Positions 1 to 64,000 of a stretch of 64,000 nucleotides of DNA are shown in pieces (positions within the stretch are counted from its first letter, which is position 1; the number at the start of each line of letters is the position of its first letter). The translations under genes were made by a program, and so were the position numbers. The notes beneath the pieces were generated by a model. It did not search any database. It was not told the origin of the DNA and saw nothing but the letters and a program-made list of their open reading frames with translations. Where the stretch lies: contig JAFGJK010000030.1 in assembly GCA_016929135.1 (NCBI GenBank), forward strand, positions 5,531-69,530. The letters run 5' to 3'. Origin of the DNA: Spirochaetota bacterium. Its GTDB lineage: Bacteria > Spirochaetota > UBA4802 > UBA5550.

Positions 1-285
1 ATCCAGATGAATGATCTCGTCGGTGATCGGGTTCTTCTGATAGTCCTTTACGAAGGCCTGCAGCCCCTCCGTCCCCGATTTATCCTTGTATATGATATCG
101 AAAATGACGCTCTCAGAAACGCGCCCCTTGAAGAGCGTGAAAAAGTCCTTTTGCGCCACCTTGATCGACTCCGATTCACCGTGGGAATACAGGATCGCAG
201 GGATATACCCCGATTGCCGCAACCTGACATTCTCGTTCTTTCCCCTTTCAGTTCTTATCTCGACGTTCAGATGTCTTCTTTCCAT
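1..285 (-). CDS. rplY: 50S ribosomal protein L25/Ctc, partial (C-terminus runs off the window)
   Basis: Not in the ORF track. Manual translation from ATG at 285 gives MERRHLNVEIRTERGKNENVRLRQSGYIPAILYSHG...AFVKDYQKNPITDEIIHLD, which has the L25 signature. It lies directly downstream of prs. Confidence 0.93.
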   Translation of the reverse strand, partial: MERRHLNVEIRTERGKNENVRLRQSGYIPAILYSHGESESIKVAQKDFFTLFKGRVSESVIFDIIYKDKSGTEGLQAFVKDYQKNPITDEIIHLD

Positions 286-317
286 GGTACCCTCTATTGG
301 TTATAAAAGATTATTCA

Positions 318-1253
318 TCACTGAATTGCGAAGAGGGAACTCACCGATTCCCCGTTATGAATCCTTCGAATCGCCTCCCCGAATATCGGAGCGATCGAGA
401 GGATCTTCGCATTCGTCATCGTCCCCCCGAAGGGGATCGTATTGGTAAAAATCAATTCCTTGAACCCCGCCTTTTCAAGCTTCGACATCGCATCGTCTGA
501 CAACACCGCGTGCGTGAAAAGGCAGTAGACGTCATGGGCCCCCTTCTCCTTGAGCGCCTGTGCTGCCTTGGAGATGGAACCGCCGGTATCCACCATATCG
601 TCCACCAGGATACAGTTCTTGTTCTCCACCTCGCCGATGACGTTCATGATCTCGGCGATGTTCGCCTCCGGCCGCCGCTTGTCGATGATGGCAAGGCTCG
701 CATCGATGTACTTCGCCAGCTGGCGTGCCCGCTCCGCCCCGCCGGAATCCGGGGAAACCACCACGGCATCCTGGATCCTCAGGCTCCTGATGTAATCCAC
801 CGTGGTGGGGAGCGCCAGCAGGTTGTCCACCGGTATATCGAAAAACCCCTGTATCTGGTCCGCATGCAGGTCCATCGTGAGAACCCTGTCCGCCCCCGCG
901 GCCTGTATGATGTTGGCCACCAGCTTCGCTGATATGGGAACCCGTGGCTCCACCTTCCGATCCTGCCGCGCATATCCGAAATACGGGATCACCGCCGTCA
1001 CCCTGCTGGCCGAGGCCCTGAGGGCGGCATCGACCATAAGGAGCAGCTCCATAATATGGTCGTTGGTGGGGTTGCAGGTGGACTGGATGATGTAGATGTC
1101 GTGCGCCCGGACGTTCTCCTTGATCTTTACCGAAATCTCGCCGTCCTTGAAGCGCTTAAGCTCTGCCTTGGAGACCTCGACACCGAGATATCGGCATATC
1201 GATTCCGTCAGATCCGGGTTCGACGACCCGGAGAATATTTTCATCGTGCGCAT
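318..1253 (-). CDS. prs: ribose-phosphate pyrophosphokinase
   Basis: Motifs FKDGEI, YFGYARQDRK, DLHADQIQGFF, VSPDSGG and VDDMVDTGGS. Start could be 1244 or 1253. Confidence 0.97.
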   Translation of the reverse strand: MRTMKIFSGSSNPDLTESICRYLGVEVSKAELKRFKDGEISVKIKENVRAHDIYIIQSTCNPTNDHIMELLLMVDAALRASASRVTAVIPYFGYARQDRKVEPRVPISAKLVANIIQAAGADRVLTMDLHADQIQGFFDIPVDNLLALPTTVDYIRSLRIQDAVVVSPDSGGAERARQLAKYIDASLAIIDKRRPEANIAEIMNVIGEVENKNCILVDDMVDTGGSISKAAQALKEKGAHDVYCLFTHAVLSDDAMSKLEKAGFKELIFTNTIPFGGTMTNAKILSIAPIFGEAIRRIHNGESVSSLFAIQ

Positions 1254-1272
1254 GCCCACTGCTTTCAATACC

Positions 1273-1983
1273 TTACCTCTTCAAATATTCCTCAAGCCCC
1301 GAAAGCTCGTCCTTGCTGTTCACTCCCCTTCCCTCGGTAGCATCGTCCAGCAGCACCGTTTGGACCGCAAATCCTTCTCTCAACACATGCTGCACCGCGT
1401 CCGTCAGGTAGTATTCGCCCTGTGCATTGTTCCGGTCGATCCCGGCAAGCCCCCTGAAAAGAAAGTCTCTGTCAAACACGTAGGTGCCGGTATTCACTTC
1501 CATAATGGACCTCTCGGTCGGGGTCGCATCCTTTTCCTCGACGATCCGGAGAAACCTTCCGTTTCCGTCCTTCACTATCCTGCCGTACCCCGCAGGATTC
1601 TCCAGGTTCATGGTAAGGATGACCGCCTTCACGTCCTGCCGGTCCAGCGCCCCCAAGAGGGACCTGAAGGTGGCAGGGCGTATCAGTGGCACGTCCCCGC
1701 AGGCGACGATCACCCTCCCGGAGAATCCCTCCAGGGCCTTCTCTGCCTGCATCACCGCATGTCCCGTGCCGAGCTGCTGATGCTGCCAAACGGTCTCCGC
1801 GCGGCCGCCGATTTCACTGATCACCTCGTCGCCCCGGTATCCCACCACGACAAGGATTCTCCCCACGCCGGCATCCCGGAGGCTCTCAAGGACATGTAGT
1901 ATCAGGGTTTTCCCATTCAGCCGGTGCAGCACCTTGGGGAGCTCGGACTGCATCCGGACACCCTTCCCCCCGGCGAGCACCAC
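1273..1983 (-). CDS. glmU: GlmU-like sugar-1-phosphate nucleotidyltransferase (pyrophosphorylase domain only)
   Basis: Motifs LAGGKGVRM..LPKVLH, QLGTGHAV, GDVPLI, GYGRIV, VEEKDA and NNAQGEYYLTD. The C-terminal acetyltransferase beta-helix is absent. The true start may lie about 20 nt upstream. Confidence 0.85.
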   Translation of the reverse strand: MVLAGGKGVRMQSELPKVLHRLNGKTLILHVLESLRDAGVGRILVVVGYRGDEVISEIGGRAETVWQHQQLGTGHAVMQAEKALEGFSGRVIVACGDVPLIRPATFRSLLGALDRQDVKAVILTMNLENPAGYGRIVKDGNGRFLRIVEEKDATPTERSIMEVNTGTYVFDRDFLFRGLAGIDRNNAQGEYYLTDAVQHVLREGFAVQTVLLDDATEGRGVNSKDELSGLEEYLKR

Positions 1984-2026
1984 CGCTACTGTTTCGGTAT
2001 TCGTAATGACCTCCCGGTTGCCGTAT

Positions 2027-2098
2027 CTGAGGAGCCAGGATTCGAACCTGGGGATGTCGGGACCAAAACCCGATGCCGTACCACTTGGCTACTCCTCA
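2027..2098 (-). tRNA. tRNA-Gln (anticodon TTG), CCA not encoded
   Basis: Reverse complement reads TGAGGAGTAGCCAAGTGGTACGGCATCGGGTTTTGGTCCCGACATCCCCAGGTTCGAATCCTGGCTCCTCAG: 7-bp acceptor stem, GGTTCGAATCC T-loop, and anticodon loop TT-TTG-GT. Confidence 0.97.
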
Positions 2099-2225
2099 AG
2101 GGATAACTCGAATTCAGACCCCCGTAGTATCATACAGACATTCATGTTCCCGTAATGCGAGATGCAACGGCCGCATGAATGTGCATATCATCGATCGGGT
2201 TAAACCCGCCCTGTGGCCCCCGACA

Positions 2226-3173
2226 TCAGGAAACGCCACCGGGGTCACCGTATCCCCTGACAAAGCCCGTGGTTTCTGCGAAGTACCCCTTCTGCTGGAA
2301 GTGTTCGACGGCCCGCCTCGCGTCCTCGGCGCTTTCGAAGAGTCCGATTACGCTGGAGCCCGAGCCGGTCATGGCGGAGTAGACCGCACCCCTCTCCCCG
2401 ATCTCGCCCTTGATCTCCCGGAGCACCGGGTATTCCCGGAACACCGGGCCCTCAAAATCGTTCGCCAGACGGTGAGCGATGCTCCCGATGTCGCCTTCGT
2501 CGATCCCCCGTTCAATGGCGCGCATCTCCTCGTCAAGGTCCGCAGGATCGCAGGGCATCTCGCCGTCTCTTTTCAGCGATCGGTAGGCCTGCGCGGTATT
2601 CACATGTATCCCAGCGTTCACGATAAGGACCGTATGAGGGAGGACGCTCTCGATCGGTGCGACCAGGTCGCCGGTTCCGCGACATATTGCCATGCCGCCG
2701 TAAAGACAGAAGGGGACATCGGCCCCGATCTCCCCGGCGGTCTGCATCATCTCATTATCGTCCAGCCGCCGGAAACGCAGGTTGAGGAGCCTCAGCGCAG
2801 CAGCCGCATCGGCACTGCCGCCCCCCATGCCCGCACCGGCGGGTATGTTCTTCTCCAGCCCGAAAAGGGCCACTGCATCCATATCGGCCGCCCTGAAATA
2901 GGCCCGTGACGCCTTCTCGATGAGGTTCTGCCCGGCAGGTATCGATTCAGTGATATCGCCTCGGGCACCCCCGCGATTAGTTATCACCGCGGATCGTCCC
3001 GCAGCACCGGTTTCCCGAATATCCTCAAGTTTTAAAAGATCGTGGAGGCCGATACTGGCCATGAGACTTACTATATTATGGTATCCGTCATCCCTTTTAT
3101 CGAGGACCCTGAGATGGAGATTGATTTTGGCCCACGCGTGAATCACCCCGCCTCGCACTGATCCGGAAAACAT
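2226..3173 (-). CDS. ispE: 4-diphosphocytidyl-2-C-methyl-D-erythritol kinase
   Basis: Motifs AKINLHL, DGYHNI, GHMP motif KNIPAGAGMGGGSADAA, GADVPF, NDFE and MTGSGS. Confidence 0.96.
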   Translation of the reverse strand: MFSGSVRGGVIHAWAKINLHLRVLDKRDDGYHNIVSLMASIGLHDLLKLEDIRETGAAGRSAVITNRGGARGDITESIPAGQNLIEKASRAYFRAADMDAVALFGLEKNIPAGAGMGGGSADAAAALRLLNLRFRRLDDNEMMQTAGEIGADVPFCLYGGMAICRGTGDLVAPIESVLPHTVLIVNAGIHVNTAQAYRSLKRDGEMPCDPADLDEEMRAIERGIDEGDIGSIAHRLANDFEGPVFREYPVLREIKGEIGERGAVYSAMTGSGSSVIGLFESAEDARRAVEHFQQKGYFAETTGFVRGYGDPGGVS

Positions 3174-3266
3174 GGAATGGCAAAATTAGTATAGGGTGCT
3201 TTTTTTGTCAACAATAAAATATATTGCCATACACCCCCGTTTTTTCGCCTGGGGCGCCTGATCCTC

Positions 3267-3644
3267 TCATGGAACCCGGGGACCCCCCTCGTCGGAGCGC
3301 CCCCCCCCCAGCCTCTCCACCAGCCTTCTCGCCCCCCAGCGGAAAAAGGCAGCGGTATACCTGGCCCCTGCGAGATAGATCCCCACCCAGAAGACCACGT
3401 GGGAGGTCCCGTAGATCGCCGGTCCCCCCACCAGCAGGATACGGGGCTCCGAAAAATAGACGGAGAGGACCCCGAAAAGGGCCACGGCGGGCCACCCGAT
3501 GATATAGCTGATGGCGATCACCACGAGGCCGACGTATACCCTGACACCCGGCTTTTCCCTGAAGGCGCTCAGGTCTGCCCGTTCATTCACCGCTCGCCTT
3601 ACATAGGGGACCTTCATAAGCTGTTGAGCGATTCGTGACTTCAT
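3267..3644 (-). CDS. small hypothetical membrane protein (about 2 TM), divergent from the lyase operon
   Basis: ORF from MKSRIAQQ with hydrophobic segments VYVGLVVIAISYIIGWPAVALFGVLSVYF and LLVGGPAIYGTSHVVFWVGIYLAG. Confidence 0.7.
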   Translation of the reverse strand: MKSRIAQQLMKVPYVRRAVNERADLSAFREKPGVRVYVGLVVIAISYIIGWPAVALFGVLSVYFSEPRILLVGGPAIYGTSHVVFWVGIYLAGARYTAAFFRWGARRLVERLGGGRSDEGGPRVP

Positions 3645-3690
3645 AGCTCGAGTTCTACAGGGAGACCCACAAATCATGCAATAAAAAAAC

Positions 3691-3721
3691 TTGACAAATA
3701 CCCTTTTAAAAAAGGTATAAA
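3691..3721 (+). promoter_or_regulatory. putative sigma70 promoter of the lyase-ketosynthase operon
   Basis: TTGACA (3691-3696) and TATAAA (3716-3721) in an AT-rich intergenic region. The 19-nt spacer is long. Confidence 0.45.
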
Positions 3722-3771
3722 GATTCATTAACCGCGACAGGGGCCGAACCCTGCCCTAGTATGGAAGATCA

Positions 3772-5331
3772 ATGACAGACACCGCCACAGTTACGATCGG
3801 GAGCCGCTCCCTGACCCTGGAAGACCTGCTCAAAATCGCCGAAGGATCCGCCACCGTTTCCATAAGCGGGGAAGGGACGTTCCGGGAACGGATCGAGCGT
3901 TCCAGAAGGCTGCTGGACCGGGCTCTGAAAGAGGGGGTGCCGGTATACGGCGTCACCACCGGTTACGGCAAATCCTGCAGCAAGAGGATGGCCCACGAAG
4001 TGGCGCTGAAAAACGGCGAGAACCTGCTCCGCTTCCACGGGTGCGGAACCGGCGACCCCCTGGGCGTCCCCGAGGTGCGAGCCTCCATGGCCATGAGGCT
4101 CGCCTGCTTCTCCAGGGGATACTCCGGGGTATCGATGGAGCTGCTCTCACAGCTTGCCGCGTTCCTGAACAGCGGGATCACGCCGGTGGTCCCCTCCGAG
4201 GGCTCCGTGGGCGCATCGGGCGACCTCACCCCCATGTCCTATGTCGCCGCAGCCCTGACGGGGGAGCGGGAGGTCTACTACCGCGGATCCAGGATGCCGG
4301 CACGGGAAGCGATGGCACAGGCCGGCATCGAGCCCTATGCGTTCAAGCCCAAGGAACCCATCGCCATGATCAACGGCACCGCCACCATGACCGGAATCGC
4401 GCTTATGGTTATGGAGAGGTCCCGGCGCGTACTGGAGGCGGCGGTGGCGGCGACGGCCCTGAGCATACACGCCATGAGCGGCAACGCGCACCACTATCAC
4501 CAGGCCATATCCGACGCAAAGCCCCACCCGGGCCAGGACCATGTGGCGAAGATGCTGCGAGCATACCTTCATTCGTCGACAAACCAGTGGGAATTCGCGC
4601 AGGGGACCCTTGAGACGCTCCAGGACCCCTACTCGCTGCGCTGCTCGCCCCAGATCCTAGGGGTGCTCCACGACGCCCTGGAATGGATCGGCCGGTGGAT
4701 AGAGATAGAATCAAACAGCGCCAACGACAATCCCCTGATCGATCCTGAAAGCGGCGAGGTGCTCATGGGGGGCAATTTCTACGGCGGGCACATCTCCTTC
4801 GCCATGGACGCACTCAAGTCAGCCCTGGCGTCGGTGGCCGACATGAGCGACCGGCAGGTGGCGCTCATGGTGGACCCCCATACCAACCGAGGCCTCCCGG
4901 CCGACCTGGTGAACACCGGCGAGAAGGAGCGCCCCTACAACCACGGCTTCAAGGCCATGTCAATCGCCTCGTCGGCGCTGGCTGCGGAGGCCCTGAAGCT
5001 CACAATGCCGGCCGCATCCTTTTCCCGGTCCACGGAGTCGCACAACCAGGACAAGGTGAGCATGGGGACCATTGCCGCCCGGGATGCGGACCGGGTCTGC
5101 ACGCTCACCATGAGGGTGCTGGCGATCCACCTGCTCGCGGCGGCACAGGCCTGCGAGATCCGCGGCAGGGCCGATCAGCGCCCCCGCATCAACGACATCT
5201 TACGGCTGATCCGGACTCACGCAGAGCCGCTCGCGACGGACAGGCCCATGGACGCCGACATCGAGCGAATTCTCGGACTTATCGCCGGGGGGATGATGGG
5301 GGAGCACGGGGCGGATGGAAGCGTACGGTAG
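3772..5331 (+). CDS. MIO-dependent aromatic amino-acid ammonia-lyase (HAL/PAL family, FH-type)
   Basis: VYGVTTGYG, MIO-forming GSVGASGDL, QDPYSLRC, NDNP, GGNFYG and HNQDKVSMG. Specificity segment reads NLLRFHG. Confidence 0.93.
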   Translation: MTDTATVTIGSRSLTLEDLLKIAEGSATVSISGEGTFRERIERSRRLLDRALKEGVPVYGVTTGYGKSCSKRMAHEVALKNGENLLRFHGCGTGDPLGVPEVRASMAMRLACFSRGYSGVSMELLSQLAAFLNSGITPVVPSEGSVGASGDLTPMSYVAAALTGEREVYYRGSRMPAREAMAQAGIEPYAFKPKEPIAMINGTATMTGIALMVMERSRRVLEAAVAATALSIHAMSGNAHHYHQAISDAKPHPGQDHVAKMLRAYLHSSTNQWEFAQGTLETLQDPYSLRCSPQILGVLHDALEWIGRWIEIESNSANDNPLIDPESGEVLMGGNFYGGHISFAMDALKSALASVADMSDRQVALMVDPHTNRGLPADLVNTGEKERPYNHGFKAMSIASSALAAEALKLTMPAASFSRSTESHNQDKVSMGTIAARDADRVCTLTMRVLAIHLLAAAQACEIRGRADQRPRINDILRLIRTHAEPLATDRPMDADIERILGLIAGGMMGEHGADGSVR

Positions 5332-5734
5332 ACCCTCGTACGAGGTGACCCTGCAGGTCCAGTTCCACGATCTCGACCCGCTGCAGGTGGTCTGGCACGG
5401 CAACTATTTCAAGTACTTCGAGACCGCCCGGTTCGGGCTCTTCGAGCAGTGCGGCGTGGACCTTCACTCGTATCACCGTGACACGAATTACATATTCCCC
5501 ATCGTGAGGACCTCCACCAAACACCTCTTCCCGCTCAGGCACAGGGACCTGTTCGTCTGCAGGGCCTCTCTCCGCGAGGCGAGATTCAAAATAGTAATGG
5601 ACTTCGAGATACGCCTGGCCGACACTCACCGTGTCTGCACCACCGGCCGGAGCGAGCAGGTGGCGGTGAAGGTGCCCGAGATGGAGATGCAATTTATGAT
5701 ACCCGCGGACATAAGGGAAAAGCTGGAAGCGTGA
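5315..5734 (+). CDS. hotdog-fold acyl-CoA/acyl-ACP thioesterase (4HBT/YbgC-like)
   Basis: Motif FHDLDPLQVVWHGNYFKYFETAR. Overlaps the lyase stop, implying translational coupling. Confidence 0.9.
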   Translation: MEAYGRPSYEVTLQVQFHDLDPLQVVWHGNYFKYFETARFGLFEQCGVDLHSYHRDTNYIFPIVRTSTKHLFPLRHRDLFVCRASLREARFKIVMDFEIRLADTHRVCTTGRSEQVAVKVPEMEMQFMIPADIREKLEA

Positions 5735-5735
5735 C

Positions 5736-7457
5736 ATGCACGAAATGCTGATAAGGGGAATCACCACGGGGCTGGAGCGGATATCCGCCTGGTCCGAGCT
5801 ACTGGACAGGATAAACGTATTCCCGGTAGCTGACGGGGACACCGGGCGCAACCTGAAGATGAGCCTCACGCCGCTTATGATGGCCGGCGGCGTGACGGGG
5901 AGCGTCTCGTACAATCTCCTCCTCTCCGCAAGGGGAAACTCCGGCAACATCGCCACGCAATTCTTTTCCGGGTTCATCACCGCGGAGACAGAGCGTGACA
6001 TCGCCGGCGCCGTGGCGCTGGGGAGGGAACGTGCCTGGAAGGCGGTGAACGCCCCGCGGCAGGGTACGATGCTCACCGTGTTCGACTCCCTCAACGAATT
6101 TTACCGTGGGGAAAAGAACATCTTCCATACCGAGGCCACCGTGAAGCGGATCATCGAAAGGCTCGACGAGGCGGTGAAGTCGACGCCGGACCTCCTGGAG
6201 AAACTGAGGATTGCCGGCGTTGTCGATTCCGGCGCCCTGGGGATGTTCATATTCTTCGAGGGATTCTACTACGGACTCATCGGCCTCGACGAGGATTTCG
6301 TGCCGGTGACCGAACGCTTCGGCGATATGCTCAGCGTAAGGAACGGCTTTTCCGAAAACGGCGAAGAGGGGTACTGCATCGATACGGTGCTGCGCATCGA
6401 CGACAGGAGCGAGGCCGCCCTGAGGGAGATATCGGCATCGGGGGAGAGCGTCATTATCATTCCGGAGGAGCAGTACGTGAAGGTCCACCTGCACGCCAGG
6501 GACAGCGGAGAGGCTCGCCGCCGCCTTGAGGCGCTGGGGAGCGTGGTGAACTGGGCCTCCGATGACCTGGACAGGCAGATACGGGAGTTTGCACACCCCC
6601 TCAGGCGCGGTCCGCTGCACATAATGACCGATGCAGCCGGCTCCATCACCCGAGACGATGCGACCTCCCTGGGGTTCACCCTTCTGGAGAGCTACATCAC
6701 CGTGGACAACCGCGCCCTCCCAGAGACCCAGTTCTCCCCCGAGGAGCTCTACCGGCTCATGCGGTCCGGATCCCGGGCCTCCACCTCGCAGGCGTCGATC
6801 TTCGAGCGCCACCAGTGCTATGCCAGTGTCATGAGCCAGTACGAGCGGGTTCTCTACCTCTGCGTCGGTTCGATCTTCACCGGAAACTGGCAGGTGGCCA
6901 CCCGGTGGAAGGAGGAGCACGACCGCGACGGCCGCCTCACCGTGATCGACACCGGCACGGCCTCCGGCAGGTTGGGGGTACTGGCCATCGCCGCAGCGCG
7001 CCACGCGGCGGATGCCCCGTCGGCCGAAGAGGCGATCGATTACGCCCTCCGGGCAAACCGCCTCTGCGACGAGTACATCTTCATCGACAAGCTCCAGTAT
7101 CTCGCTACCGGCGGCAGGCTCTCCAAGACCAGCGCCTTTTTCGGTGACATGCTCCACATGAAACCGGTCATCACGCCGCTCCCGGACGGGGCGAAGAAGG
7201 TTGCCGTGGTCAGGAAGGGACCAGACCAGATCCGCTACGCCATGGACAGGATGACGGAGATCCTCAAGGGGGACCCCTCCCCCTTCATCATGCTGCAATA
7301 CAGCGACAACAGGGACTGGGTGCGCGAGACCGTGCAGGGGGAGGTGCGCTCCCTCTTCCCGGGGGCGGAGATTCTGCTCCAGCCGCTCTCGCTCACCACC
7401 GGGGTTCACACGGGGCCCGGTACCTGGGCCGTGGCGTTTTTGCCCGGACACATCTAA
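5736..7457 (+). CDS. DAK2 (FakA-like) plus DegV (FakB-like) fusion protein
   Basis: N-terminal INVFPVADGDTGRN, ARGNSG, GTMLTV and VVDSGA; middle GYCID...VKVHLH; C-terminal DegV motifs IMTDAAG, VIDTGTAS, GGRLSK and HTGPG. Confidence 0.88.
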   Translation: MHEMLIRGITTGLERISAWSELLDRINVFPVADGDTGRNLKMSLTPLMMAGGVTGSVSYNLLLSARGNSGNIATQFFSGFITAETERDIAGAVALGRERAWKAVNAPRQGTMLTVFDSLNEFYRGEKNIFHTEATVKRIIERLDEAVKSTPDLLEKLRIAGVVDSGALGMFIFFEGFYYGLIGLDEDFVPVTERFGDMLSVRNGFSENGEEGYCIDTVLRIDDRSEAALREISASGESVIIIPEEQYVKVHLHARDSGEARRRLEALGSVVNWASDDLDRQIREFAHPLRRGPLHIMTDAAGSITRDDATSLGFTLLESYITVDNRALPETQFSPEELYRLMRSGSRASTSQASIFERHQCYASVMSQYERVLYLCVGSIFTGNWQVATRWKEEHDRDGRLTVIDTGTASGRLGVLAIAAARHAADAPSAEEAIDYALRANRLCDEYIFIDKLQYLATGGRLSKTSAFFGDMLHMKPVITPLPDGAKKVAVVRKGPDQIRYAMDRMTEILKGDPSPFIMLQYSDNRDWVRETVQGEVRSLFPGAEILLQPLSLTTGVHTGPGTWAVAFLPGHI

Positions 7458-7475
7458 GCACAGGGGGCGTACACC

Positions 7476-8708
7476 ATGAGCGACGGGAGAAGGGTTGTGG
7501 TTACCGGCATCGGTCTGAGATCGCCGATCGGGCATACCATGGGGGAGCTCAAATCCTCCCTGAAGGCCGGGGTCACCGGCATCAGGAGCGTCGACGAGTG
7601 GAAGAGCATCGAGAACATGCGCACCCTGGTGGCCGGCCTCTGCAGGGACATCGACGAATCGGCGATCCCCCGCCAGTACCGGCGCACCATGGGGCGGGTG
7701 GGAATCCTCTCGGCCCTCTCGGCGATCGACGCGGTGAGGGACTCTGGCCTCTCGGAAGAGACGACATCATCGGACCGCTGCGGCGTCTCCTACGGCTCCA
7801 CCCAGGGGAGTTCCACATCCCTGGAGGAGTTCGTGAAAAAGGTCTTCAGCACCAGAAGCCTCAAGGGGATGCAGTCCTCGTCCTACCTCCAGTTCATGAG
7901 CCATACCTGCGCCGCCAACCTGGCGATGATGTTCCAGTCGAAGGGTCCCGTGGTGGCCTCCTGCACCGCCTGCGTCTCTGGGTCCCAGGGGATCGGTTTC
8001 GGATACGACGCCATACGGAGCGGCCGCGCCGAGGTGATGATCACCGGCGGCGCCGAGGAGATGCACTTCATGCACTCCGGGGTCTTCGACATCATGCGGG
8101 CCACCTCGACGAGGTTCAACGACAGGCCTGAGGCCACGCCGCGCCCCTTCGACGCGGAGCGCGACGGCCTCGTGGTGGGCGAGGGGGGCGGCTGTCTGGT
8201 CCTTGAGGATTATGACCATGCCAGGAAGCGGGGCGCCCGTCTCTACGCCGAAATACTGGGCTTCGGCACCAACTGCGACGGCTCGCACCTCACCAACCCC
8301 AGCGCCGCGGGGATGGCCGGCGCGATGAGGATCGCCCTGGCAGACGCCGGTATCCCGGCCGACGCCATCGGGCATGTGAACGCCCACGCCACCGCCACCG
8401 AGGCCGGCGACATCGCCGAGTCCTCGGCGACGTACGATATATTCCGAGACGCCGCTCCGGTGAGCGCCTTCAAGGGGTACATGGGCCACACCCTTGGGGC
8501 ATGCGGCGCCATCGAATCGATCATCACCATTCTCATGATGCGGGATGGATTCATCGCGCCCACTAGGAATCTGGAGACGCCGGACCCGCGGTGCGCGCCG
8601 GTGCGGCACGTCCTCAAGGACACGATCGAGAGCTCCTTCACCAAGGGGATGAACAACAACTTCGCCTTCGGCGGCATCAACACCTCTCTCATCTTCGGGC
8701 TGGTCTAA
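7476..8708 (+). CDS. beta-ketoacyl-ACP synthase (FabF/ApeR-like)
   Basis: Cys-His-His triad in TACVSGSQ, NAHATAT and KGYMGHTLGA; C-terminal NNFAFGGINTSLIF. Confidence 0.93.
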   Translation: MSDGRRVVVTGIGLRSPIGHTMGELKSSLKAGVTGIRSVDEWKSIENMRTLVAGLCRDIDESAIPRQYRRTMGRVGILSALSAIDAVRDSGLSEETTSSDRCGVSYGSTQGSSTSLEEFVKKVFSTRSLKGMQSSSYLQFMSHTCAANLAMMFQSKGPVVASCTACVSGSQGIGFGYDAIRSGRAEVMITGGAEEMHFMHSGVFDIMRATSTRFNDRPEATPRPFDAERDGLVVGEGGGCLVLEDYDHARKRGARLYAEILGFGTNCDGSHLTNPSAAGMAGAMRIALADAGIPADAIGHVNAHATATEAGDIAESSATYDIFRDAAPVSAFKGYMGHTLGACGAIESIITILMMRDGFIAPTRNLETPDPRCAPVRHVLKDTIESSFTKGMNNNFAFGGINTSLIFGLV

Positions 8709-8710
8709 AG

Positions 8711-9463
8711 GTGGCGGCGCGGGACGAGTCAACCGGCCGCTTTGCCGTGGTGATCCCCCTCTACAATCACGAGGCGAGGATCGCCGACGTGGTGGCATCC
8801 GCCAAGTCGCTGGGGTACCCGGTGATCGTGGTTGACGACGGCTCCACCGACGCCTCCCCCTCGCGGATCGCCGATATCGAAGGGATCACGCTGCTGCGCC
8901 ACGAGGCGAACATGGGGAAGGGGGCGGCGCTGAAGACAGGGTTCCGCGAGGCGGCAACAATCGCGGACTGGGCCATCACCATCGACGCGGACGGCCAGCA
9001 CGACCCGGAGGACGCGAAATCGCTCATCGCCGCGATCCCCCCGGGCACGCGCCCCATCGTGCTGGGAGTGCGCCAGCAGATGGCGGGGAAGGACGTCCCC
9101 TGGACAAGCCGCTTCGGCAGGGGGTTTTCCAATTTCTGGGTGCGGATGTCGGGAGGCGGGAAGGTCAGCGATTCCCAAAGCGGGTTCAGGATCTACCCGC
9201 TCCCGGAGGCGCTGTGTCTGGGCGCCGTTGCCGACCGCTTCCAGTTCGAGGTGGAGGTGCTGGCCAGGGCGGGATGGAACCGGCTCCCGGTGGTGGAGGC
9301 GCCGGTGAGCGTGAGCTACCGGCCCGGGACCGTGAGGATCTCCCACTTCCGCCCCTTCGTGGATTTCCTGAGGAACTCCTCCGTATTCGCCAGACTCATT
9401 ACCGCCAGGATATTCATCCCGCGGATGTTCCGCCGGAGATTGCTGAACCCTCGGATCCAGTAG
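8711..9463 (+). CDS. glycosyltransferase family 2
   Basis: Motifs VVIPLYNH, VVDDGSTD, NMGKGAAL, TIDADGQH, DSQSGFRIYP and RISHFRPFVDF. GTG start 2 nt after the ketosynthase stop. Confidence 0.92.
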   Translation: MAARDESTGRFAVVIPLYNHEARIADVVASAKSLGYPVIVVDDGSTDASPSRIADIEGITLLRHEANMGKGAALKTGFREAATIADWAITIDADGQHDPEDAKSLIAAIPPGTRPIVLGVRQQMAGKDVPWTSRFGRGFSNFWVRMSGGGKVSDSQSGFRIYPLPEALCLGAVADRFQFEVEVLARAGWNRLPVVEAPVSVSYRPGTVRISHFRPFVDFLRNSSVFARLITARIFIPRMFRRRLLNPRIQ

Positions 9464-9484
9464 ATTCAGGATCGAGCGGCTGCC

Positions 9485-10861
9485 TCAGCGGTCCATTCCC
9501 AGGAGCATCGCCAGGAGCTTGTTGGCCCTGCCGGCGAGGTCGTCGCTGATCGCCGAGGTCTTCTCCACCATCCCGGTGTTCTCCTGGGTCGCGGAATCGA
9601 TCTGTACCAGGGTCGAGTTGATCTGTTCGATGCCGATCCGCTGCTCGTTGCTCTTCTCCGCGATTCCCGCCACGAGGTCGCTCACCGAGCTGACCGATTT
9701 CCGTATGTTTTGAATGACATCACCGCTCCCGGCCACCAGGGCTGTCCCCCGCTCGATCTTCTCGCTGCTCTGCTTTATGAGCTCGCCGATCTCACGCGCC
9801 GATTCGGCCGAGCGTCTCGCCAGGTTTCTCACCTCGCTGGCAACCACCGCGAAGCCCCTGCCCCGGTCCCCCGCGTGGGCCGCCTCCACCGCCGCATTCA
9901 GGGCCAGGAGGTTGGTCTGGAAGGATATCTCGTTGATAAGCGAGATGATGCCGGCTATCCTGTCCCCCGACTCCCGTATCTCATCTATGGCCTCCACCGC
10001 ACTCTGCACCAGCCGCACTCCTTCCTCGGCGATCCCGACGGCCTGGACCGCCAGGTCCCTGGCCCGGTGCGTGTTGTCGGAATTCTTACGTATCGCCTCG
10101 GCCGACTCCTCGATGGTGGCGGTGATCTCCTCGAGGGCGCTGGCCTGTTCGGTGGTCCGCTGCGCCAGGGACTGGGTCTCCCCCTTGAGTCGCCCCGACA
10201 GGTCGGCCAGGTCCCGCGACAGGTCCCGCCCCGCGTCGAGGAGCTGCTTCGTCATATCGTGCTCCTTCTCCTTCTCCAGGCTCTCCTCGATCCTGCGGAT
10301 CGAGGCCCTTACGATGGTGAGCAGGAGAAATGCCAGCAGGGTGATGAAGACGCTGGTGATGGAGAAGTAGATCAGCAGCAGCGCCTTGTCGTCTGCCGGA
10401 ACCGCGGCGCGAAGGGTGGTCACCAGCGCCACAAGGAAGTTCAGCAGCGAACTGGCGATGACCGTCCACCGCTCCGTGAATACCGCGGCGATGTTAATGA
10501 ATATGAAAAGGATGATGAGGCGCGATGCCAGGTCGGCAACACCCCTGAAATCCGAGAAGACCAGCTGGACGCCCATGACGGCGATGCATCCGAACACCGC
10601 CAGCTTCGCCCCCAGATGATAGCGCCCCGTGCGGATCAGGAACAGGGCGACGGCGCACAGAATGATAAGGCACACCCGCATGAGATTGCGCCCCGACAGA
10701 GGCGATTCCGGGGAATAGATGTTCATGAGAACGACCACCGCGGAAACGAGGACCAGCGCCGCCATGACGAAATACAGGAATATGCGGGACTGCTGCTGGA
10801 GCATGAAGGATTCGTTTTCGTAGCGAACGAGAAAATACTGCAGTAATCGTTTCATCGGCAT
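9485..10861 (-). CDS. methyl-accepting chemotaxis protein with multi-TM N-terminal sensor
   Basis: Signalling hairpin [37 protein letters not shown]; about 6 hydrophobic helices at the N-terminus. Confidence 0.93.
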
Positions 10862-11346
10862 CACCCTTTCCTCATCAGGATGACTCCCAGTATGCACAGA
10901 TCCGCCACTGTGTCAACACCGATAAAGTGCTAATAGCATAACAATTGTATGATCCTTCACGGTGCCGCTTCGGGATGATAACACCGCATGCGGTACGGGC
11001 ATGAGCCACCAGCCCCCGGGCATTCCGCCGCCATGCTGTGCAGCGAGCAGGCAATGCTGAGGAACGGCCAATTTACAGCAATACCGTGTGAGCCTTCTCC
11101 ATGCCGCAGGTTCTGATATACAGGAAATCCTGCGGCAGAGCGGGTGTGCCGGTCACGTCGCCATGACGCCGCCGATCAATTCCAGCAGGAATATTATACT
11201 CATTAATTGTGTTGGCGAATAGTGAAATACACGGCACAGTCTCTCGATAAATGTTCACACAATATTTTTCGCGGAACGCAGCAGCCCCGGAACCTGTCCA
11301 AGAGAGGATGACGAAAAGAGCGAATACCATGCACACGGAGCTGTAT

Positions 11347-11793
11347 ATGATAAGATTTTTGATCTCATTGACGATCTTCGGTGTGACGGCGGCATTCAGC
11401 GCGATCGCCGCATCCACCGTCGTCAGTTTTCTCTTCGAGGCGCGGGTCCGGGCTGCGGGGGAGTACCGACCGGGCGTGAAGAGCATGAGCGCCACCCTGC
11501 AGGTCACGAAGGTACGCAGGAACGTTACCGGCCACAGTCACGATTATTCCATGGCGGAAATGTTAAAATAAGGAAGGGATCTCACGCTCATAGAAGTGGC
11601 GGCGGCAGACGCGGGTCTGATTCGGAAGGACGCCGTGATCGAGGTGTACTACGAACGCGCATCGGGCCTGTACAGGGCGGGAAGCGAGGTGAAGGGTTTC
11701 TCACCAACGCGATTGAAGCTGTACAGGGTTCAGTTTGTACCGGCACACAAGGACCGCCACGTTACTCGCCTGAATTTTGCTACTTCCTTTTAA
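11347..11793 (+). pseudogene. putative secreted protein interrupted by an in-frame TAA (11569-11571)
   Basis: Signal peptide MIRFLISLTIFGVTAAFSAIAAS follows GGAG. ORFs 11251..11571 and 11596..11793 share a frame and are joined by open codons GRDLTLIE. Confidence 0.55.
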
Positions 11794-11855
11794 AAAGCAG
11801 CATGTAGACTGATGGAATCGCCGGTCGCGTCGAGACGAACGGCGCCCCCTCTGTT

Positions 11856-12518
11856 TCACTTCACCGGGCTGATGGCCCCGTTCAGCATCTCCTCGGTGCA
11901 TTTACCGCTCTGAAGGCCCAGCTCCCTGAGCCTGAAGTACATGCTGGTGTACGTAGCGGCCATGTAGGGGAAGAGCCAGAGCAGACCGATAAACACCGTG
12001 AGCACGGTCAGCAGCATCCATCCGATAAAGCTCAATCCCATGACGAAGATGTCCCACTTGTAGCCGTCGGTCATCTTCATGCTTATCCTCAGGGCGTCCG
12101 TGACCTTGACTTTCGGGTTGTCCGCAATGATGTAGATGCACTGCGAGTACGACAGCGCCTTGATGATGCCCGGTACGACGAACAGCAGGGCCCATAGAAA
12201 TATCCAGAGCAACATCCACAAGTACATACCCAGGGATTTTCCGTATATCTTAAAACCGCCGAACAGATTGCCCACCTGGAGCGTGTCATGTTTCACCAAT
12301 GCGATGTAGGTGATGGACAAACCCATGTACATCGGCGCAGTTATGAAAAGCGACGCGATGTTGAATAATCCTCTGATATCGCCCAGCTCCTTGATGTTTG
12401 ACAGCAATCCCAGCGGTGTTGCCACCAGGATGTATACCAGTGTAACCAGCACCGCGGTCCCCCACTTTCCTTTGAGCCTGTCCTTCGCCGCCTGTTTCAA
12501 AGCCTTTCTGTCCAACAT
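11856..12518 (-). CDS. DUF975-family integral membrane protein
   Basis: MLDRKALKQAAKDRLKGKWG start; motifs LWALLFVVPGIIKALSYS, SMKMTDGYKWDIF, LSFIGW and LWLFPY. Confidence 0.88.
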   Translation of the reverse strand: MLDRKALKQAAKDRLKGKWGTAVLVTLVYILVATPLGLLSNIKELGDIRGLFNIASLFITAPMYMGLSITYIALVKHDTLQVGNLFGGFKIYGKSLGMYLWMLLWIFLWALLFVVPGIIKALSYSQCIYIIADNPKVKVTDALRISMKMTDGYKWDIFVMGLSFIGWMLLTVLTVFIGLLWLFPYMAATYTSMYFRLRELGLQSGKCTEEMLNGAISPVK

Positions 12519-12686
12519 GTTCGTCTCCGAATTCAATAGAATTATTGATGCAAAAAAGAATGACACCACAGACGAGATACGCCCCCGGGACCTTGATCAG
12601 AATATTTTCCGAATGGGGAAAATTCCACGAGGCACGTCGGATTGTATCGGTCGCAATACCATGACGGTCCCGCCCTGTGGCGCCGG

Positions 12687-13007
12687 TCACACTCCCCGCT
12701 TCGATTTAATATTCAATGCAAGCTCCCAGGCTCTTGATCGTAATCTGCTCAGCGTATCGTTTTTCTCTTTACAATCCTCTTCCCATACCAGGTTTCCATT
12801 CTTGATGCTCTGCCCGATTACCAAATCATTGAATGAGCCCATGCCGCCGTAGGAACCGAGAAGATGGTCGATTCCCGAATGATCCGAATCCAGCAATCTG
12901 CGCCTTGATTCAATCATGCGATTCTTCCACTGAGTTTCATCATCGGACTCAAGCAGTGCGATTATATGACCGAGAACATCCACCAGCTCTTTGACATGAA
13001 AGCCCAT
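12687..13007 (-). CDS. small protein with GGMGSFND motif (DUF6966-like, possible orphan immunity protein)
   Basis: Helical 106-aa ORF containing LLGSYGGMGSFNDLVI. Confidence 0.7.
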   Translation of the reverse strand: MGFHVKELVDVLGHIIALLESDDETQWKNRMIESRRRLLDSDHSGIDHLLGSYGGMGSFNDLVIGQSIKNGNLVWEEDCKEKNDTLSRLRSRAWELALNIKSKRGV

Positions 13008-13106
13008 AGTGATTCACCGAATGACAGGCTGACCGGGTGGCGTCCGTACAGGACACTCCCGCATCCCCTTATGCATGATTGATTACAATAAACCTGCGCT
13101 CCCCCG

Positions 13107-13138
13107 GGCCTGCTGCCGGACCGCTCCGGCAGCAGGCC
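13107..13138. terminator. 14-bp perfect hairpin, probable terminator of the AT-rich minus-strand gene
   Basis: GGCCTGCTGCCGGA-CCGC-TCCGGCAGCAGGCC. No clear U-tract. Confidence 0.5.
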
Positions 13139-13188
13139 GGGGAAAGCACCGACAACATCCCCTCATATTTCAGCAATATTGATGAATA

Positions 13189-14292
13189 TCAATTCGCATG
13201 ATACGATGTAACAATGTTATCAAAGTAGCTTTTATTGCTGGTATAGATCACTTCAAAAGAAGAGAAATTAATTACCTTTACCTCATTTGCAGAAAATTTG
13301 ATGATATGGAATATCTGACGGTTATAGGTGTTGGTATTGACATCCTGTATTATATAAGAAATGGTTTTACCGTTTATCGATACGGAATCGGTTATAATAC
13401 ATTTGCTTGTATTCATAAATAGAAATAACAATTCATTCTCGCCACCGGCTTTTATTTTATTATGTAGCTCGATTGTCTCAACACCGATTTGAGAATCCCG
13501 TGCAGAATACTTCGACACCCAGCAGGTATCATGTGGCACACCGGTCTTCACATCTCCTTTCATCAGTTTCCAATTATCATCCAGTTTAAACACGATGCCG
13601 TTTAGATTAATACTCTTCGCCCCCTTTGCTTCTATCCTGTAGTTCGCATTAGCATCATTATCAACATTGGGGATGTTTGTTATCTGAAAGAATATCGTAT
13701 CATTTGGCATCATTCTTCCAAAAAAGACACATTTGATATTGCATTCCTTAGTACCGGAAAGAACGCTCGATTTCAAATGGTAAAACGGTATCCAGGGGCA
13801 ATAACGGTTAATTAGTTCTCTTCCATAATTCTTCCAATTTGAATTAATCGTAATCTCTTTACGCTGAGAATTCTTCTGATTATTGGAGTATTCATTTCCG
13901 TAATAGTTCAAGATATTCAATAAATCAGCCGTTACAAGGGATAACCAGTACTGATCGCCCTTGGCCTGCTTGGGCATAAATTCATAATGATTATTATTCC
14001 TAATATAACTTCCGATTAGTATACCTTCCCGAGATTCATCGATATCATATATTCTCATAAGATACTTGTTATATCCTATCTTCATTATCCCCAATAATCT
14101 GTTAAGCGCGTTCTTGTTTCCATAGACGTTCTTTCTAGTATCATGATAATATACGTATTGACCGGGATTATTCTCTCCAAACGGATCGTTATCGTCGCTG
14201 CCGAATGAAATGTTGATATTTAGTGTGGTTGGAATTAACACGCACATCATAATGAACAGAGAAACGGTGATTCTCGATGTCCTCGTCTTCAT
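13189..14292 (-). CDS. AT-rich hypothetical exported protein
   Basis: 367-aa ORF after GGAG, with a hydrophobic N-terminus (ITVSLFIMMCVLIPTTL). Visibly much more AT-rich than the flanks. Confidence 0.75.
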   Translation of the reverse strand: MKTRTSRITVSLFIMMCVLIPTTLNINISFGSDDNDPFGENNPGQYVYYHDTRKNVYGNKNALNRLLGIMKIGYNKYLMRIYDIDESREGILIGSYIRNNNHYEFMPKQAKGDQYWLSLVTADLLNILNYYGNEYSNNQKNSQRKEITINSNWKNYGRELINRYCPWIPFYHLKSSVLSGTKECNIKCVFFGRMMPNDTIFFQITNIPNVDNDANANYRIEAKGAKSINLNGIVFKLDDNWKLMKGDVKTGVPHDTCWVSKYSARDSQIGVETIELHNKIKAGGENELLFLFMNTSKCIITDSVSINGKTISYIIQDVNTNTYNRQIFHIIKFSANEVKVINFSSFEVIYTSNKSYFDNIVTSYHAN

Positions 14293-14688
14293 ATCATTCT
14301 CCAGTTCTCTAGGTAATATAAAGGGTATTACTTTCGGCACAATTAGGTTTTTCGGCAGTGGCTCCATGACGATCCTGTCCCACAGTGTCGGCCACAGTCC
14401 CCTCAAAGCTTTTCATGCGCCCCGGATCGGAAACATTCTGCCAGCTTTCCGCGAATACCGTAACAATGCCGTATGATTCTCTTTATCGTGCATGCTATTA
14501 CAGTACCCGGCAGCAAACAAGCGAAAAACGAAAAAACGTTATTCGTCATGCTTTCCGCTCATGAAACGGTATGCCGGGAGAACGATGGAGCCTCACCTGA
14601 AATTCGGCACAGGGCCCCGGGGAGCTCCGGCGAAGGACTGCATCCGGTCCAGTGGGGGTGAGGAATCGGCCGGGCATACCCCCAGACG

Positions 14689-15633
14689 CTAGATGATCGA
14701 ATCAAGGATCTGGCGAAGCCTGAGAATCTCCTCATTGCTGAAGGGCTGCTCCAGGTACATCCTCAGGTCCCTGGTTTCCTGCCGGTCCGAGGGATCGTTG
14801 ATTTCAATCGATGAGGATATCACGTAGTCCTTTTCCGGGGACGCGGTTATGATGCCCTTCGCCATGAAGGACCTGATATTGATGGCCCCGTCCTTGGGAA
14901 TGACTATGGTTCGGTTGCCCGCGACCTTCATTATAAAAGAAGATTTTCTAGTCGCGAGGCTCGCGTTGGGCGTAAAATAAAAATACTTCGTTTCGACGCT
15001 GTTCTGCCGGTACGTGGTGAATATGGTCCCCTTCCTGAGATTGAAAACGAACTGGTGCCCCCCCTGTCCCCTTGAAACCGGTAGCCTCTTCAGTATCATC
15101 TCGCTGTTCCCGAACAGCTTGACGATGAACCTTCTCTTGCACGCCAGAACCAGCACCGAGCCTCTGCCGACACGGATCTCGCTCCTGTCCCTGATGGGCA
15201 TGTGGTAGCGGACCCTCTCATCGTCGATGCTGGAGCTCCCCCTGAAGTAATAGACGTATATGGGAAGCACCTCGCGCCTGGTCAGGTGGGATATCCCGAA
15301 GTAGAGGGAGGCGCCCACCAGGGCGACGATCACGGCAGCGGCGAGGGCCGCCCTGGGTTTGCTCGCGGCAATCCATCCCGGTATCCCACGCATCGCGACC
15401 CCGGAGGTTGTTCCCGTGCCGTATCCCCTGTAGGTGGCGAGGATCCGCTTTTCCAGCCCCCTGCGGGGCCCGGGTACGGGCCCGGTGGTCGGAGCGACAA
15501 GGGAGAGCATCTCCGCATGCCTTTTACGGCACTGCGGGCATTCCGCGATATGGGCGGCCACCGAGGGTGCCTTTTCCCCGGATTCACCGTTGATGAATCC
15601 TATTATCTCGGTGTTGTCTAAATGCCCTTTCAT
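14689..15633 (-). CDS. membrane anti-sigma factor (ZAS HxxxCxxC, TM, FecR-like domain)
   Basis: AHIAECPQC, one TM (AALAAAVIVALVGASLYFGI) and a FecR-like beta region (FNLRKGTIF...FTPNASLATR). Directly downstream of the ECF sigma. Confidence 0.85.
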   Translation of the reverse strand: MKGHLDNTEIIGFINGESGEKAPSVAAHIAECPQCRKRHAEMLSLVAPTTGPVPGPRRGLEKRILATYRGYGTGTTSGVAMRGIPGWIAASKPRAALAAAVIVALVGASLYFGISHLTRREVLPIYVYYFRGSSSIDDERVRYHMPIRDRSEIRVGRGSVLVLACKRRFIVKLFGNSEMILKRLPVSRGQGGHQFVFNLRKGTIFTTYRQNSVETKYFYFTPNASLATRKSSFIMKVAGNRTIVIPKDGAINIRSFMAKGIITASPEKDYVISSSIEINDPSDRQETRDLRMYLEQPFSNEEILRLRQILDSII

Positions 15634-15675
15634 ATCATCACCTGTTATATATAACAAAGGAAATACGAAAAAGTC

Positions 15676-16203
15676 TCACAAAACCAGGAAAATATTCAAT
15701 AATCCCATTTTTTTCAACTGCTCGTACATCCTTTCAAGGAGCCCGTTGATTTTGCGCCGTACGGTCTTTTCCGAGATGCCGAGGGATTCGGCTATCGCGC
15801 CGACCTGCATCCCCTGCTCCTTGCGCATGATAAAGATCGACCGTGCCACCGGGTCGCTCTGACCGAGAAACCGGTAGATCTCCCTGTTGAGCTCATCAAG
15901 CTCCAGCCGGGCGGCCGTTTCGTCAGGTCTTCCCGGAGCGACGGCGTCGTCGAATTCCACCCTCTGGTACCTGTTCTCCTTCTGGAGATGGTTCACGGCG
16001 AGATTGTGCGCGGTCTTGTACAGGAACGACCTGAGGTTTACGTCCTCCAGGTCGTATCTCTGCGAGTATTGGATCAGCCTCTCGAAACAATCGTGCAGTA
16101 CGTCCTCGGCCGTTTCCGCGGAAGAAATCATCCTGAAGATATAATGAAAGAGCTCCTTCTTATGGAGCCGGTATATTTCCAGCAAACGCCGTTCGCTTAT
16201 CAT
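15676..16203 (-). CDS. ECF sigma-70 factor
   Basis: Region 2 (AEDVLHDCF, FLYKTAHNLAVNHL) and region 4 HTH (IAESLGISEKTVRRKI); 175 aa. Confidence 0.93.
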   Translation of the reverse strand: MISERRLLEIYRLHKKELFHYIFRMISSAETAEDVLHDCFERLIQYSQRYDLEDVNLRSFLYKTAHNLAVNHLQKENRYQRVEFDDAVAPGRPDETAARLELDELNREIYRFLGQSDPVARSIFIMRKEQGMQVGAIAESLGISEKTVRRKINGLLERMYEQLKKMGLLNIFLVL

Positions 16204-16402
16204 ACGGTTTCAAAGATGGGGAATGGAGGCGGGAATGACAACGAATAATTTACCCGGGGGGCCTATTTTTTTCAAAAGGAATGTCCGCTTTTCCGGGTAG
16301 CCCTGTTATATATTGCAACAGCGGATGGATTGAAACCTCTGACGGCAGGTTTCCTGAATGTCAGATTGTTTCGATATAAACTATTGTAAGGAGATCATCA
16401 TC

Positions 16403-16555
16403 ATGAAGAAGATCCTCAGTGTATTGCTCATGGCGCTCGCCCTTGGCGCTGTCATCATCGGATGCAACCGCGCGCCGCAGGAAGACGCGCAGAAAGCGGC
16501 CGAGGGACAGCCGGCTGAAACCGAGACCGCGCAGCCCGCGGAACCGGCACAGTAG
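16403..16555 (+). CDS. 50-aa lipoprotein with acidic, low-complexity mature part
   Basis: AAGGAG RBS; lipobox MKKILSVLLMALALGAVIIG-C, then NRAPQEDAQKAAEGQPAETETAQPAEPAQ; terminator hairpin follows. Confidence 0.8.
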   Translation: MKKILSVLLMALALGAVIIGCNRAPQEDAQKAAEGQPAETETAQPAEPAQ

Positions 16556-16578
16556 ACCTCTGGTTATATTTGAACTGC

Positions 16579-16605
16579 GGGGAGCCTTCAGGTTGAAGGC
16601 TCCCC
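16579..16605 (+). terminator. intrinsic terminator hairpin
   Basis: GGGGAGCCTTCA-GGT-TGAAGGCTCCCC, 23 nt after the lipoprotein stop. Confidence 0.7.
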
Positions 16606-16699
16606 CTTCGATTCCGCTATTACTGCGGCGAGGACTATTGAATACGCACGATGAAATTTCGCGCGATGAAATGGATGCTATCAACATGACGGTACCGCA

Positions 16700-17132
16700 T
16701 TAGGTGCAGGTCACATTACCTTCTTTAATTTCTTCATTTAAAACAATAACATTATAAATCGAATATGTATCGGCATTAAGTTCAATGAATCGAATTCTTA
16801 AATTGTCGTTCATCGACTGACCGTTAAGTCGTTGTAATAACTTTTGAGATAAAGGCAAAGATCTATATATCCTTTTTTTCTCATTGATTCCAATCCATTT
16901 TGAATATTTTGTCTCTTCAAAAGTAATCTGTTCTATGTCATCCCTCCTGATAAAGCCAAGATTACAACGAGCATTGTTAATTCCAATATCGTTGATGATA
17001 ACAACTGTTTTATTTAAAATAATAGATGCCGATGTGAAGCACAATGGTCCCGATGCATACAGCCAGGCAACAACCGAGCAATAACACGTTTTTAAGCACA
17101 ATGACTCTCGAATAACCAATTTCTATATTCAT
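16700..17132 (-). pseudogene. frameshifted AT-rich membrane protein, STM3941-like
   Basis: MNIEIGYSRVIVLKNVLLLGCCLAVCIG (from 17132) continues in another frame as NKTVVIINDIGINNARCNLGFIRRDDIEQITF. The frame changes at about 17010-17040. Confidence 0.55.
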
Positions 17133-17457
17133 ATCATTCAATATTAATATGTAGTGAATTCCATGCAACACAATGAGGTGTATCGGCCGCGGCGGATTCA
17201 TCCCCGTGAGCACAATTCACCGACTGCCGGTCCATTGTTCCGATGCAGGCAATAGCCCCCCGAGGGACCTCCTGGATGAGACCGGTCCTTCCACTGGCAT
17301 CGTTGCAATAGATAAGGATTACTCGTGACATGCCCCTCGGGGGGACTGTGGGAGGTGCGGCGTATTCCCCCCGGGTGCCTCCCCTGCAGTAAAAGTTCTT
17401 GTCAAAAAAAGCCCCGTCCCCCGAGAATTGCCCCTATCCGGAGGGCATGGACAGGAC

Positions 17458-20400
17458 ATGGATCGGCAGAAGACCAGGATACGCTGGGATGTGGTTATGG
17501 TCACCATGGCGGTGGTGGGGCTCCTCTTCTTCCTCGGCATGCAGAGGATCCGCATCGACTCGGACATCCTGAACTCCCTCCCCTCCGACGACCCGGTCCT
17601 CGCCGACGCCGCCTACATTTTCCGCAACCACCCGATCCAGGACCAGATCGCCCTTGACATCTCGCTGGAGCAGAGCGATCCCGACGCCCTGGTGGCGGCG
17701 GCGCAGCGGGCAGAGGCCTCCCTGGTGAAGAGCGGCCTCTTTGAGAGCGTTGGCACCTCGGGCATGCAGCGGCTCTTCCCCCTGATGCTGGAGCAGGTGA
17801 TGGAATCGCTGCCGCTCCTGTTCACCCCCCAGGAGCTTGAGCGTCGGGTCTCCCCGCTGCTCCACCGGGGGGAGATAAAAAAGGTACTGGAGAAGCGGAT
17901 GGCCGACCTGGCGAACCTTGAGGGTATCGGCCAGGCGGGGATGATCGCTCGCGATCCCCTGGGCCTCGCCTGGATCGTCCTGTCCAGGCTCTCGGACCTC
18001 TCGCCGGGCGGCGGCGCCACCCTGTACCGGGGACAGCTGCTCACACAGGACGGCAGGAGCCTCCTGATCCTGCTGAAACCGCGGCACTCCGCCACGGACA
18101 CCGATTACGCCAGGAGGATCCAGGCCGCCATCGAAGATGCCCGCCGTGAGATAGCCCGGGGCGCCGGGGGCCGCGCCTTCACCGTGACCGCCGTGGGGGC
18201 CTACCGTGCGGCCCTGGACAACGAGGACATGGCGAAGTCCGACGTGGAGCTCGCCCTCACCATTTCGACGCTGGGCATCGCACTGCTCCTGATCCTCTCC
18301 TTCCCCAGGCCCCTCTTCGGGCTCCTCTCCATGGTCCCCGCCATGGTGGGGACCGTTGGCTCGCTCTTCGTCTATTCGCTCTTCCACGACTCCATATCGA
18401 TCCTTGCCCTGGGATTCGGCGGGGCCGTCGTCTCCATCACCGTGGATCACGGAATCGCCTTCCTCCTGTTCCTGGACCGGAACGAGGCCACCAGCGGCAG
18501 GCAGGCGGCCCACGAGGTCTGGACCGCGGGTCTCTTCGCCACCCTCACCACCATCGGCGCCTTCCTCGCCCTGGTCTTCAGCGGCTTCGAGATACTCTCT
18601 CAGATCGGCCAGTTCACCGCCATGGGGCACGCCTTCTCCTTCATCTTCGCCCATACGGTCTTCCCCATGGCCTTCCCGGCCGTGGCGCCGGCGGCCCGGA
18701 GAAAGGTCCTGCCGGTGCGCCGTGTCGCCCGGTGGATCGGCGCCGACCAGCGGCTCCGCAAGGTTTTCATCGCCCTGGCGCTCTTCTGTGTGATGCTCTT
18801 CTTCTCGAAGCCGGACTTCAGGATCGACATCGGCGCGATGAACTCCGTCACCGCCGAGACACTGGCGGCGGAGAAGACCGTGAGTTCCCACTGGGGGACG
18901 ATCTTCACGAAGGTTTACCTGCTCGTCGAGGGATCGAGCCTGGGGGACCTCCGGGCCAAGGGGGACCGCCTCTGCGCCCTCCTGGAAAGCGACAGGGCCG
19001 GCGGGAGAGTGGCCTCCTTCTTCAACTCATCGATGATCGTCCCCGGCGAAGAGCGGGGGGGTGTCAACGCGAGGGCCTGGAACGACTTCTGGTCGCCGGC
19101 CCGCACCATCCCCCTGAAACGTGACCTGGCATCCGTCTCACGCGAGGTGGGGTTCTCCGCCGGCGCCTTCGATCCCTTCCTTAAATCGCTGAAGTACTCC
19201 GGCACCGTACAGCCGGTGCCGGAGGCGCTGGCCCCGATCCTGGGGATCACCCGGAAGGGCAATCTCTGGCTTCAGACATCCACCGTCACGCTGGGCCCCT
19301 CCTTCAGCCCGGACGGGTTCCACCGGCGCTACTCGCCGCTGGCCAGGATCTTCGATCCCGCCAATTTCTCCAGGAGACTCTCAGAGACGCTCTCCTCCAC
19401 CTTCCTCTGGATGATACTGATCCTGGGCATCGGCGCGGTTCTGCTTCTTCTCATCTTTCTCATGGACCTGACGCTCACCCTCGTCTCGAGCCTCATGGTG
19501 ATCTTCACCTTCGTCTGCACCCTGGGCACCCTGCATCTCCTGGGACGCCCCCTGGACATCCCGAGCCTGATGATCGCCATCATCATCCTGGGGATGGGCA
19601 TCGACTACACCCTGTTCATCGTGAAGGCCTACCAGCGCCATCCCCGGGACACGCGGCAGCCCATCGACATCATGAACCTCGCGGTGCTCCTAGCCTCCAC
19701 CTCCACCATGATCGGCTTCGGCTCCATGGTCCTGGCGCGCCACACGCTCCTGCGCAGCGTGGGTATCGTGTCGCTCACCGCCATCGTCTTTTCCATCGTC
19801 GGGGCGTACATGATACTGCCGCCGCTGCTGCGGCGCCTCTTCCCGCCCCTAGCGCCGGCCACCGCGGGGCTCCAAGCAGGATCCCGGGAGCACCGCCGTC
19901 GGATCATGCGGCGCCTGCGGCACCTGGAGGCCCATCCCCGGCTCTTCGCCTTCTTCAAAATGAAGACCGACCCGATGTTCCGGGAGCTCGGATCGATGGT
20001 GCCGGACCCGAAACGGATCATCGACATCGGCACCGGCTTCGGCGTTCCTGCCCTGTGGCTCCTGGAGCTGTATCCCGAGGCATCGCTCTACGGCATCGAG
20101 CCGGACCATGAGAGGGCGCGCTTCGCCGACATGATGATCGCCGGCCGCGGCTCCATCGCCGCCGGTGCAGCCCCGGAGATGCCGGCGATCCGGGGGGGGG
20201 CTGACACCGCGCTTATGATCGACATGGTGCACCACCTGGACGACGGCGAGCTGAATCTCGCCCTCTCACGCATCCACTCGCTCCTCCTCCCCGGGGGGAG
20301 GATCGTCATCCGCACCACGATCCCCCTGCGGCGCCGCACCTTCCTTCGCAGCATGGAGGAGCTGCGGCTGAGGCTCTCCGGCCGGAGGCCCGCCTATCGC

Positions 20401-20508
20401 TCCCGGGAGGCGCTCTGCCTGAGGCTCCGGCGCCGCGGGTTCAGGGACATCCAGGTGACCCCCTCGGGGACCGGCAGGGAGGAATTCTGGTTCACCGCCA
20501 GGGCATAG
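17458..20508 (+). CDS. MMPL/RND-type lipid exporter fused to a C-terminal class I SAM methyltransferase
   Basis: Two MMPL repeats (ITVDHGI, GMGIDYTLF, STMIGFGSM) followed by IIDIGTGFG and MIDMVHHL methyltransferase motifs. Confidence 0.9.
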   Translation: MDRQKTRIRWDVVMVTMAVVGLLFFLGMQRIRIDSDILNSLPSDDPVLADAAYIFRNHPIQDQIALDISLEQSDPDALVAAAQRAEASLVKSGLFESVGTSGMQRLFPLMLEQVMESLPLLFTPQELERRVSPLLHRGEIKKVLEKRMADLANLEGIGQAGMIARDPLGLAWIVLSRLSDLSPGGGATLYRGQLLTQDGRSLLILLKPRHSATDTDYARRIQAAIEDARREIARGAGGRAFTVTAVGAYRAALDNEDMAKSDVELALTISTLGIALLLILSFPRPLFGLLSMVPAMVGTVGSLFVYSLFHDSISILALGFGGAVVSITVDHGIAFLLFLDRNEATSGRQAAHEVWTAGLFATLTTIGAFLALVFSGFEILSQIGQFTAMGHAFSFIFAHTVFPMAFPAVAPAARRKVLPVRRVARWIGADQRLRKVFIALALFCVMLFFSKPDFRIDIGAMNSVTAETLAAEKTVSSHWGTIFTKVYLLVEGSSLGDLRAKGDRLCALLESDRAGGRVASFFNSSMIVPGEERGGVNARAWNDFWSPARTIPLKRDLASVSREVGFSAGAFDPFLKSLKYSGTVQPVPEALAPILGITRKGNLWLQTSTVTLGPSFSPDGFHRRYSPLARIFDPANFSRRLSETLSSTFLWMILILGIGAVLLLLIFLMDLTLTLVSSLMVIFTFVCTLGTLHLLGRPLDIPSLMIAIIILGMGIDYTLFIVKAYQRHPRDTRQPIDIMNLAVLLASTSTMIGFGSMVLARHTLLRSVGIVSLTAIVFSIVGAYMILPPLLRRLFPPLAPATAGLQAGSREHRRRIMRRLRHLEAHPRLFAFFKMKTDPMFRELGSMVPDPKRIIDIGTGFGVPALWLLELYPEASLYGIEPDHERARFADMMIAGRGSIAAGAAPEMPAIRGGADTALMIDMVHHLDDGELNLALSRIHSLLLPGGRIVIRTTIPLRRRTFLRSMEELRLRLSGRRPAYRSREALCLRLRRRGFRDIQVTPSGTGREEFWFTARA

Positions 20509-20512
20509 CTCC

Positions 20513-21397
20513 ATGGAACGGACGGTCTACAGAACGCTCACCGCGCTCACCAGGATCTTCGGACCCTGGGTGTTCAGGTTTTTCTCCTGGTGGATCGCCA
20601 CCGGGTTTTTCTTCCTCTTCCCGAGGCGTGTGGCCGTCGGCGTGAGGTTCTACCGGGCCCTCTACCCGGCACGGGGGCGCGCATACCACCTGTGGTGCAC
20701 CTGGCGCCAGTACCACAACTTCACCCACGTCTTCCTGGACCGTTTCCTCCTTCACTTCCCCGAGCGGATCAGCTACACCTCCCGCGGGCTGGAGCACCTC
20801 GTCGCCGCATCGAAGAGCGGCAGGGGCGGGATCATACTGATGTCCCACATGGGGAACTGGGAGATCGCGGCACGCCTGCTGCAGGACACGGGAATCCGCC
20901 TGCTCCTGTACATGGGGGCCAGGGACAAGGAACGGATCGAGCGAATCCAGAAGGAGACCCTCTCCGAGAGCGGCATCACCATCATCGCGGTGGAGCAGGA
21001 CCGGGAATCGCCGCTGGACATACTGGAGGGGGTCAGGTTCATCGGCGGCGGCGGATTCGTCTCCATCACCGGCGACCGCCTCTGGAGAAATGAGCAGCGC
21101 GCCGTCCCGGTGCGCTTCATCGGCCGCACCGCCCTGGTCCCCCAGGGACCCCACGCCATGGCCCTCCTGGCGAGGGCCCCCCTGTTCATCTTCTTCATCT
21201 TCCGGACCGGTACCGGCAGCTACCATATCACCTGCTCTGACCCCATCGATGTCGCCGCCGACGGCAGGGCGGGGAAGAGGGCGGCGGTCCGGGAATCGGC
21301 ACAGACCTACGCAGACCACCTGGAGCGGGCGCTCCGTGAGCATCCCACCGAATGGTACCACTTCGAGGAGTTCATCACGGACGCGGAGGAGGAGTGA
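20513..21397 (+). CDS. lipid A lauroyl/LPLAT-family acyltransferase
   Basis: HxxxxE motif SHMGNWE, GDR, FIGRTALVPQGP and C-terminal EHPTEWYHF. Confidence 0.9.
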   Translation: MERTVYRTLTALTRIFGPWVFRFFSWWIATGFFFLFPRRVAVGVRFYRALYPARGRAYHLWCTWRQYHNFTHVFLDRFLLHFPERISYTSRGLEHLVAASKSGRGGIILMSHMGNWEIAARLLQDTGIRLLLYMGARDKERIERIQKETLSESGITIIAVEQDRESPLDILEGVRFIGGGGFVSITGDRLWRNEQRAVPVRFIGRTALVPQGPHAMALLARAPLFIFFIFRTGTGSYHITCSDPIDVAADGRAGKRAAVRESAQTYADHLERALREHPTEWYHFEEFITDAEEE

Positions 21398-21523
21398 CGG
21401 GGCATCATCCCGATGTCCGCGGCACTCACGAAAATGGCTTGCATCAGAAGGCCGGCGTACTATCATAACCGGTCGCCCGGTGCGGACAAATACCGAAAAT
21501 GACTGGGAAAAGGGCCCGCGTTG

Positions 21524-21532
21524 TGCTATACT
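21524..21532 (+). promoter_or_regulatory. extended -10 promoter upstream of the carboxylase
   Basis: TGcTATACT, about 35 nt before ATG 21568. A second candidate is TTGCAT-N16-TATCAT at 21439-21466. Confidence 0.5.
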
Positions 21533-21567
21533 AAAAACATACAGGATACGATCATCCGCACGCTGTC

Positions 21568-24500
21568 ATGGATACGGCAACACTGGAAAAACTGATCGCC
21601 GCCTCTCTGGAGCGGCTGCGGCGCATCAACCCATCCGTGGCCGGGAGGCCCGCGGAGGGCCTGTCGCCGCCCCGCCGCACCAGGGGCCACCGGCTCCGGA
21701 AGGTGCTGGTGGCCAACAGGGGGGAGATCGCCAAGCGGTTCTTCCTGGCCCTGCACGAGGAGGGTATTCCCTCGGTGGCCGTGGTGACCGACCCGGACAG
21801 GGGGCAGTCCTGGTATGAGTTCGCCGACGAGGTTGTCTTCATCGGCGAGCACCACCGCTACTCCAGCATCGAGACCGTCATCGCTGCGGCGCGGCTCATC
21901 GGCGCCAACGCCATCTACTCGGGCTACGGATTCCTCTCGGAGAATCCGGAATTCGTCGAGGCCATCAACGCCTCATCGAAGGCCGGCGCCCCCCTCGTCT
22001 TCATAGGCCCGAATCACCGGACCATGCGCACCCTGGGGAACAAGGTGAGGGCCCGGGAGCTCGCCCGGCAGCACGACATACCCCTCTTCGACAGCTCAGG
22101 GATCCTCACGCCGGCGGAGATGGACCGGGCGGAGGAGGAGGCGCGCCGCATCGGCTACCCGGTGATGGTGAAACCGGTCTCAGGGGGCGGCGGCAAGGGG
22201 ATGTACCCGGTCTCCGGCGAAGAGGGGCTTACCTGGGCCGTGCAGTCCTGCGCCAGGATCGGCAGGGATCTCTACGGGAGCGACCTCTTCTACATCGAGA
22301 AATTCATAGAGCAGCCGGTGCACATCGAAGTACAGGTGTTCAACGGCCATGCCATCGGGATACGCAAGTGCGCCGTGCAGCGGCGCAACCAGAAGATCAT
22401 AGAGGAGAGCGGCCACTCGTTTCTCCAGGAGGCCGAGTCCCTTCCGCTCATGGCTGCCGCGGAGACGATGGCGCGCATCTCCGGCTACTGCAGGGGGGGC
22501 GGGGCCGGCACCGTCGAGTTCCTCTTCGACGCCACAACCGGGCGGTTCGGGTTTCTGGAGATGAACACCAGGCTCCAGGTGGAATACGCCGTGACCGACC
22601 AGTCCCTGGGGATCGACCTGGCGAAATGGCAGATACTCTACTTCGACGGCAGGGAGCGCGAGATCATCGGTCTGGAGGCGCTGAAGCGGGGGGAGGTCGA
22701 CAGGGACCATTCCATTGAATGCCGCATCTACGCCGAGGAACCGGAGAACGACTACCTCCCGTCGCCGGGGACCATCGTGGAGATGGACCTCCCCACCTTC
22801 AACGGGATACGGTGCGATTTCGGCTTCGGCGAGGGGGACACGATCCTCCCGATGTACGATCCCCTGGTGGGGAAGATCATCGCCCAGGGGGCCACCAGGA
22901 GCGAGGCGATCATTCGCCTGGAGCGAGCCCTCCAGGAGCTTTACATCAAGGGGATAAAGACGAACATCAGCCAGCTTTTGAGGATCGTCCGGCACCGGGC
23001 CTTCCTCGGGGGCGATTACACCAACAACATCCTCCTGGAACACGCGGACCTCTCCTTCAGGGAGCGCGAGGCAGGCAGCTGCGCCGGCGGGGCCCGCAGG
23101 ATCAAGCACATCATCTTCGGCGCCTTCGCCGAGCACGTGCGTCTGATCCAAAAATCGGTGCGCGATTTCATGATCGTCGCGAACATCGAGGGGTATATCG
23201 AGGCGCCGGTGCTCCCCAGCGTCCCCACCGGCTTCTTCACGGAGCACCGGGGGGCGCGCTGCAGGCTCGATTTTCTGCAGGTGTCGATGGACCGCTTCTA
23301 CGCCTACGTGGACTCGGTATTCAGCGGCACCATCCTCATCGTCTCAATAAACGACCGGAGCGACGATCTGCTCCTCCAGTACGGCAACAGTTCCTACAGG
23401 ATCCGCATCAACCGCCACGGCCCCCTGGTGGACCTGCGGATGAAGGACGAGAAGAACAAGATCGACTATTTCCGCCTCAGGGTGGAGCCCGAGGGGTCCG
23501 CCGGCGGAGGGGACATCGCCACCGTGCTCTCCCCGTTCCAGGGAACCTTTGTCTCCTTCTGCAGCGACCGGCTGAAGCCGGGGGCCCTGGTGAGGAGGGG
23601 GGAGCCCCTGGTGGTACTCTCTTCGATGAAGATGGAATCGGTGATCAGCGCGCCAGAAGACGGGGAGATCATCTCCCTCATCGAGGAGGGTGACGCCTCC
23701 CGCCTGATCCTCACCACCACCAGGGACGGGAGGGTGATTGGCAGGAGTGTCCAGGAGGGGGAGCTGCTCGTCACAATCAGGACCCGCGGCGCCGGTAAAG
23801 CGCGCGCCTCGGCCATCCCCCGGAAAAAACACGCGACTGACCGGAGGGGGGGGAGGACGCTCCCGGAGCAACTGATGCGGGAGGACTGCGAGGCCTGGGC
23901 CTCGAAGAATCCCGGCGCCCACCTGGAGGACCTCATGATGCTCCTCGCCTCGGCCTCCCAGGGGTTCATCAGAGACCAGCGCATCATCGACATGCTCAAG
24001 AGGATACTGAAGAGGATACCTGCCGAGGGGATGCGACGGCGGGTGCCGGAGAGGACCCAGGATGCGCTGGACAGGCTGATACTCCAGTTCACCTGCGTGA
24101 AGCGGGTGTTCTCGCCGGTGCTCTCCGAAAGCGGCCTCACCTACCAGGAGGAGCTGAACCTCCACGTGGAGCGGCGCCGGGACCTGAAGCTCTCCCCCTC
24201 CTTCGAGGAGGTGATGGACATTCTCCGCAACGCCTACGGTCTGTCGCATTGGAGCGGGCGGCCCGAGGTGAAGAAGATGTTCTCCCAGTTCCATCTCTTC
24301 CTCCTGCGCCTCTCGCACCAGTTCTGCATGGAGCACACCGATCTTATACAGAAATCGGTGCAGATGCTCTCCCTGGTCCCCCGGCCCCTCGAGGGGACGC
24401 GCAGAACCCTGGCGATGCTGCTGGAGCAGGAGCAGGCGGAGCGGGACGATACTCTGCTGAAATTCATAAAGCGGACCTTCGCGGAGAAGCTCCAGGGGAT

Positions 24501-27423
24501 GATAGTCGGTCCGCTGAAGAGCGGCGCGACGAAGCTGACGGCCCCGGGGGAGCGCCTGCTGGATTACCGAAGGGAGAACAAGGCATCACTGCAGAGACTG
24601 GCGCTGAAGGCCCCCCCGGGCATGGCCCCGGAACCCCTCCCCCCCTTCTTTACCCGGATGATCCAGGAGCGACTGTCGGTGCTGGAGCAGAGAAACACGG
24701 TGGAGCCCCTCTTCTCACCCGTCATGACCGCCGCGGCATACCGGATCACCCCCAGGGGGGACGGCGGCGGGTCCTTTTTGATCGCCTACTGCCACGCCTG
24801 TTACGAGGAGGGGGGGGGGCGCTACGACGACCTGCGCTGGGCCCTCGGCGACGGCACGTGGCCGCTGGCGCTGCACCGGAGGGCGGACGAGCGCTGCTGG
24901 CTGGAGCTCGTGACCAGCGGCATCACCCTCACCTGCGACGACTGCGCGGAGCAGGCCGGGGGGTACGTCACCCTGCGGCAGATGCGGGGCGCCTTTGCCA
25001 GTGCCTTCGACGGTATGGGTTCCGGCCGCAACATCAGGGGGATCGTATCGATCACGATGCAGAACCCCGCCGGCAGGGACATGCGGCACCGTCCGCTGCT
25101 GGTCTACCCTGCAGGCGAATCGGTCTCGGTGGAATTCATGCAGGACAGCGACAGGGAGAATCCCTACTGCATCGACGGCAAACCGAACATCGTCAACCAG
25201 CGCCTCTTCAGGATGCGGAAGTGGCCCATCGAGATATGGGCCTCCCAGTGCTTCGACGACGGGAGCATGCAGGAGCTGCAGGTCCGCATGATAGACTCGG
25301 AGCGGGAGCAGCTGGGACTGGACGCCAGGCCGGCGGTCCGCCCCGTCGGCGCCAGAATCTTCCGCGGCACCATCGGCGGTAGCGACGCCCTCTTTTACAT
25401 GAAGGATTCCCGCATCAGCGGCGGCTCCACCGGCAATTGGGAAGGCCTGAAATACGCCGCCGCCTGCTACCTGGCGTACCTGAGGGACTGGCCGCTCTAC
25501 GTGTGGAACGACAGCGCCGGCGCCAACATAATGGAGGGGGTCGTCTCCCTGAACCGGGGCGCCCAGGGATTCATGATGAACTCGCTGCTCACCTCCCGGC
25601 CGGACGCGGGGTCCTTCCGCCGCTTCCTCGAGCAGAACGGGGACCCCTTCCTGATGAAGGTCTTCCGCGCCCTGGACCTGGACTTCCGGCTGGAGGTCCC
25701 GGCGGCAGCCCGCCGTCGTTTCCAGCTTATCGCGGTGGGGATCGGACCGTCCGCGGGCCTCGACGTGTACGGGTCGAGCCAGGCCTCGATACAGGTCATG
25801 CTCGACTCGGAACAGACCTACCGGGTGCTCACCGGCTCCAGCGTCATACGGACGGTGATCGGCGAGGACATCTCGAACTACGACATCGGCGGCGCCAAAA
25901 TCCTGGGGAAGTGGACCGGCATCGTCGACATTGTCGCCAGGGACAAGCTCCAGCTCATCAGCGTGATACAGCGCCTGCACGACCTCTTCACCATGGAATC
26001 CCCGCTGGCAGCCATACGCAGGAGGCAAACGGTCCGGCGGGGAGGACAGACCGGGACCGCCGGAGTAATACAGTTCAGCGAGTCCCTGATACGGGAACAC
26101 ACCGACGACGGCGTCTTTCTCCCCTTCAAGGAGGACTATTACGCATCCAGCGCCTGCATCGGCGGCTTCGCGAAGATGGGCGGGCGGCGGGTCCTCATCC
26201 TGGGGGCCAGGACGGACCGCGGCCTGAAGTCCCCGGCATCCATCATCAAGGCCAGGGAGCTCCTGCGGACCGCCCACAGGACCGCGTGCCACCAGATCCT
26301 CATATTCGGAAAGCGATGGATCCAGCGGCCAGACTACCACGAGAGCGCCAGCGTGCGGCCCCACATTGATCTCATGGACACCATGCGGAAAAAAGCCGGC
26401 ATCCGCCTGCATGTGGTCACCGACCCGGAGGGGCTCGAATCCGTCGAAATCAACAGCACCGCCGACGCCGTCATCTACGTGAGGACCGAGGGGGAGACAC
26501 ACGGGAGAATCGCCTTTACCGAGAAAAACGCGGTCTTCCACGTCGCCACGAGAAGTGAGGCATTCAACCTCTCACTCGCCCTGCTGCGGCTCATGGACCC
26601 CATGGGACCCGCGCCGGGCGACGAGATCCGCCCCGGCGGGACGCCCCGCATCCCCGGCGACCACGGGACCCCCTACGACATCCTGGAATCGGTAATCCTC
26701 CCCGTCTTTGACGCAGAGAGCTTCCTTGAATTCTACCGCGACATGAACAATCCCCTTTCGGGTCCGCACCTCATCACCGGCCTTGCCCGCCTCGACGGCG
26801 CCACTGTTGGCGTCATCGCCGACCAGCCCCTGCTCAAGGGGGGCGGGGCGGACGCCATGGGAACGGAGAAATTCAGGATCTTCACTGATTTCTGCAACAG
26901 CAACGGGATACCGCTGGTGATCCTCTCCAATTCCTCCGGCTTCGTCCCCGGCTCGTCGCAGGAGCGCCAGAGGATACAGGCCATCGGGGCGGAATCGCTG
27001 GACGTCAACATAGCGGGGCGTATACCGGTGGTGAGCGTGGTGCTGAACCAGAACTACGGCGGCCGCCTCATTCACGCCTTCAACAGGTTCCTGCGGCCCG
27101 GAATCGTCTACCTTGCGCTGGAGCAGGCGGTGCTGGCGGTGATCGGGGTCGAGGCCGCCTTCGACCTTCTCTACGGGACGAAGTACGAGCGGCTGATCAA
27201 CGAAGGGAGACAGGACGAGGCGGCGGCGCTGAAATCGGAGTTTTCCAGCGGGTATCTCGACAAGGCGCGCTCCACGAACGACGCGCTGCGCACCGGCCTC
27301 ATCGACTGGACGATCCCTGACATCCGCGACCTCAGGGAAAACCTCATACGCGGACTCAGCCTTGCGATCCAGCGCTGCCAAGAGGCCTTTGGCAAGATCC
27401 GCGGCGGTACCGGCCGGGAGTGA
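21568..27423 (+). CDS. single-chain biotin-dependent acyl-CoA carboxylase (BC-BCCP-central region-CT), 1951 aa
   Basis: BC motifs KVLVANRGEIA, GYGFLSEN, GGGGKGM and EMNTRLQVE; BCCP LSSMKMES; CT motifs WNDSAGANIMEG, ITGLARLDGATVGVIADQP, GIPLVIL..SSGFVPG and NYGG. Confidence 0.92.
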   Translation: MDTATLEKLIAASLERLRRINPSVAGRPAEGLSPPRRTRGHRLRKVLVANRGEIAKRFFLALHEEGIPSVAVVTDPDRGQSWYEFADEVVFIGEHHRYSSIETVIAAARLIGANAIYSGYGFLSENPEFVEAINASSKAGAPLVFIGPNHRTMRTLGNKVRARELARQHDIPLFDSSGILTPAEMDRAEEEARRIGYPVMVKPVSGGGGKGMYPVSGEEGLTWAVQSCARIGRDLYGSDLFYIEKFIEQPVHIEVQVFNGHAIGIRKCAVQRRNQKIIEESGHSFLQEAESLPLMAAAETMARISGYCRGGGAGTVEFLFDATTGRFGFLEMNTRLQVEYAVTDQSLGIDLAKWQILYFDGREREIIGLEALKRGEVDRDHSIECRIYAEEPENDYLPSPGTIVEMDLPTFNGIRCDFGFGEGDTILPMYDPLVGKIIAQGATRSEAIIRLERALQELYIKGIKTNISQLLRIVRHRAFLGGDYTNNILLEHADLSFREREAGSCAGGARRIKHIIFGAFAEHVRLIQKSVRDFMIVANIEGYIEAPVLPSVPTGFFTEHRGARCRLDFLQVSMDRFYAYVDSVFSGTILIVSINDRSDDLLLQYGNSSYRIRINRHGPLVDLRMKDEKNKIDYFRLRVEPEGSAGGGDIATVLSPFQGTFVSFCSDRLKPGALVRRGEPLVVLSSMKMESVISAPEDGEIISLIEEGDASRLILTTTRDGRVIGRSVQEGELLVTIRTRGAGKARASAIPRKKHATDRRGGRTLPEQLMREDCEAWASKNPGAHLEDLMMLLASASQGFIRDQRIIDMLKRILKRIPAEGMRRRVPERTQDALDRLILQFTCVKRVFSPVLSESGLTYQEELNLHVERRRDLKLSPSFEEVMDILRNAYGLSHWSGRPEVKKMFSQFHLFLLRLSHQFCMEHTDLIQKSVQMLSLVPRPLEGTRRTLAMLLEQEQAERDDTLLKFIKRTFAEKLQGMIVGPLKSGATKLTAPGERLLDYRRENKASLQRLALKAPPGMAPEPLPPFFTRMIQERLSVLEQRNTVEPLFSPVMTAAAYRITPRGDGGGSFLIAYCHACYEEGGGRYDDLRWALGDGTWPLALHRRADERCWLELVTSGITLTCDDCAEQAGGYVTLRQMRGAFASAFDGMGSGRNIRGIVSITMQNPAGRDMRHRPLLVYPAGESVSVEFMQDSDRENPYCIDGKPNIVNQRLFRMRKWPIEIWASQCFDDGSMQELQVRMIDSEREQLGLDARPAVRPVGARIFRGTIGGSDALFYMKDSRISGGSTGNWEGLKYAAACYLAYLRDWPLYVWNDSAGANIMEGVVSLNRGAQGFMMNSLLTSRPDAGSFRRFLEQNGDPFLMKVFRALDLDFRLEVPAAARRRFQLIAVGIGPSAGLDVYGSSQASIQVMLDSEQTYRVLTGSSVIRTVIGEDISNYDIGGAKILGKWTGIVDIVARDKLQLISVIQRLHDLFTMESPLAAIRRRQTVRRGGQTGTAGVIQFSESLIREHTDDGVFLPFKEDYYASSACIGGFAKMGGRRVLILGARTDRGLKSPASIIKARELLRTAHRTACHQILIFGKRWIQRPDYHESASVRPHIDLMDTMRKKAGIRLHVVTDPEGLESVEINSTADAVIYVRTEGETHGRIAFTEKNAVFHVATRSEAFNLSLALLRLMDPMGPAPGDEIRPGGTPRIPGDHGTPYDILESVILPVFDAESFLEFYRDMNNPLSGPHLITGLARLDGATVGVIADQPLLKGGGADAMGTEKFRIFTDFCNSNGIPLVILSNSSGFVPGSSQERQRIQAIGAESLDVNIAGRIPVVSVVLNQNYGGRLIHAFNRFLRPGIVYLALEQAVLAVIGVEAAFDLLYGTKYERLINEGRQDEAAALKSEFSSGYLDKARSTNDALRTGLIDWTIPDIRDLRENLIRGLSLAIQRCQEAFGKIRGGTGRE

Positions 27424-27440
27424 ATCAGATCAGAGCGGCT

Positions 27441-28115
27441 TCACAGCTCCTCGACAAAGCGGTAGGAGTCGTTGAACCTGAACATGATGCCGGCGCCCAC
27501 CGCCCAGCCGTACCCCTGCCCCCACATGCCGTCGATGTAGTTCATGTCGCCGGCGAAGAGCCCGTAGCGGAATCCCCCCTCCAGAAGAAACGAGATCAGG
27601 GGGCCGGCATGAATATTGATCCCGGCGGTGACCCCGATAGTTCCGAAGGCCTCCATGTGCCTCCTGTTGCTCATCCCGATCCCAAAGCCGTAGCCGAATT
27701 CAGGGCCGAGCCAGAGACGAACCAGCTCGTTCCGCCAGGGTGAAAAACCGAATGCATGATACATGGAATACGATGTCATCACGAGTCGCTGCCAGGGAAA
27801 CCTGCGCTCGGCACCACCGGCGCCCACGTGGAGGCGATAGTTCACCAGGACATCCCTGGCCACGTCGGAATCGAAGACGATCCCCGAAGCCCAGGACATG
27901 CCCCGATGGTCCCGTGTCACCCGGCGCTCGGTTATCGGCTCGCTGTAGGTATACCGGATCAAGCTCTCACCGTAGGTCCCGAATGCCCCGAGGCCGAAGG
28001 CCAGCAGGGGCGCCGGAAACAGTGATACTGCCAGGACCATCGGCAGGAGCGCCCGTCCCAGGACCCGCCGCGCCGCGTGAAGAGAGGGAGGTGTCCTGCC
28101 CCACCCTCTAGTCAT
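27441..28115 (-). CDS. putative outer-membrane beta-barrel protein
   Basis: Signal-like LLPMVLAVSLFPAPLLA and alternating aromatic/Gly strands ending WAVGAGIMFRF. ATG overlaps the end of the upstream gene. Confidence 0.65.
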   Translation of the reverse strand: MTRGWGRTPPSLHAARRVLGRALLPMVLAVSLFPAPLLAFGLGAFGTYGESLIRYTYSEPITERRVTRDHRGMSWASGIVFDSDVARDVLVNYRLHVGAGGAERRFPWQRLVMTSYSMYHAFGFSPWRNELVRLWLGPEFGYGFGIGMSNRRHMEAFGTIGVTAGINIHAGPLISFLLEGGFRYGLFAGDMNYIDGMWGQGYGWAVGAGIMFRFNDSYRFVEEL

Positions 28116-28494
28116 CCCCGTCCTCCCCGACAAGAGCCGCAGCCTCCTCCCGGGTGATCTCGCTCCAATCCGGATCCGCGAAATCACCGCCGTCGATGGT
28201 GAAGCTCACGCGGTCGAAGCGCTCCCGGTAATTCTCGAGCTTCGAGCCCCTGTCGGGGCACCGTACGATGAACACGAGTCGCTTAGTGTCGAGGGAATAA
28301 TCTCGACAGATCATCGCAGCCAGCTGCTCCACAAAGGCAGTGATCGAAGTGCCCGGATTCTTATCGTACAGCTCCGTGGCGATCACCGTATGGTGTTTCT
28401 CCCCCTTCACCACCCTGAGACCGCAGAGTGACGGCACATCCCACTCTCCCCTGAATTCGTATATATCGTCGATGAACCGGTCCTGCATATGCAT
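28108..28494 (-). CDS. hypothetical protein co-transcribed with the B12 radical SAM gene
   Basis: 128-aa globular ORF (SLCGLRV, TELYDKNPGTSIT, DPDW), 18 nt after the radical SAM stop. Confidence 0.75.
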   Translation of the reverse strand: MHMQDRFIDDIYEFRGEWDVPSLCGLRVVKGEKHHTVIATELYDKNPGTSITAFVEQLAAMICRDYSLDTKRLVFIVRCPDRGSKLENYRERFDRVSFTIDGGDFADPDWSEITREEAAALVGEDGDD

Positions 28495-28512
28495 CCACCA
28501 TCCCCGGCGATC

Positions 28513-29775
28513 TCACCGCGCCGTCCGCCCGAAGGTTTTGGCCGCCAGGTCGCGGCGCCGGGGGACGTAGGTGTTATCCGCCTTCTCCCTCTCCACCACG
28601 CGCCGTATCAGCTTGTACATCTTGTACTGCTGCGGCTCATCCCGGTAGAACTCCTCCCAGGCGAAGCTGAAGAGTTCCTGAAGCCGCTCTGGCGCCATGT
28701 GCCTCGGCTGAAAGACCACCTCGCCCGCGTTGTACCTGTCCCAGTCGTAGCTGAGTATCCGCTTCTGCTTCCTCAGGTCATCGAAGGCCTTGGTGTGCGG
28801 GAACGGAGTGAGGACGGTGAACTCCGCCAGGTCAAGCTCTATCTCCAGCAGGAAATCGATGAGACGCCTGATGGAGTCCTCGGTGTGGTCGTCGAGCCCC
28901 AGAAGGATGGTCCCCTCAACCGCTATCCCGTGATCGTGGTACCGCTTAATCCTCTGGCGTATGTAATCGGAGGTGTCGAAGACCGCCTGGTAGACGTACC
29001 AGGCGCCGGCCTGGGCCGCCAGGTCCAGCACCTCCGGCTTGTCCTCGATGGTGTGGCTGCACCATTTCTTCTTGAAGGGTATCATCTCCCGGAAGAGCTC
29101 CATCTCCCAGGCCGTGTCCTGGGCCAGTGAGTTGTCGACGATGAAGAGCCTGTTGTTGTCGATGGTCGCCAGCTCCTCAGCCACGCGATCCATGGGCCTG
29201 GGCCTGAACTCCCTTCCGCCCAGGTATGCCACGGCGCAGGGATAGCAGTTGAAGCGACATCCGCGCGATGCGTGAAAGAGGTCCACCATGCGGATCCCCT
29301 TGTGATAGTAGAGATCCCGCTCGAGGATGCTTCTCCTGGCCGGGCCCACCAGATCCACCGGGGGCCGTGCGGACAGGTAGTTGTACACCTGCTTCAGCGC
29401 CCCGTCCCTGAAATCGGCAAAGACCTCCTCCATCCGCCCCTCGGACTCGCCGAGGAACACCGAGTCGGCGTGCGTCAGGGTCTCCTCTGCGTGGAGCATC
29501 GTGGCGATGCCGCCGAAGATAACCTTCACCCCCCGGCGGCGGTACTCGTCGGCGATCTCCCATCCCCGTCTCACCTGTACGGTGAGCATCATAGATATAC
29601 CCACGAAATCCGCACCGTCGTCGAAATCCAGGGTCTGCAGGTTCTCGTCGACGAAGACCACGTCGACGTAGTCCGGAAGCGATGCAGCCATCACCACCGG
29701 CCCGTGGGGGGGCAGGTTGAACTCTGTCTGCCCCTCCAGCTTTTTCCATTTCGGATATATCAGCTTGAATTTCAT
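28513..29775 (-). CDS. B12-binding-domain radical SAM protein
   Basis: N-terminal cobalamin-binding-like domain (DFVGIS, VIFGGI, VFLGESEG), SRGCRFNCYPC and LTPFPHT; GGAGG RBS. Confidence 0.92.
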   Translation of the reverse strand: MKFKLIYPKWKKLEGQTEFNLPPHGPVVMAASLPDYVDVVFVDENLQTLDFDDGADFVGISMMLTVQVRRGWEIADEYRRRGVKVIFGGIATMLHAEETLTHADSVFLGESEGRMEEVFADFRDGALKQVYNYLSARPPVDLVGPARRSILERDLYYHKGIRMVDLFHASRGCRFNCYPCAVAYLGGREFRPRPMDRVAEELATIDNNRLFIVDNSLAQDTAWEMELFREMIPFKKKWCSHTIEDKPEVLDLAAQAGAWYVYQAVFDTSDYIRQRIKRYHDHGIAVEGTILLGLDDHTEDSIRRLIDFLLEIELDLAEFTVLTPFPHTKAFDDLRKQKRILSYDWDRYNAGEVVFQPRHMAPERLQELFSFAWEEFYRDEPQQYKMYKLIRRVVEREKADNTYVPRRRDLAAKTFGRTAR

Positions 29776-30006
29776 ATCCTCCCTCTGACAGGCCCACCAG
29801 CATGCCCGGGACGGAAAAATCGTGTCAATAACTTTTACCGGTTCCGCCGGGGTGCTGCTTCGACAGGACCAAACCGTACCGCATCCGAGGGGAGGCTCCT
29901 CCCGCAGGGCGCTGGCTCTCCGGCGCGGATTCTATTAATAAAAGACCTTATCGGTACCCGCGCCACCGTCCTCATCACGGAAGGGCACAAGACGGGGCAA
30001 GGCGAA

Positions 30007-31075
30007 TCACGCCGCAGGACCGACGATCATGTCCCGTATCATCGGAAATCCCCGGGACTTTTCCGCGAGTCTTCCGTGCTCATCGCTGAAGGAGAGGGAT
30101 ATCTTTTTGTACGCGGCCAGATTCTTCGTGAAGAGCTGGGCGATGGAGAGCGTGGTGTTCTTGTCGATGGTGCATCGGTCGTCGATGTTGAAGAGGATCT
30201 CGTCGTTGAAGCTGAAGCGTCTCCCCTCGGCGATTCCCTTCTGTATCACCGCGGCGATCTTTCTCGTCACCTCCAGCTCGGTGCCGCTGGTCCACGAGCC
30301 GATCAGGTAGAACTGGCGCTCCCTCATCCCGGCATATTCGTCCGACGACGCGGGGACGATGTCGCCGTCATCGTATACGATATCGGCATCGATCCTATAT
30401 ACGATCCTGGCCGGCGTCTCGGCAGTCCTCCCCGGCTGCCGGCGCTTCAGACGCCGATGTCCCGGCTTCGCCTCCGGCCCGCCACACCGTCGCCCCCTTC
30501 ACGAAGGCGTCGACGAATTCGGTGACGGCGTCGGAGGCCACCTCGGAATCGAAGAGCTTTATATAGAAGAGATCGTTGAAGCGATTCCGGTCATTCTTCA
30601 GCTCGTCGATGTAACCGTTTATGGCCGGGTTTTCCGTCATGAGCTGGTCCAGTATCCTGTGAGGGTCCGCCGCCATCCCGTAGCGCTCCCCGAAGGCCTT
30701 CCCCTTCGTGAGGAGGAGAAAGGCGCCGCGGACCTTCCCGAAATCCTTCCCCTTGCTGAAGATGATGTAGGAGATGAGAATCGTCTTCAGAAGCTTGATC
30801 ATGCCGGGATCGTTTTCCTGGGGGAACCCCAAGTCCGCCTGGGCGTCCATGATTACGGCGGCGGGAAATCCTCGCTCCCTGATGTACCGCACCAGCTCGT
30901 TCCGGATGAAGGTGGTCCTCCCTGTGCGGGCGATACCCTTGCGCATGACCGCCAGGGCATGGAGATTGAGATACTCCGACTCTATCTCGAGCCCCTGCCT
31001 GTTCAGTGCGTGCCGTATGGGGGTTGCAATCCTGCTGTTCTCGGAGATGAGGATGACTTTATTCGAGGTATCCAT
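30007..31075 (-). pseudogene. hypothetical protein split by a frameshift in its Ala/Gly linker (about 30400-30500)
   Basis: The frame of ORF 30007..30327 stays open upstream as TAETPARIVYRIDADIVYDDGDIVPASSDEYAGMRERQF and overlaps the end of ORF 30395..31075. Confidence 0.6.
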
Positions 31076-31274
31076 GGCTATGAGACGATTCAGCGCACTT
31101 TGCCATTAAATCGCAAGTGTTTTTTCCATTTATTCATAACACCGGGTCTCATCCTTCATGGTGGTCGCATCCACTTCGCACTTACCGGGATCACATCCGC
31201 GCGATTCCCCCGGGCAATGGCGCTGCCGGCAGATAATGTTTGACCTGGCCCGGACCGGCTTGATCAATGTCTGC

Positions 31275-32369
31275 ATGCAGTTCAGCTGGACAAACAGGAC
31301 GGAGACGCAGCGGGTTTCGAAGGAGCTCACCTCTGTCTCTATCGAGCTCTCCACCCGATGCAACCTCGATTGCATCTCCTGCCCGAGAAAGGCAGCGGTG
31401 GATTTCCGGCCCGCCCACATGGAGGATGCCGTGTTCCTCCCTCTGCTGGAATCGCTCCGCGCCCTGAAATCGCTGAACCGCATCGTTCTCATCGAGTACG
31501 GCGAGGCGCTCTGCAATCCCCGGGCAATGGAATACCTGCGGGCCCTGGGCACGCTGGGGGCCGCGGTCACCCTTGTCACCAACGGGCACCTGGTGACCCC
31601 CCAGTGTGCCGATCTCATCGCGGGCGTCCCCCTGGAGGAGGTCGTCTTCTCCTGGGACGACCCTGTCACCTCTTCCTCGTCCCCCCTCCGGGTCGGCGCC
31701 CAGTTGGAACAGCTGGAGCGGGGAATCGGGGAGATCCTGTCGTCCCGGAGAGGGCACGGCACGGGGCGGCCCCTACTCGCGCTCGAGACCGTCGTTCGCC
31801 GGGAGAACGCCGCGCATCTTCGGGGCATCATCGCGCATACGAGAGGCATGGGGATAGAGAAATGGTACGTCTCCAACCTCTTCCCCTACCGGGAGGACCA
31901 TGAAGCGGAGATCATCTACGTCAATCAGGGAAAACCGCTCCCGGATCTGCGCCGCCTACTGAAACGGGAGATGCGGGAGTGTGCAATGACGGTGGCGGGG
32001 CAGGTGGCGGACATCCCGCGGCGCTGCCCCTTCATGGAACGGGGGAGCCTTTTCGTCACCGCGATGGGGGAGGTGGCACCCTGCATGGAGCTCGCCTACA
32101 CTCACCGGGCAGTCTATTTCGGCAATCCCCGCACGCACCACCGGACCATCTACGGCAGTGTCACCGGGAGGGGACTCGCGGAGATATGGGGCCTCGAGGA
32201 CTTCAGGCGCTTCAGGGAGTGCTTCCTTTACTGGGACTTCCCCGACTGCTCCACCTGCTACGACCCCCGCAGGTGCTACAACAGGACGGACCTCCGGGAG
32301 GACTGCTACGGGAATCCCACACCCTGCGGCGAATGCCTCTGGGCGAAGAATATCGTCCTCTGCCCCTGA
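31275..32369 (+). CDS. radical SAM/SPASM protein resembling tungsten-cofactor oxidoreductase maturases
   Basis: ELSTRCNLDCISC; SPASM CPFMERG...GEVAPC; Cys-rich tail FPDCSTC...DCYGNPTPCGECLWAKNIVLCP. Start could be 31236 or 31275. Confidence 0.85.
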   Translation: MQFSWTNRTETQRVSKELTSVSIELSTRCNLDCISCPRKAAVDFRPAHMEDAVFLPLLESLRALKSLNRIVLIEYGEALCNPRAMEYLRALGTLGAAVTLVTNGHLVTPQCADLIAGVPLEEVVFSWDDPVTSSSSPLRVGAQLEQLERGIGEILSSRRGHGTGRPLLALETVVRRENAAHLRGIIAHTRGMGIEKWYVSNLFPYREDHEAEIIYVNQGKPLPDLRRLLKREMRECAMTVAGQVADIPRRCPFMERGSLFVTAMGEVAPCMELAYTHRAVYFGNPRTHHRTIYGSVTGRGLAEIWGLEDFRRFRECFLYWDFPDCSTCYDPRRCYNRTDLREDCYGNPTPCGECLWAKNIVLCP

Positions 32370-32385
32370 GGGGCTCGTTTTTTTT
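32362..32385 (+). terminator. possible intrinsic terminator overlapping the stop codon
   Basis: GCCCC-TGA-GGGGC followed by TCG and T8. Confidence 0.45.
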
Positions 32386-32459
32386 ATTGCCTCCACGGGC
32401 GCGGCAGGGCTATCCTGGGAGACATCGCAACGCTCCTGCGGGGAGCGGCCACAGGGCAC

Positions 32460-33317
32460 ATGAGATACAGAATAGCACTCCAACATCGCGCACTCATTCT
32501 CCTGGCAATGTGCCTGACGGCACCGGCGGCCTCGCCGGCCCAGGTGGAATTCTTCACCGCGGAGAGGATTGAGGCGCCGCAGCATGAGGCCCTGCTGCGG
32601 TCACCGGCGGTTGAGGTGCAGTACATGTACGACACGGCGGAAATGAAGCACTACGGCGTCTTCAACTTCGGCGCCGTTATCCCGGTGCTCACCGTACGTT
32701 CCCCCCTTGTTGTGTTTGAAACGGGGGCCATGGGGGGCATCTTCAGCCGGTTCGAGTTTTTTTCCGAATCATTCAACTTTATCACCGCGGACTTCATGGG
32801 AGGTGGGTACACGGCGATGGAAACGGCCCGGTTCATACTGGAGGCCTCGGTGTACCACGCGAGCTCCCACCTGGGGGACGAATACATCCTGTATGACCAC
32901 GGCACGGTGGTCAACACCGGCTACGAGGCGGGGAGGGCCACTGTCAGCTGGAAGACTGCCCGGTGGCTCACCCTCTCCGCCGGGGGCGAATACCGCTTCG
33001 CCCGAAGGCCCCGCCGCACCCTCTTCTACGCCGGTTCCATCATCTTCGAGGGGAGGATCGACCTGCGTTGCCTACGGATCCCCCTGTTCTTCCAGGGGAC
33101 CGTGGAGCTTCTGGACCTGTACCGCTACGTCAACGCCGGTGCAAGGCTGGGGGTCTACCTGCGCTATCTCTTCAACGGCACGTTTCTGGGGAAAGAGATG
33201 GGCGGACCGGAGCCCCACGAGCTTTCCATTACCTACTACTACGGCTTTTCCCGGGCCTGCTGCTTCTCCCGCCGCAGGGAGAGCCTTGTACTCGCGGGAC
33301 CCTCCTACCGGTTCTAG
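32460..33317 (+). CDS. DUF1207-like outer-membrane protein
   Basis: Signal peptide, YHASSHLGDEY motif and a C-terminal Phe (SYRF). Confidence 0.75.
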   Translation: MRYRIALQHRALILLAMCLTAPAASPAQVEFFTAERIEAPQHEALLRSPAVEVQYMYDTAEMKHYGVFNFGAVIPVLTVRSPLVVFETGAMGGIFSRFEFFSESFNFITADFMGGGYTAMETARFILEASVYHASSHLGDEYILYDHGTVVNTGYEAGRATVSWKTARWLTLSAGGEYRFARRPRRTLFYAGSIIFEGRIDLRCLRIPLFFQGTVELLDLYRYVNAGARLGVYLRYLFNGTFLGKEMGGPEPHELSITYYYGFSRACCFSRRRESLVLAGPSYRF

Positions 33318-33422
33318 GATTCCCGTGCAAAAACACGAGACACCGAAGCTCACCGGCGATTTCGATCCACCGGAGCGAAAAAAAGCCGGATGGCGGTACC
33401 ATCCGACAACTGCCCACAGACA

Positions 33423-33452
33423 GAGAGGGCGGCCCCTTCGGGCCGCCCTCTC
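33423..33452. terminator. 13-bp hairpin between convergent genes
   Basis: GAGAGGGCGGCCC-CTTC-GGGCCGCCCTCTC, immediately after the TonB receptor stop. Confidence 0.75.
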
Positions 33453-33456
33453 CGGA

Positions 33457-35460
33457 TCAAAACATGACGCTCAGGCCCCCCATCATGTGGAATCCCGGCA
33501 TCGGGTATCCATAGAAGGTCTGGTACTTCCTGTTCGTGATATTGTAGAGATTCACGAAGACCCTGTAATGCTCCAGGAAGGTATAGGCCAGCCGCGAGTT
33601 GAACACCAGATAGTTCGAGAGCCTCTCCCAGCCTTCGGTGTCGTTGTAGACGTCCCGTACATAGCTGCACTCCAGGGCCACCATGGCGTTATACCCCTCG
33701 AAGGTGGCGCCGGCGGTGACGCGGTGCCTCGGCACGTAGACCAGCATCTTACCCCGGTAGGAGTTGTCGATGTAGGAATACCCGGCCCACAGGCTCACCA
33801 TCTCGGTCATGGTGTAGCGCAGCGAGGATTCGATCCCGTCGTAGATCACCCGCTGGTACTGGTTGATCCAGTAGTTGTTCGGGAAGCTCCCGTAGGGGAC
33901 GAACATGTTCTCCACGTACATCCTGTAGCCGGTGAGGGCCACGGTGACCCTGTTAAAAAGGGTGCTCTCTATACCGTATTCCACGGAGAGGTCCTTTTCA
34001 GGGCTGAGCCAGGGATTGGGATAGCGCACCGGGTAGGGACCGAAGAGGTAGAGCTGCCGGAGGTCGGGAAGCTTGAATCCCTGGGCGACGCTGCTGTGTA
34101 TCTTCATGTCGACGGTATCGGGATTCGTGACGCTGGCCAGCGGGTAGATGCTTATGCCCGTCTGCCAGGATACCACGTCTCCGAATTTGGAATCGTGGGT
34201 ATAGCGCGCGCCGCCGGATACCAGCACGTAGTCCATGATCTTCTGCTCCACCAGGCCGAAGGCAGAGGTGTTGATGATGTACTTGTCCTTGACATAGTAG
34301 TTCCCCAGGCTCAGAAGCCACGGCATCGTGGTGTTGTCCGGGAACCTCGCCGTCCCCCCCCAGCGCTTCGACTCCACGCCGATGGTGGTCTTGTTGCCGC
34401 TGAAGAGCTTCGCCGTCTCAGTGGCCTTGAAGCCGTAGAGCGTGTCCTCATGCTCGTAGGAATCCATATTCTTCGCCGTGCGCTCCGCCTCGTGCTTCCC
34501 GTGGTTCCAGTAGAGGTGCAACATCCCCTCGAAGCGGTCGTAGCGGTTCATCAGGTTCACTGAGCATCCCTCTCGGGCGATATCGAAGGTCTCAAGGTCT
34601 TTGAGCGACGAGAGGCTCGTATAGTAGCGGTATGCCATGCCCGAGTCGTGGATGTTCTGGCGCATCAGGTAGCCGTTGAAGCCGGCGTACCAGTGATCGC
34701 CGATCTCGAATCCGAAGCGCGCGGTGGCATTGTGATTTCGGTACGCCGAGGTCAGCCGGAACCCCTCCTGTGTGCGCTGGCTCCGGTGTCCGTCGGATCT
34801 CTGGAAATTGTACGACACTCCATAGTCGAAGAACCCGATCTTCCCCTGGTGCACCGCGTAATCGTCGGTAGTGTTGTAGGAGCCGTAGGAGCCGGACAGC
34901 TCGGTGCTGAAGCCCTCGGTCTCCTGCCGGCGGGTGATGACGTTCACGATGCCCCCCATGGCGCCGGAGCCGTACAGCACCGGCTGCGGTCCGTGCAGCA
35001 CCTCGATCCGGTCCACATTCTTCATGGTGAAGATATCGGCGATCGGATGCCCCATGATGCTCGTAGTGGTATCCAGACCGTTGATCAGTATCGGAAGCCC
35101 GGTGGTGGGGCCCCATCCTGATATGCCCATGCCCCTGACGGACATCTTGGCGGACCCGCTGGAGGCAACGCCGTATCCCATCACCCTGTTGTTGCCGGTG
35201 TAGAAGCTCGGCACACGCTCGTTGATCACGTCCACCAGGTTGGTGGCGGGTGAGTTCTTCACTTCCTTTTCGGTGATGATGGAGGCCACACCGGTCTGTT
35301 CCCGGCTGTCCTTCACGATGATCTCTTTCGATGAAAACGCCTCTTTCCCCCTCTGCTCCTCCTTCTGCCCCTCATTGACTTTGGCAGTCTCCTCCTGGGC
35401 AAAGGCGACGCTGAAGGCCATGAAACAACACGCGATGACTATCAATGTCGACTTTTTCAT
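33457..35460 (-). CDS. TonB-dependent receptor
   Basis: Signal peptide; plug motif VDRIEVLHGPQPVLYGSGAMGGIVNVIT; C-terminal NLYNITNRKY...YPMPG...LSVMF; GAGGAG RBS. Confidence 0.95.
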   Translation of the reverse strand: MKKSTLIVIACCFMAFSVAFAQEETAKVNEGQKEEQRGKEAFSSKEIIVKDSREQTGVASIITEKEVKNSPATNLVDVINERVPSFYTGNNRVMGYGVASSGSAKMSVRGMGISGWGPTTGLPILINGLDTTTSIMGHPIADIFTMKNVDRIEVLHGPQPVLYGSGAMGGIVNVITRRQETEGFSTELSGSYGSYNTTDDYAVHQGKIGFFDYGVSYNFQRSDGHRSQRTQEGFRLTSAYRNHNATARFGFEIGDHWYAGFNGYLMRQNIHDSGMAYRYYTSLSSLKDLETFDIAREGCSVNLMNRYDRFEGMLHLYWNHGKHEAERTAKNMDSYEHEDTLYGFKATETAKLFSGNKTTIGVESKRWGGTARFPDNTTMPWLLSLGNYYVKDKYIINTSAFGLVEQKIMDYVLVSGGARYTHDSKFGDVVSWQTGISIYPLASVTNPDTVDMKIHSSVAQGFKLPDLRQLYLFGPYPVRYPNPWLSPEKDLSVEYGIESTLFNRVTVALTGYRMYVENMFVPYGSFPNNYWINQYQRVIYDGIESSLRYTMTEMVSLWAGYSYIDNSYRGKMLVYVPRHRVTAGATFEGYNAMVALECSYVRDVYNDTEGWERLSNYLVFNSRLAYTFLEHYRVFVNLYNITNRKYQTFYGYPMPGFHMMGGLSVMF

Positions 35461-35489
35461 TGCTGACTCCTCTTTTGACTTTCTCTTTT

Positions 35490-35523
35490 GTAGCACGATT
35501 TTATTTTTTGTACTATTTGTCAA
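35490..35523 (-). promoter_or_regulatory. 7-13-7 inverted-repeat operator (NikR-like) adjacent to a TTGACA -35
   Basis: GTAGCAC-N13(AT-rich)-GTACTAT at 35490-35516; TTGACA on the minus strand at 35518-35523. Confidence 0.5.
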
Positions 35524-35600
35524 ATAATTAATGATATTTTTTATGCAACCTGTCTCTTCTCCTCCTACCCCTTAACATCCGGATCACACTAAATTTTGTA

Positions 35601-35629
35601 TTGCGAAAATACCGGTAATCTGGGATACT
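35601..35629 (+). promoter_or_regulatory. sigma70 promoter for rpiB operon
   Basis: TTGCGA-N17-GATACT with a TG extension. Confidence 0.55.
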
Positions 35630-35659
35630 ACCGCATACTCTCATGAGGGGTTCAAGGGA

Positions 35660-36112
35660 ATGATTATTGCCATAGGCTCGGATCACGGGGGATTCAGGTT
35701 AAAGACCCGCATCATCGCCCATTTCACGGATCTTGAGTTCGATGACGTGGGGACCGGTGCACAGGAATCCTGCGACTACTCGGATTACGCCCGTCTGGTG
35801 GCGGAAAGGGTGGTGCGGGGGAGCGCGCAGTGCGGTATCGTGATCTGCGGGAGCGGCATCGGCGTGAGCATCGCGGCGAACAAGATACGGGGAATCCGCG
35901 CCGCACTCTGCTGCAACGAATACATGGCGGAGATGTCACGCCGCCACAACGACGCCAACATCCTTGCCCTGGGGGAGAGGGTCATGGGCGAGGAGCTGGC
36001 CCTGGCCATTGTGAAGCGGTGGCTGGAGGCCCCCTTCGACGGGGGACGCCACCAGCGAAGAATTGATAAGATGATGTCACTGGAACATGCCGATACTAAA
36101 CATAGCAGATAA
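35660..36112 (+). CDS. rpiB: ribose-5-phosphate isomerase B
   Basis: Motifs IGSDHGG, ICGSGIGVSIAANK, HNDANILALGER and FDGGRHQRR. Confidence 0.97.
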   Translation: MIIAIGSDHGGFRLKTRIIAHFTDLEFDDVGTGAQESCDYSDYARLVAERVVRGSAQCGIVICGSGIGVSIAANKIRGIRAALCCNEYMAEMSRRHNDANILALGERVMGEELALAIVKRWLEAPFDGGRHQRRIDKMMSLEHADTKHSR

Positions 36113-36126
36113 TTCAGGGCCGGCAG

Positions 36127-37812
36127 ATGCTCCACAGACCGATACTAAAAATACTGCTGCTTAGCTGCGGCACGCTCCTGCTCATGTACCCGGTGAGGGA
36201 AACCACCGGGGGGAGGACTTTTCCCATCGTGCCGAAACGCCACCTGACGAACGTCTCGGTGCAGCAGATGCCGAACGGGAAGAGGGCCTACACCATTGCC
36301 GATCTCTCCTACCAGAAACAGAGCGGCAGAAGCATCAACGACCTCGTCCTCTCCTTCAACCGCCCCCATTCGCAGATGGTCCGCGACGACACCCGGCACT
36401 ACAGGATCCATGTCGCGGATTACTCCTTCCGGAAGGGGGAGGGGCTGGGGAGAGGATGCGCTCATTTTTACGGAAGGAACAACCGCGTCGAGATTGAGAC
36501 CGCCAGGGACCTGTGGCTCGGCTCCTGCGGCGATCTCGGATCCTTCACGGTGGAATTCAGGATGATGCCCTACTCGATGCGGGAGGGTGGCGCGATCTTC
36601 TCCAGGGTGAGCTACTTCTCCGGCGAAAAGCGCGGTCTCGAGATGATCATACGGAACCGGCGGATATCAGCCAGATTCTACAACATGTTTGTGGACCCGA
36701 AGGGGAAACGCTTCGACATCCAGCTGAACCGCGGCAGGATCCTCACTGAAAACAAATGGTGCCATTTCAGCATCAGCTACGACAGGATCTCCGGGAAGCT
36801 GTCGCGCTTCTGCAACGGCGAGGAAGAGGAGACCGTCTACGCCACCGAGAGCGGCGATCCCTACAACGGCGTCTACGTCCCCACCTTCGGCTCATGGAAC
36901 GACGAGGGGGTCTTCAAATGCCTGGACTCCCCGTCGGCGGTCCTGGGGAGGGATTTCAACGGGCTGCTGGACGAGTTCAGGATCACCTATCTCCCCTTCG
37001 AGGAGCTCAAGAAGGTCTCCCGCGTTGCCTACCGGGAGCACTCGCCCCACGGGGTGGACTACCGCACACCCTACAACGTGGAGGGGGTGGTGACGAGCCC
37101 GGTCTATGCCTTTGACGGGACCGGGACCAAGGTGACCGATTTTAAATGGGCCGAGGAGATTCAGAAAAACAGCTTCATCTGGATGGAGTTCAGGATCGCC
37201 GATCAGAAGTTCACCCAGTGGGACCAGGCCCCGCGGTGGTACCGGATCACCAGAAACCAGCACGGGATATTCCAAATGAAGGATGATCGGGGCGACTACA
37301 TCAGGGGGCGCTACTACCAGTGGAAGGCGCACCTGGTGGCCTCCCCCCTGGGTAAACACGCACCCCTTCTCTATGACCTAGCGCTGGACTATCAGCGGGA
37401 CCTGCCGCCCGCCCCTCCCCTCTTCGTCGAGGCCTCGGCCACGGGTGACAGGACCGTAGTCATCCGCTGGAAAAAGAGCGTCGAGGCGGATATCCTGGGA
37501 TACCGGATCTACTACGGCACCGGCCCGAAGCGCTATGACGGAATCATCAGCCACATAAAGGGCGAGCGCATCACCAATGCCATGGCGAGGGACAACTATA
37601 TCACCGCCGTCATCACGAACGAGCTGATCGATGAAAACCAGCTGGGCGACCAGAAGCGCCTTCTCACCTACCCGAGGCTGGAGAACACGGTCCTCTACTT
37701 CTTCGCCGTCAGCGCCTATGATTCCTACAAGCCAGACACCCCCTTCAACCATGAATCGGAGCTCTCCGCGCAGGTGAAGGCAAGGCCCTACGGCGGTTCC
37801 GAGATACGGTAG
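36127..37812 (+). CDS. exported LamG/concanavalin-like plus fibronectin type III protein
   Basis: N-terminal hydrophobic segment; LamG features FTVEF, WCHFSISYD and FNGLLDEFRI; FN3 features VVIRW, GYRIYYG and YFFAVSAYD. Confidence 0.8.
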   Translation: MLHRPILKILLLSCGTLLLMYPVRETTGGRTFPIVPKRHLTNVSVQQMPNGKRAYTIADLSYQKQSGRSINDLVLSFNRPHSQMVRDDTRHYRIHVADYSFRKGEGLGRGCAHFYGRNNRVEIETARDLWLGSCGDLGSFTVEFRMMPYSMREGGAIFSRVSYFSGEKRGLEMIIRNRRISARFYNMFVDPKGKRFDIQLNRGRILTENKWCHFSISYDRISGKLSRFCNGEEEETVYATESGDPYNGVYVPTFGSWNDEGVFKCLDSPSAVLGRDFNGLLDEFRITYLPFEELKKVSRVAYREHSPHGVDYRTPYNVEGVVTSPVYAFDGTGTKVTDFKWAEEIQKNSFIWMEFRIADQKFTQWDQAPRWYRITRNQHGIFQMKDDRGDYIRGRYYQWKAHLVASPLGKHAPLLYDLALDYQRDLPPAPPLFVEASATGDRTVVIRWKKSVEADILGYRIYYGTGPKRYDGIISHIKGERITNAMARDNYITAVITNELIDENQLGDQKRLLTYPRLENTVLYFFAVSAYDSYKPDTPFNHESELSAQVKARPYGGSEIR

Positions 37813-37970
37813 TCCGCGGCCCCGCAGGCGATATTTTCGTCCCGCGGTGATATTATTGTTGCCCTGTCATTTTGATAATGTGTACCTTATATGTGGCCTC
37901 GCCGGAAAAAACCTCATTGACGAATCCCGGCGGTGCACGAAGATGGCATGGGCGTTGGCGCCTCGATATC

Positions 37971-39371
37971 ATGGTGGAAATCGACAAAAAACTTGCTATC
38001 CCTCAGGGGATGTGCCGGAGCCTGATCCAAATCGTGGAAAGGTTCGCGGAGAAGGGGCACCAGTGCTACCTGGTGGGCGGTTCGGTGCGCGACCTTGTCC
38101 TGAATTCCGAGGCCTTCGATTACGATCTCGCCACCGATGCCAGGCCCGCTGATATGATGAAGCTCTTCAGGAAGGTGATCCCCACGGGGATCAAGCACGG
38201 CACCGTCTCGGTAATCCTGAACAAGAAATCCTTCGAGATCACCACCTACCGTTCCGACGGCAAATACGTGGACGGCAGGCACCCGGAGAAGGTGACATTC
38301 TCCGACACGCTTGAGCAGGACGTCCAGCGCCGCGATTTCACCATCAACGGCCTCGCCTACGACCTGGTGCACCAAAAGATCATCGACTATGTGAGCGGCT
38401 ATGCCGACCTGGAGAAGAAGATCATCCGTACGATCGGTGATCCCATGGAGCGATTCACCGAGGACGGCCTGCGCCCCCTCAGGGCCTGCAGGTTCGCGGC
38501 CAAGCTCAATTTCGCCATCGAAGAGGAGACCCTGGAGGCCATCTCTCGGACGCTCCACGTGACGGCGAAGGTCTCGGCGGAGAGGGTTCGCGACGAGATA
38601 CTGAAGCTCATGGAGACGCCGAAGCCCTCGGTGGGTTTCGAGCATATGCGGCGGACAGGGCTGCTGTCCCTGGTGCTCCCGGAGCTCGACGCCTCCTTCA
38701 ACGTATCGCAGAACAGGTTCCACCGGTACGACATATACTACCACAGCGTACTCTCCTGCGACGCGGCCCCGCAGGACAGGCCGATCATCAGGCTCGCCGC
38801 CCTCCTCCACGATATCGGCAAGGTGCCCTCGCGGCGCCCGGGCCCCAACGGCGACAACACCTTCTACAACCACGAGATCATCGGCGCCAAGATGGCCAGA
38901 AAGATCATGAAGCGCCTGAAATTCTCCAACGAGCAGACGGAGAAGGTGACGAACCTCATCACCAACCACATGTTCCACTACACCGACGAGTGGACTGACG
39001 GAGCGGTGCGCCGCTTTATACGGAAGGTGGGGCTCGACGCCATAGACGACCTGATCACACTGCGCCTCGCCGACAGGAAGGGGAACGGCGCCAGAAGCGG
39101 ACTCCCCGCTCCCATTGGCACCCTCATGACGAAGATCCGGGAGGTGATCGAGGCCGACAATGCCTTTACAGTGCGCGATCTGGACATCAACGGCAATGTC
39201 ATCATGGAGACCTTCAACCTCCAGCCGGGTCCGATTATCGGCACGGTATTGAACGAACTGCTGGAGATGGTGCTGGACAACCCTGACCTCAACAGGCGCG
39301 ACCTGCTCCTGGACAAGGCGGGGGAGATAATCGACCGCCAGCCCATACAGAGCCGGGCAACACCCGATTAA
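37971..39371 (+). CDS. cca: CCA tRNA nucleotidyltransferase with HD domain
   Basis: YLVGGSVRD, DYD, RRDFTIN, EDGLRPLR (EDxxR), intact flexible loop YRSDGKYVDGRHP and LLHDIGK. Confidence 0.92.
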   Translation: MVEIDKKLAIPQGMCRSLIQIVERFAEKGHQCYLVGGSVRDLVLNSEAFDYDLATDARPADMMKLFRKVIPTGIKHGTVSVILNKKSFEITTYRSDGKYVDGRHPEKVTFSDTLEQDVQRRDFTINGLAYDLVHQKIIDYVSGYADLEKKIIRTIGDPMERFTEDGLRPLRACRFAAKLNFAIEEETLEAISRTLHVTAKVSAERVRDEILKLMETPKPSVGFEHMRRTGLLSLVLPELDASFNVSQNRFHRYDIYYHSVLSCDAAPQDRPIIRLAALLHDIGKVPSRRPGPNGDNTFYNHEIIGAKMARKIMKRLKFSNEQTEKVTNLITNHMFHYTDEWTDGAVRRFIRKVGLDAIDDLITLRLADRKGNGARSGLPAPIGTLMTKIREVIEADNAFTVRDLDINGNVIMETFNLQPGPIIGTVLNELLEMVLDNPDLNRRDLLLDKAGEIIDRQPIQSRATPD

Positions 39372-39374
39372 TTC

Positions 39375-39402
39375 TTGACGTCATCAGAGAGGTTCGTATA
39401 AT
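39375..39402 (+). promoter_or_regulatory. sigma70 promoter for the HDOD gene
   Basis: TTGACG-N16-TATAAT. Confidence 0.7.
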
Positions 39403-39443
39403 TCACAAAAATAACAGTCAACCTGAATGATTATACACCGACA

Positions 39444-40931
39444 ATGAAAAAACTGAACAAACCGAAGCTCACGGAAAAGATACACCGGCACGAGCCGATC
39501 AAACTCAGCTTTAAATACATCGACGAGGACATCCTCATCATCACCAACAGCATCCTCGCAAGAATCCTTGCGGAAACGGACCAGATCTACCTTCTCAACA
39601 CCGCCATCACCGTGATGCGGGAGATCCTGGTGAACGCCCTCAAGGCGAACGCGAAGCGGGTCTACTTCAAGAAATTGAACCTGGACATCAATAACCCGCA
39701 GGATTACGAGCGGGGGATAGCGGACTTCAAGAACAACATCATCGGTGAATTCGACCTTATCGAGTCCGACCTCAACAACAGCGATTACTTCGTGGAGACC
39801 CTTTTCCATGAACAGAACATCCGCCTGGTGATTCAGGTCTCGAACAATTCCCCGATCCTGCCGGAGGAGATGGAGCGCATCCAGTACCGGATACAGAAGG
39901 CGGTGACCCTGAAGGACTTCACCGACGCATACGAGGACATACAGGACAGCACCGAGGGGGCCGGCCTGGGGATCGTACTCACCATCCTCCTCCTCAACAA
40001 TATGGGCGTGGACGCAAGAAATTTCAAGATCGCCCGGAAGGGGAACCTCACCGTCACCTCCATCACCATACCGCGCGAGCTGAAGCCGCAGGAGGTGGTG
40101 ACGCTGGTGAAGGAGAAGATACTCGCCGAGATCGAGGGGATCCCCACCTTCCCGGAGAACATCCTCGTGCTGCAGCGGCTCTGCAACGATCCGGACGCGT
40201 CGATCGAAGAGATATCGCGCCGCATCTCCAGCGACCCGGCGCTTACCACAGACATCATCAAGCTCTCCAACTCCGCCGGCTTCGTCCCCGGGAAGAGGAT
40301 CGAGACGGTCTCGACGGCGGTCATGACCATCGGCCTGAAGAACGTGAACGCCATACTCCTTGCATCCAGCGCCAGGCGGATATTAAACGAGCGGTATACC
40401 ACATACGAGCAGATCTGGACCCACTGTAACAGGACCGCTTTTTACGCCAGGAGCATCGCCCTGAAGTTCAAGCTCACCTCCATATACGAGAACGTCTACA
40501 TCGCCGGCCTGCTCCACGATCTGGGGAAGATCATCCTGCTCGCCACTGACCTGCCCCTCACCGAGAAGATCGCGGAGATCGTCCAGGACAGGAAGGGGCC
40601 TGCCTCCTCCTCGGTGATCGAGGAGATGGCCATCGGAATAAGCCATTCCACGATCGGCGGTATGGTGGCCGAAAAATGGTACTTTCCTGACTACCTGGTG
40701 GCGGCCATCCGGTACCACCACTCGCCGCAAAATGCGGACGAAAAATTCCGCGACATCGTCTACACGGTGTACCTGGCCAACATGATCTGCGGGATCGAGG
40801 GGAGGAGGTACTCCTACCCCTACATCGACGACACGGTGCTTGAATACTTCAAGATGGAGGACCCGGAAGAGTTCGAGAGCTACCGGACCCTCCTGAAAAA
40901 ACAGTACGAGAACCTGATCACCACGAATTAG
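39444..40931 (+). CDS. HATPase-like plus HDOD domain signalling protein
   Basis: N-terminal REILVNALKAN and GAGLG; HDOD motifs IPTFPE, DPALTTDIIKLSNS, AGLLHDLGK and AIRYHH. Confidence 0.88.
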   Translation: MKKLNKPKLTEKIHRHEPIKLSFKYIDEDILIITNSILARILAETDQIYLLNTAITVMREILVNALKANAKRVYFKKLNLDINNPQDYERGIADFKNNIIGEFDLIESDLNNSDYFVETLFHEQNIRLVIQVSNNSPILPEEMERIQYRIQKAVTLKDFTDAYEDIQDSTEGAGLGIVLTILLLNNMGVDARNFKIARKGNLTVTSITIPRELKPQEVVTLVKEKILAEIEGIPTFPENILVLQRLCNDPDASIEEISRRISSDPALTTDIIKLSNSAGFVPGKRIETVSTAVMTIGLKNVNAILLASSARRILNERYTTYEQIWTHCNRTAFYARSIALKFKLTSIYENVYIAGLLHDLGKIILLATDLPLTEKIAEIVQDRKGPASSSVIEEMAIGISHSTIGGMVAEKWYFPDYLVAAIRYHHSPQNADEKFRDIVYTVYLANMICGIEGRRYSYPYIDDTVLEYFKMEDPEEFESYRTLLKKQYENLITTN

Positions 40932-40951
40932 CGGGCGCCGCCGCGGCACCG

Positions 40952-42616
40952 CTATTCCCGGACATCCCCCATGCCGCCGGTCTGCTCCACCTCTTCGACC
41001 CTGGCGTCGATGAACCATACCGGCGGAAAGAAGAGCCCCTCATTCATGTGGTACTGCTTTCTCTGCACGACATCGCTCAGGGTGGTCTTCACCAGTGCCG
41101 GAACGAAGTCCGACGTGATCCCGCGCACGGTGGGGATGAAGGAGATGCCGTAGGTATCGGCGGGGTTCTTCCTGATGACGATACCCAGCGGAAAGGGGAA
41201 GGGGTACCCCTTCTTCTGGCGGTAGAAGCGCATCTCCCCGGCATCTGCCACGGGGCTCCAGAAGGAGATGGCGCCGTCGGTGATGAGCACCTTCCCCAGG
41301 GGGCCCGCCGAACCGGCACCCCCCCGGAGCGACCGCTCCGCCGCCCTGAGAAGCACCGCGTCGATGTTATTGTACAGCTTCCCGGCGTTCAGGACCGGGT
41401 TGAAGGTCACCCTGGTGTAGAGGTCCGGCATGTTGTGCGGGTCCGGTGCGATGCCCCGTTTTTCCAAGAAGATCTCCTCGAAGCGGTCTCCGGCCCTCCG
41501 GTTTCTCCGCTGCCTTCCGGAGGCCAGGATCCCGTCCCTCCAGGACTTCACATAGAGGTCCGACCTGAAGAGTCTCCCCCCCTCCATGTAGAGCTCCACG
41601 GCGCCGCCGTCCTTGTCATAGACCCGCTGGTGGTAGGCCACGCCCAGGTTCACTCCCCCCGAGGCGTCGGCGAGCCGCTCCAGCACCGTGTCCCGATCGT
41701 CCCGCATCCCGCCGCCGGAGATCCCGTGCACCGCGATCCCCCGCTTCCCGGCGCGCACCCCGTACTGCGCTGCCACCCGGGAGTCCGGGAAGCCGGAGGC
41801 GGCGATGACGATGATCATCTTCTTCGCCCCCTGACGCCAGGCGATGTTCTTCACCGCGTACTCCAGAGCCCGGTCGAACCCCCCCGAGGCCCCCGCGGGA
41901 TTCACGGCGGCGAGTTTTTTCCTGAGCTGGTTCAGGGAGTTGTGCACGGCGAAGCCTGACTGCGCCGCCACCTTCTTCGAATAGGGGATGAAGTATATCC
42001 TGGAATCGATACCCAGCGTGTCCACCGCCCTTGAGGAGAGGCCGTAGACCGCCCGCCTGACGGAGCCCCAGTCCCCGCTCATGGCATAGGACATGTCCAC
42101 CACGAATGCCAGGTCCAGGGTGGAGGCCTCCCGGGCCGCCTTCCTGTCCCGGTACTGCACAAAGGCCTCCTTCATCTCCGCCTCCGCGAGCTTGAAGAGG
42201 GAGCGCGCCGATACCCTGAAGTTCCCGCAGACCCGCCGCTCCGCGGTGCTGAAGAGGACGCTCTCGGAACGATAGCTCTTCTTCACCCTCGTGAGCGTCC
42301 CCAGGATGATGTAGTCGTAGCGCCCCCGCCTCCCCAAGCGCGACAGGTCATCGGCGGTGATCACCGAGGCCGGGTCGATCCCCAGGGACCGCATGTCCCC
42401 CTCCAGGAGCCCCGGCGACGCGATCACCAGCTCACGCTTCGCCACTACGGCGGCCAGCGACAGGAGCCGCGCGTACTCGGCCCCCTGCTCCGCGGTGAGG
42501 AGCTCCGAGGGGTTCTCCACCCTGTAGGGGAGAATCGCCGTTTCCGCGCGAAGCACGTTCGCCGCGGCGAGGACCGCGATGAGCGGCAGGATGAGCAGGG
42601 ATAATGACTTTTTCAT
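40952..42616 (-). CDS. exported von Willebrand factor A domain protein
   Basis: Signal peptide MKKSLSLLILPLIAVLAAA; MIDAS motif DLAFVVDMSYAM; WRQGAKKMIIVIA. Confidence 0.8.
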   Translation of the reverse strand: MKKSLSLLILPLIAVLAAANVLRAETAILPYRVENPSELLTAEQGAEYARLLSLAAVVAKRELVIASPGLLEGDMRSLGIDPASVITADDLSRLGRRGRYDYIILGTLTRVKKSYRSESVLFSTAERRVCGNFRVSARSLFKLAEAEMKEAFVQYRDRKAAREASTLDLAFVVDMSYAMSGDWGSVRRAVYGLSSRAVDTLGIDSRIYFIPYSKKVAAQSGFAVHNSLNQLRKKLAAVNPAGASGGFDRALEYAVKNIAWRQGAKKMIIVIAASGFPDSRVAAQYGVRAGKRGIAVHGISGGGMRDDRDTVLERLADASGGVNLGVAYHQRVYDKDGGAVELYMEGGRLFRSDLYVKSWRDGILASGRQRRNRRAGDRFEEIFLEKRGIAPDPHNMPDLYTRVTFNPVLNAGKLYNNIDAVLLRAAERSLRGGAGSAGPLGKVLITDGAISFWSPVADAGEMRFYRQKKGYPFPFPLGIVIRKNPADTYGISFIPTVRGITSDFVPALVKTTLSDVVQRKQYHMNEGLFFPPVWFIDARVEEVEQTGGMGDVRE

Positions 42617-42768
42617 CGTGTTCGATCGCCGTGGCCCGGCGCCGCGGCGCCATGCCATAATGGCGCATCATACTGCTTCCACCTGTTATGGCAACAACAT
42701 TTCCGGCTTCCCCTCGGCGCGGTCCGGCTCCTCCGTGCCGCGCCGAGGTCCGGGGAGACGATAATTTC

Positions 42769-42797
42769 TTGACAGCCGGCTCCGGCATCGATACACT
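42769..42797 (+). promoter_or_regulatory. sigma70 promoter
   Basis: TTGACA-N17-TACACT, followed by a GGGAGG RBS. Confidence 0.7.
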
Positions 42798-42823
42798 CTG
42801 GGAAAAATTCCAGGGAGGATTGA

Positions 42824-43039
42824 ATGGAAAAGATCAAATCGTACATGATGTCAATCGGCGGGTTCATCGCCGTCGCCGGCATCCTTTCGATAATACTCTC
42901 CTTTATCGGGTACAACCTGAGGATCCTCATGTGGATCGACATGTGGGGGCCCACCATGGGATGGATCATTCGTATCGGCCTGGTGGTCCTGGGCGGCATT
43001 CTCTTCATTATCGGAAAGCTCTCCTCCAGGCAGGCATAG
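42824..43039 (+). CDS. 71-aa membrane protein
   Basis: Own promoter and RBS; two TM helices flanking LMWIDMWG. Confidence 0.8.
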   Translation: MEKIKSYMMSIGGFIAVAGILSIILSFIGYNLRILMWIDMWGPTMGWIIRIGLVVLGGILFIIGKLSSRQA

Positions 43040-43042
43040 CTT

Positions 43043-44245
43043 CTACCTCTCCGGTGGGGCGCCCCCCGGGGCCCTGGATGCCACCAGGGACTCCCCATCG
43101 TAGAGGAATCTCTTCCTCATGAACTCCTCGCCCAGACCGGATGACACGTAGCAGCCCCCCCCGATTCTCGCCCCCTCGGCGATCCTGCAGTCCTTGCCGA
43201 TGAGCGTAACGCTCTCGAAGAGGGAGCGGGGAAAATCCGTATTCTTGATATGCTCCTCGGAGCTGCCGACCCTGCAGGAGGCACCGATGTTGTCCCACTG
43301 CTCCTCCGGCTCCCTTCTGGTCCGCTCGTCGATGACGGCGCACTCGATCCTGGACCCCTCGCCGATCCTGACGTAGGGGAGCAGTATGGAATCTATCACG
43401 GTGCTCCCCCTGCCGATATTGACTCCGGGAAAGATGATGGAGTTTTCCACCGTCCCGTTGATGCTGCAGAAATCGGAGATGAAGGAGCGCCTGACCCTCG
43501 CCTCCCTTCCTATCACGGCGTAGCCGTCCGCCAGGATCTTGCTCTGGATGATCTTCTCGTGGTAGAGGAGCCCGAATATCTCGCTGTTGCGTATGATATC
43601 GAAATTCAACGAATAGTAGTCGGTGACGCTCCGCACCGGCCAGTAGTGGCCCTGTATGCTGCTCTTGTCGATCCCCCGGTTGATGAGGATGTTGATGATC
43701 ATCTCGAAGATGTTGGGCGATTCCCGGCGATCCTTCATGGCCTGGTTCACCACCTTCAGGAGCGTCTTCTGGTCCGCCACGAGGGCTTTGTGTGCCATGG
43801 AGTGCTTCCCCTCCACCGGCAGCCGGAAGAGCATTGCCTTGGCCCGCTTCTCCTTGAAGCGCGTCATCACCCTGTTGAAGTCGAGTATGGAGGGATTATC
43901 TCCATTATAGAGTATATAATAATGGGTGTTGCTGTCCAGAATGAGGTTATAGAAGATGCCGATATCTGAGTACTTCCTGGAGACCACCTTCACCGGGGGG
44001 AACTTCTGGTCATCGAAGGGACCGTAGAGTGAGATGTACTCCTCCAGGTCGTCATCGATGTTGTTGTAGAGTATGGTGCGCCGCGCCCCGGAGGAGAAGG
44101 AATTCCGCAACGTGAAATCCACCACGCGGAACCTGCCGGCGAAAGGGAGCATGTACTGAGACCTGGCCTCTGTGAGCGAGAGGAGCGATGCGCTCCCGCT
44201 CCCGGGGTATGATATGATGGTACAGTCGTTCATCTGTCCGTGCAT
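43043..44245 (-). CDS. ADP-glucose pyrophosphorylase family protein, GlgD-like
   Basis: LTEARSQYMLPFAGRFRVVDFTLRN and a C-terminal beta-helix (GTVENSIIFPGV). Lacks the GGxGxRL loop. Confidence 0.8.
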   Translation of the reverse strand: MHGQMNDCTIISYPGSGSASLLSLTEARSQYMLPFAGRFRVVDFTLRNSFSSGARRTILYNNIDDDLEEYISLYGPFDDQKFPPVKVVSRKYSDIGIFYNLILDSNTHYYILYNGDNPSILDFNRVMTRFKEKRAKAMLFRLPVEGKHSMAHKALVADQKTLLKVVNQAMKDRRESPNIFEMIINILINRGIDKSSIQGHYWPVRSVTDYYSLNFDIIRNSEIFGLLYHEKIIQSKILADGYAVIGREARVRRSFISDFCSINGTVENSIIFPGVNIGRGSTVIDSILLPYVRIGEGSRIECAVIDERTRREPEEQWDNIGASCRVGSSEEHIKNTDFPRSLFESVTLIGKDCRIAEGARIGGGCYVSSGLGEEFMRKRFLYDGESLVASRAPGGAPPER

Positions 44246-44441
44246 CTATGGTGTATGATGCCCCGCACCGCCGGAGAGCGTTTTCCGGGTATACGGGACG
44301 GGCCCCACGGGAATAGCCTGGTGCCCCGCTGCCGCTGTGATTATCATGGTTATTGTTACAAACAGGGACGATATCAATCCACTAAAAAAATAATTCTTGC
44401 ACAAAAAATCAATTAAAAAAATAATCTGAAGACCGCTATCC

Positions 44442-45974
44442 ATGGAAACGCGCACCGTTACATTGCTCCCCGGGGGAAGAGCCTTCCCCTTCAGTGAGGG
44501 ATCGCTCCTCATCGACATCCTGGCCGACGCCGGCGTGCATGTCAATTCCCCCTGCGGCGGCAAGGGGATCTGCGGCAGGTGCCTTGTCCGCGCCGAGGGG
44601 AGCCTCTCGCCGGTCACCCCCCAGGAGGCGAGATTCCTCCGTGAGCCCGGTAGCAGGCTCGCCTGCCTGGCCAGGGCGACGGGGGACATCACCGTGACGG
44701 TCCCGGCGACGGGCTTCGGGGAGCGGGATCACGCCTTCACCGCTGAGCCCGGGGCCCGCTACGGCATGGCGGTGGACATCGGTACCACCACCATCAAGGC
44801 CTCCCTTGTGGACAGGGTCAGCGGCATCGCCAGCCCGGTGGCCACCTCCCTGAATCCCCAGCGGCGCTACGGCCACGACGTCATCACCCGCATCGCCGCC
44901 TCGGCGGACCCCGAGGTTCACCGGAGGCTGGTGGACCTCCTGAGGGGCGAGATCGCGGCGATGGCGGAGTACGCGCTCTCGCTCACCGGCGGCGCCATCG
45001 ACAGCCTTGCCTTCTCCGGCAATACCGTGATGACCTCGTACCTCCTGGGCCTGGACGTGCGTCCCCTGGGAGTCTACCCCTACAGGGCGCCGCAGGTTGA
45101 CTTCTCTGCGGAGTCCCCCGTAGCGATCGGCCTCTCCATGGCGTCCCCGGGGGGCCTGCAGGTGAACCCGGCGGCCTCGGCCTTCCTGGGGGGCGACCTG
45201 GTGGGGGGCCTGGCCCTGCTGCACGGGAGGGGCCTCCGGGAACGGATCTTCTTCATCGACCTGGGGACCAACGGGGAGATGTTCCTGTCAGGCGCCGACG
45301 GCGAGGTGAGCGCCGCCTCCTGCGCCATGGGGCCGGCCCTGGAGGGGATGAGCATCCATCACGGCATGACCGCCTCAGAGGGGGCCATCACCAGGGTGAC
45401 CCTGGCGGGGGACCGGCTTGCGTGCGGCGTCCTGGGGGGCGGCACCCCGGTGGGGATCAGCGGCACCGGCATCATCGATCTCCTGGCGCTCCTCCTGCGC
45501 CGCGGGGTGATCGACCGGACCGGCCGGTTCGCGGGGGATGCCGAGCGGGAGGCCCGGGCCCTGGGAATGGGATGGAACGCCCACGGGAAGGCCCTGGAGC
45601 TCCCGGGGGGCGTCCTCTTCACCCAGAGAGACGTCCGGAGCGTCCAGCTCGCCAAGGGGGCGAGCCTGGCGGCGGCGGCGATGCTCCTCCGGGAGACCGG
45701 CACCCCTCCCGACTCGGTGGCCACCGTGGCCATCGCCGGGGCATTCGGCGAGCACATGGACATCGGGAATTTCAGGGCCCTGGGGTTCCTGCCGGACTTT
45801 CCCGTCGCGGAGTACCGCTTCCTGGGGAACACCAGCCTGCAGTCGGCGGAGCGGTCCTGCCTCGATCCCGGGTTTCACCGGACGATGACACGCCTGCGGA
45901 ACGCCATACGGGTGGTGGAGCTGAACGAGCTGGAGGGGTTCAACGAGGCCTACATCAGGGCGCTGGATTTCTAG
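44442..45974 (+). CDS. 2Fe-2S/ASKHA ATPase, reductive activator of corrinoid proteins (RACo/DUF4445)
   Basis: CGGKGICGRC...RLAC, VDIGTTT, NPQRRYGHDVITRI, IDLGTNGE, GPALEG and IAGAFG. Confidence 0.92.
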   Translation: METRTVTLLPGGRAFPFSEGSLLIDILADAGVHVNSPCGGKGICGRCLVRAEGSLSPVTPQEARFLREPGSRLACLARATGDITVTVPATGFGERDHAFTAEPGARYGMAVDIGTTTIKASLVDRVSGIASPVATSLNPQRRYGHDVITRIAASADPEVHRRLVDLLRGEIAAMAEYALSLTGGAIDSLAFSGNTVMTSYLLGLDVRPLGVYPYRAPQVDFSAESPVAIGLSMASPGGLQVNPAASAFLGGDLVGGLALLHGRGLRERIFFIDLGTNGEMFLSGADGEVSAASCAMGPALEGMSIHHGMTASEGAITRVTLAGDRLACGVLGGGTPVGISGTGIIDLLALLLRRGVIDRTGRFAGDAEREARALGMGWNAHGKALELPGGVLFTQRDVRSVQLAKGASLAAAAMLLRETGTPPDSVATVAIAGAFGEHMDIGNFRALGFLPDFPVAEYRFLGNTSLQSAERSCLDPGFHRTMTRLRNAIRVVELNELEGFNEAYIRALDF

Positions 45975-46290
45975 GGGGCATCATACAGAGAAATATCGGC
46001 TCACAGCGGCCCCGGAGGGATTTTCCGAGGCACGCCTGTGTTGTTCCTCAATGCACCATTGCGTCCACCTCTTTTATACAGACAACAGGCTCGTCCCTCT
46101 CTTTTTTTCTCGGATTGATATCCTGCCACGATTTCATATAACGGCCGCGGAGAGGCGCTCCCTGGATTGTACTTGACAATGAATTACCGTCACACAATAC
46201 TTGAAGCAATTCGGCATATCCTGAGCCGGTGTATTCGCACGCATACTGTGGCTCCATTGCAATGTATGCGGTTCTGAATGGGAGTCGAAT

Positions 46291-47277
46291 ATGAATGCCG
46301 GTTGCACACAGAGAATTACGCTTGCGGGGGTAATTCTTTTTTCCCTCGTGCTGACGGGATTGATCGGCATCATCGACATAATCACCACCTCGCGATTCAG
46401 GCTCTTCTCTCTCTATCTGATCCCGATATTCATCGCGACATATTACTACAACCGCATCTTCGGGCTTGTTATGGGCCTGTTATCGTCATTTTTCATATAC
46501 CTGACAAACGTCAACGGAATCATGCGAATAGATTCGGCACATCTCTGGAACTCGGGCATGATGCTGATTATCTACGTGCTGGTTGTATTTCTGATCAACC
46601 TTCTCAAGAACCGCGTCGCAGCGGAAAGGAGGAAGGAGAAGAGATACTTTGAAGAAAAGCTGGAGATAATCAATAAGAATTTAAAAGACAAGGAGATTCT
46701 GATCAGGGAAATCCACCACCGTATGAAAAACAACCTCGCCGAGATCGATTCTCTGATCTCTCTCTCCTCCGGCGACAGTCAGGATGAAAACCTCGAGGCA
46801 ATACGGCGGAGACTGCACGTCTACAAGCTGCTCTACGAAAAGCTGACCTACAGCGACCAAAGCAACGATGAGATATTGCTGAACGACTACCTTTCTGACA
46901 TATCAGGATACATCCTCGAAAAGGATTCAGAAGACAGGAAAAGGATACAGCTGAAGCTTACCGGCGGAGATTTCCCCATCACAATGAAGGCGGCAACCCT
47001 CATCGGCCTCATCATCAATGAACTGCTCACGAATTCCCTGCGGCATGCCTTCCCCGGGGATACGAAGGGGCTGATCCGGATAGAATCGGCCATACGCGGC
47101 AGGGTTGTCTCAATGATGTATGAGGACAGCGGTCCCGGTTTCGAGTTCGGCGCGGAGAATAAAACAGGCGGTCATATCGGGATGCTCTTGATACAGACGC
47201 TGACCGAACAGATGCACGGCCGTATGCACTATTCCAGGATGCCGGGACCCCATTTCGATTTCGAATTCACTGTCTAA
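46291..47277 (+). CDS. membrane sensor histidine kinase (HisKA_2 type)
   Basis: About 4 TM helices; EIHHRMKNNL, NELLTNSLRHAF, DSGPGF and IGMLLI. Confidence 0.9.
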   Translation: MNAGCTQRITLAGVILFSLVLTGLIGIIDIITTSRFRLFSLYLIPIFIATYYYNRIFGLVMGLLSSFFIYLTNVNGIMRIDSAHLWNSGMMLIIYVLVVFLINLLKNRVAAERRKEKRYFEEKLEIINKNLKDKEILIREIHHRMKNNLAEIDSLISLSSGDSQDENLEAIRRRLHVYKLLYEKLTYSDQSNDEILLNDYLSDISGYILEKDSEDRKRIQLKLTGGDFPITMKAATLIGLIINELLTNSLRHAFPGDTKGLIRIESAIRGRVVSMMYEDSGPGFEFGAENKTGGHIGMLLIQTLTEQMHGRMHYSRMPGPHFDFEFTV

Positions 47278-47311
47278 CGGACAGTGCATCAGAGACGCAG
47301 CCTGCGGCCGC

Positions 47312-48682
47312 TCATGGGGACGGCACGGTCCCGCCCCTGCATACCAGCCCCATGACAAAGCGAAAGAACCGGCCATACCCCCTTTGCATTATCCTGCTGT
47401 TGAATGTCCAGCGAATGAACCGCAGCAACGGGTACCGCCGGGGGATGAGGGTGCTCCTGGCATCGTCAAAGGTTATCGTCTCTATGGCGAAATTCTTCTG
47501 GAACAGGGATACAATCCACTGGTAGGTTATTATGGCGATCATGTCCCACGCCCGGCGCACATGATCGCGCGGGGGGTGGACATCCTCCCCCATGGCGATA
47601 CGCACGATCTCGATGCTGTGGTAGACGTCAATCCTGCTGCCCAGAAGCTCCTTGGCAGCCCAGAGGAGGTAGATGCACCCGGCGCAGTACGAGACGAGCG
47701 CCGAGGCGCCGGTCTCTTCCGCCTCCCGGAACTTCAGCATGCTCGTGTTGATAATCTCAAAGGGCATCGATATGTTTCTCTTCCATGAGGCGCCCCTGCC
47801 GAAGCCGCAGCAGAGGGCGTTCTGCCTGTTATGACGCATCTCCACTATTCGGCAGCCGCACCGCTTCAGTATCTCCCGGTGCGTGTCCCAGACGGCGCTG
47901 CCCATGGGTTTGGAATAGCAGTTGTCATGGACGGTAATTGCGATATTGAGGCTCCTGGTTAAGGTTATCCTGCCCGTATCGAGGGATTCCTTCAGCCATT
48001 CGGTGAAATTAATAAAGGGGGTGACGTGGATGACCCCCATCTCACGGGGATGGACGTGAGCGAACATATGGTAGACGGCGTCAAGGAGAGGAACAGCCGC
48101 TTTCGCGCCCCATGCCTGTAAGTCCTCTCTGCACCTCAGGGCGATGTCTCGTACGAGATCGAGGTATCCCCCCTGGTAAAGGTACGCCCCCCCCTCCCAT
48201 TGATCCAACATGTCGATGGGCTTGAAGAAACCGAGCAGCGCGCTGCGCCCCAGTATGAAGGGGAAGAGGCGGGTATAGCTCCCCACCAGAAGGATCGTGT
48301 CATCCCTGCCGGGCTCGCCGTTCATCCATTCATCGATCCACCCCCGCTCCTCGGGGGATACAAACAGATTCAGAAGCTGCCATATGTTCGGCTCATACGT
48401 GGGGCAGACAAAACGGTACAGCGGCGGGGCCCCCGTTTTTTTGTACCGTTCGTTCCATCTGCGCTGAATGAGACCGTAGGGCTTGGCGTCCTTCGGACAA
48501 TAGATGTCACAGGACATGCAGGAGGTGCACCGGGTCAGGACAATCGTCGAGCCACCCCTCTCGATGAGATTGTGCATCTCCGTACGGGCCTCTTCAATCG
48601 GCAGCTGCAAAACGGGACACTGGTGGAGGCATTCGCCGCAGCGGTCGCATGCGTCGCCGTTAAATCGGGATACCCTCTCCAT
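47312..48682 (-). CDS. Fe-S oxidoreductase (ferredoxin plus CCG domain, HdrD/GlpC-like)
   Basis: CDRCGECLHQCP, CTSCMSCDIYCP, VHDNC, LCCGFG and YCAGC. Confidence 0.88.
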   Translation of the reverse strand: MERVSRFNGDACDRCGECLHQCPVLQLPIEEARTEMHNLIERGGSTIVLTRCTSCMSCDIYCPKDAKPYGLIQRRWNERYKKTGAPPLYRFVCPTYEPNIWQLLNLFVSPEERGWIDEWMNGEPGRDDTILLVGSYTRLFPFILGRSALLGFFKPIDMLDQWEGGAYLYQGGYLDLVRDIALRCREDLQAWGAKAAVPLLDAVYHMFAHVHPREMGVIHVTPFINFTEWLKESLDTGRITLTRSLNIAITVHDNCYSKPMGSAVWDTHREILKRCGCRIVEMRHNRQNALCCGFGRGASWKRNISMPFEIINTSMLKFREAEETGASALVSYCAGCIYLLWAAKELLGSRIDVYHSIEIVRIAMGEDVHPPRDHVRRAWDMIAIITYQWIVSLFQKNFAIETITFDDARSTLIPRRYPLLRFIRWTFNSRIMQRGYGRFFRFVMGLVCRGGTVPSP

Positions 48683-48874
48683 GGATGATATCATAGCATC
48701 CTGTAAAATATTGTTCAATAACAATATTCAGCGACCAGTAATTATCGATACCCATTCCCCTGAAATGCCCCCTTGTCTTCGGCGGCCGGGATCACGGGTA
48801 CAACCATGATGAGACACGGTGGGGCATGAATGACTGATGAAGTTTTACACGGAGACAGGGGCGCGGGGTCTCCG

Positions 48875-49942
48875 CTACACATGATCCAATATTCCCTCCC
48901 GTGTGCCGAAGGCCTGCCGTAAAAGCTTCTCCGCCCCGAAATTGGTAATCACGATCAGGTAATCGTTGTTCTCTATGACAGTATCATCCGGAGGATTTTT
49001 CAACAACTCATAATTGTCTTTTCGTTTCTTGCTCAAACCGATCAAGATGCTGTCATAGTTCTTCTTTATCGAAAAAAAGGCATCTCCGTAGCTGCTGTTG
49101 ACAAAGGGATTTTTGGGAGTGACGCGGTACTGCTGCACATCAAAGTCACTATCCTTTTTCGTGGCGGAGAGCAGGTCCGCATTGTATTTCGCCACGTCTG
49201 GCTCAAAGATGTAGCTGGCCACCAGCTTGGCGGCCACCTCGTTCCTGGAAAGGATGTAGTCCACCCCCGCCGTGTAAAAGGTATCCTTCAGACTGGCATT
49301 GTCCAGGGTAATCAGGAATTTCAAATTCCCAAAATTCTTTTTCATGTTCAGGATATACACCAGTTTTTCCGTATCATTATCCAGGTTAACAAAAATAATA
49401 TAGGCGGCCTCTATCTTCACCTTTTTCAGATTTTCCAGGTTGTCATAATCAGAGAACAGCACGAATACCTGTTTCTCATCGTAATTCTCGCGAATCAACT
49501 CTAAGTCGTCCTTTTTCTTACAAACAATCGCCACCCTGTTGCCCGCATTGATCAGCTGTTCCACGATAGACTTTGAAAAGTCATCCCAGCCGATAATCAC
49601 AATGTGGTTTTTGAATTTGCTGCCGAATAATCCCATTTTTCTCTTCTCCCTTATGTTGATAAACACATCGGTGAGCTTGCTGATCAGAAATCCAAGGAAA
49701 CCCAGGCTGCAGATCACAAAAAAATAGCCGATCAGCCTGCCGCTCGCCGATACGGGGTATGTATCCCCGTAGCCCACGGTGGTCAACGTAACGACGGCAT
49801 ACCAGAGGGCATCGGCAAAAGTCCTTATGCTGGATCCTGCGGCGTCCTTTTCGAGGTAAACCAGAAGGTTAAGCAGAAGGATAATACAAATGACAGCGAG
49901 TACAAGAATTATTGTGAATCTGATCTTTCTGTATATCTTCAT
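48875..49942 (-). CDS. 2-TM potassium channel with RCK/TrkA domains
   Basis: Selectivity filter TLTTVGYGD and NHIVIIGW Rossmann fold; AT-rich. Confidence 0.93.
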   Translation of the reverse strand: MKIYRKIRFTIILVLAVICIILLLNLLVYLEKDAAGSSIRTFADALWYAVVTLTTVGYGDTYPVSASGRLIGYFFVICSLGFLGFLISKLTDVFINIREKRKMGLFGSKFKNHIVIIGWDDFSKSIVEQLINAGNRVAIVCKKKDDLELIRENYDEKQVFVLFSDYDNLENLKKVKIEAAYIIFVNLDNDTEKLVYILNMKKNFGNLKFLITLDNASLKDTFYTAGVDYILSRNEVAAKLVASYIFEPDVAKYNADLLSATKKDSDFDVQQYRVTPKNPFVNSSYGDAFFSIKKNYDSILIGLSKKRKDNYELLKNPPDDTVIENNDYLIVITNFGAEKLLRQAFGTREGILDHV

Positions 49943-49987
49943 TGAATACCCCGAGACACCAGGCAGTACCGGCAGTGTATGTTTATA

Positions 49988-50016
49988 ATTTTATAAAAAT
50001 CTATCAAATTTGTCAA
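49988..50016 (-). promoter_or_regulatory. sigma70 promoter for the K+ channel
   Basis: TTGACA-N17-TAAAAT on the minus strand. Confidence 0.7.
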
Positions 50017-50134
50017 CCCCGGTAAAGACAGGCGGTTGCGACATTACTTCCCAGGGGGTATTACCGATTCGCTGCATGATTCACCTATCACCTTCTTTCT
50101 GCCGATTCAGTGATTATCCAAATCGATTCTTGCT

Positions 50135-50456
50135 CTATTGCGCGAGACAGACCATCTCGAAAGCCAGATGCTGTTGAGGATCATCGTTCCGCCCCCCTCA
50201 GTAACAATCCCTTCGATTCCCGCAGCATCACGATTCCTCGCACCGGCGAGTAGATCACCGGTGTGCCCGTGAATACCTCCGGGCGCATAAATGTCGATGG
50301 TCCGAGAATAACAGCGGTCCGCGGATTCCCCAGCGAGGAGAGGATCCCCTCCATTGTGCCGGTGATGATGGACGCTGCCCTCACAATGGCAACGCTACGG
50401 CCTTCTGAAACCGGAGTACAGCATTCGATTATCCGTTGCTGGATTGAATCAGTCAT
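50135..50456 (-). pseudogene. internally deleted, frameshifted DUF364-family remnant
   Basis: AASIITGTMEGILSSL...AVILGPSTFMRPEVF, then frameshifted LLAGAR...IEGIVTEG. Much shorter than the family norm. Confidence 0.6.
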
Positions 50457-50602
50457 TTCGACATTACAGATGGCAAACAGTATTCAGTGCCGCATCAGAT
50501 TGGGCTCATTCTGCCAAACACAATCCCATGGACCGGGCTGCCGTGATACCAGCGGTTTTCCATCGGAATTCCCGACACTGTTCCTTTCACAGAATTCGCC
50601 AG

Positions 50603-51934
50603 CTATTCTTCCTTGGACTGCAATAGTCTTTCGCCTTCAGTCGCCGCGATGATGGCCGCACCGCAACTGTCGCTCCACACGTTTATCGCCGTACGGCACA
50701 TATCCAGTGGGCGGTCCACCACCAGAATGAGACCGATGGCGGCATCCGGCAGCCCTATGGCTCTCAGGATTATAACGATGGCCACCAGGCTCGCCGAGGG
50801 GATCCCGGCGACGCCGATCGAGGTGAGCAATGAGATGATCACGATGAGCACCTGCATCCCGAAGCTGATGTCCAGCCCGTAGGCCTGGGCGATGAACATG
50901 GCGGCGACACACTCGTACAACGCGGTTCCGTCCATATTTATCGTTGCCCCCAGCGGCAGCACGAAACTCGACACCTCCTTGGAAACGCCTGCCAGAGAGA
51001 CCCCCTCGATAGTCTCCGGAAGGGTTGCCGAGGACGAACTTGTGGAGAATGCAGTCAGCAGGGCCTTCATCATCACTCTCATGTAAAGATAGGGGTTGAT
51101 CCTCCCAATGGCGAGGAGCAACAGCGACGTGGACACGAACAGATGTATCAGCAGGGCGCACAGCACAATGGCCGCAAACTTAAGGAGGGGTATGATCGAA
51201 TCGAAGCCGGTCTCGCTCACAGTCAGGGAGACCAGTCCGAACACGCCGATTGGGGCGATTCTCATGACCAGATTGGTCAGGCTGAGCATGATGTCATAGA
51301 TGCCGTTCCAGAAAAGCAGCTGGACCTCCCTGTATCTGTCGGTGAGCTCCCGGATGAAGAAACCGAAGATCAGGCTGAAGACGATCAGGCCGAGCATCTG
51401 TCCTTCACTGGCCGCCTTGAATATGTTTGGCGGCACCATTCGCAGAAAGATATTGTAAATCTCGTTTCTGTCGCGCCCGCTGATTTCCTGAATCTGATCG
51501 GCAGAGAGCGGCGCAAGGGCCAGCGACTCCTTGGCCGGGAGCCCGTCAATGATGCCGGGCTGAAAGATATTCACGAGGAGCAGACCCGTCAGAATCGCGA
51601 TCAGACTGGTGGTCATGTAGTACAGAATGGTCTTCATCCCCAGTCGGGCGAATCCCTTCCCCGACTGAATGTTGGATATCCCCGTAATGATTGCCGCAAC
51701 GATCAGAGGCACCACAATCAATTTGAGTGCGTTTAGGAATATCGTTCCCAGAAACCGGAAGACGCCGGTCAGATCGACAATGCCGTTGCTGCCGAAGAAC
51801 AATCCCATGGGGACCGCGAGGACGAGAGCGATCAGTATCTTCCAGTGCAGAGCGATTTTTGTCATGCCGGTCGGTTTCAAGGTCAATCGAACTTTTTTTG
51901 GATTTTCAGGAATCTTCACCGGAGGGATTGCCAT
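50603..51934 (-). CDS. dicarboxylate/amino acid:cation symporter (GltP/GltT family)
   Basis: Motifs AFSTSSSSATLP, PLGATINMDGTALY, SIGVAGIP and DRPLDMCRTAINV. Start may be 51865. Confidence 0.95.
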   Translation of the reverse strand: MAIPPVKIPENPKKVRLTLKPTGMTKIALHWKILIALVLAVPMGLFFGSNGIVDLTGVFRFLGTIFLNALKLIVVPLIVAAIITGISNIQSGKGFARLGMKTILYYMTTSLIAILTGLLLVNIFQPGIIDGLPAKESLALAPLSADQIQEISGRDRNEIYNIFLRMVPPNIFKAASEGQMLGLIVFSLIFGFFIRELTDRYREVQLLFWNGIYDIMLSLTNLVMRIAPIGVFGLVSLTVSETGFDSIIPLLKFAAIVLCALLIHLFVSTSLLLLAIGRINPYLYMRVMMKALLTAFSTSSSSATLPETIEGVSLAGVSKEVSSFVLPLGATINMDGTALYECVAAMFIAQAYGLDISFGMQVLIVIISLLTSIGVAGIPSASLVAIVIILRAIGLPDAAIGLILVVDRPLDMCRTAINVWSDSCGAAIIAATEGERLLQSKEE

Positions 51935-52336
51935 CTATCGGACACGGCACCCTCGCTCTTCCACTTGATAGCCGCTGTCATATCGGCTTCTTGCATATCC
52001 GCGCGCCTGGAATTATACAATAAGAATTCATACAGAATCGCAGAATAATGCTACATGCATCTCTCTTTCGTGCATGTTAGGAGAATGAATGTTGATGATC
52101 AAGCGAAAAAAGTGTGATGGTATATCTGATCGATTCCATCCCACTGCAATCCCAAAATCCCCCGGAGTTACGAGATGCCCTGCCACAAAACGCGATACGG
52201 GACAACGGATCATGGCCGGCCCGGACTTGCGTGAATCCACCAGTTTCCGACGGGAATCACCGGCGATGGGTTTCCACCCATCGAACAAGATTCCTCCTGA
52301 CAGTCAGGGCATCCCGCCGGGCTCCCCCCGGCGTCC

Positions 52337-52854
52337 TCAATGCCCGGCGCCGAAAAGTTCATCGATATAGGCCCTCGCCTTCCGGTATTCCCAGGTGAAA
52401 CCGGCCATGGTCAGCAGATACGCCAGGAGCGTCATGCCCAGCGGAACGAGCGCGAACAGGAGGCTTTCACCCGTCACCGGGGCATTGTCCCGAGCATGGA
52501 GATCAGGTTCTCGATCATACGCACATAATACGAAAGGACTCCGAGAACCCAGAGGGCAAGGAACACTATCGTGACGTCATGCAGCCTCATCGTCACATCC
52601 ATCCGAACCCTCCCGCACGGGTCCGGCCGCAGGATCATCCGCACCTGGGGCAGAAAGGAGTTGCGGTAGTGGATGATCCTCCGCAGCTCGATCGTTTCAC
52701 CGCCCAGCACCCTCGCCTCGTAAGGATGCCTGTGGCTTCTGAAAAATGTATAGAGGCATTTCCATCGGTCGAAGCGATCCCCAATCATGGCGAGGATCTC
52801 CTCCTCCCCGTAGGGCGTTACAAGCTCGTAGCGGCGATAGGGGAGCAGCTTCAT
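52337..52854 (-). pseudogene. membrane protein split by a 1-nt deletion at a G run (52489-52491)
   Basis: Adding one G extends the ORF with DNAPVTGESLLFALVPLGMTLLAYLLTMAGFTWEYRKARAYIDELFGAGH-stop, supplying a second TM helix. Confidence 0.65.
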
Positions 52855-52994
52855 GGGTTCACCCCTGTAATTGGCGGCGGCGACGGATTTCCCTGCATCA
52901 TACGGCCCGGCATTGGCAGGGCCCCTCTCAATGACCTTCCGATACTGACTGCTGCCTCACGACGCCGCCGCCATGGACCGAACACACACGCCGA

Positions 52995-53912
52995 TCACCT
53001 GAAGAAATCCCGCAGCAGCGAGGTGTACATCGCCGGCTCGTTGAGATAGGGGAAATGCCCCTTGTTGTGGAGCGTGACGACCCGCGCCCCGGGATAGGTG
53101 CGCTTCAGCATCCCCCGTAACGCCGGCTCCACCAGTGGATCGTTGTCCGATTCAATGATCATGACCGGAATACGCAGTGCCTCCACATCGGGGGGCGTGA
53201 AGGGATCGATCACGCAGTGGTACCGGGCGATGAACTGGTCCCTGCTCATCTTTCCGTGGGACTGCTCCAGCATGAAGGCCCTGACCAGCTCGGAGCGCTC
53301 CGCCGCAGGGTACAGCTTCTCCTCGGTGTTCTTCCTGAGGATGCCCATGACGACCCACGAGGGGGCCAGGGGGAGCACCGTGCCGGCGGCCCTGTTCTTC
53401 CGGGCGATTATCGTGTTTGGCGGAAATGTATTGGCGAAGACCGCCCTGTCGATCCTTTCAGGGTGGCGGGCGACGAGATACTGCGCCAGGTATCCCCCCA
53501 GGGATGTCCCCACCACGTTCACCCTTTCAATCTTTTCGGAATCCAGTACCCTCATGATACCGGCGGCGAGCCCGGAGAGGCTCCGCACCGGAGGATAGGT
53601 GACCGACAGGACCCGGTAGTCCCCCTGCAGGTCCAGCACCTGCTGCCACCAGATGTCGCAGGCACCGGTCATGCCGTGCAGAAAGAGGACGGTCCTGCCG
53701 CCGCTGCCGGCGACGCAGTACCGCCAGCGTGCGCCATCGACAACCAGCTCCCTGGCAGAATAGTCCTTTCTGAAGGAGGCCAGTGAGGCCGCGATGCTTT
53801 GGTCCACCCTGCCGTATATCTTCGTGAAGGGGGGGGACGGGCAGGGGAAGAGATACAGCGCCGCCACCGCGATGACCAGTACAACCGGGATAATGAGTAG
53901 TGCGCGTTTCAT
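52995..53912 (-). CDS. alpha/beta hydrolase with N-terminal anchor
   Basis: LFLHG; nucleophile GTSLGG; Asp in SDNDP; His in GHFPY. Confidence 0.9.
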   Translation of the reverse strand: MKRALLIIPVVLVIAVAALYLFPCPSPPFTKIYGRVDQSIAASLASFRKDYSARELVVDGARWRYCVAGSGGRTVLFLHGMTGACDIWWQQVLDLQGDYRVLSVTYPPVRSLSGLAAGIMRVLDSEKIERVNVVGTSLGGYLAQYLVARHPERIDRAVFANTFPPNTIIARKNRAAGTVLPLAPSWVVMGILRKNTEEKLYPAAERSELVRAFMLEQSHGKMSRDQFIARYHCVIDPFTPPDVEALRIPVMIIESDNDPLVEPALRGMLKRTYPGARVVTLHNKGHFPYLNEPAMYTSLLRDFFR

Positions 53913-53948
53913 GTATCGACCCTCCATACGAGTAGTTTCCCGGCAGGG

Positions 53949-54413
53949 CTACCGCACCGCCATGCACTCGATCTCCACGCGGGCACCCAGGGCGAGGCCG
54001 CTCCCCGCGACGGCGCTGCGTGCCGGATACGGCGCGGAAAAATAGGTCCTGTAGACCCTGCTCATCGCCGGCCATTCCGCGATGTCCGCCATATAGACCG
54101 TGCATTTCACCACGTCCTTCATCTCCAGACCGCTGCGGCGAAGCGTCTCCCGTATGTTCTCCATGGCCTGTCTCGTCTCCGCCTCGATCCCACCCTCCAC
54201 CAGCTTCATCTCGCCGGGAACGGTGCCGATCTGGCCGGAGAGGTAGAAGGTGTCCCCCACCCTCACCGCCTCGGAAAAGGGGAGGTTCTTCGCCGCCATC
54301 CCCGGCGGGTTCAGGCGCTCCACCGCCGGATGCCTGTCGCAGGAGGAGGCGGTGAAGAGCAACAGCGCCGCGAGCAAGGAACCGTGAAACAGGGACGATC
54401 TCCAGCGTGTCAT
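53949..54413 (-). CDS. RidA/YjgF-family protein with N-terminal lipoprotein-like signal
   Basis: PFSEAVRVGDTFYLSGQIG, YPARSAV and VEIE; leader MTRWRSSLFHGSLLAALLLFTASSC. Confidence 0.9.
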   Translation of the reverse strand: MTRWRSSLFHGSLLAALLLFTASSCDRHPAVERLNPPGMAAKNLPFSEAVRVGDTFYLSGQIGTVPGEMKLVEGGIEAETRQAMENIRETLRRSGLEMKDVVKCTVYMADIAEWPAMSRVYRTYFSAPYPARSAVAGSGLALGARVEIECMAVR

Positions 54414-54465
54414 GATTCATTCCTCCATTCGTTTCAAATGTAATTGCACCGCATCCCGCAATGCT

Positions 54466-55353
54466 TCATTGAATCCAGGTGACGCTCTGCGCAGAGCGCC
54501 GGATCCCCCGCCGGTACCGGTACTTCGGAAACCCGATTATGATCGACGACAGCACGTCGTGCCCTTCCGGCACCCGGAACAGGGCACGAAGCTCCTTCAT
54601 TCTGTTGATGGCCGGCGGAATGATGTCCATGATGGAGCCGCCGAGCCCCAGGGCATGAAGCGCCAGCATGCCGTAGGTGGCGGCCACGTCGACATCGTCC
54701 CGGAGTTCCTCGTCCCGGTCGGCGTGAAACAGGATCATCGCCGGTGCGCGGCGGGTGATGGTGTCCTCGGCGCCGCTCTTCAGGTCGTCGAGCCGCGTTG
54801 CCAGGAGGGGGACCAGGTGATCCCGCAGCTGGGCGAACCTTTTGGCTCCGATTCCCCTTTTGATGAAGTACCGGGCGACCGGATTCTTCATCTTCTCATA
54901 GAGATAATCGTACAGCCGGATCATGTGCGGCAGCGATTGCCGCATCACCCCCCGGTCGTTGACCACGATCAGGCCGTACCGCAGGGGCGGGAACCCCGGC
55001 GGGGCCAGGGTGATCGCCTCGACGATCTTTTCGAGCATGCCGCCGGGTACGGGCTTTTCACTGAAATTGCGGACTGCGCGCCTGGTCCGTATCAGGTCGA
55101 AGAAGGCCCTTTCGTCGGGCCCGCTTCCGGGAAGGTCGAAAAAATCCCTCCCGTAGGAAAGCCCCTGTACGGCGATCGAACCGGTGGGACAGACGGCCAT
55201 GCACTGGCCGCACCCGAAGCATACGTGAACCCGGTCCGGCCGGGCGATCATTCCCCCATGCTCCCCCTTCACGATGATCCGATTGGGGCACACTGCGGCG
55301 CAGGTGCCGCAGCGCCTGCAGGTTGCATCGTCGAATGAAATGGCAGAATCCAT
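54466..55353 (-). CDS. nitroreductase with N-terminal 2x[4Fe-4S] ferredoxin
   Basis: CRRCGTCAAVCP, CFGCGQCMAVCP, RRAVRNF and LHALGLG. Confidence 0.92.
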   Translation of the reverse strand: MDSAISFDDATCRRCGTCAAVCPNRIIVKGEHGGMIARPDRVHVCFGCGQCMAVCPTGSIAVQGLSYGRDFFDLPGSGPDERAFFDLIRTRRAVRNFSEKPVPGGMLEKIVEAITLAPPGFPPLRYGLIVVNDRGVMRQSLPHMIRLYDYLYEKMKNPVARYFIKRGIGAKRFAQLRDHLVPLLATRLDDLKSGAEDTITRRAPAMILFHADRDEELRDDVDVAATYGMLALHALGLGGSIMDIIPPAINRMKELRALFRVPEGHDVLSSIIIGFPKYRYRRGIRRSAQSVTWIQ

Positions 55354-55575
55354 TGTCGCTACTCCCTTTTAAACCTGACAGGAAATCGAATGCGCCGCGA
55401 CGACTTCATCGACAGGGAGACCGTCGCGATCCCGGCATGTGTACCGCCGCCCTCACCGGGGAAATGATATATCATGATGCATGGGCAATCAAGCGGAAAA
55501 ACGAGAGCGCATATGCATTGTTCATCATGCCGGCCCGACGGCAGATGAAGAAGGTCCCGCCGGCGCGAAACACCG

Positions 55576-57027
55576 CTAGCGCCGCCAGAAGGTCGGCGTG
55601 AAGAGCACCAGCACCGTGTAGAGCTCCAGCCGCCCGATGAGCATGGCAAAGCAAAGCAGCCACTTCACGAATCCGCTGAAGATACTGTAATTCTCCGTGG
55701 GGCCCACCAGGCCGAAGCCGGGACCGATGTTCCCCAGGGTGGCAAGCGCGGCGCTCAGGGACGTGAGGATGTCGTGCCCTGAAAGGGCCACCACCAGCGT
55801 CACCGCCAGTATGATGAAGATGTACAGAAAGAAAAAGCCGGATATGGCGTAGGCCACGTCCTTCTTGATGGGGCTGCCGCTGATCCGCAGGGTGAATATT
55901 CCCCGTGGATGGAGAAGGTACTTCATCTCGTTGAGAGCCTGCTTGAACAGCGTCACCAGCCGGATGATCTTGATCCCCCCCCCGGTGGAGCCCGAGCAGC
56001 CCCCGAAGAACATCAGGATGAAGAGCACCGCCTGGGCCACCAGGGGCCATCGCTCGAAGTCCGCGGTGGCGAAGCCGGTGGTGGTGAGGATCGAGGCACA
56101 CTGGAACGAGGCGTGCCGCAGGGCCTCCCCGGGATGTCCGTACACTCTCCCGGCCAGCGACACGGTGAGGATCGCCGTGGCGCCCAGGAACACCACAATG
56201 TAGGTCCTGAACTCCGTGTCCCGCAGGAGTGACCCGCCGCTGCCGGTAAGAAGCCTGTAGTGCAGGGAGAAATTCACACCCGCCAGTATCATGAAGACGG
56301 TGATCACACCTTCAATGAGGGGGGAGTTGTAGGCGCCGACGCTGGCATTCCTGGTGGAGAATCCCCCGGTGGCGAGGGTGCCGAAGGTGTGCGTCAGCGC
56401 GTCGAAGAGATCCATCCCCCCCAGGAGGAGCAGCAGGGTCTCCGCAACGGTGAAGCCGATATAGATCGCCCAGAGTTTCTTGGCGGTCTCTGTGATCCTG
56501 GGGGAGATCTTGTCGACGGTGGGGCCCGGCGCCTCGGCCTGGATGAGCTGCATCCCCCCGATCCCCAGAATGGGAAGGATCGCCACGGTGAGCACGACGA
56601 TTCCCATGCCCCCCAGCCAGTGCGTCAGGGAGCGCCAGAAGAGCATCGACCTGGGGAGCCCCTCTATGTTCGTGAGGATCGACGCGCCGGTGGTGGTGAA
56701 GCCGGAAATGGTCTCGAAGAAGGCGTCTGTGTAGACGGGGATCGCGCCGGAGAGCCAGAAGGGGAGCGATCCCGCGATCGAGGCGAAGACCCAGGAGAAG
56801 GCCACGAAAAGGTATCCGTCCCTGGTAGAGAGCATCTTCGCCTTACTCCCACGCAGCAGGAAGAGGAGGAGGCCCGGACCGGCGGCGATGACGGCGATGG
56901 TGATGCCGAAGGCCTTTATCGAGGAAACCTCTCGGTACCCGATGGCGATGCACAGCGGTACGATCATGAAGAATCCGATGACGGCCATCACGAAGGAGAT
57001 GATCCGTATGACCATGAGCCCGTTCAT
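55576..57027 (-). CDS. trkH: Trk potassium uptake membrane protein
   Basis: Motifs FETISGFTTTGAS, WLGGMG, TLATGGFS, GSTGGGIK and GNIGPG. Its ATG overlaps the TGA (ATGA) of the corrected trkA frame. Confidence 0.93.
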   Translation of the reverse strand: MNGLMVIRIISFVMAVIGFFMIVPLCIAIGYREVSSIKAFGITIAVIAAGPGLLLFLLRGSKAKMLSTRDGYLFVAFSWVFASIAGSLPFWLSGAIPVYTDAFFETISGFTTTGASILTNIEGLPRSMLFWRSLTHWLGGMGIVVLTVAILPILGIGGMQLIQAEAPGPTVDKISPRITETAKKLWAIYIGFTVAETLLLLLGGMDLFDALTHTFGTLATGGFSTRNASVGAYNSPLIEGVITVFMILAGVNFSLHYRLLTGSGGSLLRDTEFRTYIVVFLGATAILTVSLAGRVYGHPGEALRHASFQCASILTTTGFATADFERWPLVAQAVLFILMFFGGCSGSTGGGIKIIRLVTLFKQALNEMKYLLHPRGIFTLRISGSPIKKDVAYAISGFFFLYIFIILAVTLVVALSGHDILTSLSAALATLGNIGPGFGLVGPTENYSIFSGFVKWLLCFAMLIGRLELYTVLVLFTPTFWRR

Positions 57028-58374
57028 TGCGCCTTCGTGAAGAGCTCCTCTATGATCGGCACCGACTTCTTCCTGGTGATGACCAGGACATCGTCCCCCC
57101 CCCCGTATCTCGAAGTCCCCGCCGGGAACGAAGTCGTCGCCGTCGCGGTTGACCGAGAGGATCAGGGAGTTTGCCGGCATCTCCAGGTCCTTCAGGGGTA
57201 CCCCCGTCGCCTCCGACGAGTCCCCGACGGTGATCTCGATGACCTCGGCCCTTCCGTCGAATATGCTGTGGACGCTCTGGATGTTTCTTCCCCGCACAAA
57301 CTTCAGTATCGCGTCGGCGGTGCTGGTCTTGGGGCTGATGGTGGAATCGATCCCCAACTCAGAGGATATGCTCAGGTAGCTCTGCTTGGTCACGATGGCG
57401 ATGGTGCGCTTCACGCCGATGGACTTCGCGTATGCCGCGGAGAGGATGTTTATCTCCTGCGAGCCGGTGACCGCGATCATCAGGTCGTTCTCGTAGAGCC
57501 GCTCCTCCTCGAAAATCCCCTCGTCGGAGATGTCGGAATGAATCACCAGCGCCTCGGAGAGCCGGCCGGTAACGAGCTTGCACCGCTCGTAGTCGTTGTC
57601 TATGATCTTCAGCCTGATGTTCCTGTCCAGGAGGTCGGCGGCCACGAGCGAGCCGATGGTACCGCCCCCCACGATCACCGCGTTCCGTATCGCGCCGGTG
57701 GGCCGTCCCGCCTTTGCGAAGACCCGCTCCAGGTTCTGCGGCGACGAGGCCAGATAGATCGTGTCGTTTTCCAGGACCTCGTCGGTGCCGGAGGGGATGA
57801 TGACCGTGCTCCTCCTGATGATCGCCGCGATGAGGAAGTCCTCGTCGATGGTCTGCCTGATCTCCCTCAGGTTCTTCCCCTTGAAGGAGGACCACTGGTC
57901 GACGAAGAGGTTTCTCATGATGATGCCCGATTTCTCGAAGGTGAAGACGTCGCTGATCGCCCCGTAGGCGACGGTCTCCACTATGTCGTGCGCCGTCTCT
58001 ATCCCGGGATTAACGATATAGTTGATGCCCAGGAAGGATTTTCCCAGCACCTTTGACCGGGAGTAGTCCAGGCTCCTGACCCTGGCGATCTTGTAGGGGA
58101 CGTTGAACTCGCTGCTCACCACGCCGGAGGAGATCATGTTCACCTCGTCGGAGTTGGTGACGCTGATGAAGAAATCGGCCTTGTCGATGCCGGCCCTCTT
58201 GAGGGTCTTGATGTTGGTGCCGTCCTCGTTGAGGACCATGCAGTCAAGCCTGGCCGAGACGTATTTCACGCGCTCCGGGTTCTTCTCGATGAGCACTACG
58301 TCCTTGTTCTCGGATATGAGCTGCGAGGCGATGTGGGTCCCGATGGAACCCGCTCCGATTATGACGATATGCAT
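57024..58374 (-). CDS. trkA: Trk potassium uptake NAD-binding subunit; +1 frameshift in a G10 tract fuses it to trkH as sequenced
   Basis: Two RCK repeats (IVIIGAG, VIVGGG). With G9 the C-terminus reads IRGGDDVLVITRKKSVPIIEELFTKAQ-stop. Confidence 0.9.
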
Positions 58375-58474
58375 GGGCTGTCAGTTCTGCATCATGTCAC
58401 GCTGCGAAATTGACGGCTCTGCCGCCCCGATGCTGCCGGGTGGATGAGTTCATCCAATCAACACACGGTGTGAT

Positions 58475-58503
58475 AGTATCGCACGGAGGGGTCTTTTTGT
58501 CAA
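58475..58503 (-). promoter_or_regulatory. sigma70 promoter for trkAH
   Basis: TTGACA-N17-GATACT with a TG extension. Confidence 0.65.
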
Positions 58504-58912
58504 TGAAGATTGTCACCATGGGATCACGCACCATACCCCGGCCGCGTACGCGGGATTCGCCTGCCATCAACTTCTTCGCTGGCATTATTCGCGCCTCATA
58601 CGGCTGTTCAGGAAATAGTGAATTATTTGCTTCATTGAGGAAAAGAATTGCAATGAACAATTCTTGTGCTATAATCGACGGGACTGCAGAGGGCAGGCGA
58701 ATTTTCAGCAGCAAGGAATTTGATGGACACCAGGAATCGTTTTAGAAGAGCACCGTACACCTTTGGTATCATATCACTATCGCTGGCGCCTCTCCATTCC
58801 CAGGAGGGGGAGCAGGTCGGCCAACAGGCATGATGCGGTCACTCACGGCAAAGGGCTGCTGGAGATTCGCCTGGTGCTTCCGGCGCGGTGACATCATACA
58901 CAGGAGGATGAA

Positions 58913-60043
58913 ATGAGGATAAAGGCGATGGCCTCTCTGTGCATAATGATCACGTCGGCCCTGCTGTATGCGGAAATCGCCGACTGGGACCTTCTGGAGG
59001 GGTCGAAGACGGGTGATATGGGTAAGGTCACGGCAGCGCTGGAAAAGGGCGCAAACATCAATGCAGTGGACCACAACGGAAACACCCCCCTCATGCTTGC
59101 ATCTCAAAACGGACGGACCGAGATTGTCAGACTTTTAGCGGGCAAAGGCGCGGCGGTGAACGCCGCGAACTCTGCCGGGTTCACCGCCATCATACTCGGC
59201 GCCGCGGCGTGCCATCCGGATATTACGCGGTTACTCGTCGTCGGGGGTGCGGATGTCAACGCCAGGGTGAAGGGGGGCTTTACCGCCCTTATGTATACGG
59301 CCTGCTCCAGCCACAGGCGATGCTCCGATGTCGCGAAAATCCTGCTGGATAACGGCGCCGATGCCGGCATCAGGACCGATAACGGCGAACTGGCGCTGCA
59401 TTTGGCCGGCCAGGCGCTTTTTGGCACTATCCCGCCTGACGTCCCATTCAGGGACAAGGTGCTGTGGATGCTTGATGCCACCAAGGTCAAGATAGAAAAA
59501 CACGACTGGAGAATAACCAACCTCCTGTTCTGGGCCGTGGACAGCGGGCATGACGAAATCCTCTTCAAGCTCCTGGACAAAGGCGCCGACGTGAACGCCA
59601 GGTTTACGAGCGGCCCCGAGTTTTATTCGGGATGGACGATGCTCCATCATACGGCCTATTCCGGAAGCCTTAAGAAGACGAGGATGCTGATACAGAGGGG
59701 CGCCAGGGTGAATGCCACCAACAACGAAAAAGAGACTCCCCTCCACTGGGCATCCGCCAGGGGGAACCTCGACGTGGCGCGCGCGCTGATCGTCGCCGGC
59801 GCCGACGTGAACGTGAAGTGCGCGAAGGGGGATACGCCGCTTATCATGGCCTCCTCCCAGGGTAAGACCGAGACGGTGAAGCTGTTAATACAGTCCGGGG
59901 CGCAGGTCAACGCGCGCGCCAGGGACGGCTATACCGCCCTCATGGGAGCGCTCCAGCACCGGCACGATGCCATTGCCGGTCTCCTGAGGTCCGCCGGAGC
60001 GCGGGATTACACGAGGATATACAGGAAGATAATTGAGAAATGA
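58913..60043 (+). CDS. secreted ankyrin-repeat protein
   Basis: Signal peptide; about 9 repeats such as GNTPLMLA, GFTALMY, ETPLHWA, GDTPLIMA and GADVN; AGGAGG RBS. Confidence 0.93.
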   Translation: MRIKAMASLCIMITSALLYAEIADWDLLEGSKTGDMGKVTAALEKGANINAVDHNGNTPLMLASQNGRTEIVRLLAGKGAAVNAANSAGFTAIILGAAACHPDITRLLVVGGADVNARVKGGFTALMYTACSSHRRCSDVAKILLDNGADAGIRTDNGELALHLAGQALFGTIPPDVPFRDKVLWMLDATKVKIEKHDWRITNLLFWAVDSGHDEILFKLLDKGADVNARFTSGPEFYSGWTMLHHTAYSGSLKKTRMLIQRGARVNATNNEKETPLHWASARGNLDVARALIVAGADVNVKCAKGDTPLIMASSQGKTETVKLLIQSGAQVNARARDGYTALMGALQHRHDAIAGLLRSAGARDYTRIYRKIIEK

Positions 60044-60096
60044 GAAGACGCCCTACCCACCTCAGCGCGGGTGATGCGATCACCGGGCCATATCGG

Positions 60097-61485
60097 TCAC
60101 TTTCTCAGAACGACCTTCTGTATCATGACGCTGTTCCCCCGTATGCTGGCGATGGCCAGGTTCCCGTCAGGGGTGAAGGAGAAGTCAACGAGCGACGTGT
60201 AAGGCCCGAATGACCTCGAGGAGGTTTTCACGTACCGCTTTACATCCCCTTCCCCTCCTCCCAAGATATAGGCGAATTCACTCACCGTACTGTTAAATTG
60301 CTTCTTGAGTATTGATTCAGCGTTCCCCTGGAGCCGGTAGACTTTCCCGTTCATGCGCACATGGATGCTCCTGCCTTCGCGGTACGCGTATCCGTAGCCC
60401 TTCCCGTCCCCGGACAGGGCAATGCCGTCACGCCAGTGCTTGCAACCCCAATTCGAATAGACCTCCTCGTGGCCGCCAAGGTCCGTTCCGTTAAGGCTGA
60501 CATGCTCCTCCCTGTACCCTTTCTTGAAAATATAGGCGAAGGCGGCCCCGTTTTTGCTGAAGGTGGGGGCCTGTATGTAATCGCAGTCGCCATGAACGGT
60601 GCCGTTGACGTTGACGTAGTACCTGTTCTTTTTGGTGAACACGAAGGCGAAGGCCGATCCGTCGCCGCTCACCGCGTGACTGTGCACCATGTCGTGCCCC
60701 TCATACTCGGTGCCGTTGACGCAGACGTAATACCGCCCTCCCTTTTTATAGTAAAAAGAGAAGGTATCCCCGCCGTCGCTCATCGCGGGCATCAGGGCCC
60801 ACTGGTAGGGGCCGTAGACGGTGCCGCTCACGTTCACGTAGCTTTTCCCGCCAACGCTGTAGCTGAATCCGAATTTCGACCCCCCGCTGCGCAGGGCCGG
60901 GGAATTCATTGACTGACCGATATCATAGGGGCCGTAATTATTCCCGTTCACGCAATAGTATTCCTTGCCGCCCTTTCTGAAATAGTACCCGTATCCCCGG
61001 CCGTCGTCGGTGACGGACGGCACCATGGTCTCCTCTCCAAGCTCCCTCCCGTTCAAATATAATAACGGCCTGCTGTCGGCGGTGTGAGCATTAAACCAAT
61101 ACCCCTCGCCGTTGCGGAAAAAACGGGGGGGCCTGGCCCAGCTGAACGGGCCATGGACCTTTTTGTTCACCGCAATGAAATCCTTCCCGTCTTTCTTAAA
61201 CAGGTAGCCGAATTGCGTTTCGTCGGGGCTGTAATACTCGGGGATATAATTCATGAAGTCCATCCAGTCGACGCCGTCATAGGGCCCCGCCACCGAACCG
61301 TTGATGCTGACATACTCCTTGTTGTGCTTCGAATACCAGAACACGCAGGATTTCCCGCTGGCGGTCACCGTGAGGGCCCTCGGCAGCACCCCCCGTTCAA
61401 CGGCGAAGGACGTCGTTTGCGATAGCGACAGACCGGCGAACTGGAAAAAAAACGCGGCGATAAAAAACGGAACAGCTCCCTTCAT
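60097..61485 (-). CDS. secreted repeat protein (beta-propeller-like, about 38-aa repeats)
   Basis: Signal peptide; about 10 repeats of consensus S.DG..F.Y..K.GK.YV.VNG..YGPYD. Confidence 0.8.
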   Translation of the reverse strand: MKGAVPFFIAAFFFQFAGLSLSQTTSFAVERGVLPRALTVTASGKSCVFWYSKHNKEYVSINGSVAGPYDGVDWMDFMNYIPEYYSPDETQFGYLFKKDGKDFIAVNKKVHGPFSWARPPRFFRNGEGYWFNAHTADSRPLLYLNGRELGEETMVPSVTDDGRGYGYYFRKGGKEYYCVNGNNYGPYDIGQSMNSPALRSGGSKFGFSYSVGGKSYVNVSGTVYGPYQWALMPAMSDGGDTFSFYYKKGGRYYVCVNGTEYEGHDMVHSHAVSGDGSAFAFVFTKKNRYYVNVNGTVHGDCDYIQAPTFSKNGAAFAYIFKKGYREEHVSLNGTDLGGHEEVYSNWGCKHWRDGIALSGDGKGYGYAYREGRSIHVRMNGKVYRLQGNAESILKKQFNSTVSEFAYILGGGEGDVKRYVKTSSRSFGPYTSLVDFSFTPDGNLAIASIRGNSVMIQKVVLRK

Positions 61486-61514
61486 TGCGCGCCTCCGGGT
61501 GAAGGAATATATAG

Positions 61515-61542
61515 AGGATACCAGAATCATACATGATGTCAA
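61515..61542 (-). promoter_or_regulatory. sigma70 promoter for the repeat protein
   Basis: TTGACA-N16-TATCCT with a TG extension. Confidence 0.55.
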
Positions 61543-61613
61543 ATAAAAACAGCGCATTTGGCGCCATCATGCCATAGGGGATGAATGAGTGCAACCGCCG
61601 TTGTGCCCCTCCG

Positions 61614-62609
61614 TTACGGTGCGGATTCAAAGACCCTGCCATTGCCTTGAAGCGACTCCAGGCGCGATATGACACGCCGTATAACGACATCGTCGCCCTC
61701 CAGTTTCTGCAGCTCCCTCAGTAGCCCCGCCTCCTCCCCCGGCAGCAGGAAGGGATTGAAAAAGAAATCCAGGCTGAAACGGGGTTCGATGTCCCTGAAC
61801 TCCAGGACCAGCGCATCGCCGTCGATCCTTCCGGTTCCGCCATTGGGCCTGAGGATTTTCTTCCAGAGGTACTCCTCCCGCATCTTCGCAAGCTCCACGA
61901 GATTGTCCGCGATGTTCACCTTGAATTGTTCGTCTGTATAATAGGGCCCCAGGTCACGGATCGCGGCGCCCCCCTTCTTTTCATGATAGACCCTGAACAC
62001 GGCCCTTGATATCCTGCCGCTCCATTGCGATCCCGACTGCAACATGTACTTGGCCCGGCGCCACCTGAATTTTTTCAGGAACTCGTCGGCGCGCGCCCAC
62101 CGCGGATGCCTGCGTTTTACCGTTTCCCGGATCGACATAATCTCGCCAGGCTCGCTCCGGCCCCAGAAGTCCACGGAGGATCGATACGTGACCTGTATTT
62201 CCGTTTTAGAGGCTGCATCGAAACCGGTTTCCCAGTTCCCCCACATCAACTCCGCGCCACTTGAATCATTCGACAAGGCGCCGACACGTACCTTCGCGGC
62301 CTTTCCGCTGACCGTCACCCTGAGCGTTTTTACGTCGGCAGGGGCTATGGGGAAGCCCATGGTGACTACGGCTCGAGTATTTCCTGGATTCCTCATCACG
62401 AAGCGGGCATTCACGGTAAAATGAGGGGAATCGCCCAGGCGCATCTCCACCTCCTGCGATTCCAGGACAATTCCATTGTGTACCCCTTCCCTGGCATTTA
62501 TGTTAAATCCGCCTCGCTCCCACAGAGGCGAAACATCGGCATAGAGCGCCGCCGCACAGATCAGTGAAAGAAGCGACATGGCGGTTGACGACACCTTCAC
62601 GTTCGGCAT
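61614..62609 (-). CDS. secreted DUF4424-like protein
   Basis: Signal peptide; IVLESQEV, VNARFVMRN, VTMGFP, IQVTY and YMLQSGSQWSGRI. Confidence 0.7.
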   Translation of the reverse strand: MPNVKVSSTAMSLLSLICAAALYADVSPLWERGGFNINAREGVHNGIVLESQEVEMRLGDSPHFTVNARFVMRNPGNTRAVVTMGFPIAPADVKTLRVTVSGKAAKVRVGALSNDSSGAELMWGNWETGFDAASKTEIQVTYRSSVDFWGRSEPGEIMSIRETVKRRHPRWARADEFLKKFRWRRAKYMLQSGSQWSGRISRAVFRVYHEKKGGAAIRDLGPYYTDEQFKVNIADNLVELAKMREEYLWKKILRPNGGTGRIDGDALVLEFRDIEPRFSLDFFFNPFLLPGEEAGLLRELQKLEGDDVVIRRVISRLESLQGNGRVFESAP

Positions 62610-62785
62610 ACTCGCACCTTTGTCCTGCATGTATTGAAATGCCCGATGCACGTGATGAAAAACTACATGGCATCCCAATGAAAATCAAGCACTTATCTGC
62701 ACATTGAAGCGTGAACATCGCGACGATCCGTCACGGACCCGTCCGCGTGCAACAGAATGAACAGGTCTTTCATGCATGTACTGTA

Positions 62786-63943
62786 TCATGTTGAATCGTC
62801 GGCGTTCCCCCGCAGCAGTTCCTCGTAGCGCCGGCAGGTCCCGTCCTCCAATATCTCCCGTATCACCTGCCACTCGTCGTGCCCGGCACCCTTGATTCCT
62901 TTCCCCTCCGGCAGCGCAGACACCGGCTCCTCCAATCCGCTCACCTGGTAGGAGATATACCCGTAGCGCGAGCGCCGCCCCGCCGATTGAAGAAGATACC
63001 CCAGCTGGTCCAGCACTACCGCCACCAGGTCGTTCTCCCCCAGGATGTGGCTGAAGAAACAGGCAGGTATCCTCCTGGCGATGCCGAGATCCGCGGCGCA
63101 GGCGTTGAAGCGCTCCTGCGCCGCCATGGCATATCGCATCGAGGGGCTCCCCCAGGGATCGCCGCGATAGATCGAATCGTATTCCTTCAGGGCATCAGGA
63201 AAGTGCGACGAAAGGATTCTGAAAAAATGCTCGCGCTGCCGCCCCTCCTTCAGGCTCATGGAGCCGAAGAGGAGATAGTCTGCGCCGGCCTCCCGGATGC
63301 GCCGCAGAGTATCCCGCAGCACCGGAACCGTGTCGGTGACGAAGGGTATCGTCGGCAGGAGAAAGACCCCGCCGGGGATCCCCCGCTCCCGGAAACACGC
63401 CAGCGCCCACAGGCGCTCCGAGGGGGGGGAGGCCCCTGGCTCAATCATTCGCGATATGCCGTCGTCGGCCGAGGAGAGGCTGAAGCTCACCAGGGCGCCG
63501 GAACGGCGGTGTATCTCCGCCACCAGGTCGATGTCGCGCGTCACCAGCGACGACTTCGTGAGCAGGTGTACCGGGTATCCGAATTCCAGCGCCAGTTCCA
63601 GGGTCCTCCGGGTGAGGTTGTACTCCGCCTCCGCCGGCTGGTAGCTGTCACCTACGCCGCCACCGATCATGAGGTAGGCCCTCCTGGGGGGCTTCCGCTT
63701 CCTTGCCGGGTCGAGCTCCCGGCGGAGCAGGTCGACGGCGTTCACCTTGACCTCCACGACGGAACCGAAATCCCCCTCCACCCGGTACTTCTCGGCGCGG
63801 CCGTCGCAATAGGCGCAGTCGTGGCTGCATCCCCGGTAGAGGTTCATCCCCTGTATCGAGATGAACCATGAGTCCACCCGTTTTCGCGTGCGCAGGACAG
63901 ATTTTACCTGCGCCTCCCTGATGGTGTAATCGCCTCCACCCAT
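62786..63943 (-). CDS. radical SAM protein, SplB-like/Rv2578c (COG1533) family
   Basis: MNLYRGCSHDCAYC, VEVKVNA, DSYQPAE, LTKSSLVTRDIDL and IEPGASPPSER. Confidence 0.9.
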   Translation of the reverse strand: MGGGDYTIREAQVKSVLRTRKRVDSWFISIQGMNLYRGCSHDCAYCDGRAEKYRVEGDFGSVVEVKVNAVDLLRRELDPARKRKPPRRAYLMIGGGVGDSYQPAEAEYNLTRRTLELALEFGYPVHLLTKSSLVTRDIDLVAEIHRRSGALVSFSLSSADDGISRMIEPGASPPSERLWALACFRERGIPGGVFLLPTIPFVTDTVPVLRDTLRRIREAGADYLLFGSMSLKEGRQREHFFRILSSHFPDALKEYDSIYRGDPWGSPSMRYAMAAQERFNACAADLGIARRIPACFFSHILGENDLVAVVLDQLGYLLQSAGRRSRYGYISYQVSGLEEPVSALPEGKGIKGAGHDEWQVIREILEDGTCRRYEELLRGNADDST

Positions 63944-64000
63944 GGACCGAGCATTCCCCTGGACGGACAGGAGGGCAAGCCAAATTCACGCGGACGCCCC

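Follow-up and report, generated by a model that had tools for sequence, protein, structure and literature searches.

A dispersed gene set resembling aryl-polyene-lipid clusters, in which a fused fatty-acid kinase appears to stand in for the usual acyltransferase

In a 64,000-nucleotide stretch of spirochaete DNA, here called the window, genes for an ammonia-lyase, a thioesterase, a fatty-acid-kinase-like fusion, a ketosynthase and a glycosyltransferase follow one another on the plus strand, and the locus raises the question of what such a set would make and what a fatty-acid kinase would do within it. A first-pass annotation saw the inventory of an aryl polyene cluster, with missing partners encoded elsewhere or replaced, possibly an extender supply of its own, and the kinase as a possible activator of the starter acid. 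Each gene in its list was recovered, with coordinates that agree exactly or to within a few bases (open reading frames, Pfam, NCBIfam); the underlying observation is confirmed, and the interpretation as a whole is partly supported. On balance we favour a reading in which one half of an aryl-polyene-lipid (APEL)-type pathway, covering starter supply, initiation, anchoring and export, lies in the window, with anchoring running from the fusion to PlsY.

The first operon (3772-9463) opens with a MIO-dependent aromatic amino-acid ammonia-lyase (3772..5331, plus strand; PF00221, 542.7 bits), followed on the same strand by an ApeK-like thioesterase of the 4HBT fold (5315..5734; 4HBT_2 36.5 bits, 4HBT 32 bits), the single-chain kinase-like fusion with Dak2, FakA-like_M and DegV domains (5736..7457), an ApeR-type (initiation) beta-ketoacyl-ACP synthase, or KS (7476..8708; PF00109 114.8 bits, PF02801 101 bits), and a GT2 glycosyltransferase (8711..9463; PF00535 80.2 bits). 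The longest frame of the last starts at GTG 8591, the codon-usage caller favouring ATG 8711, and its top NCBIfam match is PpgS-like at 80.6 bits, under the cut-off. The junctions measure -17, +1, +18 and +2 nt, and the operon is as tightly coupled as first described. Transcribed divergently from the lyase is a small predicted membrane protein (3267..3728, minus strand; 153 aa as the longest frame, 107 aa from the codon-usage start) with hydrophobic stretches visible in its sequence. It drew no match in Pfam and NCBIfam searches, and a homologue holds the equivalent divergent position in 8 of 9 relatives' loci and in 8 of the best 80 loci of 591 relatives found among species-representative genomes (the best 80 below; 79 of them hold the fusion). 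Its Atlas look-alikes are unnamed Thermodesulfobacteriota proteins.

The second block, also on the plus strand, consists of an ApeM-like exporter (17458..20508), that is, an MMPL/RND-type transporter (Pfam MMPL) whose C-terminal part is a class-I SAM methyltransferase (Methyltransf_23, residues 859-1009), and, 4 nt further on, an LpxL/HtrB-family acyltransferase (20513..21397; Lip_A_acyltrans PF03279, 54.2 bits); they are present in 28 and 46 of the best 80 loci, respectively. Between the blocks lie about 8 kb outside the pathway (9464..17457), with MCP, DUF975, an ECF sigma factor and anti-sigma-like gene, small ORFs and ORFs without function, at a GC content of 0.45-0.58 against 0.63-0.66 in the flanks; flanking repeats and mobility genes were looked for in this segment and none were seen. 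GT2 is followed directly by the MMPL-methyltransferase and acyltransferase in four of the nine relatives' loci (L013, L014, L017, L018), and the blocks are also contiguous in many of the best 80. The low-GC segment is therefore an insertion that splits the source-genome cluster, and the two blocks are linked, as had been proposed. Because identical gene order recurs in the nine relatives' loci and in the best 80, the arrangement is not due to chance. The closest named loci sharing flanking synteny are titled Spirochaetota/Leptospirales. The source organism is a sediment spirochaete.

A B12/radical-SAM operon on the minus strand converges on the block that ends with the carboxylase (17458-27423). 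Its B12-binding radical-SAM enzyme (28513..29775), a conserved cluster member present in 42 of the best 80 loci, is assigned from weak Pfam/NCBIfam matches (B12 domain 33.5 bits, cut-off 32.1; Radical_SAM only 25.3, cut-off 29.5) together with 72-74% identity to genes that lie 3' of the acyltransferase in L013 and L017. Adjoining it is a conserved 128-aa protein (28108..28494, minus strand), without a match in Pfam and Atlas searches and sharing 56.9% identity with its positional counterpart in L017, from a genome of the same order. Membership is uncertain for the last gene of the operon (27441..28040, minus strand; 199 aa, or 248 aa from the longest start), which has no family match and a homologue in one of the best 80 loci. 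It is likewise uncertain for two minus-strand frames upstream in that operon, of 106 aa (30007-30327) and 226 aa (30395-31075), which the codon-usage caller picked over overlapping plus-strand frames and which show no Pfam match and no similarity to LolA, h217 or the Ape proteins.

The partners predicted to lie elsewhere were found on contigs C103 and C13 of the source genome, which carry ACPs, a KS-CLF, dehydratases, a KR, an acyl-AMP ligase, MCAT, PPTase, LolA and PlsY. Spread over three contigs in four or more loci (C103:20.5-30 kb, C13:7-14.4 kb, C13:40.6-43 kb and the window), the genes are best read as one dispersed pathway, and they are contiguous in relatives and in wider loci, e.g. 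L069, L096 and L052. The C103 module also contains a TIGR04072 B12 radical-SAM gene (388.6 against a cut-off of 360) and two further radical-SAM genes; judged by its sequences, the whole is a predicted dispersed aryl-polyene-lipid pathway with ladderane-type radical-SAM extras. The window KS, whose placement relative to FabF the first-pass annotation had singled out, is of the ApeR type: it is 41.7% identical to E. coli ApeR (E 6e-115), its top NCBIfam family is NF006587 (455.5 bits, cut-off 470) against 346 for fabF, with E. coli ApeR itself scoring 778.8 bits, and in a tree from a quick search its clade joins ApeR with SH-aLRT 100, apart from FabF, while KS-CLF joins ApeO with 96. NCBIfam families are held in common by ApeO and KS-CLF (NF006618), ApeE and ACPa (NF006617), and ApeF and ACPb (NF003757).

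The lyase is the likely source of an aryl starter acid, from Tyr or Phe. It reaches 439.8 bits with the HutH equivalog, under the 539 cut-off; its scores with TAM, PAL, TAL and HAL structures span 239-272 bits, and of the solved structures SgTAM, a tyrosine aminomutase, comes closest (272 bits). It is the sole MIO lyase of the source genome, in which urocanase was searched for and not found. Of 40 cluster lyases, 39 retain GASGDL and 37 the [FY]HGCG motif. Within 10 kb of the fusion the lyase occurs in 32 of 79 loci among the best 80, against 54 for the thioesterase, 50 for GT2 and 46 for the acyltransferase; the fusion therefore does not depend on the lyase, and since 47 of the 79 have none nearby, some family members may lack an aryl cap. 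A non-aryl product (a conjugated or polyunsaturated chain, a hydrocarbon, or a radical-SAM 'ladderane-like' chain), with the lyase an optional accessory, is the least improbable of the alternatives, though still unlikely. Besides the lyase-less loci it can claim the three radical-SAM genes of C103, the syntenic Desulfotalea clusters, for which the portion of Rattray et al. 2009 (PMC2649909) drawn on here gives polyunsaturated hydrocarbons and not ladderanes, and the precedent of X. doucetiae, whose own cluster yields, in addition, a conjugated C26:5 acyl chain of non-aryl type (10.1101/2020.12.19.423268, in part). Against it, the source genome unites the lyase with an ApeH-like ligase and an ApeR-type initiation KS, and a phenol-type O-methyltransferase (PF00891) adjoins the lyase in two relatives (G018/L014 and G026/L119). 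The aryl and non-aryl readings are compatible, since an APEL bears chains of both kinds.

The fusion belongs to a large family that carries only the name 'DegV family protein'. Its Dak2 domain (66.9 bits, residues 30-178) and FakA-like_M domain (38.1 bits, 212-284) are followed by a C-terminal domain matching the whole DegV profile (144.7 bits, 294-570; profile 2-279 of 280), not FakA-like_C; NCBIfam likewise gives YloV (9-286) and DegV (295-568). Aligned with S. suis FakA (7W7H), the fusion retains NVFPVaDGDTG, ARGNSG, GVVDSG, GYC and KVHlH, the middle domain being of the Cys-His-His type, and the motif positions are invariant in eight fusion orthologues. The catalytic residues named in the consulted part of PMC9136124 (N32, D38, D40, T41, N82, D185, C240, H282, H284) fall within these motifs, and the fusion looks like a competent kinase. 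It is the sole DegV protein of the source genome. The thioesterase lies directly 5' of it in 54 of the best 80 loci; its absence beside the fusion in 25 of 79 counts against our model.

Among 41 genomes of the same order, the 11 in which PlsY was found and the 11 with the fusion are the same genomes, neither gene occurs in the other 30, and PlsX was found in none. The source genome has one PlsY (in the cluster module) and no PlsX; it is 81.5% complete, so absences from it are weak evidence; the failure to find PlsX in any of the 41 weighs more. PlsY sits within a KS-KS-TE-DH/PPTase-PlsY module in every locus looked at. It scores 94.3 bits against an NCBIfam equivalog cut-off of 137.2, which leaves room for a different donor or acceptor. 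Two points weigh against coupling: fusion and PlsY lie on different contigs in the source genome, and their co-occurrence, counted over kin that are not independent, may reflect only gain and loss of one island. Only 5 of the best 80 loci have PlsY within 10 kb, and the hosts of the others may use a housekeeping PlsY. Variants of the slot are informative. In one relative, G007, FakB and FakA are separate proteins: the slot holds a stand-alone DegV, with a canonical three-domain FakA on the contig that carries the PlsY/KS module; another relative, G026, which has neither fusion nor PlsY, has an operon of lyase, thioesterase, a 258-aa PF01553 acyltransferase of the ApeD/PlsC type in the fusion's slot, KS (63% identity), GT2 and MMPL-methyltransferase.

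That fusion and PlsY form a general, Firmicutes-like route from scavenged fatty acids to bulk phospholipid, merely near the cluster, is improbable. Scavenging is plausible in an order where PlsX was found in none of 41 genomes and 20 of the 41 lack a FabF/B-type KS (no match better than E 1e-6), but the 30 relatives with neither gene must make bulk lipid independently of them, cluster genes enclose the fusion in the 80 best loci examined, and G026 replaces it in situ with a cluster acyltransferase. The proposal that the fusion activates cinnamate or coumarate as an acyl-phosphate starter, in place of an acyl-AMP ligase, is probably wrong and retains only a slight chance. The genes for lyase, thioesterase and fusion sit side by side with translational coupling, and Pfam finds no ligase within the window; yet an ApeH-like AMP-ligase is present on C13 and in 20 of the best 80 loci, a PlsX-type enzyme to pass acyl-phosphate to ACP was found in none of the 41 genomes, the fusion is kept without the lyase, it co-occurs with PlsY, and the G026 acyltransferase would be incapable of starter activation. 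Weakest of all is an ordinary fatty-acid synthase made up of the four KS genes and their partners, for although all four full KS genes of the source genome sit in cluster loci, nothing in the assembly, these included, reaches the fabF cut-off, and the KS_C13 and KS_C103 clades are sister to canonical FabF in the quick tree, the window KS and KS-CLF group there with ApeR and ApeO, the module holds CLF, an ApeI-like dehydratase, radical-SAM enzymes, LolA and MMPL, and its distribution in the order is patchy.

The extender supply fared in between. The single-chain BC-BCCP-CT carboxylase (21568..27423, plus strand; 1951 aa; Pfam), 170 nt beyond the acyltransferase, has a BC domain like bacterial biotin carboxylases and probably supplies malonyl-CoA. 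It tracks polyketide/fatty-acyl machinery in an order where half of the sampled genomes have no FabF/B-type KS, and strong matches occur in 8 of 11 fusion-positive against 5 of 30 fusion-negative relatives; it adjoins the cluster in only two loci, in the source genome and in G018/L045, and is only loosely linked to it.

Our preferred APEL-type route draws on gene content, homologies, synteny and co-distribution, from which we infer every chemical step and the product. The lyase would yield an aromatic acrylic acid, which the ApeH-like AMP-ligase (C13) would load onto the ApeE-like ACP (C103). After priming by the window KS, the chain would be extended by the fused ApeO-ApeC KS-CLF (C103), the ApeQ-like KR and ApeI/ApeP-like dehydratases (C103, C13), and modified by several radical-SAM enzymes, among them the 'ladderane-type' TIGR04072 enzyme and that of the window. 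The thioesterase would release the acyl acid, the single-chain Fak (FakA_N, FakA_M and FakB-type domain) would bind and phosphorylate it with ATP, and the cluster PlsY paralogue (C13) would move the acyl-phosphate onto glycerol phosphate. GT2 and the LpxL-type acyltransferase, together a split ApeJ, would add a sugar and a second special acyl group, and export would fall to the MMPL-methyltransferase, LolA and a lipoprotein (C13). Carboxylase, MCAT and PPTase could make the island self-sufficient in a lineage mostly without type II FAS.

Direct comparison with the E. coli CFT073 APE cluster bears out the aryl-polyene-like inventory. By blastp of its 18 Ape proteins, ApeR, O, C, M, K, J, I, H, F and E match proteins of the source-genome cluster loci, and with ApeQ (45.6% identity) and weaker matches for ApeP and ApeL, 13 of the 18 have homologues there; ApeD, ApeG, ApeA, ApeB and ApeN have no sequence match in these loci. 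The thioesterase is 33.3% identical to ApeK (E 1e-21), GT2 resembles the N-terminal half of ApeJ (33% over 237 aa) and the LpxL-type acyltransferase its C-terminal half (27.5% over 193 aa, E 7e-19), the MMPL-methyltransferase is 24.4% identical to ApeM over 561 aa, and the C13 AMP-ligase 27% identical to ApeH (E 1e-30). The APEL of X. doucetiae has a glycerol-phosphate-GalNAc backbone, for which it is proposed that ApeD acylates glycerol phosphate and that ApeJ attaches first GalNAc and then the APE (10.1101/2020.12.19.423268, as far as consulted), a chemistry that gives the parts of the cluster a role. In place of FakA_C, the window fusion carries a full DegV/FakB-type acid-binding domain. 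From these sequences the predicted envelope lipid appears to be joined to its glycerol anchor through the fused kinase and not the usual acyltransferase: in enterobacterial clusters a PlsC-type ApeD acylates, whereas in the source cluster we propose fusion and PlsY for the same job.

All genes named by the first-pass annotation were confirmed by an ORF listing, gene calling with a codon-usage model trained on the window, and searches of Pfam and NCBIfam. A five-gene operon on the forward strand (3772-9463) opens with an MIO aromatic amino-acid lyase (PF00221, 542.7 bits), followed by a thioesterase of the 4HBT fold, a protein of 573 aa that combines Dak2, FakA-like middle and DegV domains (5736-7457, forward strand; here called the fusion), a ketosynthase (KS) and a GT2 glycosyltransferase. 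Its junctions of -17, +1, +18 and +2 nt bear out the tight coupling that had been claimed. Further along the same strand, an MMPL transporter with a fused methyltransferase (17458-20508) is followed by an acyltransferase of the LpxL family (20513-21397) and a carboxylase of 1951 aa with BC, BCCP and CT domains (21568-27423); an operon that includes a B12-binding radical-SAM gene (28513-29775, reverse strand) converges on the carboxylase, and this second block is also present as first described. The radical-SAM Pfam score of the B12 enzyme is 25.3 bits, under the curated cut-off of 29.5, and its name is therefore based on weak matches together with strong conservation. Both gene callers were home-made, so gene starts are approximate, and the low-GC loci L015-L019 of relatives were called by length, not codon usage.

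The genes at 35-64 kb of the window are unrelated to the cluster. Just past the cluster, the interval 31236-35523 encodes a SPASM radical-SAM protein that resembles the tungsten-cofactor oxidoreductase maturase family (224 bits; cut-off 380), together with a protein of family DUF1207 and a receptor of the TonB-dependent type; a DUF1207 gene also flanks the corresponding cluster (L118) of G026, another genome of the order. Two ORFs at cluster edges that by eye resemble outer-membrane beta-barrels, with C-terminal strands rich in aromatic residues, lie at 27441-28040 and at 13313-14440 of C13, another contig of the same genome (G000). A 153-aa membrane protein matched only unnamed clusters in the ESM Atlas, and a 128-aa protein had no usable match there. 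Upstream, on the reverse strand at 318-3173, are genes for PRPP synthetase, an NTP-transferase and a kinase of the GHMP family, all three probably with housekeeping roles; the placing of the GHMP kinase next to prs is reminiscent of the ispE-prs arrangement. A role for the kinase and the nucleotidyltransferase in sugar-donor supply was considered and rejected as unsupported; these genes are kept as upstream neighbours only in spirochaete loci (L011, L012, L064, L073).

Among 41 genomes of the order, 11 (G000 included) were found to carry the fusion, and nine relatives' loci were compared by placing the window proteins on them. In four loci (L013, L014, L017 and L018) the GT2 gene is followed directly by the MMPL-methyltransferase and acyltransferase genes, so that the two blocks, assigned to one pathway at first pass, are contiguous there. 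The B12 radical-SAM gene comes next in L013 and L017, in convergent orientation, and the giant carboxylase comes next in L014. Because the blocks adjoin in relatives, positions 9464-17457 of the window are taken as an insertion of about 8 kb. The GC content of this interval is 0.45-0.58, against 0.63-0.66 in its flanks, and several of its ORFs fit the window codon model badly. It contains genes for an MCP, a DUF975 protein, an ECF sigma factor and an anti-sigma/Lsa33-like protein, an STM3941-like ORF and three ORFs without a family; no integrase, transposase or mobility gene was found in it, and a search for border repeats gave no convincing match. In the same-genus genome G001 the roughly 6 kb downstream of the GT2 gene (L011) had no match to the MMPL-methyltransferase, acyltransferase or carboxylase, and the giant carboxylase of that genome sits on a different contig.

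According to the first-pass annotation the remaining biosynthetic partners had to be elsewhere in the genome or replaced, and they are present elsewhere. By Pfam, the flanks of relatives' loci encode ACPs, ApeI-like dehydratases, a fused KS-chain-length-factor (KS-CLF), further KS, a dehydratase-PPTase (DH-PPTase) fusion, MCAT, a short AMP-ligase, PlsY, LolA, a phytoene-desaturase-like flavoprotein and more radical-SAM genes. Partners in G000 were located by tblastn with these flank proteins, followed by Pfam and NCBIfam. A module at 20.5-30 kb of contig C103 contains ACPa (NF006617, 68.3 bits; cut-off 70), ACPb (NF003757, 78.8 bits; cut-off 65), a third ACP, a 718-aa KS-CLF, a B12 radical-SAM enzyme of family TIGR04072 (388.6 bits against 360; the window B12 enzyme scores only 42.4), two further radical-SAM genes, a NodB-type polysaccharide deacetylase, a FabA/ApeI-like dehydratase and a KS. 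At 7-14.4 kb of C13 are a KS, a 4HBT thioesterase, the DH-PPTase and PlsY, with MCAT (fabD, 282.3 against 260.9), the AMP-ligase and a gene of unknown function on the opposite strand, and at 40.6-43 kb of C13 are an ApeP-like hotdog protein, a ketoreductase (KR; 41863-42564), LolA and a lipoprotein. Since the same modules are contiguous with window-type genes in other genomes (e.g. L069, L096, L052), the pathway of G000, which occupies at least four loci on three contigs in addition to carrying the 8-kb insertion, is genuinely dispersed, as it had been described, and does not form one contiguous cluster.

The pathway was compared with the aryl-polyene (APE) cluster of E. coli CFT073, with Ape gene names taken from PMC8253772, and 13 of the 18 Ape proteins have a detectable homologue in G000. 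The window KS shares 41.7% identity with ApeR (blastp, E 6e-115), and its best family, NF006587 (455.5 bits, 15 below the cut-off of 470), is the one that ApeR matches with 778.8 bits. NF006618 is the best NCBIfam family of both ApeO and the N-terminal half of the KS-CLF (316.7 bits; cut-off 407), which are 37.8% identical, and the C-terminal half matches PF13723, the Pfam family of ApeC, a protein without an NCBIfam match. ACPa and ACPb are the counterparts of ApeE and ApeF. The window thioesterase is 33.3% identical to ApeK and the MMPL protein 24.4% to ApeM (blastp). The 558-aa ApeJ matches both the window GT2 (33% identity) and the window acyltransferase (27.5%; blastp), so these two genes appear to be a split ApeJ. 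On C13, the KR is 45.6% identical to ApeQ, the AMP-ligase 27% to ApeH (E 1e-30), LolA is the counterpart of ApeL and the ApeP-like match is weak (E 5e-5); the ApeI-like dehydratase scores 28.2 bits against a Pfam cut-off of 28.5 and also matches FabA. The C13 lipoprotein, which has no DUF3261 match, may be the equivalent of ApeN. No homologue of ApeD, ApeG or ApeA was found in the cluster loci of G000, and ApeD gave only generic matches, on contigs C153 and C154.

Phylogeny agrees with these assignments. In a quick IQ-TREE analysis of 47 KS sequences with SH-aLRT support only (3 of 50 rows were shorter than 320 aa and were excluded), the window KS and its orthologues group with ApeR (support 100) as sister to FabB and are separate from the FabF of E. 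coli and from canonical FabF proteins in two relatives; the N-terminal domains of KS-CLF group with ApeO (support 96), and the two remaining KS types of G000 make up separate clades beside FabF. The window KS also scores 346.4 bits on the FabF model TIGR03150, against a cut-off of 493.75. The KS is thus of the ApeR type rather than a housekeeping FabF, and its partner genes exist on C103 and C13; a KS of the FabF group in a genome lacking such partners would have told against the first-pass proposal that a spirochaete has a dispersed pathway for an envelope lipid of aryl-polyene-like type, and this proposal is supported. By gene content, the pathway is an APE/APEL-type cluster (APEL, aryl-polyene lipid) merged with ladderane-type radical-SAM modules. 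Across the order, 20 of 41 genomes had no FabF/B-type match better than E 1e-6, and only 2 of 41 had a match over the fabF cut-off.

The lyase is the sole MIO enzyme of G000. It scores 439.8 bits on the HutH equivalog model, which has a cut-off of 539.15, its gene belongs to an operon of polyketide type, and a search of the assembly, which is 81.5% complete, found no urocanase. Its closest solved structure is a tyrosine aminomutase, with all classes within about 30 bits. Among 40 cluster lyases the Ala-Ser-Gly MIO triad is present in 39 and a [FY]-H-G-C-G motif in 37, and a phenol-type O-methyltransferase gene lies beside the lyase gene in two relatives, G018 and G026. The starter is likely an aromatic acid derived from Tyr or Phe. 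At the 'selectivity switch' the motif reads [FY]-H, from which no call between Tyr, Phe and His is made.

The fusion is best described, from its sequence, as FakA_N and FakA_M with a built-in, substrate-binding FakB, and kinase activity is predicted. In phmmer searches against solved structures, residues 14-281 align with S. suis FakA (7W7H) and the later part with DegV/FakB structures. The residues of S. aureus FakA listed as nucleotide/Mg ligands or catalytic (N32, D38, D40, T41, N82, D185, C240, H282 and H284; PMC9136124) were matched to the fusion by motif through the 7W7H alignment. The motifs NVFPVaDGDTG, ARGNSG, GVVDSG, GYC and KVHlH are conserved relative to 7W7H and invariant in eight orthologues, so that both the FakA_N nucleotide/Mg site and the Cys-His-His set of the middle domain are present. 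The C-terminal domain matches the DegV profile over its full length (PF02645, 144.7 bits, positions 2-279 of 280; TIGR00762, 157.7 bits against 99.7) and occupies the place of the FakA-like_C docking domain (PF13684), for which Pfam gave no match in the fusion. In S. aureus, FakA_C is described as the FakB docking site and as being without the inserts that form the fatty-acid tunnel (PMC9136124). It is the full DegV domain, the absence of FakA_C and the retained catalytic motifs together that lead to this description. A Dak2-DegV fusion architecture has been mentioned before, citing Erni 2006 (preprint 10.1101/2021.02.16.431466).

Relatives of the fusion are numerous. An alignment of eight fusions, used to scan species-representative genomes, matched at least 596 stretches, of which 591 were confirmed as relatives and the best 80 loci retained. 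Most titles point to Thermodesulfobacteriota (Syntrophales/Smithella, Desulfobacterales, Desulfobulbales) and some to Spirochaetota/Leptospirales and Myxococcales; relatives of Desulfocapsa, Syntrophus and Smithella are among the named loci. In the protein database, 3884 of 7999 scored proteins matched at E 1e-20 or better, and all of the 120 matches listed share the three Pfam domains of the fusion and are named only 'DegV family protein' or 'hypothetical'. Genes accompanying the fusion at a distance of up to 10 kb (coverage above 0.5) were counted in the best 80 of the at least 591 loci. The fusion itself was recovered in 79 of these 80, the thioesterase in 54, GT2 in 50, the acyltransferase in 46, the window-type B12 radical-SAM gene in 42, the ApeR-type KS in 34, the lyase in 32, the MMPL-methyltransferase in 28, the lipoprotein h217 in 25, ACP in 22, the AMP-ligase in 20, KS-CLF in 14, the TIGR04072-type enzyme in 13, PlsY in 5 and the giant carboxylase in 1.

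Four lines of evidence point towards a role of the fusion in anchoring the acyl chain rather than in activating the starter, as predicted from gene content. The first is the distribution of PlsY and PlsX. PlsX was found in none of the 41 genomes of the order, while a control search found it in 9 of 14 reference genomes, and PlsY is present in 11 of the 41, exactly those with the fusion. PlsY is established as a family that accepts acyl-phosphate (PMC5700162). In G000 there is a single PlsY, encoded in the C13 module, and a single DegV domain, that of the fusion, and no PlsX was found in the 81.5% complete assembly, which makes the fusion the only visible source of PlsY substrate in this genome. 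The second is the arrangement in G007, where the operon slot of the fusion is taken by a stand-alone DegV (L019:9627-10484) and a canonical three-domain FakA, which does carry PF13684 (L121:17030-18625), lies on the same contig as the PlsY and KS module. A second, weaker PlsY match also occurs in G007. The third is G026, which has neither the fusion nor PlsY. Its operon, in other respects the same, encodes a lyase, a thioesterase, a 258-aa PF01553 acyltransferase of the ApeD family, an ApeR-type KS (63% identity), GT2 and the MMPL-methyltransferase, and the whole pathway is contiguous on one contig (C16; L118, L119), with the O-methyltransferase beside the lyase. Since an acyltransferase there takes the place of the fusion, the job of the slot would be acyl transfer to a lipid backbone. 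The fourth is the independence from the lyase, in that 47 of 79 loci keep the fusion without a nearby lyase.

The known structure of a related lipid fits an anchoring role, by analogy. The APEL of X. doucetiae has a glycerol-phosphate-GalNAc backbone, to which ApeD has been proposed to add the conjugated acyl chain, at the glycerol phosphate, and ApeJ to add GalNAc and then the aryl polyene (preprint 10.1101/2020.12.19.423268). G000 has the split ApeJ, the NodB-type deacetylase and the thioesterase-Fak-PlsY trio, and no ApeD homologue in its cluster loci; the single-chain fatty-acid kinase and PlsY appear to replace ApeD in this pathway. An ACP-bound chain would be released by the thioesterase as a free acid, which the single-chain Fak would convert to an acyl-phosphate for transfer by PlsY to glycerol phosphate. 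All of the chemistry of the pathway is predicted. The acid handled by the fusion could be the conjugated chain, an aryl polyene or a scavenged fatty acid.

The co-occurrence of fusion and PlsY could also reflect inheritance of one island, as the related genomes are not independent. Two further points weigh against anchoring through PlsY. The C13 protein, at 124.7 bits well over the cut-off of PF02660, scores 94.3 against 137.2 on the equivalog TIGR00023, and in G000 the fusion and PlsY are on different contigs. The first-pass suggestion that Fak serves as a non-standard starter activator is disfavoured by the ApeH-like ligase in G000, the many loci with fusion and no lyase, the link to PlsY and the acyltransferase in the G026 slot.

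Returning to anchoring, a broader form of the proposal has, in our judgement, about an even chance of being correct. The single-chain Fak and PlsY would form a dedicated hand-off route for specialised polyene lipids and a non-orthologous replacement of ApeD, used by a very large unnamed 'DegV family protein' family of anaerobic Thermodesulfobacteriota, Spirochaetota and Myxococcota, and located on a self-sufficient lipid island (with its own ACC, MCAT, PPTase, ACPs and PlsY) that is able to work in hosts without type II FAS, PlsX or PlsY. If so, this would be the first biosynthetic, non-scavenging role for a Fak system, and would give a handle on the products of the long-unexplained 'ladderane-like' clusters of non-anammox bacteria. 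The window itself suggests a specific role for thousands of proteins now labelled only 'DegV family protein', and offers a concrete, testable model of how the product is fixed to a glycerol anchor, with three natural variants of one operon slot to compare (fused Fak, split Fak and PlsC-type acyltransferase). With the island, a lineage otherwise without them would gain functions for malonyl-CoA supply, ACP priming and acylation of glycerol phosphate. In the paper library searched, none of the papers listed combined Fak, DegV or PlsY with aryl polyenes or ladderanes.

The claim that the pathway has its own extender supply holds in part. Of the 11 relatives with the fusion, 8 have a strong match to the giant carboxylase, as do 5 of the 30 without it, but the gene adjoins the cluster only in G000 and G018. 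G026, with the ApeD-type version of the cluster, is one of the five fusion-negative genomes, and giant multi-KS ORFs are found no more than about 10 kb from a copy of the carboxylase gene in three genomes, G011, G012 and G026. Because the carboxylase tracks polyketide or fatty-acyl machinery in an order that often has no FabF/B-type KS, a dedicated supply of malonyl-CoA for such machinery is a reasonable but loose reading, with the substrate predicted. The multi-KS ORFs (G011:C103; G012:C1, about 1.46-1.476 Mb; G026:C57) are 3800-4000 aa long and resemble type I PKS or PUFA synthases. A homologue of the giant carboxylase in G014 (C240) has one in-frame TAA.

Single-chain multi-domain acyl-CoA carboxylases are known, for example the bacterial long-chain acyl-CoA carboxylase (LCC). 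The window enzyme likewise has BC, BCCP and CT on one chain; it differs in its length of 1951 aa, with about 600 residues between BCCP and CT (about 710-1300) that match no Pfam or NCBIfam family. Only its BC domain had a strong match in the PDB, and it is therefore not classed as eukaryote-type or LCC-type.

In flexirubin biosynthesis, FlxA is an MIO tyrosine ammonia-lyase that feeds an aryl polyene. An MIO lyase is common to both pathways, but the window lyase scores 322.6 bits against the FlxA cut-off of 700, DarB only 19.6 bits on the window KS, and no dialkylresorcinol genes (DarA/DarB) were seen here.

With the FakA/FakB systems of Firmicutes (S. aureus, S. suis), whose acyl-phosphate product feeds PlsY (PMC9136124, PMC10848957), the fusion shares the FakA_N ATP/Mg site, the Cys-His-His middle domain and a DegV/FakB-type binding domain. 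It differs in being one polypeptide with a FakB-type domain instead of FakA_C, and in belonging to an operon for biosynthesis, as opposed to scavenging. In Enterococcus faecalis a thioesterase and Fak also lead from acyl-ACP through free acid and acyl-phosphate to PlsY, bypassing PlsX (PMC12288450, PMC10449490); as described there, ordinary fatty acids take this path as a side route or bypass, whereas the route proposed here would be a dedicated one in a lineage without PlsX.

[quoted passage not shown] With those of E. coli CFT073 and Xenorhabdus doucetiae the present pathway shares type II PKS-like chain building, a thioesterase, lipid anchoring and RND/LolA export (PMC8253772; preprint 10.1101/2020.12.19.423268). 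In G000, in contrast, the pathway is dispersed, its host is a spirochaete, ApeJ is split in two genes, ApeO and ApeC are fused, and no ApeD, ApeG or ApeA was found at the cluster loci, while an MIO lyase, the Fak fusion, PlsY, MCAT, DH-PPTase, four radical-SAM enzymes, a polysaccharide deacetylase and the giant carboxylase are added.

The 'ladderane-type' FASII-like clusters are the last comparison. Rattray et al. 2009 described syntenic clusters of this kind in Kuenenia, Desulfotalea, Geobacter and Pelobacter, with radical-SAM and phytoene-desaturase-like genes, a 'phenylacetyl-CoA ligase' and a glycosyltransferase, and reported polyunsaturated hydrocarbons and no ladderanes in Desulfotalea (PMC2649909); antiSMASH 'ladderane' clusters of unknown function occur in many non-anammox phyla (PMC9902471), and according to both sources the non-anammox clusters are not linked to ladderanes. 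Neither source was found to mention Fak, DegV or PlsY (DegV, 0 occurrences in PMC2649909). Multiple FabF paralogues, ACPs, radical-SAM enzymes, a 'phenylacetyl-CoA ligase'-like gene and a glycosyltransferase are common to these clusters and the G000 pathway, which differs in having no phytoene-desaturase-like gene at its loci (weak matches lie elsewhere only), a clear ApeR/ApeO-type KS ancestry, and a lyase. In these accounts no product has been assigned since 2009 to the 'ladderane-like' clusters that sulfate reducers and other anaerobes carry (PMC2649909; PMC9902471), and the window ties them to aryl-polyene clusters in one pathway.

Follow-up and report, generated by a model that had tools for sequence, protein, structure and literature searches.

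Work on fatty-acid kinase has centered on Gram-positive bacteria, in which two proteins make up a salvage system. In the Firmicute systems known from Staphylococcus aureus and Streptococcus suis (PDB 7rm7, 8vip, 7w7h, 4x9x, 5woo), FakA carries the Dak2-type ligands for ATP and two Mg ions together with a middle-domain Cys/His-x-His set, FakB is a separate protein with a DegV/EDD domain, and the acyl-phosphate that the pair makes from exogenous fatty acids is used by PlsY. The available text of PMC9136124 assigns roles to the catalytic residues of S. aureus FakA and describes FakA_NL alone as an active kinase with a tenfold weaker affinity for FakB, which is bound by the C-terminal domain FakA_C. 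For S. suis FakB2, the available part of PMC10848957 reports that T61, S93 and H264 contact the carboxylate and that R170 is needed for phosphotransfer. In Enterococcus faecalis lacking plsX, according to the accessible portion of PMC10449490, FakAB phosphorylates acids released by a thioesterase and PlsY uses the products. The joining of Dak2 and DegV domains in one chain has also been recorded: bioRxiv 10.1101/2021.02.16.431466 notes this architecture, attributes it to Erni 2006 and mentions examples close to heliorhodopsin genes in Chloroflexi and Firmicutes, and its available text gives them no function or pathway context. Our literature search found no paper linking a Dak2-DegV fusion to aryl-polyene clusters or to PlsY.

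The available parts of PMC8253772 and bioRxiv 10.1101/2020.12.19.423268 count aryl-polyene clusters among the biosynthetic gene clusters that are most widespread in bacteria. The ape clusters of Escherichia coli CFT073 and Xenorhabdus doucetiae, for which the accessible text of PMC8253772 gives gene roles, share with the genome considered here an ApeK thioesterase, an ApeJ family-2 glycosyltransferase (GT2), ApeD, ApeM, ApeB, an ApeH AMP ligase, acyl carrier proteins (ACPs), ketosynthase (KS)/CLF pairs and an ApeI-like dehydratase. The known aryl-polyene lipid has a diacyl-glycerol-phosphate core, and the published model draws the lyso-lipid from host metabolism (bioRxiv 10.1101/2020.12.19.423268). 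The step that joins the pigment acid to its membrane anchor stands at the stage of a proposal in the available text of both sources.

The locus described here lies in a 64,000-nucleotide stretch of DNA (the window) from a metagenome-assembled spirochaete genome that is 81.5% complete. At positions 5736..7457 of the forward strand, an uninterrupted open reading frame with an ATG start encodes a 573-residue protein, a predicted single-chain fatty-acid kinase in which the N-terminal and middle domains of FakA are fused to FakB. In Pfam searches, Dak2 matches residues 30-178 (E 2.6e-18), FakA-like_M matches residues 212-284 (E 1.3e-9) and DegV (PF02645) matches residues 294-570 (E 4.6e-42; 144.7 bits, cut-off 27). 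The FakB-docking domain FakA-like_C (PF13684) has no Pfam match in this protein, where DegV occupies residues 294-570; the same kind of search does detect PF13684 in a relative's genuine FakA. Thus, the protein is a genuine fusion of FakA (N-terminal and middle domains) with FakB wherein DegV replaces FakA_C, and its DegV domain follows residue ~290 of the chain, unlike the free-standing FakB of ~280 residues. The earlier note on this DNA had pointed to a FakA motif, to GYC and VKVHLH elements and to a full DegV domain in one polypeptide. The motif NVFPVADGDTGRN indeed occupies residues 27-39 of the translation, the two short elements lie at 212-214 and 248-253, and the DegV match covers profile positions 2-279 of 280.

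Family-level profiles give a divided picture that can be traced to the architecture. Among NCBIfam models, the protein passes the DegV profile TIGR00762 (157.7 bits, cut-off 99.7), and it falls below both YloV TIGR03599 (177.2 bits, cut-off 396.1) and FakA NF038248 (112.6 bits, cut-off 975), each of which aligns over its N-terminal ~300 profile positions only. These two scores are low because the FakA_C half of the profiles is missing from the protein. Databases label members of the family ‘DegV family protein’, and this is the sole DegV found in its own genome, at 81.5% completeness.

The kinase gene belongs to an operon with the order lyase, thioesterase, fused kinase, KS and GT2, whose proteins match their domain families with E-values far beyond chance. 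The first gene (3772..5331, forward strand) encodes an aromatic amino-acid ammonia-lyase of the HAL/TAL type (Pfam Lyase_aromatic, E 8.9e-163) that stays below the cut-off of every NCBIfam equivalog, including HutH, the BagA/FevW TAL and the flexirubin FlxA. It is followed, in the position of ApeK, by a 4HBT/YbgC-type thioesterase (5315..5734, forward; Pfam 4HBT_2 and 4HBT) with a YbgC/FadM subfamily match in NCBIfam that lies below cut-off. The earlier note placed the kinase start 1 nt after the thioesterase and its end 18 nt before the KS, and both spacings hold: the thioesterase frame ends at 5734, the kinase stop ends at 7457 and the KS ATG begins at 7476. This KS, a beta-ketoacyl-ACP synthase of the PRK09116 type (7476..8708, forward), has both the N and C domains of Pfam ketoacyl-synt and scores 455.5 bits against NF006587 (cut-off 470). 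Next, in the ApeJ position, is the GT2 (8705..9463, forward; Pfam Glycos_transf_2, E 1.6e-22), whose start codon at ~8705 is uncertain within a frame open from 8591. Divergent to the operon, a small membrane protein with hydrophobic stretches (3267..3728, reverse strand, probable start 3644) has no Pfam or NCBIfam family match; of 10 loci from relatives, 8 have a homolog placed and oriented in the same way.

Further cluster genes lie downstream. An MMPL/RND-type exporter fused to a C-terminal methyltransferase (17428..20508, forward; Pfam MMPL and Methyltransf_23/25/11) combines the ApeM and ApeB positions, and an MMPL-methyltransferase fusion also follows the GT2 gene in loci L018, L021 and L022. 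It is succeeded by an LpxL/PIM-type lysophospholipid acyltransferase (LPLAT; 20513..21397, forward; Pfam Lip_A_acyltrans) in the ApeD position, for which the best NCBIfam match, PIM acyltransferase, is below cut-off. No companion of the cluster is better conserved than a B12-binding, radical-SAM-like protein (28513..29775, reverse; Pfam B12-binding, weak NCBIfam similarity to B12/rSAM lipid enzymes), at 67-76% identity in most of 80 loci, compared with ~50-65% for other cluster proteins. No convincing terminal repeats were found around the low-GC stretch at 9485-17300, and the only tRNA in the search around it was tRNA-Gln at 2026-2099. No RNA data set was listed as containing positions 3700-9500. 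When RNA contigs from two libraries of the same study were compared with the window, one identical contig of 151 nt matched positions 3788-3938 within the lyase gene. No contig from these libraries fitted the kinase gene, which is uninformative on its transcription either way. The other RNA pieces were partial matches of 18-42 nt with loose ends, and DNA carry-over is possible for the RNA contigs.

The fused kinase has at least 539 relatives; neighborhoods were counted in 80 loci, with genes predicted by a self-trained codon-usage gene caller and, for locus L024, taken from its open reading frames. A 4HBT thioesterase homolog lies immediately upstream in 66 of the 75 loci with enough upstream DNA. 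GT2, LPLAT or MMPL genes follow closely downstream in every locus that could be scored (69/69), with a GT2 homolog within 4.5 kb in 59 of 69, an LPLAT homolog within 10 kb in 29 of 41 and an MMPL homolog within 10 kb in 21 of 41. The earlier note had considered that homologs might reside mostly outside such clusters, and these counts speak otherwise: the fused kinase has a fixed place in lipid clusters of the lyase/thioesterase/ketosynthase type, and its family is large and consistently clustered.

Two genera depart from the pattern. In one (g8), a TrmO_N/UPF0158 protein replaces the thioesterase beside the fusion. In the other (g7), the cluster gene is a free DegV protein of 285 residues, the only genus with the free form, and a complete FakA including FakA-like_C is encoded elsewhere in the genome; this split arrangement is a natural control for the fused form. 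A phylum-wide search of 301 genomes gave 16 fused and 2 split forms, with the fused form seen in no order but that of the window; the remaining 27 matches were FakA-type proteins at 24-33% identity.

The residues expected of a working kinase are conserved. Across 31 fused family members with 48-84% identity, N27, D33, D35, T36, N68, D164, C214, H251 and H253 are invariant, and they align to FakA residues of PDB 7rm7 and 7w7h; the S. aureus FakA counterparts are Asn32, Asp38, Asp40, Thr41, Asn82, Asp185, Cys240, His282 and His284. The alignment to the 7rm7 and 8vip chains spans residues 9-183, and C214, H251 and H253 align to the corresponding motifs of 7w7h_A. Consequently, the ADP/two-Mg ligands of the Dak2-type N domain and the Cys/His-x-His of the middle domain are all kept. 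In the DegV half, T350, T382, R461 and H558 are likewise invariant in the 31 members. By the offset of an alignment of residues 294-567 with 7w7h_E residues 4-273, which maps position only, they fall at S. suis FakB2 T61, S93, R170 and H264, so that the FakB2 Ser position would be Thr and a set of Thr, Ser/Thr, Arg and His may be shared with Firmicute FakB.

An AF2 model of the protein (pLDDT 87.8, pTM 0.89) agrees with this assignment. Its N-terminal half fits FakA_N of 8vip (TMt 0.78, rmsd 2.5) and its C-terminal half fits the fatty-acid-bound DegV structure 2dt8 (TMt 0.86). Over 2dt8, 4x9x, 7w7h_E, 5uto and other fatty-acid-bound chains, the DegV half gives TMt values of 0.79-0.86 at rmsd ~3 Å, and the two-lobed EDD-type fold of these structures is present in the model. 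A covalent tether to FakB would explain the loss of FakA_C. Formation of an acyl-phosphate is the most likely chemistry of the fused kinase, which would give the product expected of Firmicute FakA and FakB, namely acyl-phosphate for PlsY.

PlsY is present in 33 of 122 genomes of the organism's order and a Fak-like gene in 34 of 122, and the two sets are the same except for G086, whose Fak match is a fragment of 73 residues; by genus, 11 of 50 are positive for PlsY and 12 of 50 for a Fak match. A PlsB-like enzyme is found in 39 of 41 genomes of the order whether or not the cluster is present. Because the PlsY and Fak sets coincide and the PlsB-like enzyme is near-universal, PlsY and the fused kinase are accessory genes that travel together. 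The 33/33 agreement overstates independence, since the genomes are related, and the co-occurrence may reflect joint membership of one mobile cluster. PlsX was found in none of the 41 genomes (0/41), nor in the window's own 81.5% complete genome, a difference from the setting of Firmicute Fak. In one genus (g43), a FakA-type gene directly adjoins PlsY. Outside the order, PlsY is present in all five fusion-bearing genomes examined and PlsX in two of the five; a Smithellaceae chromosome assembled as a single 4.78-Mb record bears the fusion and PlsY, and PlsX was not found in it.

The PlsY that accompanies the fusion has a characteristic setting and sequence. It resides among cluster-type lipid genes in 12/12 loci, with KS, DH-PPTase, FabD and/or AMP ligase genes as neighbors in 11 of 12, and in locus L119 it is part of the main cluster, next to LPLAT, MMPL, GT2 and the fusion; the compact SAR324-type locus L048/L119 has these five genes in one contiguous block. 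It rarely adjoins the fusion itself (1 of 33 fully flanked loci; 2 of 41 with a full downstream flank), and in the window's own genome it is on another contig. Residues were read from an alignment to Aquifex PlsY (5xj5) and then across 18 cluster-type sequences, using the residue roles given in the available text of PMC5700162, where His92 is one of two side chains holding the acyl-phosphate. All 18 keep the glycerol-3-phosphate clamp (Aquifex Ser35, Arg45, Lys104 and Asn180), His177 and the Gly-Gly-Lys-Gly loop. The His92 position, however, is Asn in 18/18, with a His six residues later, whereas two housekeeping-type PlsY proteins keep His there. The Thr41 position is Thr in 14 of 18 and Val in 4 of 18. 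Cluster-type PlsY scores 94.3 bits against TIGR00023, below the cut-off of 137.2. By these sequence criteria cluster-type PlsY is a divergent, distinct subtype, and given Asn at His92 and Val for Thr41 in four members, its acyl donor could differ.

The remaining ape-type genes of this genome are spread so that the set occupies three contigs. The window holds all the attachment and export genes (thioesterase, LPLAT, GT2 and the RND/MMPL transporter). Contig C13 carries PlsY (10306-10890) together with genes for KS, FabD, an AMP ligase and a DH-PPTase fusion, and tblastn searches with relatives' proteins placed a KS-CLF fusion, an ACP, an ApeI-like dehydratase and a KS at 20782-30048 of contig C103; the Pfam families ApeI-like, PP-binding and Ketoacyl-synt_2 are present in loci L021 and L025. 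Judged by its gene content, known here from a metagenome-assembled genome, this is an aryl-polyene-type lipid cluster. Unlike it, the ape clusters of E. coli and X. doucetiae are without a Fak-type kinase, PlsY, an ammonia-lyase, a B12/radical-SAM protein and a giant acetyl-CoA carboxylase. Absences in this genome are weak evidence because it is only 81.5% complete.

Taken together, these observations lead us to propose, with a probability of roughly 0.6, that the thioesterase and the fused kinase supply an acyl-phosphate from which the cluster PlsY makes 1-acyl-glycerol-3-phosphate for an aryl-polyene-type lipid. The proposal is supported by domain content, conserved catalytic residues, a fixed neighborhood and a phyletic link with PlsY in an order where no PlsX was found. 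The kinase would be self-contained, with the ATP/Mg and Cys-His-His middle domains of FakA tethered to a FakB-type domain and FakA_C dispensable. The adjacent 4HBT thioesterase, probably translationally coupled to the kinase, would release an acyl chain from the cluster carrier protein; the DegV domain would capture the free acid, and the Dak2 domain would phosphorylate its carboxylate using ATP. Cluster-type PlsY would then acylate glycerol-3-phosphate at sn-1, after which the LpxL-type acyltransferase might add the second chain and the GT2 a sugar, and the MMPL-methyltransferase would export a glycerophospholipid resembling an aryl-polyene lipid. We infer the kinase activity, the hand-over to PlsY and the nature of the acid, which could be either a polyene chain made by the cluster or an ordinary saturated one of the kind that occupies sn-1 in the Xenorhabdus lipid. 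The earlier note's suggestion that a thioesterase-released acid is phosphorylated for an acyltransferase comes close to this reading, except that the acceptor would be neither the KS nor the LpxL-type acyltransferase but a PlsY whose gene lies beyond the window.

The proposed route has the same logic as the E. faecalis bypass, from acyl-ACP through thioesterase, free acid, Fak and acyl-phosphate to PlsY. That bypass arose as a suppressor in the laboratory and serves bulk phospholipid, whereas the present route is apparently native and hard-wired into an accessory cluster, and the PlsY involved is the subtype in which Asn takes the place of His92 and a His follows six residues further on. Relative to Firmicute Fak, which is a pair of proteins for salvage of exogenous fatty acids, the spirochaete enzyme is one polypeptide, with FakB replacing FakA_C, that belongs to diderm anaerobes, a specialized lipid cluster and a thioesterase neighbor.

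Other explanations deserve consideration. The earlier note favored acyl-phosphate activation of the starter in place of an AMP ligase, such that the kinase would phosphorylate lyase-derived coumarate or cinnamate and the aryl-phosphate would prime the KS. The window itself invites this idea, as the operon opens with the lyase, which makes a free acid, the KS begins 18 bases after the fusion, and no AMP ligase was found within the window. Yet an AMP-binding enzyme is encoded on C13 of the same genome, beside PlsY and FabD; in NCBIfam, 4-coumarate-CoA ligase ranks second among its matches, under that family's cut-off. A cognate ligase located elsewhere is something that the earlier note itself had listed as part of a case against its idea. 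Other genomes also have AMP ligases near the fusion (6 of 33 fully flanked loci), including L018, L020, L022 and L025, and since both occur in the same loci, the mutual exclusivity that the earlier note had raised does not exist. Moreover, of 70 loci that keep the fusion, 39 have the lyase upstream and 31 lack it, whereas the thioesterase adjoins the fusion in 66/75. The KS directly follows the fusion in 4 of 10 relatives' loci but in just 1 of 33 that are fully flanked. The association with PlsY also suggests another acceptor. We know of no ketosynthase or ACP-loading enzyme that accepts an acyl-phosphate. Starter activation by this kinase therefore seems very unlikely. We regard it as scarcely credible that the acyl-phosphate serves to esterify a polyene acid to dialkylresorcinol or another alcohol, as in flexirubins, rather than to glycerol-3-phosphate. 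To our knowledge, no enzyme forming the flexirubin ester bond has been identified, which leaves room for such a role, but the association with PlsY would then go unexplained. For the dialkylresorcinol route, DarB was not found in the 81.5% complete genome, where the sole match is the KS itself, with 19.8 bits (cut-off 550).

Perhaps the enzyme is instead a general fatty-acid kinase that recycles ordinary free acids into membrane phospholipid via PlsY, and its position in the cluster is meaningless. Its DegV domain is similar to that of FakB proteins with C14-C18 acids as ligands, no second DegV was found in the genome, and PlsY would depend on it if, as appears, PlsX is missing; in the known aryl-polyene lipid, sn-1 carries plain myristate or palmitate (bioRxiv 10.1101/2020.12.19.423268). 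We nevertheless think such a housekeeping role rather unlikely. The cluster context holds in 69/69 loci, the accompanying PlsY is a distinct subtype among cluster-type lipid genes in 12/12, and 88 of the order's 122 genomes have neither the fusion nor PlsY despite a PlsB-like enzyme in 39 of 41, so both are dispensable for ordinary membranes. A DegV domain that only shuttles or senses lipid, joined to a degenerate or regulatory Dak2 half that makes no acyl-phosphate, is highly improbable. Many DegV proteins have no demonstrated kinase partner and this one falls below the FakA and YloV equivalog cut-offs, but those scores trace to the missing FakA_C half of the profiles, all mutagenesis-proven FakA_N/FakA_L residues are invariant in the 31 members, and so are the putative carboxylate-contacting DegV positions mapped by offset.

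Our preferred reading, a supply of acyl-phosphate to the cluster PlsY, also has a more specific version that we advance only tentatively and consider doubtful: the kinase may act on the polyene or aryl-polyene acid made by the cluster, so that thioesterase, kinase and the His92-to-Asn PlsY form a dedicated relay that off-loads this acid onto sn-1 of glycerol-3-phosphate. If such a relay is true, it would be the first Fak/PlsY system in specialized metabolism and in diderm bacteria, and it would answer how aryl-polyene-type lipids get their glycerolipid anchor. The fused family would reveal that a FakA domain is dispensable once FakB is tethered, providing a natural single-chain form of the enzyme that could serve as a convenient tool for acyl-phosphate production. 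It would also extend fatty-acid kinase to specialized lipid assembly and give it as partner a PlsY subtype whose acyl-phosphate site is rearranged.

The gene at 5736-7457 on the forward strand is an open frame of 573 residues whose product combines a Dak2 domain (residues 30-178; Pfam, E 2.6e-18), a FakA-like_M domain (residues 212-284; Pfam, E 1.3e-9) and a complete DegV domain (residues 294-570, profile positions 2-279 of 280; Pfam, E 4.6e-42). The motifs quoted for it in the earlier note are all present in the translation (NVFPVADGDTGRN at 27-39, GYC at 212-214 and VKVHLH at 248-253), as is the tight spacing that it described: the thioesterase frame ends one base before the kinase start codon, and the ketosynthase (KS) starts 18 bases past the stop. 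The DegV half scores above its curated NCBIfam cut-off (TIGR00762, 157.7 bits against 99.7). The FakA and YloV NCBIfam models match through their first ~300 positions only, and far under cut-off, because the fusion lacks FakA-like_C (PF13684), the third domain of FakA, in the Pfam search.

FakA of S. aureus is described as a three-domain protein in which FakA_N holds ADP and two Mg ions through Asn32, Asp38, Asp40, Thr41, Asn82 and Asp185, FakA_L supplies the catalytic Cys240, His282 and His284, and FakA_C binds FakB (PMC9136124). Alignments to 7rm7, 8vip and 7w7h place counterparts of all nine residues in the fusion, and N27, D33, D35, T36, N68, D164, C214, H251 and H253 are invariant among 31 aligned fused proteins that are 48-84% identical to the window protein. 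Also invariant in this set are T350, T382, R461 and H558 of the DegV half, which, mapped by alignment-hit coordinates and offsets, are the probable counterparts of T61, S93, R170 and H264, the carboxylate-binding residues reported for S. suis FakB2 (PMC10848957). The AlphaFold2 model computed from these 31 aligned sequences has high overall confidence (mean pLDDT 87.8, pTM 0.89), its sole stretch below 50 being residues 457-460, which adjoin R461. The C-terminal half of this model superposes on fatty-acid-loaded DegV/FakB structures (TMt 0.79-0.86) and the N-terminal half on FakA_N (TMt 0.75-0.78). In contrast to S. aureus FakA, therefore, the window protein lacks FakA_C and is a FakA_NL unit with FakB covalently tethered in place of the FakB-docking domain. 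FakA_NL without FakA_C is reported to be an active kinase still, with an apparent Km for FakB that is about tenfold higher (PMC9136124). Among relatives, a natural control exists in genus g7, where the cluster carries a free 285-aa DegV (L023:9627-10484) and a complete 531-aa FakA with FakA-like_C is encoded elsewhere in the same genome (L024:9030-10625).

A protein search with the fusion returned 4957 proteins at E <= 0.001 from 7999 scored candidates, and the best 120 of these 4957 share this set of three Pfam domains and are 566-594 aa long. At least 539 loci encode relatives of the fusion in a scan of one genome per species, and the best 80 of these loci come from Desulfobacterales/Desulfobacteraceae, Syntrophaceae/Smithella, SAR324 and several ‘Spirochaetota’ MAGs, one of which is a same-genus relative of the window. 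Within a phylum sample of 301 genomes, the fused form is confined to the window’s own order (16 fused, 2 split), and the nearest proteins outside the order, among those best 80 loci, belong to Desulfobacterales, Syntrophaceae/Smithella and SAR324 records. This restriction, these outside relatives and the raised GC of the cluster genes suggest that the cluster has been transferred horizontally between phyla.

Gene neighbourhoods were counted in the best 80 of the at least 539 loci by tblastn with cluster proteins of the window and its relatives, using for each feature only loci with enough flank. The thioesterase is directly upstream of the fusion in 66 of 75 loci, an ammonia-lyase is upstream in 39 of 70, and a gene for a B12-binding radical-SAM-like protein is upstream in 34 of 65. 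A family-2 glycosyltransferase (GT2) follows within 4.5 kb in 59 of 69 loci, and at least one of GT2, an LpxL-type acyltransferase and an MMPL-methyltransferase is downstream in all 69. In the subset of 33 loci whose flanks reach 9 kb or more on each side of the fusion, any ketosynthase occurs in 28, the lyase in 24, an AMP ligase in six and PlsY in one, and a KS lies immediately 3′ of the fusion in one. Pfam annotation of ten loci from the window’s relatives gives the same picture, adding ACPs, an ApeI-like dehydratase, a KS-CLF fusion, a FabD-type malonyltransferase and AMP ligases, with PlsY in two of the ten. When compared with the ape clusters of E. coli and Xenorhabdus, the gene set corresponds to their attachment and export part, for which ApeK thioesterase, ApeD acyltransferase, ApeJ glycosyltransferase, ApeM transporter, ApeB methyltransferase and ApeH ligase are listed (PMC8253772). 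Together, the neighbourhood counts and this match make the fusion a constant component of an aryl-polyene-like lipid cluster. In one relative, a HicB/HicA toxin-antitoxin pair (L020:9033-9469) has been inserted immediately 5′ of the thioesterase and kinase genes.

In the window, the lyase, thioesterase, kinase, KS and GT2 genes form an operon (3772-9463). A TTGACA...TATAAA pair with a 19-base spacer, spotted by eye at 3691-3721, lies ~50 bases before the lyase start in a divergent intergenic region shared with a small membrane-protein gene. Between GT2 and the MMPL gene is a 7.8-kb stretch of lower GC (9485-17300; 0.45-0.58 versus 0.63-0.66 in the cluster genes) that holds an MCP, a DUF975 protein, two ORFs without a family and an ECF sigma factor; a search for repeats flanking this stretch found none. 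In many related loci (e.g. L021, L022 and L053, L072) the MMPL gene follows GT2 by ~1 kb or less. The window’s copy, 1026 aa on the forward strand (17428-20508), fuses an MMPL/RND-type transporter to a C-terminal SAM methyltransferase, as also seen in L018, L021 and L022, and is followed by the LpxL-type acyltransferase (20513-21397). Further downstream are a giant 1951-aa acetyl-CoA-carboxylase-like fusion with biotin carboxylase, biotin carrier and carboxyltransferase domains (21568-27423, forward) and the B12-binding radical-SAM-like protein (28513-29775, reverse). The kinase fusion is followed, 3.5-10 kb downstream, by 64-67%-identical homologs of the carboxylase fusion in the ‘Spirochaetota’-titled loci L052, L061, L071 and L100, and the L066 copy is more divergent (48%). 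The radical-SAM-like protein is the most conserved cluster companion, at 67-76% identity in most of the best 80 loci against ~50-65% for other cluster proteins, and it has weak NCBIfam matches to lipid B12/radical-SAM families including ‘ladderane-type’ TIGR04072 and the hopanoid methylase HpnR. Two further modules reside on other contigs of the same genome. One (C103) comprises a KS-CLF fusion, ACP, ApeI-like dehydratase and another KS; the other (C13) comprises a KS, a DH-PPTase fusion, PlsY, FabD and an AMP ligase.

The earlier note proposed that the kinase activates the lyase-derived aryl acid as a starter for the KS, replacing an adenylating ligase. This role is unsupported because this genome and many related clusters do encode a ligase, many loci that retain the fusion lack the lyase (present in 39 of 70), and a KS next to the fusion is a peculiarity of this lineage (one of 33 fully flanked loci). 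The second-best NCBIfam match of the C13 ligase is 4-coumarate-CoA ligase (96 bits, under cut-off), which would fit conventional loading of the lyase-made aryl acid. The alternative offered in the same note, in which the thioesterase-released acid is phosphorylated to supply an acyltransferase, comes close to the reading that we favour, except that we favour PlsY as the acceptor enzyme.

The acyl-phosphate product of Fak is described as being consumed by PlsY or converted to acyl-ACP by PlsX (PMC9136124), and we therefore surveyed both enzymes. The window’s own genome (81.5% complete) encodes one PlsY; the sole DegV found in it is the fusion, and no PlsX was found. Across 41 genomes (this one and 40 relatives), the fusion or its split form occurs in 11 and PlsY in exactly those 11; PlsX occurs in none, and no other known acyl-phosphate source was found in them. 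Of the 41, 39 encode a PlsB-like protein (860-900-aa frames, about 330-418 bits), under the equivalog cut-off with most matches covering the greater part of the model. Order-wide (122 genomes, which include related genomes and are not independent observations), a Fak-type match is found in 34 and PlsY in 33, all among the 34; by genus the counts are 12 and 11 of 50. The 34 comprise 28 full fusions (one cut by a contig end), one N-terminal fragment at a contig end, two split forms, two 27%-identical FakA-type genes adjoining PlsY in genus g43, and the extra genome, G086 (85% complete), which has only a 73-aa fragment (E 1.5e-5). Five fusion-bearing genomes outside the order all have PlsY and two have PlsX; one of the three lacking PlsX is a 4.78-Mb single-record Smithellaceae chromosome. 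Thus PlsY and the kinase are present or absent together with the cluster, as accessory genes, and ordinary lipid synthesis is covered by the PlsB-type enzyme. Any two genes of one mobile cluster co-occur, and therefore the phyletic pattern shows shared membership in one system, the direct link between kinase and PlsY coming from biochemical logic. PlsY typically lies tens of kilobases away from the fusion, if not on a different contig.

The PlsY proteins that accompany the fusion are 45-67% identical to the window genome’s own copy (L027:10306-10890, on C13) and lie among cluster-type lipid genes in all 12 loci examined. KS, DH-PPTase, FabD and/or AMP ligase are neighbours in 11 of the 12, and in SAR324 locus L119 PlsY sits inside the main cluster beside LPLAT, MMPL, GT2 and the fusion. 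Directly before PlsY on C13 is the 555-aa protein with a PKS-type dehydratase N-domain and a 4′-phosphopantetheinyl transferase (L027:8601-10268), kept at the same place in ten of the 12 loci. None of these neighbours accompanies the two housekeeping-type PlsY copies, which are 30-32% identical. In Aquifex PlsY (5xj5), Ser35, Arg45, Lys104 and Asn180 are reported to clamp glycerol-3-phosphate, and two side chains including His92 to hold acyl-phosphate (PMC5700162). The clamp residues, His177, Asn37 and the Gly-Gly-Lys-Gly loop are kept in all 18 cluster-type sequences compared (the C13 copy and those from L018, L022, L048, L065, L083 and L109-L120). All 18 have Asn at the His92 position and a His six residues further on, and four have Val in place of Thr41; both housekeeping-type copies retain His92. 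The cluster-type proteins form a distinct subtype that also scores under the PlsY equivalog cut-off. We read these differences as a rearranged donor site, and they are the main reason why our confidence in acyl-phosphate as the donor is not higher.

We propose that the thioesterase would release an acyl chain from its carrier protein, that the tethered DegV domain would capture the freed acid for phosphorylation by the Dak2 domain, and that the cluster PlsY would pass the acyl group to glycerol-3-phosphate. The LpxL-type acyltransferase might then add the second chain, GT2 might attach the sugar and possibly also the aryl polyene, and the MMPL-methyltransferase would export the product. The kinase substrate could be either a plain saturated chain or a polyene chain made by the cluster. 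Two precedents support this scheme. In E. faecalis without plsX, FakAB is reported to phosphorylate thioesterase-freed acids, which PlsY then uses (PMC10449490), and the aryl-polyene lipid of Xenorhabdus has a diacyl-glycerol-phosphate-GalNAc core whose glycerol bears myristate or palmitate and a conjugated C26:5 acid and whose sugar bears the aryl polyene (bioRxiv 10.1101/2020.12.19.423268). A caveat for the thioesterase step comes from genus g8, where a TrmO_N/UPF0158 protein occupies the thioesterase slot: this 357-aa protein (L017:11033-12106, reverse) replaces the 4HBT thioesterase between lyase and fusion. A matching gap at this slot is seen in L052, L061, L066, L071, L082 and L100.

The Dak2-DegV architecture itself is already known: databases name it ‘DegV family protein’, and a preprint cites Erni et al. 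2006 for such fusions (bioRxiv 10.1101/2021.02.16.431466). In the full-text literature, with subscription journals mostly beyond reach, we found no paper joining ‘aryl polyene’ with ‘DegV’, ‘PlsY’ or ‘fatty acid kinase’. What is added here are the order-wide PlsY, PlsX and PlsB counts, the control provided by a free DegV with a full FakA, the PlsY module and the Asn92/His98 signature of the cluster-type PlsY. Whereas the Xenorhabdus work assumes a host-derived lyso-lipid (bioRxiv 10.1101/2020.12.19.423268), the lineages described here seem to carry a lyso-lipid route of their own.
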